Shown here: positions 1 to 64,000 of the stretch, one piece after another
Numbering within the stretch: the stretch's first letter is position 1
How the letters are laid out: each line of letters starts with the position of its first letter
Assembly (NCBI GenBank): GCA_030141605.1
Contig: JAQGDQ010001008.1
Location: 1-64,000 of the forward strand
From: Tubiluchus corallicola
Lineage: Eukaryota; Animalia; Priapulida
Direction of reading: 5' to 3'
Length of the DNA stretch: 64,000 nucleotides
Notes under the pieces: generated by a model
Database searches by the model: none
What the model was told of the DNA's origin: nothing
What the model saw: only the letters and a program-made list of their open reading frames with translations
Translations under genes and position numbers: made by a program

Positions 1-100
1 CTAAGTGGTAGAGTAATGCATAAAACAAGTTCTCACGATCGCGTGTTCGTAGAGTTCTATGAAGTGATGTTTAAATAATTGGTTTCTGTTTTGTTTCTAG

Positions 101-139
101 ACTTAGAAACGATGAAAAGAAAAGGACAAGTTTGGGAAG
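101..139 (+). CDS. unc-22: twitchin exon (DLETMKRKGQVWE)
   Basis: ttctag acceptor, gtaggt donor, phase 1-1, in frame with the next exon. Confidence 0.7.
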
Positions 140-1126
140 GTAGGTAACTTGCGCTTTTGTGAGTTTTATGAAATTCTAAAGTGCGGTAAGTCCTCGATTA
201 ACGACTCCCCCGTTTGGCGACGTTTCGTTTTAATGACGCTGAATATTTAACACCTTTCCTCACTTAACGACGCACTGTTTCATTTTCACGACGCTGGATA
301 TTTAGCACCTTTCCTCACTTAACGACGCACCGTTTCGTTTTAACGACACTGGATATTTAACACCTTTCCTCACTTAACGACGCACCGTTTCGTTTTAACG
401 ACACTGGATATTTAGCACCTTTCCTCACTTAACGACGCACCGTTTCGTTTTAACGACACTGAATATTTAACACCTTTCCTCGCTTAACGACGCACCGTTT
501 CGTTTTAACGACACTGAATATTTAGCACCTTTCCTCACTTAACGACGCACCGTTTCGTTTTAACGACACTGAATATTTAACACCTTTCCTCGCTTAATGA
601 TGCACCGTTTCATTTTAACGACGCTGATTATTTAACACCTTTTTCTCGCTCTCATATAGACTTTATAATAGTTGTAAAATTGTAGTATAAAATCTCTTGT
701 TTCATTACAGATGAGACTGGAAGAAAGATCCGTGGTCGAGGTACCAGGCCTGACAACTACGACATGTATTGTGAGTATGGCTTCGTAAACTCTTTATTCG
801 TAATCACTCTAGCAAACCTCGTTGCATTGTTTATGTCGTATGCGATGTAACATGTGTGACATGGATTGTGAGTATGGCTTCGTAAACTCTTTATATGTAA
901 TCACTCTGACAACCTAGTTGCATTGTTTATGTCGTATGCGATGTAACATGTGTTATGTTCACTGAAGTATCTTAAATTAACGGCTGTTGATGACTGCTAA
1001 GATTGAAAAGACTACAGTCACTAAGAATGGACTGTGCCAAAATGGTGCTATGTTACGTATGGGGCCCCTTAAGTTACATATTCACAGGAAAATCTTTTGC
1101 ACTGTGGTTTATACTTGTTGTTGTTT

Positions 1127-1173
<47 letters not shown>

Positions 1174-4100
1174 GCTGTTGCTGATGTTGTTGCTGCTGCT
1201 GTTGCTGTTGTTGTTGTTGTTGTTACTGCTGTTGCTGCTGCTGCTGCTTTTGTTGTTGTTGTTGTTGTTGTTGTTCCTGTTGCTGCTGCTGGTGCTGTTG
1301 TTGTTGTTTTTGTTGTTGTTGTTGTTGTTGTTCCTGTTGCTGCTGTTGGTGCTGTTGTTGTTGTTTTTGTTGTTGTTGTTTTTATTGTTGTTGTTGCTGT
1401 TGCTGTTGCTGTTGCTGCTATTTATGCTGTTGCTGCTGCTGTTGCTGTGTTGTTGTTGTTGCTGTGTTGTTGTTGTTGCTGTTGGCTTTCTCTCTCATTT
1501 AAGCAGGGAATGCATTCACATCTGATACATCTTATTGCTCATTCACTCATCTTAGAGGATTGATACTTAGCAAAGTACTGGTCCTGCCAACACTAAATAG
1601 GCTAATGTGTTACAGTGTACATTTATGAGGAATATTGTTGTCAATTTCAGGGTATGATTACTATAAGAAGTACATCCCTCAGCCGGTGCGGATAAAACAC
1701 GGCTCAGTGTATGATGATTACGAAGTACTCGAAGAATTAGGAGTGTACGTATTCGTTAATTGCCTACTATTAATTTAAACTAACTTTAGTGAAATTCTCA
1801 ATGAACGTTCTACGTCGTAATTTGTAGTGTGAGTGACAGTACTTTTTCTACCTGGGCTCAGACATGTCTGCATGACCGCATGCGCACAACAGCTAAACAT
1901 CGCGTTGCTGGAGCGCCCTGTGCTGTGCTGTGAAGCAAACAGTACTACCCTCACCTGCTCTGGTTCCGTACAAGTATAAAGAAAGAACTAAAGAAAAAGA
2001 CTTACTATATCTAATATTATCGAGAATATTGAGTGAAAATAGGGGGCGCTGTAGTTAAAGCTTGATCCATTCACTGTAAGCACGTGACAACAATTGTTTC
2101 ACTTTCTCTTTAAAACTAGCCAGATTCTATTGTTTCACTTTCTAAAACTACCAGTGATTCTGATTGTTTCACTTTCTCTGTAAAACTAGCCAGTGATTCT
2201 GATTGTTTCACTTTCTCTGTAAAACTAGCCAGTGATTCTGATTGTTTCACTTACTCTTTAAAACTAGCCAGTGATTCTGATTGTTTCACTTTCTCTGTAA
2301 AACTAGCCAGTGATTCTGATTGTTTCACTTTCTCTGTAAAACTAGCCAGTGATTCTGATTGTTTCACTTTCTCTGTAAAACTAGCCAGTGATTCTGATTG
2401 TTTCACTTTCTCTTTAAAACTAGCCAGTGATTCTGATTGTTTCACTTTCTCTGTAAAACTAGCCAGTGATTCTGATTGTTTCACTTTCTCTGTAAAACTA
2501 GCCAGTGATTCTGATTGTTTCACTTTCTCTTTAAAACTAGCCAGTGATTCTGATTGTTTCACTTTCTCTTTAAAACTAGCCAGTGATTCTGATTGTTTCA
2601 CTTTCTCTGTAAAACTAGCCAGTGATTCTGATTGTTTCACTTTCTCTTTAAAACTAGCCAGTGATTCTGATTGTTTCACTTTCTCTTTAAAACTAGCCAG
2701 TGATTCTGATTGTTTCACTTTCTCTGTAAAACTAGCCCGTGATTCTGATTGTTTCACTTTCTCTGTAAAACTAGCCAGTGATTCTGATTGTTTCACTTAC
2801 TCTTTAAAACTAGCCAGTGATTCTGATTGTTTCACTTTCTCTGTAAAACTAGCCAGTGATTCTGATTGTTTCACTTTCTCTGTAAAACTAGCCAGTGATT
2901 CTGATTGTTTCACTTACTCTTTAAAACTAGCCAGTGATTCTGATTGTTTCACTTTCTCTGTAAAACTAGCCAGTGATTCTGATTGTTTCACTTTCTCTGT
3001 AAAACTAGCCAGTGATTCTGATTGTTTCACTTTCTCTGTAAAACTAGCCAGTGATTCTGATTGTTTCACTTTCTCTGTAAAACTAGCCAGTGATTCTGAT
3101 TGTTTCACTTTCTCTGTAAAACTAGCCAGTGATTCTGATTGTTTCACTTTCTCTGTAAAACTAGCCAGTGATTCTGATTGTTTCACTTTCTCTTTAAAAC
3201 TAGCCAGTGATTCTGATTGTTTCACTTTCTCTTAAAACTAGCCAGTGATTCTGATTGTTTCACTTTCTTTAAAACTAGCCAGTGATTCTGATTGTTTCAC
3301 TTTCTCTTTAAAACTAGCCAGTGATTCTGATTGTTTCACTTTCTCTTTAAAACTAGCCAGTGATTCTGATTGTTTCACTTTCTCTTTAAAACTAGCCAGT
3401 GATTCTGATTGTTTCACTTTCTCTTTAAAACTAGCCAGTGATTCTGATTGTTTCACTTTCTCTTTAAAACTAGCCAGTGATTCTGATTGTTTCACTTTCT
3501 CTTTAAAACTAGCCAGTGATTCTGATTGTTTCACTTTCTCTTAAAACTAGCCAGTGATTCTGATTGTTTCACTTTCTGTAAAACTAGCCAGATTCTGATT
3601 GTTTCACTTTCTTTAAAACTAGCCAGTGATTCTGATTGTTTCACTTTCTCTTTAAAACTAGCCAGTGATTCTGATTGTTTCACTTTCTCTTTAAAACTAG
3701 CCAGTGATTCTGATTGTTTCACTTTCTCTTTAAAACTAGCCAGTGATTCTGATTGTTTCACTTTCTCTTTAAAACTAGCCAGTGATTCTGATTGTTTCAC
3801 TTTCTCTTTAAAACTAGCCAGTGATTCTGATTGTTTCACTTTCTCTTTAAAACTAGCCAGTGATTCTGATTGTTTCACTTTCTCTTTAAAACTAGCCAGT
3901 GATTCTGATTGTTTCACTTTCTCTTTAAAACTAGCCAGTGATTCTGATTGTTTCACTTTCTCTTTAAAACTAGCCAGTGATTCTGATTGTTTCACTTTCT
4001 CTTTAAAACTAGCCAGTGATTCTGATTGTTTCACTTTCTCTTTAAAACTAGCCAGTGATTCTGATTGTTTCACTTTCTCTTTAAAACTAGCCAGTGATTC

Positions 4101-7100
4101 TGATTGTTTCACTTTCTCTTTAAAACTAGCCAGTGATTCTGATTGTTTCACTTTCTCTTTAAAACTAGCCAGTGATTCTGATTGTTTCACTTTCTCTTTA
4201 AAACTAGCCAGTGATTCTGATTGTTTCACTTTCTCTTTAAAACTAGCCAGTGATTCTGATTGTTTCACTTTCTCTTTAAAACTAGCCAGTGATTCTGATT
4301 GTTTCACTTTCTCTTTAAAACTAGCCAGTGATTCTGATTGTTTCACTTTCTCTTTAAAACTAGCCAGTGATTCTGATTGTTTCACTTTCTCTTTAAAACT
4401 AGCCAGTGATTCTGATTGTTTCACTTTCTCTTTAAAACTAGCCAGTGATTCTGATTGTTTCACTTTCTCTTTAAAACTAGCCAGTGATTCTGATTGTTTC
4501 ACTTTCTCTTTAAAACTAGCCAGTGATTCTGATTGTTTCACTTTCTCTTTAAAACTAGCCAGTGATTCTGATTGTTTCACTTTCTCTGTAAAACTAGCCA
4601 GTGATTCTGATTGTTTCACTTTCTCTTTAAAACTAGCCAGTGATTCTGATTGTTTCACTTTCTCTGTAAAACTAGCCAGTGATTCTGATTGTTTCACTTT
4701 CTCTTTAAAACTAGCCAGTGATTCTGATTGTTTGACAACAGATGGGAGGGCGTTTCATTCGCATATTCACTTTTTTTTACAGTGGAGCGTTCGGAGTCGT
4801 GCATCGGTGCGTGGAAAAGGCAACCGGAAACATGTTCGCCGGCAAGTTCATCAACACCATGAACCCGTCGGAGAAAGCCACGATCCGGAACGAGATCGAC
4901 ATCATGAATCATCTCCATCATCCACGATTGCTGCATCTTCACGACGCGTACGAGGCTCCTGACGAGATGTGCATGATCATGGAATTGTAAGCAGTGGTTT
5001 CTTTCTTAATGCACTGTAGCAAGATTAATTACTTTGCAGTATCTTAATGATTTTTGTAACAGATGAGTAAATCTTGGGTGATTTTCATTCTCTACCAGAA
5101 AGCGAATTCGAATCGAACCGAATTTCAGCGTTTAAATAGAATTCGAATTGAGTTTGAACAATTTTCGAACAATTTTTCGAACCTCTAGTAAAAAGTGGTC
5201 TTACAAAGATTGTGCATATTGCTTGATTTTGTCTTGCGATCACTTATCGAACCGAATTTCAGTATTTAATTAGAATTCGAACCGAGTTTGAACGATTTTC
5301 AAACAATTTTTCGAACCTCTAGTAAAAAGTGGTCTTACAAAGATTGTGCATATTGCTTGATTTTGTCTTGCGGTTACCTGTCCGAGAGCAGATCGTCTAA
5401 ATGCTCAGTTTGCAGTATTCGATAGACTAACTGCTCAGTTTGCAGTATTCGATAGACTAGCTGCTCACATCTTTATGGAAACTTTTCAGCTTATCGGGCG
5501 GAGAACTATTCGAGCGGATCACCGCGGAGGGGTACAGAATGACGGAAGCGGAAGCCATCAACTACATGCGTCAGATCTGCGAAGGACTGAAGGACATGCA
5601 CGAGAAGAACATCGTTCACCTGGACATCAAACCCGAGAACGTCATGGCGACGACGAAGCGGAGCTCCGACGTGAAGCTGATCGACTTCGGTCTGTCCGCC
5701 AAACTCGATCCGAACAAACCCGTGATGGTGACCACCGGAACGGCCGAATTTGCAGCTCCGGAGATAGTGGACAGGGAGCCGGTTGGCTTCTATACGGACA
5801 TGTGGGCTGTCGGCGTTCTGGCTTATGTAATGTGAGTATGTGTGAATGGTTTCAAATTACTGATGTCATGATTGTCAGTACAGTCAACCCTCGTTAAACC
5901 GGACTAATTGGGGGTGGGGGGTGGTCCTGTTTACCCGATTGTCCGATTTATCCGATATGCCTATATATGGTCTATATTATACAGGCATAATCACCTTAAT
6001 AAGGCCTATATACATTGCACTATATACTATACTGTATATTACTTTAAAATGGTTAACCTGTGAGGATAAAGAAATTATTGTACAGTTGGTAGGCCGTTTT
6101 GTGTTTAGTGCTCCGGCTCGGACGGAAACTGGTCAGTTTCCTTTACCACGGATGACGTCCGTCTTATCCGATATCCTGGCTAACGGGGTCCGGTTTAACG
6201 AGGGTCGACCGTATTTCACTTAGAGTTGCATTTATATTTTAATTTAGTGTAGAAGGCTAGCAGTGTCACTAGGCAGCTGTTTAAAGGAAAAAACTGACTG
6301 GACATCATCTTAAATTATGCCTGAAAACTATCTACCCTACTGCAAGGAGCATACATTAAGACCTCGCTCTACGACGTTAGTGCGTTTCCACAAAATGCGA
6401 CGTTGAGCAAAACGCCGTGTCGTTAAGCGAGGACTTACCGTACTATTTTCCAAGAACGACTTGCGTGAGAGAATTATTACCACAGAAATGTAATTTCGCA
6501 TTTGCACGGCTAGTTCTGCACTGCTACATGCATTTCGCCATTTGCTAGTTAGACGGACACTAGTCAACTCGTTGCACGATAAGCAGATGCCGTATCTCTC
6601 GCTTCAGAGGTGTTCAGTTGTGACGTAGCGCAAACGTTCGAGAGCTCGCGTGTGAGGCCGTGAGCACAGTGATAAACTTGAAATTTGCATTTTAAGCGTA
6701 AAAGTGTGGGTGATATGATGCATTTGTGTGGAAGAACTGTTTCTTTGTTTTAATGTGTTTATTCACTTTTTTTTAAATTGACAAGCAATGATTGTGCAAA
6801 GTTAGTTTGGAGATTGATTTTGGGAATGCTTGAGGTCACTATTTAATGAATTAAAGTCAATTTTTATACATTTATATATATATAATATATGATAATGTAT
6901 ATATCAATTTATATATGATAATATATATATATATATTAGCAGCATAAAGAAAATGCCATATGTTGTTGCCTGTCTATTGTCCAACCAATTTTAAACAAGT
7001 TTTTCTATTCGCCGCTCTCTCGTTTTCCATTTTCAACTTCGACTTTTTTGTTGTTGTTTAGTTTAAGCGGCTTGTCGCCATTCGCCGCTCTCTCATTTTC

Positions 7101-9206
7101 CATTTTCAACTTCGACTTTTTTGTTGTTGTTTAGTTTAGCGGCTTGTCGCCATTGTCCAACCGATTTTAAACAAGTTTTCCATTTTCAACTTCGACTTTT
7201 TTGTTGTTGTTTAGTTTAAGCGGCTTGTCGCCATTGTCCAACCGATTTTAAACAAGTTTTCCATTTTCAACTTCGACTTTTTTGTTGTTGTTTAGTTTGA
7301 GCGGCTTGTCGCCGTTCGCCGGAGACAACGACGTGGAAACGCTGAAGAACGTGAAGCGTTGTGATTGGATATTCGAACCAAATGCTTTCAAGGGCATTTC
7401 AGACGAAGCCAAAGATTTCATCAAGAACCTTCTGGTCAGGGAACGAACGTAAGTCGACCGTGTGTCATCCGGAAGATTCGGTACAGAGTTTTGTTAGATG
7501 GGGTTTTAATAGACAACAAAAGGAGGAGAAAAAATCATCTTAATAAATTATACTACTTTATAGCAATTTTATGCGTATATCTTACTCGCGTTGAAAGGAA
7601 TTTTAGTTTGTTTTCATTTTAAATCTCCCGCAATGCTGTTCCGAAGTCGCCATTACATGACGTCATACACGCACAACGTAAATCAGGGGAAGAAAAGGCA
7701 ATGTTAAATTATGACCTAAAAAACTTTCCGTGCAAATCTATATTACTTTGCATTACGCTTACCTGCTGGAAAGACTTAAATAACTAGACTAATAATTTAA
7801 AATGTTTGTGTCAATTGGTAAAATGTCGCTAACTCATACTCCAGGGTGCACCACTCAGTAACCAAAAACGTATTTTTAATCTTATTGACAAGATACAGTA
7901 AGTTAAAATTTTACTTAATTAGCAACGTGTGCGCTATGAATGTTCTGATTATTTTTTCAAACTTTACTCAGTGTTATCAAAACTTGTTTCAAACAACCAA
8001 CTGTCAAAATGGCTGCGTCTAACGGTCATCGTGGAACTTTTTTAAACAATTTTTCAGGTCTTCCGCAAGATTGAATAAGATTTTTTTTTTATCACGTTTT
8101 TTTTCTTGTCAATACCATTTCCCTGTTTAGGCCAAAATTATCCTCCATATTTTTGGATTAAATATCTTAATACAGTTACAGTTTTTTGATACAGTCGAGC
8201 CTTGTTATGTACAGAAAGCCTTCACCATTTCGTTCATGTTCCAAAGTCGTTTATTCTAAAGAGAATAATAAAGAGAACATTAACAAGTAAGAAAACGAAT
8301 AAAATGATAAACAGAAGCTTAATAATTACGAAGAAGTCAACTTATTGGCAAAAGTACTTTCTCAAATTTCAGAGATCGAATTCATAAACTTAATTAAATT
8401 ATTTAAATTCGTGTAACTCACATCGTTGGCTCTTCGTCAAGATTTAAAATTTCTCAAGGTACAAAATTTGGTTATAACTAAACGCTGTTATTAACTATAA
8501 CACAATAACGACAAAAACATTGCTGTGAATAAAAACACGACCACCATTGTTCTCCTCCTCACTTGTAGAGGGCAGCACCTTCCAATAAATAGGTGTCGTT
8601 ATGCATATTGCAGTTACAAGCCTCATTAAAATGTCAAACTCGCCGTAACGACAAATTTATTGCATCTGCATCATTTATACGGTTTGAATGATTAATACAA
8701 GGCTTGCATTTTCACCTAGGAAACGTATGACGGTTCACGAGTGTTTGGATCACCCGTGGTTGAAGGGTGATCTGCAACACTACGACACGAAGATTCCCAA
8801 TGAAAGATACCACGGCATTAGGAACAAGATTCGCGAGAAATACGTGAGTCACTCTGCGTACTTTGCACAGCAAAGCTTCAGTACTGAACTGATGTTTTAA
8901 AATTTAGAGAGATGTGATATTTATGATTTGAGAGCTGAGCTTGTCAATTATACATGTTGTTAAGTGAGATAAGTGCTGTATGTATTCTGAATTCAGCTTT
9001 TGTAGCCATGTTTATGTACAGGAATTGTGTTTTTCTCAGCCTTTATAAAAACATTCGAACGGAAGTGGTGCGGACAAGCCACTTGCATAGCAGTGTCTAG
9101 TTTTTCTGCTGGGTTACTGCTGTGTTTAACTGTCTTGAGAACGGATTTATTTAATTATAGAGTTCTGCCTGTGTAGTGTCTACAATAACGCGTATATGAT
9201 AATGAT

Positions 9207-9237
<31 letters not shown>

Positions 9238-10070
9238 CAATGCCGGTGACAGTGATGATGATCATGTTGACATTGACGACGATGATGAAAATGACAACCG
9301 CGGCAACGATGATGATGATGATGACGACTACCGTGATGATGATGATGATGATGACAACGGCAATGACTATGATGATGATGATGATGATAACGACGAAGAT
9401 GATGATGATAATGATGAAAACAACTGACATCGTTTACACTTACATTTTTTCAAGTCTTAATAAACAATTCTTATTTTTTAGGCAACATGGCCGACTCCAA
9501 TGCCTGCGATTGGACGCTTGGCTAACTACAGTTCTCTACGGAAGCATCGGCCTCAGGAATATCAGATGTACGAGTCTTCATTCGGTGAGTACAACATGGG
9601 AAATCTTTTCTATTTGAGTGAGAAACATGTGAAATCTTTTCTATTTGAGTGAAACATGGGAAATCTTTTCTATTTGAGTGAAACATGGGAAATCTTTTCT
9701 ATTTGAGTGAAACATGGGAAATCTTTTCTATTTGAGTGAAACATGGGAAATCTGTTCTATTTGAGTGGAAACATGGGAAATCTTTTCTATTTGAGTGGAA
9801 ACATGGGAAATCTTTTCTATTTGAGTGAAACATGGGAAATCTTTTCCATTTGAGTGGAAACATGGGAAATCTTTTCTATTTGAGTGAAACATGGGAAATC
9901 TTTTAAGCAATTTAATGGGGTACTCTAAACAAGTAATTACTTCTTGAGTACCCCACGGGTCATTTGCAGCTTGGCATCTTGTGTACATAATAATAAATAT
10001 GTTGTTAAATACTTTTATGTACAATGCTGCAATGATCGTTGTGGAAATATTTAATAAATAATAAATAATA

Positions 10071-10101
<31 letters not shown>

Positions 10102-10228
10102 CAATTATAATTTATTAATTAATTATATCTTGCCGAGTTCTTTGCTAGTAGAAAGAGCAAATTTGTAATTATTGTGTCAATTCACAGTAAATCATTCAAA
10201 AAAATTGATTTTCAGAAAAATTAGTGTA

Positions 10229-10318
<90 letters not shown>

Positions 10319-13300
10319 GAGTTTGCGAATTAATTAATTACAGAAAATAGCGTAATTAGTCTTCATTTACTTCAACCTAAATAATTTTAATTATTAAAAA
10401 TTAATTGTTATTTTAATTATTATTATTATTAATAATCGAAATTCTTAGAAATGTTGAAATGGTCGGAGAGCTGACGTGATTTAATGAAGACAAGTGGCTA
10501 TGTGGTCCCAGCATTTGAGTTGTACTCTGAAAGTCGTGTGTTCAAATCGCGCTCAGTTCTCATCTTTTTCATCTCTTTGTAAGGCAGTTCTAGTTTCAAA
10601 GTTTTTCTACCTATAATTGTTGACCGACAGTCTCGAGACTGAGATGATGATGATGATGATGACGATGAAGATGACGATGAGGGTGACGACAACGGCAATG
10701 ACGATGATGATGATGATGATGATAACGATGACAATGCCGATGATGAAAACGACAATTATCTCAGGTGATACATTCTCTGATTCCAGATCGCCGAGAGGCT
10801 GCACCGAGGTTTGTGGTGCGCCCGTACAGCACCATGGCTATAGAGGGGCGCAGCGCCAAGTTTGACTGCACCATAATTGCACCGTCTCCACCCGTCGTTA
10901 CCTGGTACGTGTCCTAGCAAGTCAAAGAAATGATTTATTTATTATTTAATTATTTAACATATTTTATATCCATTTTTTCATACTAGCTGAAGAGGTTTTG
11001 CTAATTACAGTCAAAACTCGTTAAACCGGACCCCGTTAGTCCGGATATCGGATAAGACGGACGTCATCCGTGGTAAAGGAAACTGACCGATTTCCCCCCG
11101 AGCCGGAGCGCTAAACACAACACGGCCTACCAACTGTACAATAATTTCTTTATCCTCACAGGTTAACTATTTTAAAGTAATATACAGTATAGTATATAGT
11201 GCAATGTATATAGGCAATTATTCCTGTATAATATAGACCATATATAGGCATATCGGTTAAATCAGACAATCGGCTAAACCGGACCCCCCCACATTAGTCC
11301 GGTTTAACGAGGGTTGACTGTATTGTCCTCTATAGTATATTAAGTATAGGGAATACTGCCATCTGCCAACATATCTGCTGCTGTGACAAAAATCTATTTT
11401 ACATAATAAATTTACCTCATTATAACACCAGCCAAGATGTAAAGTACAATGAAAAGCAGCCACGGGGTTGTAAAAATCAAGGATCTCCGATAAGAAAACT
11501 GTTATGATTCTTAAATTAAGATTTAGGTTTCGTACTGAAGTGACGGTACAAAAGTGAATGTTGAGGTTTTGAGCAAGGAACGTGCATTTTGAGACTACGA
11601 GAATTGCACAGCAAAGCTTCAGTACTGAACTGATGTTTTAAAATTTAGAGAGATGTGATATTTATGATTCAGGTGTTTAATGTAGTCATTTGTAGAAATC
11701 ATGGCCAAAACTACATTAAATATTACTAATGTATTGATGAACTAGTGCAGAATTTGCAAAGTTTAGATTTTATTGGCAATAATAGAGATAAAACAGACGA
11801 CTAATCTTTTTCATGGTGTTGTTGTTGTTGTTGGCATCCTTCTGTCTCGGAAGACAATGGAGTGTGCGCCAAGAGAGTCAGTCATTGATCACATTGATGG
11901 AGCTGCAGCGTCGACTGTGGCTGAGCAGTCCGATCCTTGAACGTCTCCAGGGCGCACGCCTGGGCAAGGTGTATGGAGATCCTGAGTTGCCCAGACAACA
12001 GGAACCCCCTCTCTTCCTCCCTGGTGTAGTCCAAAGGAAAGCGGAGCGATACGTTTGGCACCAGGTTGGCTGCAGGAGCTGCCGGAGTCAGTGAGCATGC
12101 TGCACTGGTCCGCCTTCAGGGCTCCACTCCTGATTTAGGTTTACTCCTCTACACATGGCCATTGGGTCACTTGACCTCCTCCGCCCTCTAGCCGTTGGCT
12201 GCTTGTGCAGCTCCTCCGCCTAGTGTCGAGATACAGTGTGGGCATCCTGCAAGCCTACAGCACCTGGTATTCCTAGGCGGTTACCCATCCAAGCACTAAC
12301 CAGGCTCTATGTTGCTTAACTTCGGCAATCAGATGAGAACCGGTGTTTTCAACGTGATTTGTTACCATGGTTACCATGGTGTATATACTAGATTATGGCC
12401 TAGTCTGTATTGTGTAGACGTCTTGCTATTTTGACTGGGGGGGGGGTATCGTACGATGTTATTCCATGTTAACTTCAAATGTGAATCTTACACATTATTG
12501 AGGAACGTCTCTGTATTATTTATAATGAACTGTTTGGTGCAATAAACTACGTTTAAAATAAATAGATCTGTAATTTTCACCTTCATTCAACTGTAATTAA
12601 CCTTTGCTTTACCTGTCAGGTACCACGAAGGTGATCAGCTCACGCAGTCTGCTAAATACATGCAGAAGTACTTCGGTCGCGATTATAAGCTGATCGTTAA
12701 CAGATGCAAGATGGAGGATGCGGGAGAGTACATCGTCTCCGCTGCCAACTCGTTTGGAACAAGAGAACAGACGGTTCATCTTAAAGTAGAAAGTACGTAG
12801 ATCTATGGTTCTCATCCAATGTCATATCTATGGTTTTCTTCCAATGTTAGTGCTATAGTTTTCTTGCCTTGTTAGATCTATGGTTCTCATCCAATGTCAT
12901 ATCTATGGTTTTCCTCTAATGTTACATTTATGGTTTTCTTCCAATGTTAGATCTATGGTTTTCTTCCAATGTTAGATCTATGGTTTTCTTCCAATATTAA
13001 TGCTATAGTTTTCTTCCAATGTAATGTTAGATCTGAGGTTTTGTTCCTATGCTAGATCTATGGTTTTCTTCCAATGTTAGATCTATGGTTTTCTTCCAAT
13101 GTTAGATCTATGGTTTTCTTCCAATGTTAGATCTTTGAGGGTGTTACATTTTAGGAAAAAATTTCCTCGGAAAATGTGTATATTCTTTCATATTCATGTA
13201 TAGGGCACATTTTACAACACACCACAGACAGTTACCGAAAGCAGCTTTTATATAAGTGCCACATAACGAACAGGTGCAATGTATCACACAACAAGCAGCT

Positions 13301-16300
13301 GCACATCCAGCTTAAAAATAAGCTCTATGCAAATAATTAATCATAATCACACAGAAACTAGGTTACCAGTGTTTCTAATACACCACAAGTAATTGTTTCA
13401 TCTGCTCATTACATAAACAACCATAAATTCATAATAGAGATGGGCGGGGCAGAACTACCGGTCTAGGGCATCGTAAAGTGTTGATACGCCCATGTCCAGT
13501 TGAGCCGATTGTGGCCGCAAGTCAATGACCACCCGTAGTTCTTCATTTTCTGTTATTCCTAACTTTGATTGATCATTATAAGATAAAAGTACAACATTTG
13601 AACTTTGTGCCGCAGTTTTTACAACGTCTCTTCATCTGTTGATATAGAAATACCCGAGGTTCATCAGCTTCCATTCCGCAGTTTGTCACCGACGCGACGA
13701 AGGCGGTGGGACCTGCGCTACGAGCACTGGGGTCTGCCGGAGGACAGAGCGCCCCGCTTCGACTTCCCGCTCCGTTCCCGGTTCATCCAGGAAGGATTTG
13801 GCGTCAAGCTGTCGGCGTGCATCAGCGGGAGGCCGGCGCCGTCGGTAAGAAAGTTTGATGCTTTAGATAATGAAGAGATTTGATGGTGTGGTTTTGAACA
13901 ATTTGAGTGACTGAAGTTTTGTTAACATCCCAGCTGCTGCTTGTATACAGCTTTTATATAAGTGCCACATAACGAACAGGTGCAAGGTATTACACAACAA
14001 TTAGCTGCACATCCTGCTTAAAAATAAGAGCTACACTTATATCTCAGTTTGCCGGACCTAGCTTTTACGGATATCGGACAAAATCTTGACCGTTAAAAAG
14101 TCCCGTATACTACGGACGCAGTCCATTGTTTCGGGAGCTGACCGCTAGTTGGCAGGCTGTCTCTTTGTTTACATCACGTACATCAGTGTGAACATATGTA
14201 TATCTACATATATAAAAATATATGCGGAGTTATTTGAGTCAACTGTCAACAGTTTTTACAAACTTTTGCATAAGAGCCGCCGGTTCTAAACTTTTTCGTG
14301 ACAATTAGGTGATTGACTCTGCATCACCGTGAGTCTAATACACAGCACCTACTGTATTAGTTTAGTATCGGCAAATACGGACAATCGGCAAATTCGAACC
14401 GACGTCTCTCCGCTTTTGTCAGGCAGACCGAGACATGAGTGTATTTCTATCCAGTTGGCTGCTTCTTGCTGTACTTAATGCTTCGTTAATAGAATAACCG
14501 CTTCAGCTTTTTTAATGCTTTTCAATGCTTTCTGGGAGTGCTGTGCGATTTACGCGACAAAACTCATGCTTTTTACTAAATAACACCGTATCAGCACCTT
14601 TTCCGTAGTTTAAGTGTTAAAGGTATGACTCGCTGACCGACACCAACTGATTATGTAGATAATTCTGATAACGTTTGTTCTTTATTATTAATGTTTGCTG
14701 TGCATTAATGAATGTGTTTGTCTTTTTTCTCTCTAACCAACTTACTTCCGGGGCCGGAACAAACAGGAGAGAAACGTAAGTAGTTCTTAACTTCATTTGC
14801 TTAAGTTTTTTCTAGCGTATTTCATAGTTACGAATTAAAACGAGTGTTCGATGCTTAGGTGTTACATGATAGGGTTTTGTGCATGTAGTAACATTGCAAT
14901 TAATAGTAACAGCCTTGCCCTTTGCTGTGCCGCTTAACTGGGCGATGAAGCTAAAGTCGAATTACACGGTTCCCACGGTCGGAGAAAATCCTGGAAGATG
15001 CTTGAAAATACAGGCTATCCTGGGAAGTCATGGAAAAATCAGGGAAAAAGATAATTTGGTAAAAAGTCGGGGAAGATGATGAAAAAGGGGCGATGAAGAA
15101 TTGTTTTTACGTTTCTCCGTTTTTCTTTGTTAAATTTCTCTGGTTTAAGAAGTCTTGAAGACAATGATAAGCCTTTTCACAGTTTCGTTGTGCACAGCCG
15201 TCATGTAACATGCGTGTAAAGCAAAGCCGTCTGCCGCACCAGTTAAGTGTACCACAGCAACGCGTCTTAACTACCACCGTCACGTTACATGTGTGTAAGG
15301 CAAAGCCGTCTGCCGCACCAGTTAAGTAACTTCAGCCGTTTTACATGGACTTTACTCAACTATGCATTAGTCTGTGCGTAGAGTGATTTACTAGCAGGAT
15401 CTTCTTTGGGAACAAGAAAAAATGAACTAGGTAAGGTTCTAGCTAGCTGTTAAAACAGTTACTATTACAATAGCATTAGCTGCGAGGCGTTGTCAAGTGT
15501 ACACAAATGCGTTGCCTGGTACGCTTAACCTTTGACCTTTCACGCTCATCATCAATCACTGGAACTGTGAAAAGGCTTATCATTCGAAACGAGTCGACAA
15601 TAAAGTTCTATTTTTATTTTTGCCAAATATGAAAAACTCTATTTTTGTTACTGTGTGATTTTCTTACGTTGATCCTGTGATATTCTAGTTTCTGTCATTA
15701 GCCATTTTGTCATTAGCCATGTTAGCCATTTTACTAATCAATTGCTTTCACAGGTGCAATGGTACAAAGACAATCATCCGCTCGCAAACGACGCTCATTA
15801 CAAGATCACATACGTGGCCGGCATGGCCGAACTTCAGATAAACAAGACGGACATGCAGGACGCTGGCCGATACAGCATCGTGGCAACAAACAAGATCGGC
15901 GAAGCCCAGTGCGAATGCCGGCTGTCGATTAATCGTAAGTTGTGATTGGTTTTTACATACAGCAAAATTTCTATAAGATTTATGCAAAAACAAATTATTT
16001 TAGTGGCTTGTAGTTAATTCAAACATGAACAGAAAAACTGAATAACTTAAACAAAAAGCAAGTAAGTTAGCTCAACAATCTATGTATTCATGTGCTGCCA
16101 TCTATTTACAGCAAGAGAAGACAGGACTCCACGAACATGGAGGCGATTTACCAGCAGCTTACCCCTAGATCAGGTGATCCGCGTGGAAGAGGAATCGTCC
16201 ACGACAACCATTGATCGGGGCGAGGGTTACTCGAGGGTCACCAGAAAATATGCCTCCTCTTCGGACACTAGAACAACTATTGTACCCGAACGTACGTGTG

Positions 16301-19300
16301 ATTAGTAACAGGTTTAATGTCGAGGGTAACCCGAACGTGCGTGTGATTAGTAACAGGTTTAATGTCGAGGGTAACTCGAACGTACGTGTGATTAGTAACA
16401 ATTTTAATGTCGAGGGTAGCCCGAACGTACGTGTGATTAGTAACAATTTTAATGTCGAGGGTAGCCCGAACGTACGTGTGATTAGTAACAATTTTAATGT
16501 CGAGGGTAACCGGAACGTACGTGTGATTAGTAACAATTTTAATGTCGAGGGTAACCGGAACGTACGTGTGATTAGTAACAATTTTAATGTCGAGGGTAAC
16601 CCGAACGTACGTGCGATTAGTAACAATTTTAATGTCGAGGGTAGCCCGAACGTACGTGTGATTAGTAACAGGTTTAATGTCGAGGGTAACCCGAACGTAC
16701 GTGTGATTAGTAACAATTTTAATGTCGAGGGTAGCCCGAACGTACGTGTGATTAGTAACAATTTTAATGTCGAGGGTAACCGGAACGTACGTGTGATTAG
16801 TAACAATTTTAATGTCGAGGGTAACCGGAACGTACGTGTGATTAGTAACAATTTTAATGTCGAGGGTAACCCGAACGTACGTGCGATTAGTAACAATTTT
16901 AATGTCGAGGGTAACCGGAACGTACGTGCGATTAGTAACAATTTTAATGTCGAGGGTAACCCGAACGTACGTGCGATTAGTAACAATTTTAATGTCGAGG
17001 GTAACCCGAACGCGCGTGCGATTAGTAACAATTTTAATGTCGAGGGTAACCCGAACGTACGTGTGATTAGTAACGATTTTAATGTCGAGGGTAACCCGAA
17101 CGTACGTGCGATTAGTAACAATTTTAATGTCGAGAGTAACTGATTTATTTTGATCATTCAGTTAAATCGTTTGGATTAAAGGAAAACATTACCTGATTTT
17201 AGACCCTGATCCATGGTATATAGTATTGTTTTTTAAGAATGACTTACGTGAAAGCATTATTACCTTGGAAGATTTTTCATTGTTGCATTGTATCATTCTT
17301 AGTTTTTCATTGTTGCAACCATTTTCAGCCATTTGTACTAACAATGGCAGCAGCACCTGCTTCGCAGACTGTACTTCGTCAGGAAAATGCATCTCCGCCT
17401 CGACATCAGGACAACCTGCTGAAATTATGCGTTAACGTAAAAATGTTAACTTGTCACGTGAATTTAAAATTTGGCAAATGTTTGTGTTACGTTATCAATA
17501 TCACAGAGACGCGCTGTACGATGGAGTATTTTATGTTTTGGTTTTGCAAATGTGTGTGATGGAACATTTCTTCCCAGCTTGCCGGTGCTGCTACCTACAC
17601 ACACCAGCATTTTATTATATTATCAAGCTGTTACTTAACTACATAAGTTATTATTAGTAAAAGATGTATGCTTTAGTCACATAGGTCTAAGTGAATATGA
17701 TCTAAAAACCTGTCCTGTTTTCCTTTAATTACAGTCAAACCTCGGGTATAAGGTACTCGCTTATCGCTTATCAGGGATATTCGCTTATAAGTGACCACCA
17801 ACACCGGTCCCGATTTTTCGTAACGTTTTTTCTATGTAAAAATCTTCGATATAAGGAACGATATCTTCAGGTCCCACGTAATAGAAGCCCAGGTAAATTA
17901 CCTCGCTTATAAGGGACCTTATGATCAAAGCGAAATTGATCGATTTTTAACCTCAAGTTTTCGCAAACTCGGCCTGCGAACAGCTCGGTTTCCGTGGTTA
18001 CATACATCTCGCAACACTGAAGGAGCTTCCTACATACCGTTTGCACTGAATGTGTAGCAATAATCCATAAAAATATGGGTAAAAGTACAGAAAAGTACAG
18101 GTCTAGATACGCCCTCGGTCTGACTCAACTTCGGCTATAAGAGACATCGGATATAAGGGTAGGTTTTTTTCCAGTCCCTAGGTGTCCCTTATATCCGACG
18201 TTGACTGTATTTAAATGAGTTTAGCAACGAAGCCAGAAATCTTGTGAGCTTCATTGCTGTATAGACGCCGTGCACTACTGAAAATTACTAACAAGAATCG
18301 CTAATCAATTATATTTATATTTTATATAAAATTTTACAGCAAGGAAGCCCGGCGTGAGAACTCCGGCGTTTACAGAAAAGTTATTCAGACAGACGGTTCG
18401 AGAAGGCGAAGCCGTATTATTCACTTGCACCTGCGTAGGATACCCAGAACCTACCGTAGAATGGTTTAAAGATGGCCAGGTGAGCACGTCCGTACACGTG
18501 TTTATGATGCAAGATTGTTTTGTAGATTTTAGCAAGAATTTATTACGGATTAAGAAGCGAAATATTAAGCCTTGCGAGAAGAAACTTTAATTTTCTGTAT
18601 TTCATGCAGTTTAGATTTTGACAATTACATAAAGAATAACAAATTATGTAGTGAAAAACGATTTTCTTATGTTATAAAAGGCCAAGTACACAACACTGTT
18701 AAACGATGTGACAGTAGAGCTACCAATGTCTTATGTACTGCAGTTCAGTTCGTGTGAAGTTCAATAATTATTTACACACTCTCCGTCTAGTATTCAGTTA
18801 TCTTCATCTGCAGTCCTGGGGAAAATAATGGTGGGGGGGGGGTGCGACTTGTAAGACAAGAGAATTTTCCCGGTCAACAAGTCGGCATAGTTAAAACTAC
18901 GTTATTATGATTCAATTTGGTCTAAACTTAATTTCTTGGTGTTTTTTTTATATTGAGAAACGCTCAATATATTTTGGACTTTTATATTCTAGCATCAAAT
19001 TATCAGGAAAATATTCAAAAAATACTAAAAATTTTATTTTACTACCCCCGTACCCATTTTCCTATCTAGAAACTAGTACTGCAATTGTAAAAAACTTGTA
19101 TTTTCAAACTCTGACAGTAACTCATGGAAGCTGTCATTTTGCTTCGGGTTTTTTCTGTTGCCAAGACCAGGTCTTCGTCAGGAAGAGCCATCTGCTGGAT
19201 TTAAACATAACTTCAATGTGTTCTTGCAAAGTTCGTAGCAACCAACATTTGTTGTACGGTTACTAAGTGTTTTGTAGAAACGTGACAAAAAACATTGGCT

Positions 19301-22300
19301 GATTTTAGCAGTGTTTTTCTCAAGATTATGTTTTTCACTGCACAACCTGCACCTCAACTTCAACGTGGAATATCTCAGCTTAGAAATAACATAGAGTGAT
19401 GAACTTGGTATCAAAATGATCCTCATGAAATGGAGATTCTAGAAAAAGCGTAATTTCTAACTTGTGGAAGTTTTTGTTACTCAAGCACGCAACTATTGTT
19501 TTATTTTAATTCATTCAGTATTTTCCGTTCATTTTATTGTGATTTTCCCTATGGAAAATTCCCTATAGAAAACTTAAACTCTTACTGTGGGCTATTGGCA
19601 CTATTACAACTGGTGCCTGAAAGAAAAATCCTAAACTAAAACAGGTAACCAAGAATCCAGGATTAACTTATACTATATAGCTGCTATGCTGCTGTACTTA
19701 CGTATAAGTGCTGCTACCTATAGGTTAAAGTGAGAAACTGGCTGTAAGAACTGCTGTATTGTATAAGTATCTCCAGATTCATTTACGGACGATAACAACG
19801 CAGTGATTTTCTTCCAGGCTCTGAGGCCATCCGATGCCATAGATATTCAATACAAATCGGGCGTGTGCACGTTAGGCATAGCCGAAACTATAGCAGAGGA
19901 CGACGGCGAATACACGTGTAAAGCAGTGAGCCGGGAAGGTTATGATTCTACTTCAGCTAGACTGATCGTTAAAGGTACGCTTCCATTAGGGAAGGTTATG
20001 ATTCTACTTCAGCTAGATTGATCGTTAAAGGTACGCTTCCAGTAGGGAAGGTTATGATTCTACTTCAGCTAGATTGATCGTTAAAGGTACGCTTCCATTA
20101 GACAAGGTTACGATTCTACTTCAGCTAGATTGATCGTTAAAGGTACGCTTTCATTAGGGAAGGTTATGATTCTACTTCAGCTAGATTGATCGTTAAAGGT
20201 ACGCTTTCATTAGGGAAGGTTATGATTCTACTTCAGCTAGACTGATCGTTAAAGGTATGCTTCCATTAGACAAGGTTATGATTCTACTTCAGCTAGATTG
20301 ATCGTTAAAGGTACGCTTCCATTAGGGAAGGTTATGATTCTACTTCAGCTAGATTGATCGTTAAAGGTACGCTTCCATTAGGGAAGGTTATGATTCTACT
20401 TCAGCTAGATTGATCGTTAAAGGTACGCTTTCATTAGGGAAGGTTATGATTCTACTTCAGCTAGATTGATCGTTAAAGGTACGCTTCCAGTAGGGAAGGT
20501 TATGATTCTACTTCAGCTAGATTGATCGTTAAAGGTACGCTTTCATTAGGGAAGGTTATGATTCTACTTCAGCTAGATTGATCGTTAAAGGTATGCTTCC
20601 AGTAGGGAAGGTTATGATTCTACTTCAGCTAGATTGATCGTTAAAGGTACGCTTCCAGTAGGGAAGGTTATGATTCTACTTCAGCTAGATTGATCGTTAA
20701 AGGTACGCTTCCATTAGGGAAGGTTATGATTCTACTTCAGCTAGATTGACCGTTAAAGGTACGCTTCCATTAGGGAAGGTTATGATTCTACTTCAGCTAG
20801 ATTGACCGTTAAAGGTATGCTTTCATTAGGGAAGGTTATGATTCTACTTCAGCTAGATTGATCGTTAAAGGTACGCTTCCATTAGGGAAGGTTATCATTC
20901 TACTTCAGCTAGATTGATCGTTAAAGGTACGCTTCCATTAGGGAAGGTTATGATTCTACTTCAGCTAGATTGATCGTTAAAGGTACGCTTCCATTAGGGA
21001 AGGTTATGATTCTTCTTCAGCTAGATTGATCGTTAAAGGTACACTTCCATTAGGGAAGGTTATGATTCTACTTCAGCTAGATTGATCGTTAAAGGTACGC
21101 TTCCAGTAGGGAAGGTTATGATTCTACTTCAGCTAGATTGACCGTTAAAGGTACGCTTCCATTAGGGAAGGTTATGATTCTACTTCAGCTAGATTGACCG
21201 TTAAAGGTATGCTTTCATTAGGGAAGGTTATGATTCTACTTCAGCTAGATTGATCGTTAAAGGTATGCTTCCATTAGGGAAGGTTATGATTCTACTTCAG
21301 CTAGATTGATCGTTAAAGGTATGCTTCCATTAGGGAAGGTTATGTTTCTACTTCAGCTAGATTGATCGTTAAAGGTACGCTTCCATTAGGGAAGGTTATC
21401 ATTCTACTTCAGCTAGATTGATCGTTAAAGGTACGCTTCCATTAGGGAAGGTTATGATTCTACTTCAGCTAGATTGATCGTTAAAGGTACGCTTTCATTA
21501 GGGAAGGTTATGATTCTACTTCAGCTAGATTGATCGTTAAAGGTACACTTCCATTAGGGAAGGTTATGATTCTACTTCAGCTAGATTGATCGTTAAAGGT
21601 ACGCTTCCAGTAGGGAAGGTTATGATTCTACTTCAGCTAGATTGATCGTTAAAGGTACGCTTCCAGTAGGGAAGGTTATGATTCTACTTCAGCTAGATTG
21701 ATCGTTAAAGGTACGCTTCCATTAGGGAAGGTTATGATTCTACTTCAGCTAGATTGATCGTTAAAGGTACACTTCCATTACGTGCAATTTCATTTAAATT
21801 TAAAAATTAGCTAAATACAGTAAACTCCGCATAACTTGAATCGAAAAAACTTTGAGTTAGACGATGCTGACCATTTTCCAACAGAGAAACTCTAAACCCC
21901 TCTTCCAGACGGCAAGCTAAATAGAAGACAGAAAGTCAACCCTTCTATACATCAACGACGATATTTGATGACAATTACATAAAGAATGACAAATTATGTA
22001 GAGAAACTCTAAACCCCTCCTCCATACGGCTGAGCTAAGTAGAAGGCAGAAAGTTAACCCTTCTATACATAAACAAAGATATTTGATGACAATTACATAA
22101 AGAATTATAACTTATGTAGTGAAACATGATTTTCTTATGTTACAAAAGGACATGTTCACAACACTGTTAAACAATATGACAGTGGAGCTACCAATGTCTT
22201 ATGTACTGCAGTTGAGTTTGTGCAAAGTTCAATTATTTACACTCTCCATCAAATATTCAGTTATCTTCACCTGCAGTCCTGGGAAAAATAACTGGGGGGG

Positions 22301-22587
22301 GGGGGGGGTGCGACTTGTAAGACATGAGAATTTTCCAGGAAAACGATACTGTTTTTGAATTGTGCGAAACTTTTTATTTTTCTAGAGTACTGTCTGCTGA
22401 AATTCTTTGAGTTACACGGAGTTCACTGTAATCGCTCGACGTTCATCAGTACTATGATTCCCTCAGTTGCTGTAGGTGACTCGGTGTCTTTAATGCCCTC
22501 AAAATAGACATTGTTTGTATACATGTGTTATCGTCCAATCACGGAAGCTGTAACATTTATACGTTGCCATTTTTCTTTTCAGCTTGA
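101..22587 (+). CDS. unc-22: Twitchin/projectin (titin-family giant muscle kinase), 3' part: 16 exons encoding the kinase N-linker, kinase domain, C-terminal regulatory tail and three Ig domains; the gene begins upstream of the window
   Basis: Exons 101-139, 711-770, 1651-1744, 4783-4986, 5490-5831, 7296-7448, 8720-8843, 9482-9584, 10787-10904, 12620-12792, 13648-13844, 15754-15934, 16112-16291, 18340-18479, 19818-19974, 22583-22587 join in frame via GT-AG introns. Motifs: KYIPQPVRIKHGSVYDDYEVLEELGVGAFGVVHRC, HLDIKPEN, DFG, GTAEFAAPE, PAIGRLANYSSLRKHRPQEY, then I-set Ig domains. Confidence 0.93.
200..648. repeat. 55-bp tandem array (about 8 copies) inside a pogo-like MITE end
   Basis: Unit gaatatttaacacctttcctcacttaacgacgcaccgtttcgttttaacgacact, following TIR-like CGGTAAGTCCTCG. 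Confidence 0.88.
711..770 (+). CDS. unc-22: twitchin exon (DETGRKIRGRGTRPDNYDMY), kinase N-terminal linker
   Basis: ttacag acceptor, gtgagt donor; DNYD motif of the twitchin N-linker. Confidence 0.88.
761..954 (+). repeat. 97-bp tandem duplication containing an exon end and donor
   Basis: gacatg(t/g)att|gtgagtatggcttcg at 761 and 858. Confidence 0.9.
1115..1485. repeat. (GTT/GCT)n microsatellite
   Basis: Direct inspection. Confidence 0.95.
1651..1744 (+). CDS. unc-22: twitchin exon (YDYYKKYIPQPVRIKHGSVYDDYEVLEELG)
   Basis: tttcag acceptor, gtacgt donor; start of the kinase domain. Confidence 0.92.
2092..4732. repeat. 39-bp minisatellite, about 68 copies
   Basis: Unit gtgattctgattgtttcactttctct(t/g)taaaactagcca. 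Confidence 0.97.
4783..4986 (+). CDS. unc-22: twitchin kinase exon (GAFGVVHRC...MIMEF)
   Basis: Gly-rich loop and VAIK-equivalent FAGKF; splice sites in phase. Confidence 0.95.
5490..5831 (+). CDS. unc-22: twitchin kinase exon (catalytic loop, DFG, APE)
   Basis: LSGGELFERI...HLDIKPEN...DFG...APE...DMWAVGV; phase 2-2. Confidence 0.96.
5881..6211. mobile_element. Tc1/mariner(pogo)-type MITE family A, copy 1
   Basis: TIR CAGTCAACCCTCGTTAAACCGGAC, TA flanks; copies at 11008 and 54875 in opposite orientation. Confidence 0.88.
6975..7321 (+). repeat. Four tandem copies (73-81 bp period) of an acceptor site plus exon start
   Basis: AG at 7061, 7134, 7214 and 7295, each in ttgttgtttag|ttt(a/g)agcggcttgtcgcc. 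Confidence 0.92.
7296..7448 (+). CDS. unc-22: twitchin kinase exon (LSGLSPFAGDNDVETLKNV...)
   Basis: In-frame continuation; only the last of four tandem acceptor copies gives an open frame. Confidence 0.93.
7545..8040. repeat. Dispersed repeat, inverted copy at about 59090-59560
   Basis: Reverse-complement similarity over about 450 bp. Confidence 0.72.
8720..8843 (+). CDS. unc-22: twitchin exon (KRMTVHECLDHPWL...IREKY)
   Basis: Kinase subdomain XI, HPWL; splice sites in phase. Confidence 0.94.
9482..9584 (+). CDS. unc-22: twitchin autoinhibitory tail exon (ATWPTPMPAIGRLANYSSLRKHRPQEYQMYESSF)
   Basis: Characteristic twitchin C-terminal regulatory sequence. Confidence 0.93.
9585..9905. repeat. 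29-30-bp minisatellite starting at a donor site, about 11 copies
   Basis: Unit gagtgaaacatgggaaatcttttctattt. Confidence 0.93.
10787..10904 (+). CDS. unc-22: twitchin Ig exon (DRREAAPRFVVRP...PVVTW)
   Basis: First half of the post-kinase Ig domain. Confidence 0.92.
11008..11320. mobile_element. MITE family A, copy 2
   Basis: Same TIRs and internal sequence, TA flanks. Confidence 0.88.
11818..12361 (-). mobile_element. 5S rRNA-derived SINE (SINE3-type), copy 1
   Basis: 12251-12361 reverse complement is 5S rRNA-like; about 420-bp body; (CAA)n tail; near-identical copy at 56171-56720. Confidence 0.88.
12620..12792 (+). CDS. unc-22: twitchin Ig exon (YHEGDQL...EDAGEYIVSAANSFG)
   Basis: DxGxY Ig motif; phases match. 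Confidence 0.92.
12798..13136. repeat. 25-bp minisatellite starting 5 bp after a donor, about 13 copies
   Basis: Unit tagatctatggttttcttccaatgt. Confidence 0.9.
13648..13844 (+). CDS. unc-22: twitchin linker + Ig exon (...APRFDFPLRSRFIQ...GRPAPS)
   Basis: APRF...LR.R.IQ motif; phases match. Confidence 0.9.
15754..15934 (+). CDS. unc-22: twitchin Ig exon (VQWYKDN...DAGRYSIVATNKIG)
   Basis: WYK and DxGxY Ig motifs. Confidence 0.92.
16112..16291 (+). CDS. unc-22: twitchin Ser/Thr-rich inter-Ig linker exon
   Basis: Phase 1-1, 180 nt open frame, ttacag acceptor and gtacgt donor. Confidence 0.82.
16284..17140 (+). repeat. 45-bp minisatellite containing an exon end and donor, 19 copies
   Basis: Unit acccgaac|gtacgtgtgattagtaacaattttaatgtcgagggta. 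Confidence 0.96.
17732..18207. mobile_element. pogo/Tigger-like MITE
   Basis: TA|CAGTCAAACCTCGGGTATAAGG ... CCTTATATCCGACGTTGACTG|TA. Confidence 0.75.
18340..18479 (+). CDS. unc-22: twitchin Ig exon (PAFTEKL...GYPEPTVEWFKDGQ)
   Basis: I-set Ig first half. Confidence 0.92.
19818..19974 (+). CDS. unc-22: twitchin last Ig exon (...EDDGEYTCKAVSREGYDSTSARLIVK)
   Basis: DxGxYxC Ig motif. Confidence 0.92.
19934..21780 (+). repeat. 56-bp minisatellite = 41 nt exon + 15 nt intron, 33 copies
   Basis: Unit ggaaggttatgattctacttcagctagattgatcgttaaag|gtacgcttccattag; donors from 19975 to 21767. Confidence 0.97.
21818..22428. mobile_element. pogo/Tigger-like MITE
   Basis: TA|CAGTAAACTCCGCATAACT ... AGTTACACGGAGTTCACTG|TA. 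Confidence 0.72.
22583..22587 (+). CDS. unc-22: twitchin terminal exon, coding part (completes Ala codon + TGA); 3' UTR probably runs to about 23650
   Basis: Strong acceptor tttttcttttcag at 22582; G|CT TGA in phase; AATAAA near 23519 and 23633. Confidence 0.7.
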
Positions 22588-23711
22588 GTACGAGCGAATT
22601 TCTAATTCAATGTAATTTTTGTTGTCAAACAACCAGTCACCACTGCAGTACCCGGGAGAGAGAGACAGTCATACGATTGGTGATGTCTCCAACACTAAGC
22701 ACTACTCACCTGCCACCTGTTAGCAGTCATTAGAACTACTCGTTAATTTTATGCGTAATCAGTTAGGTTGCTATGTCTTGTTCAAATTACTTTTAGCTTA
22801 GAAGATTTCTGATAGCTGGAAACTGTCAGCTTTCACTCAGTGATGAGCTTATCCTTGTTTTGTGAGACGACTGGATTCTGCCATCAGTAGTCTCACAAAG
22901 CAGTGTCTGTCTCACAAAGCAGTGTCTGTCTCACAAAGCAGTGTCTGTCTCACAAAGCAGTGTCTGTCTCACTTAAATTAGTTTCTATTTTAACTCTAGA
23001 CTGGTTGACACTAGTAGCAGTAGCATTCATTCATTTTGATGTATATTACGTTCGTTGCTGTCCGTAGGTAGCCTGAATTTTGATGCGTTCAGACCGACGG
23101 CGGCGCCACAATCGCTTTTTGTTTTTTTTTTGGACTTGTTTCGCCGCCGTCGGTCCGTCCGCTCTCTCCATTATTGTTAATTAGTTTAGTTCAGAGCGGT
23201 AGGTTTGATACTAGTAGCTTTGCCTTACTGCCGAGCGCGTGAATTCGTTCGGCAGCTTTCCGACCGGTCGAATCGCGATCGGTCGAACTTTTTGTGAGAT
23301 ATTTCAGACGTGTAAAAGCGTTCGTGGAATGTTACTTGCTGACACTAACACACCGGCCTTTTTTGAGTTGTTTCTAGTCACGTGTTAAATATTTTCATTA
23401 ACTTCTTAACACTTTTATAAATTTACTAGTTATTATTTATGATAAAACGAGAATCGCTGCTCCGTCTGCGGGCGAGAATTCTTGATATAATATTGCTGTT
23501 TGCAAATTCTGTTATATAAATAAAGGTTTTGTATGTTTGACTTTTGTTGTTTATAAGGCAAGGAAACGTATAGAGAATCCCACTTTTATCTTTAGTAAAC
23601 TTTGTTAGCTTAATTTTATGTTGCAGAAATAATAAAATGGCACTGAAATGTATGTAAGAAAGTCTTGATGTTTGTTTTTCATCTTGTTGATTGGCAATAG
23701 AACGACGGGTA

Positions 23712-24691
23712 TTAAGTACGTTCATCTCCAAACCACTGAGACACGTGGTGAACACACACACATCGCTATTCACAGGTGTTACGTTCTAGAATACGTACAT
23801 TTCCAAACCAGTGAGACACGTGGTGAACACACACACATCCGCTATTCACAGGTGTTACGTTCTAGAATACGTACATTTCCAAACCACTGAGACACGTGGT
23901 GAACACAACACACATCGTTATTCACAGGTGTTATGTTCTAGAATACATACATTTCCAAACCAGTGAGACACGTGGTGAACACACACACATCGCTATTCAC
24001 AGGTGTTACGTTCTAGAATACGTACATTTCCAAACCAGTGAGACACGTGGTCAACACACACACATCCGCTATTCACAGGTGTTACGTTCTAGAATACGTA
24101 CATTTCCAAACCACTGAGACACGTGGTGAACACAACACACATCGTTATTCACAGGTGTTATGTTCTAGAATACCTACATTTCCAAACCACTGAGACACAT
24201 GGCGAACACACACACATCGCTATTCACAGGTGTTACGTTCTAGAATACGTACATTTCCAAACCAGTGAGACACGTGGTGAACACACACACATCCGCTATT
24301 CACAGGTGTTACGTTCTAGAATACGTACATTTCCAAACCACTGAGACACGTGGTGAACACAACACACATCGTTATTCACAGGTGTTATGTTCTAGAATAC
24401 ATACATTTCCAAACCACTGAGACACGTGGCGAACACACACACATCGCTATTCACAGGTGTTACGTTCTAGAATACGTGCAGTTCCAAACCACTGAGACAC
24501 GTGGCGAACACACACACATCGCTATTCACAGGTGTTACGTTCTAGAATACGTGCAGTTCCAAACCACTGAGACACGTGGTGAACACACACACATCGCTAT
24601 TCACAGGTGTTACGTTCTAGAATACGTGCAGTTCCAAACCAGTGAGACACGTGGTGAACACACACACACATCGCTATTCACAGGTGTTACA
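23712..24691. repeat. 75-76-bp minisatellite, about 13 copies, with a 227-bp three-unit higher-order period
   Basis: Variant pattern recurs at 23896, 24123 and 24350. Confidence 0.93.
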
Positions 24692-26291
24692 TAAGTCATT
24701 TATTTCACATTACACATTTACAATAGTTTCATATACAATATCTAGTGAAAGGGCCTACAATGGATGTAATACAAATAAGAAATACTGCACAGGAAAAGCT
24801 TCAAACACTGTTCACTTATATACGAATGTAAATGTGTTGCCGTCAATCAAAAAGCAGTTAGATTGTCCCACACAGCAGACACTGAGGCCGTTGCGCCATC
24901 TATTGCAAGGTGATGAAATTAAAATGCAAGAAACCAGAAGTGTTAGACAGTGTGATACCTCATTTTTAATTACCCTATTGCAATCTTAATAATTTTCTTA
25001 ACATTCTGAACAATTCTGGCTCACGAGCCAGGGTGCTCCGAATATTCAAATAAGGAGCTGTGGACCAAATCCTTCAGGATAGACCTAGCAAGTCACTGAA
25101 GTACTTTTTGCTCAAGTAACTCATGGCGAACACAACTGACTGGTGGATGTGGAGAAGACATATGAAGACAGAGACGTTATCAAGTGTTCGCCGGCTGACA
25201 GATGAAAATCTACCAGGAGGATGGTGAGAAAGTGAGAAAGGATTCTGAACAAAATAAAAGAAAATATTGAAACGCTTGAATATAAATTTAGGGAGTAAAC
25301 CCGGCTAATTAAAAATAAGCGTTTTCTTCTACTAATAATGATTTGTGGGTTGAAAAGAGCATTGCTAACGGTACGCATATTAATTTATTCGTGTGAAATT
25401 GCTAATCTTGTTGGATTCACGTAATTTGAAATGTCGGCCGAAGTTAGATAATTAAGAATATTGCCAGTCGAATGTTCCAGAAGATTTATTGACTCTTTTT
25501 TTTCTAGAACATTCTATTAGGTTAGTACTAGACTTGTGCTAGCGCAGTCTATCTGTTATGTGGCTACGTAACTATTTTATACCGTCTTCAAGTCACGGTT
25601 TATCTAAAAAATCTGGACTTTAAATATGACACGAAAAAACCACAACTAACAGCAAAATTATTAAATTCATTTCAATTTATTATAACAATGTCCCGGAGGA
25701 TGACTTCAAGTTATCCAGGAATATGAATTATGAATTTATTCCACAGCAACTCAAACATACATATAAATTGATATAACATTGAAAAAAAACTACTTTCTGT
25801 ACTTACTGTTACTTACTTGATGCAAAAATACCACTAAATTAACAGTCTTAATTTTTGTAAAAACTTATTATGCTTTTATAGAGAATGCGCTTTTCTTCAG
25901 CTGATAAACTACGTCATTGGTGGAAAAATGAGCTTTCAAAATGGCAGCGCCCGAGTGTCTATGATTGTGACTTTAAAATGATTTTACTAATTACACGAGG
26001 TGCTTGTTGCACTTTTATTACAAAATCCTTCTTTCCTTGAATGGTTTCTGTTAAAGAATTGATATCAAAAGCAGTGAGTGAGATGCAATTAACGTAAAGT
26101 CTGTAACAGGTCTACAACACAACGAAAATTATCAGTAAAAGTTCGGCTATTAACAGCAGATATGAATCGAAATGAATTTATAAGAATCTTGCGTTTAAAT
26201 GTAATTTGTTTCATAGAAGGAACTAGCAATTTTTTCCTTTTTACCTCTTTTTTGTGGTTTGCTAATTCGCTTCCACACCCTCTGTTGGTGA

Positions 26292-27788
26292 TTATACGGG
26301 TTGACAGTTACATTTCCGAATTTGGATGAAGAGGCGGTAATTGTTCAACCAGTTTATTGAAGGGCACACGAATATCCCTTCGGCAGGTGTTGCTGAATGA
26401 AATGTGAAATTTACATTATAGTGGAAGACCGTGTATGAATCTTTTAAGAAACTGAATACGTCCTTTTCTGCTTCAGTGTAACTCAAGTTAACAAATGAGA
26501 ACTTCATTATGTTCGGGAGAGTTTGATTCCAGCCTTCGTATTTTATTTTGCGTTTAATACTGTTTTTTCCATCAGTTGCACGTTTCACACCACAGTTTGC
26601 ACACATTGGCTGACAGTTGTCACAGTCTCCAACTGATGCTTGCCGTCGCCGTCTGGTAGGTGTTGTAGTTGTTCTATAGCTTTCTATGCAATTTTGTTCG
26701 CAGATGGTCTTGCACGTTTCTGGATCCTTGACAGCAAAACACAGAGCTCTACACTCACTCTGGCACCGAACAACTATTATAGGCAGTGTTGTTGTTGTAG
26801 TAATAGTAGTAGTAGTACTAGTAGTAGTTGTTGTTGTTGTAGTGGTAGTTGTTGCAAACTTCAGCTTACAGAAAGCTACACTATCTTGATGGCATTTCTC
26901 TGATGTCTTAGGATCATGATATGCACATTCTGAATCACACCCATAATAATGCTTGTGCTTTCTACATTTTTCCTTACATTCAGGGCATTCCTTCTTGCGC
27001 TCCAATACGCAAGCACAGAAATCTAGACAGCCTTCCGTGCACGAGAGATCATCGCCACACTTACTATCACACTCACAGAGGCACCTACTACGAACTCTAC
27101 AGGCCATCCAGCACCATTTCCTACAATACTTCTTGTCCTTGGCTGTCTCACAATCCACGTTGCGACAATTGTTCAAACAATTAATAAAATGTTTACAAGA
27201 TTCGTCTGCAAGATTCCGTCTCTCTCTACCAGTTTCTCCGTCACGTCGTTTTACTCTCTTTGCCGTTCTAAACGGGTTAATATTTTGCCATTCAGATGCT
27301 GAACTTGTTTGTTGAACAAGACGAGTATCTTCCAATACTTTCAGGTAGACTGAGGCAATACGACATCGTGTCGGCTTCTCATTGTCATTGAAAATCTCCA
27401 GAAGGCAAAATGGTTTCTTGATTTCGATACCACAGTCTTTCAATTCATTCCATCCTACATACCGGGAAGATTCTAAATTGAGATCAGACTGTTCTTCCAC
27501 AAAGTAGAACTTACCACAGTCTTCCTCGCAGATTGTTTCTGAACCAACGGGACACGTTTCATGTGAAACACGATCAACGAATCTTCCTCTATCAATTTCA
27601 AATTGCATCTGAACTTTGTCAATTGGAAGGGCAAAAGCACAAACGTTTGGAGAAATTTCACCAGATTGGTCTGCATCGGATGAACTAAACCCGTACGTTT
27701 CGATGTAGAACAGAAGAAAGTTCAGCCATATTAGAGCCCAAAATTTAGAATCACGTTTAGGGTTGATATAAATTAATAAAACCCTCAT
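26292..27788 (-). CDS. Intronless 498-aa secreted Cys-rich pro-protein (hydrophobic N-terminus, furin-type sites, CX3C repeats, poly-Thr linker), family unknown
   Basis: Long non-repetitive ORF in AT-rich DNA; signal-like FWALIWLNFLLFYI; RVKRR, RERR and RRRR sites; minus-strand AATAAA downstream at about 25676 and 25735. Confidence 0.8.
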   Translation of the reverse strand: MRVLLIYINPKRDSKFWALIWLNFLLFYIETYGFSSSDADQSGEISPNVCAFALPIDKVQMQFEIDRGRFVDRVSHETCPVGSETICEEDCGKFYFVEEQSDLNLESSRYVGWNELKDCGIEIKKPFCLLEIFNDNEKPTRCRIASVYLKVLEDTRLVQQTSSASEWQNINPFRTAKRVKRRDGETGRERRNLADESCKHFINCLNNCRNVDCETAKDKKYCRKWCWMACRVRSRCLCECDSKCGDDLSCTEGCLDFCACVLERKKECPECKEKCRKHKHYYGCDSECAYHDPKTSEKCHQDSVAFCKLKFATTTTTTTTTTTSTTTTITTTTTLPIIVVRCQSECRALCFAVKDPETCKTICEQNCIESYRTTTTPTRRRRQASVGDCDNCQPMCANCGVKRATDGKNSIKRKIKYEGWNQTLPNIMKFSFVNLSYTEAEKDVFSFLKDSYTVFHYNVNFTFHSATPAEGIFVCPSINWLNNYRLFIQIRKCNCQPV

Positions 27789-29124
27789 TGTAGAAATAGC
27801 TACTTCATTACAACGTTTAATTGCAGTAGATTTTCTATTTCACAATCATAATATTTTGATTACTAAGGAGCTTTAGCCTGTGAAGTGCATGTTCTTCGCT
27901 ATACCAGAATCTTGGTCATTCTAGAATTTTCTCACTAAACGTTACAGCTGCATTAGTGAAATTGTTCTCTTAACAATTGAACCGATTTGAAAACAATCGC
28001 TAATGTAGTTCCATTTTCATTATTTTTATGAACATTCCAACTTTGAATACTAAACCAAACTTGAACTAAAGTTCTAAAGAATAAACAAACCATTGCTGAT
28101 AGGGTAACTCTTTAAAGTCAAATTTAACATAAAAGCGAGTTTTTTCCATTATAATGGTTAATTAAGATTTTTCTATAGCAAAATCCTACTGTTTTTCATT
28201 TGTTTTTCATTGAGATATTTATTATTTATTCTCCGCTACTTTAACGCTAAATAATTGGAAAGCCTTGCAAGCTAGGGTCACCAAACTCGCAGGGTTGGTA
28301 GCCCTAGGCGGTGGACGTACAATTGTATAACAATCGCTGACCACTAGTCAAAGGGGAAAGACAGTGGGTGTTGGTCAGTTTTTCCTTCCATAATTCCACT
28401 CCTCCTAGGGCTTTCGTTTTTTTCCAAACTTTTTTTCACAAGTATTTTGGTACTGTGGGGCAGGTGTGCACCTGGGGTTTTAAAAAGCTGGCAAGCTTTA
28501 AACGCCCGAGTGATAAGCCAAAATGTATGAACGTGCACTTATATTTATTCTGTTATATCTGTTATATTTATTGTGTTTGATGTTCAATAAACGTGTAGTT
28601 TTATAATCAGACTCTTCATAGTTTTGCCACCCCTAAAACATCAATAATCAGCTTCACACAACCAATACAACGAATTATGTCGTAATTCTCCCCATCTGTG
28701 AGCTTACACTTTAGATTTAAATGCCGTGTGTTTCATTGTTTTTGTACAGTAGTACACCGAACCACGTGACCGAACAGACTGCGTACTGTACCGTACTGTT
28801 GCGTACTTTAAGTGTGCTTTTAGAGCAAGCAGTGACGTCCATTGCCATTGTTCAATGTGTACGTGTGTAGTTGATTTTAGTTTGAATAGTTTGTAATTGC
28901 GAAAAGTTTGTTTGTTGCACTTCACCAGGTATGTAAATTTTAGATGGACAGAAAAAAATATTTATTTTAACTTGCTAAACTTAATATTTAATACTGACTA
29001 ATTTGTTGATTCCTGAATCAGTTTAAACTTTTCCAGCACTGCGTTTCCTTTGTTAAAAAAGCAATAAAATCTTGTGAATGATAAAGAGGCACATCATTTC
29101 TAGAAAAAAGAAATTATTCTGAAA

Positions 29125-29440
29125 TTATAGGTTGAATTGGTTAGGCCTCACCTAGAATACTGCATGCAGCTTTGGTATCCCAATTATCAAAAAGACCATT
29201 ATTGCTTATGGAAGGGGTGCAAAGACGTACTACAAGAATAATATTTGGTTGTAAAAATCTGACATATTTAAAAAGATTGAAGTATTGCAATTTGACAAAT
29301 TTGTCATAAGAAGACACCTTGAAGATCTATTGAGGTTTATAAAATATTGTCTAGGAAAGAAAGATTTGCTTGGGAACTTCTTTAACTTGGTTGTTGATTC
29401 TAAAACTTGAAGAGAGGTCGCGTTTCGACATTCGCAAGTA
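29125..29440 (+). mobile_element. Degenerate CR1-type LINE ORF2 fragment (appears to resume at about 30690-30745)
   Basis: Translates as LVRPHLEYCMQLWYP..., later FLTVRVVNEWNNFP. Confidence 0.7.
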
Positions 29441-29459
29441 TTGATTTACTGTGGTTTCT

Positions 29460-30190
29460 CTCATCCATCTCTACATACATGTATGGGCAAATCGATTACA
29501 GGGGTTCTTCAACACTGCAGCACCTTTATGGTTCTTCAAAATTTACCTCATCAGCTTCCTTCAAAATGCTTTTCCTATAAAACAAACAGTCATTGACATA
29601 TTTGGATGCTTTCAGCAAATTTTCACTTCAACAGCTTTTAACATCCTCTGTTGAGACTTCACCTAAATTTTCTCTAATCCTTTTATATTTGCTACAAGTA
29701 AATAAATGTTCTGTTGTGTCTAATTCACTATCGCACACGGGACATATTAAATTTCTTATAAATGAACCCTTAAAATTTGCTTTTACTTTGACCATATTAG
29801 GTCTTAAATCCAAAATATTTTTAGCTTCTGCATGACTGAATTTTGTAAAATAATCCTGTTCCAATTTATTGCTTTCCAAAAATCTTAATTTTGAGCTCTT
29901 ATTTATATTTTCACTGCATTTGTCTTGTATCACAGATGTTATTTTAAATTTCATGTATTTTTCCACTGTGATTTCTTTTGATTTTTCACATATTCCTTGT
30001 CGATATTAATTCCATAAATGTTTGCCATTTTTTCAATTTCACTATACCAATTATCATCATGTCTGTATTTCATTTGCTGTGCTTTAACTTCTACTGACAT
30101 TATTCCTACATTATTAATATTTGCCAGGGAGTTAATATAGCTAATTTTTTCTGCTCTTTTCACTTTTCAATTAACGTCTTATAAGTGTTT
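29460..30190 (-). mobile_element. Non-LTR retrotransposon 3' fragment
   Basis: Frameshifted ORF pieces with zinc knuckle CPVC...DTTEHLFTC. Confidence 0.72.
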
Positions 30191-30263
30191 CCTCATTTAG
30201 CCAATCACCAAGGTATTTATAGCTTTGTGTTTCTCCAATTTCGCCTTTGCTATTTTTCTTTAA

Positions 30264-30638
30264 CCCTTTCAGGCCCAAATTGTTTTTTTAATAAGAAAAA
30301 TTTTTTTACCTTGGTACATTTGTTCCCAATGTATCCTGTGGTATACACAACATTCTTTGTCATGTGCAAAAAACAAAGTCCGACTTTTTTAAAAACACAA
30401 CAAAAGCAAAAAATGTGCTTCATTTTGCAACTGCTGATAATTTTTTAAAGTATTTAAGACATTTAGTATGCATACTATGCTGATCTGTACAAAGTCGTCT
30501 CATTGTTATTCTATTTTTAGTCTATTGTTATTGGCTTAAATCAAAATAACTATTAACAGATCAAATAACTGTCAGGTTAAAATTTTGTTAATTTCAAAGG
30601 CAGAAAATATACCACGGGGTACAACGGGTATGAAAGGG
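30264..30638. mobile_element. piggyBac-type non-autonomous element
   Basis: TTAA|CCCTTTCA ... TGAAAGGG|TTAA; related inverted copy at 33709-34164. Confidence 0.82.
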
Positions 30639-30990
30639 TTAAGTGGGGGAATTCTTTTCTTTCTAGTCATCTTTGTTCGCATTGACTGCGCTTTTTTAAC
30701 TGTGAGAGTAGTTAATGAATGGAATAATTTCCCTGCTATGGTGAATGTCACACCAACCAACCCTTAATTGACAATTTCTTTGTGGAAAAATATGCGGTTT
30801 TTATGAGTGTTACTCGCCCGACCACTTTAAATCGTGACAGGGTATAAGTGTAAACAGTTACAGCAGCAACAGAACTAGTGAGTTGAGTGACGCAATGTTC
30901 TTACGTCAATTTCTACGACAAACTTTTCAAGTTTAGAACGTGCGTATTAGAACAGAACTGAGAGATATCAGAAGTTAAAGTAAAAGCAAG

Positions 30991-31054
30991 ATGAAGACTT
31001 TCGTGTGTTTATTGGTGATAGCTGCTTTTGTCAGTTTGCTGAAAGGAATTACAG
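30991..31054 (+). CDS. Signal peptide exon (MKTFVCLLVIAAFVSLLKGITG)
   Basis: ATG, hydrophobic core, CAG|gtaagc donor. Confidence 0.85.
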
Positions 31055-34000
31055 GTAAGCTACGCGCAAAATGAAAAAAGTAAGTAAGTAAGTACGTCTG
31101 CAACACTTTCATATCATAATTATGTTAAGATTGGGCAGGCATCCGGGCACACCGGATATGTAGTTTAAGGTTCGCTTTTTAGGCCTTTGCATGGCTGTTT
31201 TCAATTTGATGTTACTTGCGGAACCCAGCCACTGGGGCAGCAATCCAGCTGAATATAGTGCCGGTCTCAAGCACGGGTAAATGGGGAGGGTTTTCAGGAT
31301 AGGACTAGCAACCCACTGGCGTTAAAGACCTCTTATGCTCAAGAAACGCACGGTGAACCAAGAAGAAATACAGGCGGGAAAAATGTACAAGAATATGACA
31401 TAACCAATCGTTATTGTCGTATATATTTGTCGTTACGTATCGCCAAGTACAATAGTAACGTAGATATGGTTTATCCGCTACTACGAGACCGCCACATCCC
31501 CAGGAAGTGCAAAGTGACTAATTATCTGAGTATCCTCAAGCCAGTATTATTGTATGGCTCCGACGTTTGGTCACTGACTTCAAAGACGGAGTCCAGACTA
31601 CCAGCAGCCGAGATGAGGGTACTGAGATTAATCTTGGGAATCACGCGGAGAGACAGGATGACCACTAAAGCTCAGCACTAAACAGAGACAAGCATATCTA
31701 GATGACTGGTGGCCTGGCATTTAACTAACTAACTACAAACCATCCCTTAGCCATTAAATACTCCAGTAGACTAATATTTTAATGCAACAAAAAAATAAAA
31801 TAACTAATTATCAATTTGCCTCTCTTGTTGTTAACATTGTTTTTCTGTTAGGAGTAATAAATTGTAATGGCGGAACACCAGGCGAGTGTTACTATGATCG
31901 TATGTGGTATTACAATCGTGAAACGACCAAATGTGAACGACTGAACGGTAACCGCAAATGTATAGCATCAGGGTACTTATTCAAGAAGAAAAAACGGTGC
32001 CAACGAATGTGCAATGCCAATCCAAGTAAGCCGTTTCTGATTGTCACATATTGTGAAAGTTGTAACTGTATATTTTAGGTGCTGCCATCTATTGATTAGT
32101 CACTTTAACATTTTACTAGTTAAACTCACCCCTAGTACAATGGTTCGGTCCAGTGAATATGCAAACTCACTGGATCTCCCCTATTTTTACTGTAATGGGA
32201 TATGTGAAGCCAAGTTCTTGCATAGTTCTCTACCTATATAAACTGGCTAGATTTCACTTCTAGCCACTGTCTAATTCTTAGTGAGCAGTGCAGGACACTC
32301 TGGTCCTCAGTGTGTAGTTTAGCAGTCATGTTACATATATCTATGTAGTGTAAAAAAAGGTTACCTTGGCGTGAGGCCCCCTAGAGGGTGAGGCCCCGGG
32401 GAAGTATCCCCACTTTCCCCCCTTGAAATAGGCCTTGCATATCTGTAATGGTATGAGAAGACTGGTTACAGTTTTGTTAGTCCAAATTCGTTGTGAAATA
32501 CATTTGTTCTGTAGTTGATTATTTTTTTGCAGTTCTGTCTCCACTTGCAAGGTCGAGATTGTCCTATAGGCTAGTATATAAGCTACAGTTAGGGCTCCTA
32601 ATACAAGTTTTGGTGAGGGGCTCCAGCCTTTCACTGCGATTATGTTGAAATTTACACAATGAATAACAAAATAGCGGCATTTCTTAGAATATTTTTGTTG
32701 ACAAGTGAAAGTCATTCTAGTGCAATGAAAGAAAGTGCAATAACCTTACTTTAAGATCTTCAATTGTTGTTATAATATTGTTACGGAGGCACTTGTGTCG
32801 GGTCAGATGTAGGGCCCTCTACACGCCCAGCAGCGAGTCACCCCTTTCTTGTAGGTCCAGACGTCTTGTTTGGGCCTACACGTGGTGTGAGAAGCCAGCT
32901 GACCTGGAATGCCAGTATAAAAGCGTGTAGAGGTCACTACAGCCTTGATTTCTGACACAGGTGCTCCTCGGGTGTAGTGCTGTTACTGAGTTAGTTAGTT
33001 ATCTTTTGTGCACGTGTATTTTTGTTACTTATTTTTATTAGTGCTGTTAATAAACTCCATACAGTGTAGTTTTTGTGTATTTTATTTTATGAAAGTTAAA
33101 TGACATGCTATAACAGGTATAAGGTACTAGTTTACAGACATTAATTTAGTTAATTAACATTATTACCAGTAAAAACTATTCAAGACAGGAAGACCCACAA
33201 TTTCATTATTCTTGGAAGCTCCAAAAGGTCATAGTCCAGCCCTGCCCACCACTATTGGCTTTTTTATGTAAACCTAAATGAATTACTTCTGTTCATTTTT
33301 CCTTTGTGCAATTTTAGCTTCGTCATACACATGTGGTGCAGGTGAATTTGACTGTAAGGTGAATCCCGGCTGGCTTGATAAACCCGACGCAAATTGCATT
33401 CCAAAGGTCTTCCTATGCGACGGCATTTACGACTGCGGAAATGGACGTGATGAAAGTGTAGAAGCCAACTGCAGTAAGTATCTTAGTTATACTTACGTGC
33501 TCCAGAATGAAGAGTATAAAACCGTAGCTGCTCACACAAACGTGTTTATTATCTTACACTGCCGTGACTGCCCACAGTAGTAAAAACACTCATCTTTTCA
33601 ATATCTCCAAACACTGGTTTTGTATAAAGGCTAAAGGGTTTGTAAACGGTTTTTACTTTTTTTCATGCACATTCTAAACTAGAATTCAGAGCCTGCTGCT
33701 AATGTTAACCCTTTCATACCCGTTGTATCCCGTGGGATACGAGAATATTTTCTGCCTTTAAAATTAATAAAATTTCAAAACTGACAGTTATTTGATCTGT
33801 TAATAGTTATTTTGATTTAAGCCAATAACAATAGACTAAAAATGGTGATAAAATGGCAAACTAGAAAATCTACATAGCATAAAAAACTGTGCAAGGTACT
33901 GTACTTTAGAGACGACTTTGTGCAGATCAGCATAGCATGCATACTAAATGTTTTAAATACTTTAAAAAATTATCAACAGTTGCAAAATGAAGCACATTTT

Positions 34001-37000
34001 ATGCTTCCATTGAATCCCAATGTATCCCGTGGGATACAGGCTATATTTAGCACGCAGGCACAGGTAGAAAAATTATTATTATGTGTAAACAAGATGGACA
34101 TACTGAACAAAAGTACCAAACCAAAATTTTTTTCTTATTAAAAAAAAATTTGGGACTGAAAGGGTTAATAGAAAATAGCACCCAGTCTTATATTATAATT
34201 CTAATCTATATATTGAAATTGAACATAATTTTTTTTCAATAATAGCTCACCTGAAAATGTTATTACTACAGCAATTTTGCATTTGTTCCACTAGTTTTTG
34301 GCTGTTACATTCGCTAGTTAGGTGGACACTAGTACCTGCATTTGAATAAAAACCAGGTGCTGTACCGTTCCACTCTTAGGTTTTCAAATGCAATGTTTTA
34401 CACATGTCAAATTTTGGTTTTTTATCGTTGCATTGAACATCGATGAACATTGCACAATAACACTGATATATATACGACTGTACAAAGTCACTACTTAGTT
34501 ATCCTGTTTCTGTTTGTTTTTGGACAAAACTTATTGTTAATAGGGAGACTGGTTTTTGAACAAAAAAAACAATGTACGAGTTTTGTATCGAAAAAACAAA
34601 ACTTTCAGAAGATAGATTATATATGTGGCTATATAGGTTTTACATGTCAAATGTAGACCTGCGTTAACTCAAATGTAAATTTAGGTAATTCAAATGTGTC
34701 TTGGTAACTCAAATGTAGACTTAGATAGTTCAAATGTGTCTTGGTAACTCAAATGTAGGCTTAGATAGTTCAAATGTGTCTTGGTAACTCAAATGTAGGC
34801 TTAGGTAGTTCAAATGTGTCTTGGTAACTCAAATGTAGACTTAGATAGTTCAAATGTGTCTTGGTAACTCAAATGTAGGCTTAGGTAGTTCAAATGTGTC
34901 TTGGTAACTCAAATGTAGGCTTAGGTAGTTCAAATGTGTCTTGGTAACTCAAATGTAGACTTAGGTAGTTCAAATGTGTCTTGGTAACTCAAATGTAGAC
35001 TTAGGTAGTTCAAATGTGTCTTGGTAACTCAAATGTAGGCTTAGGTAGTTCAAATGTGTCTTGGTAACTCAAATGTAGACTTTGGTAGTTCAAATGTGTC
35101 TTGGTAACTCAAATGTAGGCTTAGGTAGTTCAAATGTGTCTTGGTAACTCAAATGTAGACTTTGGTAGTTCAAATGTGTCTTGGTAACTCAAATGTAGAC
35201 TTAGGTAGTTCAAATGTGTCTTGGTAACTCAAATGTAGGCTTAGGTAGTTCAAATGTGTCTTGGTAACTCAAATGTAGGCTTAGGTAGTTCAAATGTGTC
35301 TTGGTAACTCAAATGTAGACTTTGGTAGTTCAAATGTGTCTTGGTAACTCAAATGTAGACTTAGGTAGTTCAAATGTGTCTTGGTAACTCAAATGTAGGC
35401 TTAGGTAGTTCAAATGTGTCTTGGTAACTCAAATGTAGGCTTAGGTAGTTCAAATGTGTCTTGGTAACTCAAATGTAGACTTAGATAGTTCAAATGTGTC
35501 TTGGTAACTCAAATGTAGGCTTAGGTAGTTCAAATGTGTCTTGGTAACTCAAATGTAGGCTTAGGTAGTTCAAATGTGTCTTGGTAACTCAAATGTAGAC
35601 TTAGGTAGTTCAAATGTGTTAACAATGGTTTTCAACAAATGTTGAGCGTTTTTGGTAAGTCAAATGTGACATTGGTATCTCAAATGTGGATAGGTGGTAA
35701 AGTTTAAGGATGTTAAATTTAATCTTCTTTAATTTTAATTTAATAATTGCTCCCAAGTTAAAATAACAACGTTATAGGCCTACTAATAGATGCACTATCT
35801 TTGGTTTATCTTTTTCTAATTTGCACTTAAATAACTTAGTTACCGATTTATTCAAAGTAACGCATCTACATTTGACTTACCTAAGTCACATTTGAACTTT
35901 CCTGTGTCTACATTTGACTTACCTAAGTCACATTTGAACTTTCCTGTGTCTACATTTGACTTACCTAAGTCACATTTGAACTTTCCTGTGTCTACATTTG
36001 ACTTACCTAAGTCACATTTGAACTTTCCTGTGTCTACATTTGACTTACCTAAGTCACATTTGAACTTTCCTGTGTCTACATTTGACTTACCTAAGTCACA
36101 TTTGAACTTTCCTGTGTCTACATTTGACTTACCTAAGTCACATTTGAACTTTCCTGTGTCTACATTTGACTTACCTAAGTCACATTTGAACTTTCCTGTG
36201 TCTACATTTGACTTACCTAAGTCACATTTGAACTTTCCTGTGTCTACATTTGACTTACCTAAGTCACATTTGAACTTTCCTGTGTCTACATTTGACTTAC
36301 CTAAGTCACATTTGAGTTATCAAAACACATTCGAAATTCCTATGTCTACATTTGACTTACCTAAGTCACATTTGAACTTTCCTGTGTCTACATTTGACGT
36401 GTAAAACCTATATTTTGGATAATAATCAATAAAAAAATTTTTAATTATCTCACCGTTCTCTTGTTTAGTAGTACTGAAATTCTCTAACTGCGTATGTAGA
36501 CTTATAACTGAATCATAAATGTACACAAAGGTTACGAAGAAAGTTAAAATGTGCTTTTTTCGGAAAACACTATTGAAAATTTTCATGATCAATGCACATC
36601 TTTTATCATAAGCAAGATAAAAAACCTAATTGTCTATGTTGCGTATTGTGACATCTATTATTGTGATGCTTATTAGTTGAAGATGAGGTCAGATGAGATT
36701 GGTTGATCATTGAGTACACGTGTTTTCATCTCCTTTCCTCTTCTTCTTCTTCTTTTCTCTCGTTTTTCTTTCTTTTTCTCCTTCCCATCCCTTTCCTTTG
36801 TTCCCCCCCCCACTTTCTTTATCCTATTATTTTCTCTTTTCCCCCCCCAACTCTATGGCTGTAAAACTGACTTGGTTATTCGACTTTCCACACTAAGTTA
36901 ACTTAAATTCCCTTCCTAGCAATTTAAGAATGTCCGAATTTGGCTTGTGGGCAGGATGAAGTCACTAGTCAAGTCTATAATTTAGCCATTTTTAATCAGG

Positions 37001-40000
37001 GTCTGAGGGATCACCTATAGATCCTATATTGATAGGCCGCTAAAACAGTCTCTAGCCTAGGACCTCATTTGCTTTGCTTTTTTGACATTAGGTTCACGTA
37101 CCTAACATTTGATAGCCTAACACGTAAATACAGTACGAGCTCTCTATCGCTTGATTGGAGCCGTAAACCTAAGCTATATCTAGTTATTTATTACAAGTGG
37201 AAAGGCTTGGGGAGGAATTTTAATGCAAAGTTTTGTAAAATGTGTCTACCCTAAAAAAATTAAGAAAGCCAGACTACAACACAGCTATGGCGTACCCTAT
37301 TTTCATTTCTATTTTCACTTGTTCTACTGTGCATGTCATACGTAAGCTCGTAAAGCTATTTATGCAAATGTTTCAGCCCCAGTGTGAGGGAAATGGCGTG
37401 TGTGAAAGTCATGTATGAGGTTGTAGTTGAACACTTTGTAGAAAACGAATAAAACACTGTACTACATATCTGCACAAAACTGAAAAGTGTTTATTAGACT
37501 GCATACACATATGTAGAATGACTGCTACACTGAACACTGAGAACAAGAGTGTCCTGCACTGAACACTGAGAGTTAGACAGTAACATGATTAGCACGACTT
37601 CTGCACTGCACTGCACTCCACTGAGAGTGTGAGTTAGACAGTAACATGATTAACACGACTTCTGCACTGCACTGAGTGTGAGTTAGACAGTAACATGATT
37701 AACACGACTTCTGCACTGCACTGAGAGTGTGAGTTAGACAGTAACATGATTAGCACGACTTTCTGCACTCCACTGAGAGTGTGAGTTAGACAGTAACATG
37801 ATTAACACGACTTCTGCACTGCACTGAGAGTGTGAGTTAGACAGTAACATGATTAACACGACTTCTGCACTGCACTGAGAGTGTGAGTTAGACAGTAACA
37901 TGATTAACACGACTTCTGCACTCCACTGAGAGTGTGAGTTAGACAGTAACATGATTAACACGACTTCTGCACTCCACTGAGAGTGTGAGTTAGACAGTAA
38001 CATGATTAACACGACTTCTGCACTCCACTGAGAGTGTGAGTTAGACAGTAACATGATTAACACGACTTCTGCACTCCACTGAGAGTGTGAGTTAGACAGT
38101 AACATGATTAACACGACTTCTGCACTCCACTGAGAGTGTGAGTTAGACAGTAACATGATTAACACGACTTCTGCACTCCACTGAGAGTGTGAGTTAGACA
38201 GTAACATGATTAACACGACTTCTGCACTCCACTGAGAGTGTGAGTTAGACAGTAACATGATTAACACGACTTCTGCACTCCACTGAGAGTGTGAGTTAGA
38301 CAGTAACATGATTAACACGACTTCTGCACTGCACTGAGAGTGAGAGTTAGACAGTAACATGATTAACACGACTTCTGCACTCCACTGAGAGTGTGAGTTA
38401 GACAGTAACATGATTAACACGACTTCTGCACTGCACTGAGAGTGTGAGTTAGACAGTAACATGATTAGCACGACTTCTGCACTCCACTGAGAGTGTGAGT
38501 TAGACAGTAACATGATTAACACGACTTCTGCACTCCACTGAGAGTGTGGGTTAGACAGTAACATGATTAACACGACTTCTGCACTCCACTGAGAGTGAGA
38601 GTTAGACAGTAACATGATTAACACGACTTCTGCACTCCACTGAGAATGTGAGTTAGACAGTAACATGATTAACACGACTTCTGCACTCCACTGAGAGTGT
38701 GAGTTAGACAGTAACATGATTAACACGACTTCTGCACTCCACTGAGAGTGTGAGTTAGACAGTAACATGATTAACACGACTTCTGCACTCCACTGAGGGT
38801 GTGAGTTAGACAGGTGTGTAGCACGACTAGCATGATGTCAGATATGCATAAATGATGTGTCTATTACCACGAGGATCTACGAGTAACATGGGTAACCTTT
38901 TAGTACAAGATTCTACATCTATGACTATATGTTACATCTCCCTTTTTCACAAAGCGATTACAATCCTATTGACCTCAAAACGGAATTTAGAATGTCAACT
39001 TATAAATCTACTACATTAAACGAAAGTTAAATGTCCACTGAGAGTGTGAGTTAGACAGTAACATGATTAACACGACTTCTGCACTCCACTGAGAGTGAGA
39101 GTTAGACAGTAACATGATTAACACGACTTCTGCACTCCACTGAGAGTGTGAGTTAGACAGTAACATGATTAGCACGACTTCTGCACTCCACTGAGAGTGT
39201 GAGTTAGACAGTAACATGATTAACACGACTTCTGCACTCCACTGAGAGTGTGGGTTAGACAGTAACATGATTAACACGACTTCTGCACTCCACTGAGAGT
39301 GAGAGTTAGACAGTAACATGATTAACACGACTTCTGCACTCCACTGAGAATGTGAGTTAGACAGTAACATGATTAACACGACTTCTGCACTCCACTGAGA
39401 GTGTGAGTTAGACAGTAACATGATTAACACGACTTCTGCACTCCACTGAGAGTGTGAGTTAGACAGTAACATGATTAACACGACTTCTGCACTCCACTGA
39501 GGGTGTGAGTTAGACAGGTGTGTAGCACGACTAGCATGATGTCAGATATGCATAAATGATGTGTCTATTACCATGAGGATCTACGAGTAACATGGGTAAC
39601 CTTTTAGTACAAGGTTCTACATCTATGACTATATGTTACATCTCCCTTTTTCACAAAGCGATTACAATCCTATTGACCTCAAAATGGAATTTAGAATGTC
39701 AACTTGTAAGTCTACTACATTAAACGAAAGTTGTATGAATTACAAAACTTCAGCAAAGCTTCTTCCACAGTTTCACTACATTCAACTGCTGAATAATCTT
39801 AGATTAGTATAGGGCATAAAATAGATGGTACTTTCTAATTTACAATTCAATAGTAGCTATGATATTGAATACAAAAGTACAATTCCAGCAATACAATGGA
39901 ATGAACTTAATTTTCATTTAACTATAACTGTCAGAAGTACTCAAACAAATCATGAATGCACATCTGCTGCAAACAGTTACAAATTGAACTTTTAGACAAA

Positions 40001-43000
40001 CCAATTTAACAGCTAACTTAACTTTGTACTTCACAGTAGTTAATAAATTACAAGAACTTTGTGCTTATATATGTATCAAGTAAAATCACAATTCAAATGA
40101 AAATGTCTACAACCACTTGACTTCTTAATCAGTTAAGTGCTAATACAATATGCACAACATTTAAACTTGTGAACAGGAAAACATAAGTAACTTGCAGTTA
40201 ATAGTCAAACCTTTTTGGTGGCTTTGACACACGGCCACTTCTAGTAGTAACTACTTTTTCTTCTGGTAATTCTTTGCGGTTAGGACTTCTGGACTTCACA
40301 TTCTGAGGAACTTTCATTTCTTCAGCAACATGATTTCCATTAGACTTCTCTTCTAAATTATCAGGTGAAACATCTGGTATAGGTAAATTTTGATTATTTA
40401 TCCGAGGTATGTAAGTAGCTTTAGGAAGTTTATACTGAATCAATTGGCTTCTAGTTGGATAGGAACTAAGATGTTGTTTTCCTTCCCTGTTAGCTTGGTA
40501 AGTAGATAAATGTAGGAATTTCCGATTTCGCCGATACTTCTTGCCTTTATACTCCACAATATAAGACCTTGGAGTATTATGATGTGCTATAACTGTAGCC
40601 GGAAGCCACTGGTTATTATTAGCTCCAGGAAAGGGAGCCATGCGTACAGGATCTCCAGGAACTAAAACTGGTAAGTCCTGGCTAGCTTTCTCGTCATAGT
40701 AGAACTGTTGTCTGTTCTTTTCTTCTTCAAATTTTCTTTGAATATCTCTCACATCATAGATCTGAGGTTTTAGCAATTCAACTGATGTGGGTATTTTAGT
40801 TCTCAGCCTCCTAGACATTAGTAGTTGAGACGGAGACAAACCACAGCTTAAAGGTGTAGTACGGTAATCAAGCAGAGCATACTGTTTATCCTCGCATTTC
40901 TTCCATAACCTTTTGACAATTTGCACTCCTCTTTCTGACTGTCCATTTGACTGAGGATACATTGGCGAAGAAGTCACATGTCTGATACCATACTCTTCAC
41001 AAAACTTATCAAACTCATCAGAACTATACTGTGGTCTATTATCTGTTTTTATGACTTCAGGTATTCCATGTCTGCAAATCTGATTCTTCAGCTTATCAAT
41101 AACACACGAGCTAGTCATGTCTTCCAACTGATCTACTTCAATGTATTTTGAATAATAATCCATGGTAACAATGTAGTGCTTTTTCTCCCATTCATACAAA
41201 TCAGACGCTAACTCCATCCATGGAGCTTCTGGAGTCTTAGTTGCACATATGGGCTCTTTTGTTTGATTGTTTTGATATGTGTTGCATAAATCACAGTCAC
41301 CAATCAATTCTTCAATTTGTGCCGACATGCCTGGCCAAAACAACAAATCACGTGCTTTCTTTTTACACTTCACAATTCCCATGTGAGTATTGTGCACTTG
41401 ATGCAACATGTTTTTTCTCATGCTTGGCGGAACTACAATACCTTGACCTTTGTAGACCATACCATCGTACACAGCAAGACTATCTCTGTCTTTCCAAAAA
41501 GGTCTAACTAAATGTGGAACTTCTTTACAAGTGTCTGGCCAACCATTTAATATCATTTTGTACAACTCATATAATTCATTTGCTGTTGTCTCCTGAAACT
41601 GTTTGTATCTGTCTGGTGCCACTGATATGTGCTGTACCATATTAACATACACAGTTTCTATTTCTGGAGCTACATCTGATAAGTTAGCACGACTTAGCAT
41701 ATCACCTATCACTACTTCTTTGCCTGGTTTGTACATCATTTTAATATCGTACGGCTGTAATTTCAGTAGCATAGATTGTAGTCTCATAGGTGCTGATGAT
41801 AATGGCTTGCAAAAAATAGTTTGCAATGGTTTATGATCATTTTCTACACTGATCTCTCTACCAAAAATGTAGTAGTGAAATTTGCTACAACAATGCACAA
41901 TGGACAGCATTTCTTTCTCAATCTGTGCATATCTTTGTTCTCCTTCACTCATCGTTCTAGATGTGTAGGCCACAGGTTGACCGTCTTGCAGCAGAACACC
42001 TCCAACTGCATAACTACTTACATCACATTGGATCACATGCTGCTTTTTGGGATCATACAGTGCCAACACTGGAGATTTACATGCCAGATCTTTGAGTTTC
42101 TGGAAACTTTCCATTTGAGGTTTGTCCCAGTGAAACAGAGTTTTGTCTCTAATTAGTTCCCTTAGTGGTGCATTTATTTCACTTAGTTTAGGAATAAATT
42201 TTCCTAGATACTGCATAAAACCTAGAAATCGTCGTACATCTTCCTTGCATGTGGGTGCAGGCATTTCTTGTACTGCTCTAACTTTACCTGGATCTGCTTT
42301 TACTCCTGTAGCACCAACCACATGACCGACATACTTAACTTCAGCTTTTCTATACTGGCATTTATCAAAATTTAATTTTAGATTCCATTCCACATTGCTC
42401 GATTCACTAGTTTTTTCATAGTTTGGTCATGATGTTCATTGTCTATACCAGCTACTATGACATCATCCATGATTGCACGTGCTCCATCAATATCTTCAAC
42501 CATTTTATCCATAATTCTTTGATAAATTTCCGGTGCTGACTTTATACTGAAAGGAAGCTTCAGCCATCTATATCTTCCTAATGGTGTATCATTGTGGTCA
42601 AAAGACTGGATTCATAATCCAAAGGAATTTGGAGATAGCCCGACTTTGCATCCACAACAGAGAATACTTTTGCATCGGGCATTGAAGATACTACTTCCTC
42701 TACAGTAGGAATTGGGTAATTTTCCCTTTGAATGGCTTTATTCAGATCTGAAGGATTAAGACAAATGCGAACTTTGTCATTCTTCACCACTGCTTGCATG
42801 GAACTTACCCAGTCAGTTGGCTGTGTGACTTTGGCAATATGTCCTTCTTTTTCCATTTCCTTCAGTACTTCTTTAATTTTTGGCAGTAAGTGTGCAGAAT
42901 ATCTCCTTGGACCATGCACAACAGGTTTACAATTAGGATCTATCTTTAGTGAATAAGTACCTGGTAAAGTTCCAGTAGTTTTTGTTAGTTCAGGAAACTT

Positions 43001-44502
43001 TTCTTGCATACCTTGTTGCTTAGGGTACACTTCTTGCACCTTTTTAATGCGTTCTATTAGTCCCAACTTAGCACTAGCTTTACCTGAGAAAATAGGTGTT
43101 TGGTCCATGTCAACCACATAGTACTCAATATCTACTTGCTTTTTCGTCTAACTTGTAGCCAGTTTTACACACCCTATCACATCAATTTTATGTCCAGTGT
43201 ATGATTGAAACTTTTTATTAGTCTTAACTAGATTGTTGCGACAAGTCATAGTTTTTACTAATTTCCATGGCAAAAGACACTGTGCTGCACCAGTATCTAT
43301 TTGGACTTGCACTTTACGGTTTGCTATTGTCACTGTTGCATACCAATCTTCGGTGTGTCCATCTGCACTATTAACAGTTTTAATCATTTCGAAAACATCT
43401 CCATTTGCATCACTATCTGATGAGACTATGTCTTCGACAATATTTGTGCCGTTGTTTCTACATTTGCTTGCAAAATGACCTTTCTTTTTGCATTTGCTGC
43501 AAGTCTGATGAACAGCAGGGCATTGTGATTTACAGTGTATTCCATAACCACATCGATGGCACTCGATATACGTCATAAGGTAGTTGACCTTTTCAATCTC
43601 TGTTTTCTGAGACAGTGGTCCGTTAAACGTGAAGCTACAATGCTGTTTAAACCTTTTCCATTCTTTATCCAAATTTTGTGCTCGCCAGTTCATGGACGGT
43701 TTATCGTGGTCGCCCATCTTCAAGCTCACATATAAAAAAGGTTTTTATTTTTAACCTAGGCTTTGTTTCACCTTTTTTTTAAATTTCCACTTCTGACACC
43801 ATGTCAGATATGCATAAATGATGTGTTTATTACCACGAGGATCTACGAGTAACATGGGTAACCTTTTAGTACAAGATTCTACATCTATGACTATATGTTA
43901 CACATGACTTCTGCACTGCATTGAGAGTGTGACAGTTAGACAGTGACTTGAAAGTAGAATCCAGGCAGTATCTATTGGTAGAGGTAACTATGCAAACTTA
44001 TCTTCGCAAAAACCATTACAGTAAAAATAGGGAGAGATCCAGTGAGTATGCATATTCACTGCACCGAACAATTATACTAGGGGGTGAGTTTAGCTAGTAA
44101 AATGTAAAGTGATTAGTCAATAGATGGCAGCACCTAAAAATATACAGCTACAACTTCCACAGCGTGCTTTTAGACAGATAGGTAAGAAAGGTTATCAGTG
44201 GTGATTTACTGTGATAGCCTTGAAAGACCGAAAACATCAAGTTGGAATTTTCTAAGTTAGTAGTTTTCTACTAGTTTAACCATTCAATTTTTTCCAATTT
44301 TTCAGAAACATTTGACGATTGCAAGCTACCAAAAATAGTTGGATCCTGTAAAGCTAGCATTCCGAGTTGGTACTACTCCACTGAGACGGAGAACTGCGAA
44401 GAGTTCACTTATGGAGGCTGCGGAGGAAATGCAAATAGATTTAAGTTAGAACAAGAGTGTAAAAAATTATGTATGCCAGGGGGTGGGGCACCTATAGGAT
44501 AG
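30991..44502 (+). CDS. Secreted 196-aa Kunitz-LDLa-Kunitz protease-inhibitor-like protein, 4 coding exons
   Basis: Exons 30991-31054, 31852-32025, 33318-33473, 44306-44502; all introns phase 1 GT-AG; total 591 nt ending in TAG; AATAAA near 44945. Confidence 0.82.
31130..31680 (+). mobile_element. RTE-clade LINE remnant
   Basis: ILKPVLLYGSDVWSLT...AAEMRVLRLILGITRRDR is the typical RTE post-RT segment. Confidence 0.75.
31852..32025 (+). CDS. Divergent basic Kunitz-like domain exon
   Basis: Six Cys with WYYN...C and F.....C...C Kunitz pattern; phase 1-1. Confidence 0.8.
32052..32360. repeat. Dispersed repeat; the inverted homolog is split into 37490-37580 and 43905-44160
   Basis: Direct alignment by eye of the reverse complements. 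Confidence 0.8.
32779..33115 (+). mobile_element. Possible solo LTR
   Basis: TGTTA...TAACA ends, internal TATAAAA and AATAAA; TSD imperfect. Confidence 0.45.
33318..33473 (+). CDS. LDL-receptor class A domain exon
   Basis: C....F.C...CIP...LCDG..DC.NG.DE...C pattern; phase 1-1. Confidence 0.9.
33709..34164. mobile_element. piggyBac-type non-autonomous element
   Basis: TTAA|CCCTTTCA ... TGAAAGGG|TTAA. Confidence 0.82.
34636..36408. mobile_element. Foldback-like element: TIRs with inward-facing expanded subterminal arrays (40-bp array about 34690-35620; 42-bp array about 35865-36397)
   Basis: TATA|GGTTTTACATGTCAAATGTAGAC ... GTCTACATTTGACGTGTAAAACC|TATA; both arrays are built on TCAAATGT in opposite orientation. 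Confidence 0.8.
37565..39520. repeat. 54-bp minisatellite interrupted by gypsy LTR sequence; last unit resumes at 43903
   Basis: Unit gagttagacagtaacatgattaacacgacttctgcactccactgagagtgt-like; 18-aa periodicity in the ORF track. Confidence 0.95.
38836..39030 (-). mobile_element. Third LTR copy plus about 95 bp of 3' internal sequence, within a 704-bp tandem duplication
   Basis: 38836-38936 nearly identical to the LTRs, preceded by the same CATGA flank. Confidence 0.9.
39540..43902 (-). mobile_element. Ty3/gypsy LTR retrotransposon (Mag-like), structurally complete but coding-defective
   Basis: 101-bp TG..CA LTRs at 39540-39640 and 43802-43902; CATGA target-site duplication; PBS TGGTGTCAGAAGTGG (tRNA-Leu type); PPT AAAAAGGGAGA; gag zinc knuckles, protease DTGA, RT, RNase H and integrase in gypsy order. 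Confidence 0.96.
40198..43729 (-). pseudogene. gag-pol of the gypsy element, broken by a stop and frameshifts (ORF pieces 43148-43729, 42578-43117, 40198-42393)
   Basis: CX2CX4HX4C-like knuckles, IDTGA, DAKSGYLQI, IMDD catalytic motif near 42470, RYAQIEKE, HX3H..C..C and integrase core. Confidence 0.92.
44306..44502 (+). CDS. Canonical Kunitz/BPTI domain exon, P1 Lys
   Basis: CKLPKIVGSCKASIPSWYYSTETENCEEFTYGGCGGNANRFKLEQECKKLC followed by a stop. Confidence 0.93.
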
Positions 44503-45277
44503 ACATTTGGAAGTCTGAGGTTATAGTGTATACTCTAGTCTCTAAACAAACCTTCGGTAATTATGCTTGTACTTCTATAATTTTGCAGTAACTTATTAAT
44601 CTTATTAACCATCTCATTAGTACTTCCCAGCCCAAAATTTTCTAATCTCAAAATTTTTGCCCTATAACGGTAAACTAGCTATGTGATTTTTCTAAAAAAT
44701 CCTGCTTATTTTATAAAATGTTTGTAGTGCTCGGCTTTTGCAATAGTTTTTCAATGTTTATTTTAACATCAAGATTTATGTTTTCCTTATTAACTACGGT
44801 ATCTAGCAATATCATCTTATGTCTTATTATGAATAGTGGAATTCGTCATCCTCTGCTTCACAAAATTTACATAAATCTCCTCCTTTTTCTATAGGTGCAA
44901 GGTGTATAAACTGAAATATGTAATTAATTTTGGTCAACTCTATTAATAAACAAATTGTACAACAAAAATCACTAGTTATTATGGTTTACTCATTATGAAA
45001 TCTTTCTGTAATAAATCATTATAATCGAAATTTTCCTGTTTCGCAGTTCAAGCTTCCCTAGACTTGTTACGGTGCCCATGCTTGTTAATAATGATTGTAT
45101 TCAGCAGCCGTGTACTACACGCTGTGCTGTGTAGTTCCACACAGTTCCACTGTGATTATTCGTTCCGTTGCTCAGCTTAGTCGACCCTCATTCTTAACTG
45201 TATCTGTCTGTCTGTCCGTCTGCCGCCTGTTTGCCTCGTATGTTGATCTGTGTGGTCTGGCTATTTTTCGAAGGCTG

Positions 45278-46662
45278 CTGGCTGCCTAAACTGCTATCAC
45301 ATCAGCATCCTTGGCTCTCTAAACTGCTATCACATCAGCATCCTTGGCTCTCTAAACTGCTATCACATCAGCATCATTGGCTGCCTAAACTGCTATCACA
45401 TCAGCATCATTGGCTGTCTAAACTGCTATCATGCCAGCATCCTTGGCTGTCTAAACTACTATCATGCCAGTATCCTTGGCTGCCTAAACTACTATCATGC
45501 CAGCATCCTTGGCTGTCTAAACTGCTATCATGCCAGTATCCTTGGCTGTCTAAACTACTATCATGCCAGCATCCTTGGCTGTCTAAACTGCTATCACATC
45601 AGCATCCTTGGCTCTCTAAACTGCTATCACATCAGCATCCTTGGCTCTCTAAACTGCTATCACATCAGCATCCTTGGCTCTCTAAACTGCTATCACATCA
45701 GCATCATTGGCTGTCTAAACTGCTATCACATCAGCATCCTTGGCTGCCTAAACTACTATCATGCCAGTATCCTTGGCTGCCTAAACTGCTATCACGCCAG
45801 CATCATTGGCTGCCTAAACTGCTATCACATCAGCATCCTTGGCTGTCTAAACTACTATCACATCAGCATCCTTGGCTGCCTAAACTGCTATCACTCCAGC
45901 ATCATTGGCTGCCTAAACTACTATCACGCCAGCATCATTGGCTGCCTAAACTACTATCACGCCAGCATCCTTGGCTCTCTAAACTACTATCACGCCAGCA
46001 TCCTTGGCTCTCTAAACTACTATCACGCCAGCATCCTTGGCTGTCTAAACTACTATCACGCCAGCATCCTTGGCTGCCTAAACTACTATCACATTTGCAA
46101 CGTTGGCTGCCTAAACTGCTATCACGCCCGCATCATTGGCTGCCTAAACTGCTATCACGCCCGCATCATTGGCTGCCTAAACTACTATCACGCCAGCATA
46201 CTTGGCTGTCTAAACTGCTATCACGCCAGCATCCTTGGCTGTCTAAACTGCTATCACATCTGCAACGTTGGCTGCCTAAACTGCTATCACTCCAGCATCC
46301 TTGGCTGCCTAAACTACTATCACGCCAGCATCCTTGGCTGCCTAAACTACTATCACGCCAGCATCCTTGGCTGTCTAAACTACTATCACGCCAGCATCCT
46401 TGGCTGTCTAAACTACTATCACGCCCGCATCCTTGGCTGTCTAAACTACTATCACGCCAGCATCCTTGGCTGTCTAAACTACTATCACGCCAGCATCCTT
46501 GGCTGTCTAAACTACTATCACGCCAGCATCCTTGGCTGTCTAAACTACTATCACGCCAGCATCCTTGGCTGTCTAAACTACTATCACGCCCGCATCATTG
46601 GCCGCCTAAACTGCTATCACGCCAGCATACTTGGCTGTCTAAACTGCTATCACGCCAGCACT
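45278..46662. repeat. 33-bp minisatellite, about 42 copies
   Basis: Unit ggctgtctaaactactatcacgccagcatcctt. Confidence 0.96.
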
Positions 46663-47188
46663 CTTGACTGTTGTTTATTAGCACCACTACAGCTTGCATT
46701 CCAGCAACTGTGCTAATAATTTAGCTCAAATGTCAAAAAACAAAGCGAACAATAATTCCTGTTACATAATTTAATTTCCAGTACAAACAATTCTGGATAA
46801 CAAGTATACACAAAAAAGATTTTCACTTTATCCCGCGATTTGCAAAAGGATAAATGAATGTCACCTAGCAAGTTTCAACATGTTGCTCAACATAAACTAA
46901 CAATAACATACGTTCCATTCACCATTAAAATGAATGAAAAACAACCTTTAAAATTGGCGAGTTGGCTTTCTAACTCTCAGGAGAACAAACGCCTCCATTG
47001 TTTGCCTAACAAAATCAACGTGACAAAAGCTTTATCATATAAAAACTATACAATAGCACGTATTTTCTTAGCATAACCTTTTTGTACTTTGCGGCTAAGT
47101 TTATTGTCTATAAATACACAGAATATGACGTGTGATTGTTCATGCATTGACATATTTCAAGCGTCTGGCAATTAACATAACAAGAATG

Positions 47189-47214
<26 letters not shown>

Positions 47215-47219
<5 letters not shown>

Positions 47220-47885
47220 GATAACATGGAACCAATTTTTGTTAATGTGGTCAATGTCTTGCTTAGTAGTTGTAGAGACAGATAACTTGGAACCAATTTT
47301 TGTTAATGTGGTCAATGCCTTGCTTACTAGTTGTAGACACAGATAACTTGGAACCAATTTTTGTTAATGTGGTCAATGCCTTGCTTAGTAGTTGTAGACA
47401 CAGATAACTTGGAACCAATTTTTGTTAATGTGGTCAATGCCTTGCTTAGTAGTTGTAGAGACAGATAACTTGGAACCAATTTTTGTTAATGTGGTCAATG
47501 CCTTGCTTAGTAGTTGTAAACACAGATAACTTGGAACCAATTTTTGTTAATGTGGTCAATACCTAGCTTAGTAGTTGTAGAGACAGATAACTTGGAACCA
47601 ATTTTTGTTAATGTGGTCAATGCCTTGCTTAGTAGTTGTAGACACAGATAACTTGGAACCAATTTTTGTTAATGTGGTCAATGCCTTGCTTAGTAGTTGT
47701 AGAGACAGATAACTTGGAACCAATTTTTGTTAATGTGGTCAATGCCTTGCTTAGTAGTTGTAGAGACAGATAACTTGGAACCAATTTTTGTTAATGTGGT
47801 CAATGCCTTGCTTAGTAGTTGTAGAGACAGATAACTTGGAACCAATTTTTGTTAATGTGGTCAATGCCTTGCTTAGTAGTTGTAG
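47215..47885. repeat. 61-bp minisatellite, about 11 copies
   Basis: Unit cagataacttggaaccaatttttgttaatgtggtcaatgccttgcttagtagttgtagaga. Confidence 0.95.
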
Positions 47886-49421
47886 TTTAAATCTCTCTAC
47901 GTTGTAAGCAATTGCAGGAAATTCTGAACTGAACCAAATATGTAGATGTGTTTTGTGACCATCTGATCTATTCTGCAATAAACGCTCATTTTTGCACATC
48001 TTGAAGCTAAAATAACTACACCGTGGAAAGAACAATGGTAGTCTCAACACCCCAAAAGTTTACAAAAACCATCGTATGTTTACAATATCATATGAAACGC
48101 ACGTAACCCTACGCATGATCAATTCACATTACACGGTACGAACACAATAATACGGGGAGGCGGTCACATGTGCATTTCCTAACAAAACATTTAGCAACAT
48201 TTTAATGCATTAATAATTTACTTTGAATCAATTAAAGTCAAGTTACAGATGATTCAAACAAGATCAACACCATAATATCACATTGCAACACCTTGCTTGA
48301 TTCAAACAAGATCAACACACATTGCTGAGTCAAAGCCGTTCTATTTTCTATAAATCTGCCATTTTTTTACACAAATGTACTAAAATCGTTCCCAACCCGC
48401 CCATTTCACGCATGAACGATCAGCCACCCACTGCAACCAAAGCAAAAATGTAACTCGTCGCTCCGTATAAAACTACAAAATATCATATCCAAATAACATG
48501 ACAAAACTTGTTTTGTACAAATTCTGTACAGGATGATCACACAACGCGGTAAAACGACCTGCTTTACTAGATAATAATGCATATTAAAACTATTACAAAA
48601 CGACTATCACGTCCTCGTTTGGTACGCATCACCGAGAACAAACTCGCATTAATGAAAAGAAAACCTCGGTATCAAGCGCTAGAAATCGAGTTTGCTCGCA
48701 AAAATTCTTCGCAAACGTTCATTTGTCAGTCTAGTTCTCGCAGAAAGATACCACAAGACACAGACGTCTACATATACTGGGTAATTACAATTTAAAACCT
48801 TTGGGTGTTTCATTTCAACAAACAACTACAGTATAAAACTATTAAAACATCGTATAACAATACATCACTGGTGCGAACAATACTAGCCTTGTGTATGATA
48901 CATGTTCACTGGAATTATCGAACAACCGGTAATAATAATTTACATCGGGGTTGATAAATGATCACTTCTATTTACAGCAAACCGGCACGACGGGAAACCT
49001 TCTCGCCGCATCGGACGAACTCCGCGGAACGACGCACGAGTGGCTCCGATAGCGGCATTGTTCAAACCAGCCGGTCATTGTTCAAACGTGAGCGATGATG
49101 ACGTGTCCGTTGCGTTACTATTAACACGACGGGAAACTTTCTCGCCGCATCGGATGAACTCCGCCCGGAACGACGCACGAGCGGCTCTGATAGTGGCATT
49201 GTTCAAACGTGTCGGTCATTGTTCAAACATGAGCGTTGATAATGATGATGACGTGTCGTTTGCGTTACTATCACATCGTAAATATTTCGGCAGTCTCTCG
49301 CTTCGGCAGTAGCTTCTACACGTACGTTGCGGTCGCGCGTACACACAGTCAAACTTGAAAACGCACTTTCGTTGCTCAGTAGTGTTTTGGGAGTTAGCAA
49401 GATCCATACTCGATGTAAAAT

Positions 49422-50933
49422 CAGTAGCGATCTACGCCGTTTTGTAGTAACATGCAGTAACGGTCGAAACTGAAGTAGCGATCTACGCCGTTTTGTAGTA
49501 ATATGCAGTAATGGTCGAAGAGTGAAGTAACGATCTACGCCGTTTTGTAGTAACATGCAGTAACGGTCGAAGACTGAAGTAGCGATCTACGCCGTTTTGT
49601 AGTAACATGCAGTAACGGTCGAAGACTGAAGTAGCGATCTACGCCGTTTTGTAGTAACATGCAGTAACGGTCGAAAACTGAAGTAGCGATCTACGCCGTT
49701 TTGTAGTAACATGCAGTAACGGTCGAAGACTGAAGTAGCGATCTACGCCGTTTTGTAGTAACATGCAGTAACGGTCGAAGACTGAAGTAGCGATCTACGC
49801 CGTTTTGTAGTAATATGCAGTAACGGTCGAAGACTGAAGTAGCGATCTACGCCGTTTTGTAGTAACATGCAGTAACGGTCGAAGACTGAAGTAGCGATCT
49901 ACGCCGTTTTGTAGTAACATGCAATAACGGTCGAAGACTGAAGTAGCGATCTACGCCGTTTTGTAGTAACATGCAGTAACGGTCGAAGACTGAAGTAGCG
50001 ATCTACGCCGTTTTGTAGTAATATGCAGTAACGGTCGAAGACTGAAGTAGCGATCTACGCCGTTTTGTAGTAACATGCAGTAACGGTCGAAGACTGAAGT
50101 AGCGATCTATGCCGTTTTGTAGTAACATGCAGTAACGGTCGAAGACTGAAGTAGCGATCTACGCCGTTTTGTAGTAACATGCAATAACGGTCGAAGACTG
50201 AAGTAGCGATCTACGCCGTTTTGTAGTAACATGCAGTAACGGTCGAAGACTGAAGTAGCGATCTACACCATTTTGTAGTAATATGCAGTAACGGTCGAAG
50301 ACTGAAGTAGCGATCTACGCCGTTTTGTAGTAACATGCAGTAACGGTCAAAGACTGAAGTAGCGATCTACGCCGTTTTGTAGTAACATGCAGTAACGGTC
50401 GAAGACTGAAGTAGCGATCTACGCCGTTTTGTAGTAATATGCAGTAACGGTCGAAGACTGAAGTAGCGATCTACGCCGTTTTGTAGTAATATGCAGTAAC
50501 GGTCGAAGACTGAAGTAGCGATCTACGCCGTTTTGTAGTAATATGCAGTAACGGTCGAAGAGTGAAGTAGCGATCTACGCCGTTTTGTAGTAACATGCAG
50601 TAACGGTCGAAGACTGAAGTAGCGATCTACGCCGTTTTGTAGTAATATGCAGTAACGGTCGAAGACTGAAGTAGCAATCTACGCCGTTTTGTAGTAACAT
50701 GCAGTAACGGTCGAAGACTGAAGTAGCGATCTACGCCGTTTTGTAGTAACATGCAGTAACGGTCGAAGACTGAAGTAGCAATCTACGCCATTTTGTAGTA
50801 ACATGCAGTAACGGTCAAAGACTGAAGTAGCGATCTACGCCGTTTTGTAGTAACATGCAGTAACGGTCGAAGACTGAAGTAGCGATCTACGCCGTTTTGT
50901 AGTAATATGCAGTAACGGTCGAAGACTGAAGTA
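49422..50933. repeat. 52-bp minisatellite, about 29 copies
   Basis: Unit gtagcgatctacgccgttttgtagtaacatgcagtaacggtcgaagactgaa. Confidence 0.96.
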
Positions 50934-51507
50934 ATTCAAGTACCACAACATGTAGAGCACACTGCTGTACGCTTGTCGATCCATGGTTTGCTATCGAATG
51001 TCAAACGTAATACGATCACAGGCTGAAATATTACAATCAATTAGTGCCATTCGCAACATGAATTTGCCAACGTTTAAGCAACAAGAAAAAAATGCAAATT
51101 AAAAAAAAACAAAAAATGAAAAAGAAACATTTTTGTAGAGACTTTTAGCTACAATCTCAACTTAGACGGGCATCTTCAACATCTGAGTTTTTTATACCTA
51201 GTTTATATTAAACAACAACCGTTAGTTTGGCGACTAATAAGTTAAGGTTAAGGAGAACAAGATGCTGAAAAATCACGAGTCACTCCTGACTGCAAGGCTC
51301 GGGTTCAAATCCCAATATAGAAATAATGTTTAATGATTTTTTAACTTCTGCCTGTTATCGCAGTTAAATCACCCCATCGCAGTTAAAATTTCATTGCTGA
51401 GTCGATGGCAAGTAACTTGTCCCATATTTTAAAATATAAAACTGACACTGAATAATTTGGCAGGTCATGTTAAGCTACTGGAGTAAATGCCAGCAAAGAT
51501 TTAACCA

Positions 51508-52017
51508 TAGAAGCACCGGGTGCGTCAAGTCAAACCCTAGAAGCACCGGGTGCGTCAAGTCAAATCCTAGAAGCACCGGGTGCGTCAAGTCAAATCCTAG
51601 AAGCACTGGGTGCGTCAAGTCAAATCCTAGAAGCACCGGGCGCGTCAAATCAAATCCTAGAAGCACCGGGTGCGTCAAGTCAAATCCTAGAAGCACCGGG
51701 TGCGTCAAGTCAAATCCTAGAAGCACCGGGTGCGTCAAGTCAAATCCTAGAAGCACCGGGCGCGTCAAATCAAATCCTAGAAGCACCGGGTGCGTCAAGT
51801 CAAATCCTAGAAGCACCGGGTGCGTCAAGTCAAATCCTAGAAGCACCGGGTGTGTCAAGTCAAATCCTAGAAGCACCGGGTGCGTCAAGTCAAATTCTAG
51901 AAGCACCGGGTGCGTCAAGTCAAATCCTAGAAGCACCGGGTGCGTCAAGTCAAATCCTAGAAGCACCGGGTGCGTAAAAGTCAAATCCTAGAAGCACCGG
52001 GTGCGTCAAGTCAAATC
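51508..52017. repeat. 30-bp minisatellite, about 17 copies
   Basis: Unit tagaagcaccgggtgcgtcaagtcaaatcc. Confidence 0.96.
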
Positions 52018-52492
52018 ACGGGTGTTCCGTTCCGTATAACTGAATTTCCGCGAAGTAGGGACGCTATACTTAGTTTAGTAATTCCATCAATCAACGCTTT
52101 CCATCAATCAACCAATCGTGTGTTGTGTACAATCTCAAGTCGGCAAGTAGCATCTCAAGCGGGTGCAAGTACTACATTTCGTTTTTTGTGTGTATTCATC
52201 CGCCGAATAAACACACTATTTACTGTAAATGGTAATTTTTTATGATTTATAATATTCTTTTAATCGCGAAACAGCAAAAATACCGCGCTAAATATTTTAC
52301 ATTAATATTTTTGAAAACCCGTGAAACAGCGAGTCCGCGATAAACGAACCGCGAAGTAGCGAGGGAACACTGTAAGAATGAAACCTATGAAAACTCAATT
52401 GATTCATGCTGGTAGCAAACTTTTCCGGCCCTCTAGTGTTAAACTGTGACAAAAATCTAACCTGACTGACTGACTGACTGAGTGACTCACCT

Positions 52493-52628
52493 TCATAAAA
52501 AGCCCCAGGCTTCTAATGCTTTAACTACGAAATCTTCATGGCTAGTGAGTATGTCGTTATCATATGTTTTACAGGAATGCGTGCGGCCATGGTACAGGTC
52601 CCCGTCCAGCCACAAGCCAAACTGACCC
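52493..52628 (-). CDS. OXR1: TLDc last coding exon ([14 protein letters not shown]...EAWGFL*)
   Basis: Canonical TLDc C-terminus; TGA followed 2 nt later by a GTGAGT donor. Confidence 0.94.
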
Positions 52629-55600
52629 CTGAAACAAAGTTTTCATACAGTTCAGCACAAACATGATGGTTGGCAGGACAGGAACATAGGTCACCGTCCA
52701 GCCACAAGCCAAACTGACCCCTGAAACAAAGTTTTAATACAGTTCAGTACTATGATACTCAGTGGCAGCATAAACATGTGGTTGGCAGGACAGGAACATA
52801 GTTCACGGTCAAGGATAACCTTCTAACTTGCAGCATATAACGGGAGGAGATGTCACCCTGGGATGCATATCCTCAAAGAGATAAATCAGAAGCAGTTTTC
52901 TCAACAGTCACCCATCCATTTACAAAGCTAGGCCAGCATGGCTCAACTGCGGTCACTAAACACACTCACTATCATCATTTCAAGGCTTCGCCGCATAATT
53001 TAACGGCAGTACCATCATGTAAGAAATTGTTCTGTACTATTCGTCGTTGTTTTTGCCTCCCTCCAGCAAAATGTTATGTACCACCCTGTACAATAGCTCA
53101 TGTTAAGATATACATTGATGCTTAAACAACAAAATCAGTGCAGAAGCTTCAACTGAAAGCTTAAAATGGTTCAAAGTACAAATAAATGCACAATGTTCAA
53201 AGGCAATTAAGTCTGTTCATTACTACGATTGACACACGATGTGTAATGAGGACAAGTAAAGTACAAAGGTACTTACTCTCCAGCACATTAATGATAAAGT
53301 ACAAAAGTACTTACTCTCCAGTGCATTAACGATAAAGTGCAAAAGTACTTACTCTCCAGCACATTAACGATAAAGTACAAAAAGTACTTACTCTCCAGCA
53401 CATCAACTATAAAGTACAAAAGTACTTACTCTCCAGCACATTAACAATAAAGTACAAAAGTACTTACTCTCCAGCACATCAACTATAAAGTACAAAAAGT
53501 ACTTACTCTCCAGCACATCAACTATAAAGTACAAAAGTACTTACTCTCCAGCGCATTAACAATAAAGTACAAAAAGTACTTACTCTCCAGCACATTAACT
53601 ATAAAGTACAAAAGTACTTACTCTCCAACACATTAAAAATAAAGTACAAAAGTACTTACTCTCCAGCACATTAACGATAAAGTACAAAAGTACTTACTCG
53701 CCAGCACATTAACGATAAAGTACAAAAGTACTTACTCTCCAGCACATTAACGATAAAGTACAAAAGTACTTACTCTCCAGCACATTAACGATAAAGTACA
53801 AAAGTACTTACTCTCCAGCACATTAACAATAAAGTACAAAAGTACTTACTCTCCAGCACATTAACAATAAAGTACAAAAGTACTTACTCTCCAGCACATT
53901 AACGATAAAGTACAAAAGTACTTACTCTCCAGCACATTAACAATAAAGTACAAAAGTACTTACTCTCCAGCACATTAACAATAAAGTACAAAAGTACTTA
54001 CTCTCCAGCGCCTATACATAAACTGTCTTTATTGCCCTTAAGGAAGAAGGCATTATCCCCGGTCCATCCGAACGTTTTGAACTCCGGATAAAAGGTAAAC
54101 AACAACGATTCTCCGGTGCCGTAGAAATGATCACTAAGTTTCAATGCGCACGAAGTTATAGCACCAAATACCTGAAAAAGGCAATTAGTTTAGTACTAAG
54201 ATGGATTTAGTACTATGGGCAAAAAGCTAGGTACATCGTAGGTGTTTACAGGTATTAAAAACACATTAAACATAATTATTATTTGTGCTTCCATAGCAAA
54301 ATCGGTAATTAAGCTTTTCTAGTTATTCACATATCCTAAATCTCCATTTCATGAGGATCATTTTGATACCAAGTTCATCTCTCTATGTTATTTCTAAGCT
54401 CAGATAATCCACATTGAAGTTGAGGTGCAGGCTGCACACTGAAAAACATAATCTTGAGAAAATCATTGTTAAAGTTAGCCATTGTTTTTTGTCACGTTTC
54501 TACAAAACACTTAGCAACCGCACAAATGTTGGTTGCTACGGACTTTTGGTTGCTACAACACATTGAAGTTACATTTAAATCCAGTAGATGGCTCTTCCTA
54601 ATGCTTGGCAACAGAAAAAAAACACATAATTAACTTGCTGGCCAATGAGAAATTTCACTTTCACACATAATATTCACTAGTTTTCTTACAATGAGAAATT
54701 TGCAGGCAAAAATAGCTAATGGATCTATTAAGAGGAATTCTTAAACTTTACAATGTTTAAGAATGTTTATTCTGATCACATTTTTGTGCTGAGATCTTTT
54801 GTGGGTTTGTGCATTTTCAGAAAATTTACCAACTCTTTTAAGCTAATGCATTCAACGAGATTCAATTCACTGTACAGTCAACCCTCGTTAAACCGGACCC
54901 CGTTAGTCCGGATATCGGATAAGACGGACGTCATCCGTGGTAAAGGAAACTGACCGATTTTCGTCCGAGCCGGAGCGCTAAACACAACATGGCCTATCAA
55001 CTGTACAATAATTTCTTTATCCTCACAGGTTAACTATTTTAAAGTAATATACAGTATAGTATATAGTGCAATGTATATAGGCCTTATTAAGGTGATTATT
55101 CCTGTATAGTATAAACCATATATAGGCATATCGGATAAATCGGACAATCGGCTAAACCGGACCACCCCCCCATTAGTCCGGTTTAACGAGGGTTGACTGT
55201 ATTGTACTGTATATTACTCAATGTACATCATATTATCTTGACGATACTCATTCAATTCAATAAGTGAAACATTTTTCATAAGTATCCGCGGATTTTTCTC
55301 AGAGACACTCATACCTCGGTTTTTGAACGTCTCCGTACTCGTACAAATCGGTTTTCGACCAGAAAATTCCAGTTGAAATTGTCTCCGCTCTCGACCAGAA
55401 TTTCGGTACTCAACCAACCTCATGGGATGAACGCATGCGTGGCGAGCCGAGTAGAGCCGAGCGTAACCGACCGCGCCCGAGAGTAGTCACGCACAACATT
55501 TGAATCGCCTAACATCGCTAAGTGCTTTCTACGCTTATTTTTCTCTGCTTTTCCATGCAGGAATAATTATGTTTTTCTTTCTGAGCAATTCTATTATGTT

Positions 55601-57612
55601 TTTCTTATCAATTATATCATATCTACTGTTTAAATAAACATTTTCGCATTATTATATTTCATTTTAGTAATACTTTACAGTTCATTTGGTGCTTGAGAAT
55701 GGATTATTTGCTTTTACATTATTTCTTATGAGAATAAATGATTCGGTTCTCAACCAAATCTGTTTTCAAACCGTTTTTAGGAAAGAATTATGGTCGAAAA
55801 CAGAGGTGCTACTGTATTTAAAAATATTTGAATAGTTTAACAAAATCAGCCATCGACATGAAATGGCTAATCAAACGTCCAAACGGAATATATTATTTGC
55901 GTAAATAGCAAATATGAACTTTTTATGCGTTAGTGATAAACAAGTGGGTACTAATGTACGTTAACATACAATTAAGTACGTAAATTTTATACGCTACTAA
56001 AATTTATTTACTATTTTAATATAGTATGAATCCACAATGACACAACATCCGATCGAGGACCTTTCATTTGATATATAGATCGCCACAAATATATATATAT
56101 AAGATTCAAGGCAAGAGCTCCGACGACGGCACCATTTGCGGCAATCTATATATCAAACGAAAGGTATATATTGTTGGTTGGCATCCTTCTGTCTCGGAAG
56201 ACAATGGAGTGTGCTCCAAGAGAGTCAGTTATTGATCACATTGATGGAGCTGCAGCGTCGACTGTGGCTGAGCAGTGTGATCCTTGAACGTCTCCAGGGC
56301 GCACGCCTGGGCAAAGTGTATGGAGATCCTGTGTTGCCCAGACAACAGGAACCCCCTCTCTTCCTCCCTGGTGTAGTCCAAAGGAAAGCGGAGTGATACG
56401 TTTGGCACCAGGTTGGCTGCAGGAGCTGCCGGAGTCAGTGAGCATGCTGCACTGGTCCGCATTCGGGGCTCCACTCCTGATTTGGAAGGTTTACTCCTCT
56501 ACACATGGCCATTGGGTCACTTGACCTCCTCCGCCCTCTAGCCGTTGGCTGCTTGTGCAGCTCCTCCGCCTAGTGTCGAGATACAGTGTGGGCATCCTGC
56601 AAGCCTACAGCACCTGGTATTCCTAAGCGGTCACCCATCTAAGTACTAACCAGGCTCTATGTTGCTTAACTTCGGTGATCAGACGAGAACCGGTGTTTTC
56701 AACGTGATTTGGACGTAGTTATATATATGTATATATATATATACCACCGAAATTAATATATAGATTATATATTTAAAATAGTAGTAATGAAATTGAAACT
56801 TACGTTATCATATGTATCCTTGACCAACAAGAGGACAGGAGAGTCCACGTTGGCCATGTGCCGATAAATTGTCTTTAAAGAGAAACCGTCCCGATGAGTG
56901 CTGTACAGCTGCGTCCAACAGTACCCCTCGGCTCTTGCCGGAAGATTCTGCATCAACTGCAACCAGAAATCAAAATGTGGAATGGACGTGGAGACGGCAG
57001 AGTTACGTGGAGTTAATCCGCTGATTATTTCCTCGCATCTGCCATCTTTTCAGCGCGAAACCATTTAAGACACACAGTTACAGGGATGAGAATGACAAAT
57101 TGCAAAAAACTCTGAAACAGGCCGGGGGGTTGGGGGCCGCATAAGCCCCCATGGGGGTTCAAGGGGGTGAAGGAACAAATTGCAATTTTGTAACCAAAGA
57201 GAGCCTCTAAGTGGACTTAAAATATGAATTACCTTGTTTCATGCATAATTTAAAATACCCAACTATCAAGGATACATGATACCTAATTGTCTCAAAAACG
57301 CCTAAGTACTGGCCGCTCCTATGCAAAAGTATATAAAAACTGTCTGCAATTGACTCAAATAACTCCGCACAATCGATTCTATATTTTTATACATAGAGTT
57401 ATACACGTGGTTACAATGATGTACGTGATGTAAACAAAGTGACGGCCTGCCAACTAGAGGTCAGCTTGTGAAATAATGTACCGTGTCCGTAAAAATGTTC
57501 TCAATGAATTTACACGATTTACAAAAATGGCACTACTGGTCTTCCAAAAACTCAGGATTCCGTGTATCCGCGGAAAATTCTCATCCGTGCAGTTACAAAA
57601 TACCACAATAAA

Positions 57613-57659
<47 letters not shown>

Positions 57660-58577
57660 CATCATCATCATCATCATCATCATTACATTAGCAACATATC
57701 CACTTACTTTCCTAATATGATCTTCTTTCAGTATCTCCGTGTGTCCGTGAAGTTCGGGTAGAGGTAAGTTCAGCTCCACCTCCAGCGCGGTCATCCTACG
57801 ACGAGCCTCCTCCACCGTGATGATCTACAAGCGACAAACGAGATTTAATCTCCCACCCGCAGCAAAGGTGTGTTTGCAGATACCTGTCGCCGTGGAAGCA
57901 GCTTCCTTTATTACTTCATAGCATCCGTTTGTTATGTCACAGAGTGTGCTTATGTGCACTTGTCTCCATGACAACGGTACTGAAGACCTCATATGCGTAA
58001 TTTAAGCTTCAACAATCATAAGAATGAGGATATTGCAAAACTTCTCTGGTAAAGAAACGCATGAGGCCTGACGGGGATCCCACAAAATTTGAAAATAAAG
58101 TTCCCTGATTTTTCCCTGACCAAATATTGATTTTCCGTGACCAAGATAAGCAGAAATTGTATTACCAGTAAACATATTCAAACATTTTTGTGTACGGACA
58201 TTCATACGTATACTGATATATAACGTGTCGGCACAGTTGCAGCAGTGCTAATGAAATTACACTAATCACATTAAATAAACTTTCTTAATCCAATCATTAT
58301 GTTTGGAACAGAAATCAAAACTGGGAACCTGCTATAGCAAAATTTTATTTCAACACGAATCGCTGAAAAAATATTTTTTTAAAAATATCCGTTCACGGCA
58401 ATTATACGGTGATTACTGAATCTTGTCAATAAGATTAAAAATAAGTTTTTTTGAGAAGTGATCGGTGTGGTGCGGGACGGTATGTACTGAACTTGAAGTT
58501 CTCTCTCTCTCTCTCTCCCTTCTCTCTCTCTCCCTTCTCTCTCTCTCTGTCTCTCTCTCTCTCTCTCAGTCTGTCTC

Positions 58578-58621
<44 letters not shown>

Positions 58622-58680
58622 TCTCAGTCTGTCTCTCTCTCGCCCTTCTCTCTCTCTCTGTCTCTCTCTCTCTCTCTCAG

Positions 58681-58715
<35 letters not shown>

Positions 58716-60489
58716 CCTCTCTCTCTCTCCCTCTCTCTCTCTCTCCCTGGAAGGTGACTGAATGACGTTTTAAATAGTTTCCCGAACATTTTGAAATTAC
58801 TAAGAAATTTCTCTTTTTAGTTACACAAGTTTTAGTTTATACAAAGTGATAATACTTCTGATAAAACTTTGCATGGAACATAGTTTAACATTTCCATTTC
58901 TTGCCCTGATTTACGTTTGCGTAAGTGACATCATGTAGTGGCACTTGATCATTAAAGCAACAAGAAAACCCTCCACTTACATAAAACTCAAAATATTCGT
59001 CTCGAAATTTTATACCACTTACATACTAGCTTTTCGTATGCAAGGCTTGCATCGGCCGTAACGCTGTATAAAACATGTAAATCTAAGCTCTCGCGATGAC
59101 CGTTGGACGCAGCCATTTTAATGGTAGGTCGTTTGAAACAAGTTTAGATAACATTTTGTAAAGTTTGAAAAAATAATCAGAGTATTCGTAGCATGAACGT
59201 TGCTAATTAAGTAAAATTTTAAATTACTGTATCTTGTCAATAAGATTGAAAATACGTTTTTGGTTAGTGAGTGGCGCACCCTGGAGGGTGAGTCAGCAAC
59301 ATTTTACCAATTGGCACAAACATTTTAAATCATTAGTCTGGTTGCATAAGTCTTTCCAGCAGGTAAGTGAAATGCTAAGTAATGTAGATTTGCATGGAAA
59401 GTTTTTTGGGGTCATAATTTAACATTTCCTTTTCTTCCCTGATTTACGTGGCGTAGTGACATCATGTAATGGCGCCATTGGAACAGTACTGCGGGAAATT
59501 TAAAATTAAAACAAACAAAAATCCTTTTAATGCGAGTACGATGTACGCATAAAATTGCTGTAAACTCATATCATTTTTGAGGCGGTTTTTTAGGAACCTA
59601 CTTCAGGTACCCCTTTTCTTGTGCTTTAATGCTTTCGTTGTGTCTAATGTTTTATACTTGGAAAGACAATACTAAGATGCGTTGAACGGCCTTCCGAAAC
59701 GCGATCAGATTTGTATGACGCAACAGACAAATGTCTCGTTAACAAGGATGAGAATGACAAATTGCAAAAAACTCTGAAACAGGTCGGAGGTTTGGGGGCC
59801 GTGAAACCCCCTTGGAGCCAGCAATAAATTGCAATTTTGTGACCACAGAGAGCCTCTCCAAGTGGACTTAAAATATCAGTTACCTTGTTTCATGCATAAT
59901 TTAAAATACCCAACTATCAAGGATACATGATACCTAATTGTATCAAAAACGCCTAAGTACTGGCTGCTTCTATGCAAAAGTATATAAAAACTTCCTGCAA
60001 TTGACTCAAATAACTCCGCACAATTGATTATGTTTTTATACATAGAGATGTACACGTGGTTACACTGATGTACGTGATGTAAACAAAGTGACGGCCTGCC
60101 ACCTAGCGGTCAGCTTGTGAAATAATGTACTGGGTCCGTAAAAATTTTCTCAACGAATTTACACGATTTAGAAAAATGGCACTACTGGTCTTCCAAAAAC
60201 TCGGAATTCCGCGGAAAATTCTCATTCCTGCATTAAGCGGTTTTTAAATAAACCGAATTAAACAAAATTCATCAAACCTCGAACAGCGGAATGAACGCTC
60301 ATACGAACCTCCCAGTCCTTCTCTATCCGAGGCTCCAAGCCGAAGTGTTCCTCGTCCATGCCTAACTGTTCGGTATCCTCGTCGTCAATGACAACAAAAC
60401 CCTCCTGAGCAGTCTGCGCTGTCGCCGCCTGCTGGTTACCGTAGATACTCGGGTTCCATTGAATGAAGAACGCGTATAAATGATCCACA
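52493..60489 (-). CDS. OXR1: OXR1/NCOA7/mustard-family TLDc-domain protein, last five coding exons; 5' exons not identified in the window
   Basis: Exons 60489-60309, 57824-57708, 56956-56804, 54171-54002, 52628-52493 join in frame: [30 protein letters not shown]...[20 protein letters not shown]...C.TYDN...EAWGF. Confidence 0.92.
52590..52750 (-). repeat. 92-bp duplication of an acceptor plus exon start (TLDc gene)
   Basis: aaactttgtttcag|gggtcagtttggcttgtggctggacgg occurs twice on the minus strand (AG at 52722-52721 and 52630-52629). Confidence 0.9.
53258..54009 (-). repeat. 38-bp minisatellite containing an exon end and donor, about 20 copies
   Basis: Minus-strand unit gctggaga|gtaagtacttttgtactttatcgttaatgt. 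Confidence 0.96.
54002..54171 (-). CDS. OXR1: TLDc exon ([25 protein letters not shown]...IGAG)
   Basis: FYGTGE motif; splice sites in phase. Confidence 0.94.
54875..55199. mobile_element. MITE family A, copy 3
   Basis: Perfect TIRs, TA flanks. Confidence 0.9.
56171..56720 (-). mobile_element. 5S rRNA-derived SINE, copy 2, with full 120-nt 5S head (56601-56720)
   Basis: ...CCGAAGTTAAGCAAC...GTTAGTACTTAGATGGGTGACCGC...GGTGCTGTAGGCTT followed by the shared body and CAA tail. Confidence 0.9.
56804..56956 (-). CDS. OXR1: TLDc exon ([14 protein letters not shown]...VKDTYDN)
   Basis: LP.R..G..W..LYST...GFSL motif. Confidence 0.93.
57080..57590. repeat. Dispersed ~500-bp repeat, direct copy at 59743-60232; partial inverted relative near 14120-14260
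   Basis: Shared GGATGAGAAT...ATTCTCAT(C/T)C inverted ends and internal identity. Confidence 0.8.
57708..57824 (-). CDS. OXR1: OXR1-like exon ([10 protein letters not shown]...EDHIRK)
   Basis: Phase 0-0, 117 nt, ttgtag acceptor and gtaagt donor. Confidence 0.88.
58500..58746. repeat. (CT)n microsatellite
   Basis: Direct inspection. Confidence 0.95.
60309..60489 (-). CDS. OXR1: OXR1-like exon ([11 protein letters not shown]...EKDWE)
   Basis: Conserved pre-TLDc motif; tttcag acceptor, gttcgt donor. Confidence 0.9.
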
Positions 60490-60529
60490 CTGAAAGTAAT
60501 CATAAATACTGGCAATAAATAAATAATTC

Positions 60530-62438
60530 TTTGGCATGTGGATGCCTAACACGTGCTGTCACCCCCACCCCCCCTATTATATACGCAGTGGTACTAAATA
60601 CAGAAATTTTAATTGCCGTTCTGTTAGCTGTGAAAAATCGTTTTTCATATCAACCATTAACATGTGGAACAACTTACCACAGAACATTCGTGAAATTACA
60701 TCCATTTCACACTTCAAACAAGAGCTCAAATCTCATTTAAGTTTTTCGTTGCGTAAGAAACATTTTTCATTTGGTAAACCTCCAATATCAGTGCATCATA
60801 CGCGCATGAGAATCGGATTTTCTCAGCTAAACTATGACCTTTTCTCTAAAAGCTGTAAAGCTAAAGGCTGTAAAGATAATAACGGTCATCCAATATTGCC
60901 GAATTGTAACTGTGGATTTCGATTTGAGTCTGTTGAACACATTTTGTTGCACTGCCCATTGTATCAACAAACTAGGGTTGTTATATTTGATAAATTAAAT
61001 GAAATACTTCTGCCCGAAAACCTTAATATAGCTGCTTTAGGAACTAATGATCTGTTGAAGTTGTTATTATTCGGTAAAGATGAATTTAACTATGTTGCTA
61101 ACTGTAAAATATTCTAATGCATACATGACTTTATATTACGTACTAAACGCTTGCAGTAGTTTCTATCTGATATAAAATGCATCAGTCTTAAATATTCGTA
61201 TATTAATTTTTACTAACCGTCATAAAATACTAATGTCTAATGTATTCTTGTAGTAAAACTTGTCAGCTTGTGTAGTTATAGTCTATTCTTACTGTAAATG
61301 TTACTAATGTCTAATGTAATCTTGTAGTAAAACTTGTCAGCTTGTGTAGTTATAGTCTATTCTTACTGTAAATGTTACTAATGTCTAATGTAATCTTGTA
61401 GTAAAACTTGTCAGCTTGTGTAGTTATAGTCTATTCTTACTGTAAATGTTACTAATGTCTAATGTAATCTTGTAGTAAAACTTGTCAGCTTGTGTAGTTA
61501 TAGTCTATTCTTACTGTAAATGTTACTAATGTCTAATGTAATCTTGTAGTAAAACTTGTCAGCTTGTGTAGTTATAGTCTATTCTTACTGTAAATGTTAC
61601 TAATGTCTAATGTAATCTTGTAGTAAAACTTGTCAGCTTGTGTAGTTATAGTCAATTCTTACTGTAAATGTTACTAATGTCTAATGTAATCTTGTAGTAA
61701 AACTTGTCAGCTTGTGTAGTTATAGTCTATTCTTACTGTAAATGTTACTAATGTCTAATGTAATCTTGTAGTAAAACTTGTCAGCTTGTGTAGTTATAGT
61801 CTATTCTTACTGTAAATGTTACTAATGTCTGATGTAATCTTGTAGTAAAACTTGTCAGCTTGTGTAGTTATAGTCTATTCTTACTGTAAATGTTACTAAT
61901 ATCTAATGTAATCTTGTAGTAAAACTTGTCAGCTTGTGTAGTTATAGTCTATTCTTACTGTAAATGTTACTAATGTCTAATGTAATCTTGTAGTAAAACT
62001 TGTCAGCTTGTGTAGTTATAGTCTAATCTTACTGTAAATGTTACGAATGTCTAATGTAATCTTGTAGTAAAACTTGTCAGCTTGTGTAGTTATAGTCTAT
62101 TCTTACTGTAAATGTTACTAATGTCTAATGTAATCTTGTAGTAAAACTTGTCAGCTTGTGTAGTTATAGTCTATTCTTACTGTAAATGTTACTAATGTCT
62201 AATGTAATCTTGTGGTAAAACTTGTCAGCTTGTGTAGTTATAGTCTATTCTTACTGTAAATGTTACTAATGTCTAATGTAATCTTGTAGTAAAACTTGTC
62301 AGCTTGTGCAGTTATAGTCTATTCTTACTGTAAATGTTTTTGTAAATAGTGTATAAAGTCTGTTGTGGTGAGGATCCTAAATCATGTTGTACAAACTGTC
62401 TGATCCAATCCAAAATAAATTATGTTTAAACTAACTAA
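60530..62438 (+). mobile_element. 5'-truncated LINE (ORF2 C-terminus, then 3' UTR containing a 74-bp array), antisense in an OXR1 intron
   Basis: SFFISTINMWNNLP...FK..LK, R.RIGFS.LN..LF, CNCG..ESVEHILLHCPLY; AATAAA and short-repeat tail near 62415-62438. Confidence 0.82.
61228..62338. repeat. 74-bp minisatellite, about 15 copies, in a LINE 3' UTR
   Basis: Unit tactaatgtctaatgtaatcttgtagtaaaacttgtcagcttgtgtagttatagtctattcttactgtaaatgt. Confidence 0.95.
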
Positions 62439-62529
62439 CACATGTCGCATGTGCACTTAACTTACTGTTGCAATATTCATGACAGGTGTGCAAACATTAA
62501 TATTCCACGAGCAATTGACTCACTCACAA

Positions 62530-63070
62530 AAAACGAACTCCGGTTTAGGGCGAGAAAACCGTTGGCAATTGCAGTTAAGCAATACTGGGTTTGGTTAGAG
62601 GCTGGATGAGCGATGACCGGGTCTGACATTTGTGTTCTTTTTATGACACGACACGATGTTCTTGTACAATGTACACAAAATGAACCTTGGTTTAAGGTGA
62701 AAGAACCATTGGCGAGTTAAGCAATGCTGGGTCTGGCGATAGAATGGATAAGTGACGACCGAGTCAGACATTTGTGTTCTTTATATGGCACAACAAGACT
62801 TTCTTCTACAATGTACACAAACTAAAATCGTGGTTTAAGGCGAAAAAACCATGGTGGATGCTGGGCAATTACAGTTAAGCAATGCTGGGTGTGGCTAAAG
62901 ACTGGATGAGTGATGACCATGTCTGATATTTTATTTGTGTGCTTTACATGAAACAACTTCTTTGTACACAAATTAGAGAACCACTGTGGATGCTTGGTGA
63001 CCACAGTTAAGCAACGCTGGGTCTGTTTAGCGAATGGATGAGTGATGATCGAGTCCGACATTCGTGTTTT
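62530..63070 (+). repeat. Four degenerate ~145-bp tandem units, each with a 5S-like internal promoter segment
   Basis: agttaagcaa..ctgggt.tgg.tag...tggatgagtgatgacc repeated four times. Confidence 0.65.
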
Positions 63071-63471
63071 TAGACGCTAGTTTCAGTCTCTGTACTACCT
63101 CAAACAATCTTACTTCCTAGTGAAGCGATGTTCACACATCCAAACCTATGAAATTTCTGTTCATTGTTCTTTATAATGAAGAAAGGTACCGGTACTTCCA
63201 CAACCACCAAACAGTGAATCCCAGCATGCAAAGAAATCGTAGTTAGTTATTAATACAAGACCTTTACAGTACAAATATACGTACGTACAAATGCAAATAG
63301 CTAAGATGTGTGAGAACGAGATTTCCTTTTCTAAAGTAATTGTTCGTGGTGAACATCTGAGGCTCAAATTCGATTCAAACAAGTTTTTTTTCAGCTTGAA
63401 TTCGATTCGAACGTAAAATTAAAGATTTAAATAATTCAGCACTTCAGCCACATACATTCTTTATCATTAAA

Positions 63472-64000
63472 AAACATTTGAAGCATCATGCCACTAGCAC
63501 ATTTGAAACATCATGCCACTAGCACATTTGAAACATCGTGCCACTAGCACATTTGAAACATCGTGCCACCAGCACATTTGAAACATCATGAAACTAGCAC
63601 ATTTGAAATATCGTGCCACTAGCACATTTGAAACATCATGCCACTAGCACATTTGAAGCATCATGCCACTAGCACATTTGAAACATCATGCCACTAGCAC
63701 ATTTGAAACATCATGCCACTAGCACATTTGAAGCATCATGAAACTAGCACATTTGAGACATCATGCCACTAGCACATTTGAAACATCATGCCACTAGCAC
63801 ATTTGAAACATCGTGCCACTAGCACATTTGAAACATCGTGCCACCAGCACATTTGAAACATCATGAAACTAGCACATTTGAGACATCGTGCCACTAGCAC
63901 ATTTGAAACATCGTGCCACTAGCACATTTGAAGCATCATGCCACTAGCACATTTGAAACATCATGCCACTAGCACATTTGAAACATCATGCCACTAGCAC
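63472..64000. repeat. 25-bp minisatellite running off the window end
   Basis: Unit catcatgccactagcacatttgaaa. Confidence 0.96.

Follow-up and report, generated by a model that had tools for sequence, protein, structure and literature searches.

Six unrelated tandem repeats span splice junctions in two genes that lie on opposite strands of the window, by which we mean the whole 64-kb stretch of DNA analysed. Four of them sit on donors and two on acceptors, with units of 38–97 bp in 2–33 copies, and all six are found at the places given in the initial annotation (771, 16292, 19975, 54001, 7295 and 52629). These six arrays are mirages of the amphioxus type, or minisatellites of the F7 type, and the class has already been described. 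We assign a probability of roughly 60% to the reading that they are locus-specific minisatellites spanning splice junctions, tolerated by use of the exon-proximal site, and that their excess over chance comes mainly from general crowding and from the choice of the window. The junction repeats are probably neutral.

Gene models and splice junctions

The window holds animal DNA of about 38% GC, and TRF returned 48 rows for it. The two gene models and the tandem arrays are listed in Table 1. The twitchin model forms a single open frame across its 16 exons, with GT-AG at 15 of 15 introns, and is 52% identical to mollusc twitchin over 759 columns. The introns of the OXR1/NCOA7 model are also GT-AG (4/4). 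Its product is 77% identical to OXR1 of Priapulus caudatus, and the next 11 matches reach at most 62%. In a tree of 21 rows, of which 20 were hand-picked from 120 homologues with a single priapulan as the only scalidophoran, it paired with Priapulus with a support of 100/98. The host is therefore likely a priapulan distinct from P. caudatus. We took the junctions as real because of the homology and the open frame; two of them are also given by a spliced relative, the protein P0241.

Table 1. Gene models and tandem arrays of the window.
Feature	Position	Strand	Remarks
Twitchin/projectin 3' end (kinase and Ig domains)	101..22587	+	16 exons, from homology and open frame
Twitchin exons 1-6	101-139, 711-770, 1651-1744, 4783-4986, 5490-5831, 7296-7448	+	
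Twitchin exons 7-12	8720-8843, 9482-9584, 10787-10904, 12620-12792, 13648-13844, 15754-15934	+	
Twitchin exons 13-15	16112-16291, 18340-18479, 19818-19974	+	matched by P0241
Twitchin exon 16, likely last coding exon	22583-22587	+	tail of P0241
OXR1/NCOA7 3' end (TLDc domain)	52494..60489	-	5 coding exons
OXR1/NCOA7 coding exons	60489-60309, 57824-57708, 56956-56804, 54171-54002, 52628-52494	-	
97 bp x2, donor 771	761..953 (first unit 761-857)	+	10 exon nt
73-81 bp x4, acceptor 7295	~7007..7321	+	
45 bp x19, donor 16292	16284..17140	+	8 exon nt
56 bp x33, donor 19975 (last coding intron)	19933..21780	+	42 exon and 14 intron nt
38-39 bp x20, donor 54001	53257..54009	-	8 exon nt
92 bp x2, acceptor 52629	52596..52747, to 52806 with third partial copy	-	
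29 bp x11	9586..9904	+	starts at intron position +2; adjoins donor, 0 decoys
25 bp x13	12798..13134	+	starts at intron position +6; 0 decoys
55 bp x7.7, purely intronic	221..642	+	81 nt from donor, 68 nt from acceptor
39 bp x68, purely intronic	2093..4733	+	ends 49 nt before acceptor 4782
134 bp x2 and 30 bp x2.4, intronic	5112..5467	+	second ends 22 nt before acceptor 5489

P0241 was the sole close match among the three obtained when twitchin exon 13 was searched against 1.84 billion cluster representatives. It is a protein of 170 aa, encoded on a 1,120-base Logan contig, and 156 of 159 residues are identical to twitchin exons 13-16. P0241 reads IVPE followed by PRKP across 16292 and has the C-terminus LIVKA; therefore, the first (exon-proximal) donor was taken at both 16292 and 19975. 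The statement that the exon-proximal copy keeps the frame was borne out. The ending of P0241 also requires that the last twitchin exon starts with C-N-stop. Four acceptors between 21781 and 26000 give this tail, and the one at 22583 has the best pyrimidine tract. Two other ends of the gene were considered and rejected. A last exon at 23627 (EIIKWH) was ruled out by P0241. Read-through at 19975, with no intron, was considered since no downstream homologous exon was found; P0241 ends in KA, not KGT. As P0241 differs at 3 of the 159 residues, its source may be a sister species or another haplotype, perhaps one without the arrays. It fixes the junctions but is not evidence for a choice among decoys. 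For the 7295 junction, a search for a same-species protein gave no such match, the best one being 81–82% identical.

Eight units were cross-compared. They had nothing in common beyond chance words of 7–8 nt, and each matched its own locus alone within the 64-kb window. No dispersed related copies of the junction units were present in the window, and hence the units do not behave as a TE family. This agrees with the initial annotation, which had regarded them as unrelated local copies. The units are 95–98% identical to their consensus, and the copies carry substitutions and indels of their own.

Other arrays lie near junctions and copy none. The two arrays described as beginning in or beside a donor (9585 and 12798) do begin beside donors, but no junction is copied in either. 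Among the arrays said to end just before acceptors, those ending at 4733 and 5467 were recovered, but the small repeat at 15693-15732 was missed both by TRF and by the exon-blind detector and was excluded from all counts. Equally large arrays were also found in purely intronic and intergenic DNA.

Excess of junction-spanning repeats over chance

Duplications were called by TRF and by a second detector, both blind to exons. The 761 repeat was detected as two adjacent matches with an offset of 96–97 nt, which we joined into one event. For the null, each array was collapsed to one unit, a unit counted as spanning when it reached 5 nt or more to either side of a junction, and wholly exonic placements were excluded. 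The main test covered the two gene bodies with 17 events, and the 10 arrays outside the gene bodies were left out.

Spanning was observed for 6 of the 17 events, where 1.66 would be expected (P 0.003). The expectation rose to 2.37 (P 0.019) once microsatellites and the dispersed repeats internal to the window were taken out. When the whole window and all 27 arrays were considered, the six spanning arrays compared with 1.5–2.0 expected (P 0.003–0.01), and the excess also held when arrays were shuffled only within their own intron (P 0.012–0.021). The whole-window and own-intron nulls were run on an earlier gene model (last exon at 23627, 18 events), as was a first version of the 100-nt counts given below; the corrected model with 17 events led to the same conclusions. 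On that earlier model, dropping donor 19975 left 5 of 15 events spanning (P 0.008–0.036). Nominally, therefore, the excess over chance in this window is 2.5–3.6-fold. These P values are optimistic because the window was flagged for this very pattern. The excess is thus a nominal one, for one selected window.

The result also depends on how much intron space is available. The arrays make up 30% of the two gene bodies. With the intron space halved, as if the other half were younger fill, P rose to 0.076, and at 0.4 of the space to 0.16, the shrinkage being assumed and not measured; window-internal repeats and microsatellites alone remove about one third of the intron space (21.6 to 14.8 kb). A spanning repeat is present at 6 of the 40 junctions. 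The other 34 have none, and 11 of the 17 duplications span no junction, so that the description of the repeats as systematically anchored on junctions was overstated.

Crowding at intron ends or targeting of splice sites

We compared spanning with mere proximity. Among the units within 100 nt of a junction, 6 of 12 span it against 3.6–3.7 expected (P 0.11–0.12, a comparison of low power with n=12). This does not support the proposal of a mutational process focused on the splice junction itself. Non-spanning arrays were also found within 100 nt of a junction in 6 of 11 cases, against 2.2 expected (P 0.01), or against 3.2 when TEs were removed (P 0.065). Microsatellites served as a control class and were not in excess at this distance from junctions (3/8 vs 2.2). 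The pattern likely fits crowding at intron ends, through longer survival or a donor-side insertion bias, better than the copying of splice sites as such.

Several factors may contribute to this crowding. The excess would have two main sources. Arrays cover 30% of the gene bodies, and the old unique intron DNA would lie near the exons, protected from deletion, with younger TE fill in the intron middles. The selection of the window for the pattern would add to the excess. Two observations count against parts of this explanation. In its simple form, the model of protected ends predicts an excess at both ends of the intron, and within 10 nt of junctions an excess was seen on the donor side only. 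In addition, the excess of spanning repeats survives the whole-window, gene-body, TE-masked and own-intron nulls (P 0.003–0.021).

The donor side raises the main alternative, a mutational bias. In transcribed genes, the exon/5'-intron border would attract DNA breaks or insertions (through R-loops, the edge of a nucleosome or polymerase pausing), and both tandem duplications and TE insertions would arise there more frequently. At 6 of 19 donors an array lies within 10 nt (with starts from −42 to +6), against 1.1–1.5 expected (P 0.0003–0.002). The same distance gave no excess at acceptors (2/21 vs 1.1–1.6 expected). TE-like repeats point in the same direction, with 7 of 18 within 100 nt of a donor against 2.7 expected (P 0.012) and 0 of 18 near an acceptor, and the excess of spanning repeats that remains after own-intron shuffling is also in favour of a bias. 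However, these TE-like repeats are not enriched when either intron end is counted (7 vs 5.3 expected, P 0.26), and their limits were drawn from self-matches within the window only. The proximity tests come from one window, chosen after the pattern had been seen, and their P values are uncorrected although several thresholds were tried. We regard a mutational bias as a possible but rather unlikely explanation. With somewhat more reserve still, we mention its wider form, in which the exon/5'-intron border would be an insertion hot zone, duplications and TEs alike would prefer donors, and about one fifth of the donors would be copied into decoy arrays genome-wide.

The finding of six mirages in 64 kb makes a genome-wide count feasible. 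If the donor-side bias is true genome-wide, splicing or exon chromatin would be tied to where insertions arise. If there is no such bias, the arrays would be ordinary by-products of a repeat-rich genome. If the hot zone is true, the genome would offer a natural test bed of many loci for site choice by the spliceosome and for intron gain by duplication.

Decoy sites and their probable tolerance

The six arrays contain a total of 74 decoy sites. Splice signals are kept in nearly all copies, with GT in 69 of 70 donor copies and AG in 4 of 4 acceptor copies. We saw no sign of selection against decoy GT or AG, since there is a single change in the 70 donor copies. The duplication at donor 771 provides one decoy, GTGAGT, which is out of frame and runs into an early stop. 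At donor 16292 there are 18 decoys (17 GT and 1 GC), all in frame and followed by a stop after 4 codons, and the 19 GTAAGT decoys at donor 54001 meet an immediate stop. The repeat at acceptor 7295 has decoy AGs at 7061, 7134 and 7214, with stops from all three. The duplication at acceptor 52629 has one decoy AG at 52721, which causes a frameshift; its third, partial copy lies upstream and has no exon part. The array at donor 19975 differs from the rest. Its 32 GT decoys leave the domains intact and merely replace the tail KA by a tail that is 14 residues longer. The assertion that decoys hit a stop or a frameshift is therefore correct for all other arrays but not for 19975.

Copy numbers are 2–4 in the acceptor arrays vs 2, 19, 20 and 33 in the donor arrays, which are tiny samples. 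The idea that acceptor arrays stay small owing to costlier upstream decoy AGs is not claimed here, as the number of arrays is tiny.

How such arrays could be tolerated follows from their geometry. Copies that span a donor would leave the true donor first, and copies that span an acceptor would leave the true acceptor last. Because the true site adjoins the intact exon in either geometry, the arrays would be tolerated, and they would likely persist as long as the spliceosome still takes the copy that borders the intact exon. First-donor choice together with exon definition may account for this tolerance, and rare products of decoy use would be removed as nonsense transcripts.

The decoys might instead have a function, either tuning expression through nonsense-mediated decay or giving alternative C-termini, such as the twitchin tail with 14 additional residues. 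The near-complete conservation of the decoy GTs would fit this, as would the complete, longer-tailed protein obtained from every decoy at 19975, and second and third sites are used in two human genes according to PMC1557585. However, intact decoys are also expected of young or homogenised repeats, which these units resemble in their 95–98% identity to consensus. Moreover, the lengths of the units show no relation to the reading frame, use of most decoys would bring an immediate stop, arrays of the same size occur in purely intronic and intergenic DNA, and the sole spliced product seen, P0241, takes the first donors. We therefore consider a function of the arrays very improbable.

Array ends and assembly

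The reading that we prefer, of tolerated locus-specific minisatellites, also has to account for how the arrays arose. The array at 761-953 has a length of 1.99 units, that at 19933-21780 has 33.0 units and that at 16284-17140 has 19.04 units. The overlap at the ends is 0 nt at 771, 0 nt at 19975 and about 2 nt at 16292, so that these three arrays end almost bluntly. The remaining ends are ambiguous: at 54001 the last unit has 28 of 38 nt, at 52629 there is an imperfect match of 5–7 nt, and at 7295 the structure is complex. Near-blunt ends in three of six arrays argue against microhomology priming as a common route, and the microhomology-primed duplication suggested in the initial annotation is thus disfavoured. 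We infer that the arrays would have been born as ordinary short tandem duplications, by fill-in of a break or nick and end joining, and later growth likely occurred by slippage or unequal exchange. Short tandem duplications with blunt ends agree with end joining after fill-in of a staggered break, and either slippage or unequal exchange would account for the later addition of whole units.

The assembly was checked with contigs over one stretch, 6945-7700. Contig X4 of the probable source sample (7097-7206) crosses the exon-to-intron unit junction of the 7295 repeat with 0 differences. Contig X3 of a second sample (7203-7313) crosses the unit junction with 1 difference and has 30 nt on its short side, one below the rule for a crossing. 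This second sample had no contig cover over 6945-7178, from which no absence follows. In X1, the contig depth over the 7295 repeat was about 4-fold (813–845 vs 213), which is not a copy number. The copy numbers of the long arrays are those of the assembly. Since the copies carry their own changes and contigs of two samples cross the 7295 unit junction, there is hardly any chance that the arrays are assembly artefacts.

Comparison with known systems

The suggestion of possible novelty in the initial annotation was not upheld, as the class is known from amphioxus and from human genes. Our literature search, in which most subscription papers were outside the scope, yielded neither a report on priapulans nor a test for enrichment across a whole genome. 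The original description of the Adh3 mirage is reportedly that of Canestro et al. 2002. In amphioxus, tandem repeats with units of 10–160 bp lie over exon-intron borders at both donors and acceptors; splicing is undisturbed and the origin is stated to be unclear (PMC3087553). The name "mirages" was given to them in amphioxus Adh3, and further cases are the globins BflGb6 and BflGb9, troponin C and PGBD5 (PMC3087553 and PMC3902484). The arrays described here resemble these mirages in several respects. The units are locus-specific and lie over donors and acceptors, the splice signals are copied, there are several arrays per gene region, and the host is a repeat-rich marine invertebrate. The unit sizes overlap (38–97 bp here), and normal splicing may be kept here as well, P0241 having the first donors at 16292 and 19975. 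They differ in that the amphioxus globin cases have 3–6 copies, whereas up to 33 are found here, and in that the present animal is likely a priapulan with six cases in one 64-kb window, counted against a null for the first time. Priapulans are ecdysozoans by established classification.

In humans, five genes carry 5–25 reiterated donors, of which the most upstream one is chosen: F7 IVS7 (37 bp x5-9), intron 2 of the interferon-inducible gene 6-16, CBS IVS13, LAMIN B2 and PDGF intron 4 (PMC1557585). For F7, selection of the most upstream of 5–9 identical donors by a 5'-to-3' process was shown experimentally in mammalian cells; the upstream site alone is used in F7, LAMIN B2 and PDGF, and the first three in 6-16 and CBS (same source). 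First-donor choice is therefore an established result for F7. By analogy, the same selection of the most upstream donor may also operate in the present animal. In the human genes, as here, the first unit takes in the end of the exon together with its donor, and identical pseudo-donors follow. The human cases are scattered single ones in a large genome and concern donors only, whereas the present ones are clustered and include acceptors.

On intron gain by tandem duplication, PMC3087553 cites Rogers 1989, Zhuo 2007 and Gao & Lynch 2009. Human segmental duplications are also reported to contain internal tandem repeats where exons and introns meet (PMC2812944). Both resemble our arrays in the tandem duplication of sequence with splice signals and in the potential to change gene structure; here, in contrast, the repeats lie inside existing introns, and there is no evidence of an added intron or exon. 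Most mirages described so far are isolated cases in single genes of lancelets or humans, to which the six arrays in 64 kb likely add the priapulan lineage.

Repeats in the window

Some of the arrays, or tandem repeats, of the window are related to each other, namely the 40-bp and 42-bp arrays of 34631-36413, and this pair resembles the arms of a foldback element. Furthermore, the 51-bp array at 37570-39640 matched 43801-43951, which lies at the far end of the broken LTR retrotransposon. This match to the opposite end of the retrotransposon suggests that the array likely arose by growth within a single LTR. The head of the 541-bp dispersed element is a full 5S rRNA match in both copies (Rfam RF00001; 76 and 97 bits), and the element is likely a 5S-derived SINE.

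In the introns of both genes, a splice donor was found within 100 nt of 7 of the 18 dispersed TE-like repeats, as against 2.7 expected (P = 0.012, uncorrected). None of the 18 was near an acceptor.

Repeats and additional gene models in the window
Feature	Position	Strand	Description
Open frame, 515 codons	27839-26295	-	likely signal peptide, cysteine-rich repeats, threonine run
Small gene model	30991-33474	+	signal-peptide-like first exon; cysteine-rich exon; LDL-receptor class A exon (Pfam, 8e-08)
Dispersed element, 541 bp, two copies	11825-12372; 56171-56720 (-)		copies 96% alike
40-bp and 42-bp arrays	34665-35619; 35865-36398 (region 34631-36413)		inverted relatives, about 80%
Broken LTR retrotransposon	37490-44161	-	RNase H and integrase domains (Pfam); frameshifts, stops
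Donor-near TE-like repeats (examples)	5876, 7529, 8863, 11003, 56711, 57591, 60232		introns of both genes

Gene models and gene ends

A Pfam search with the 515-codon open frame gave no match. The cysteine-rich exon of the small gene model looks Kunitz-like by eye, without a Pfam match, and arrays were absent from the splice junctions of this model.

Two nucleotides past the OXR1 stop codon there is a good donor (AG|GTGAGT), and a candidate acceptor lies near 51022 (52491 to 51022, minus strand). Should this putative intron of the 3' UTR exist, the start of the 52-bp array at 49423-50933 would fall about 90 nt inside the last exon.

Among the twitchin donors GTACG is a common opening sequence, with which 5 of the 15 introns begin (four GTACGT and one GTACGC). 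The N-terminal residues of P0241, a 170-aa protein from a Logan contig, read CCRLITARED and resemble CCHLFTARED, the in-frame reading of the 177-bp twitchin intron 12 (15935-16111, plus strand). This resemblance implies that the source contig either keeps the short intron 12 or takes an upstream acceptor.

At the twitchin C-terminus (19818-22587, plus strand), a KA-stop tail directly follows the Ig domain of that region. Downstream of the twitchin end in the window, we found no exons matching the C-terminal extension of homologues. Many homologues from arthropods and molluscs extend approximately 200 residues beyond this point and contain further Ig-like sequence, whereas the twitchin of this window stops at KA.
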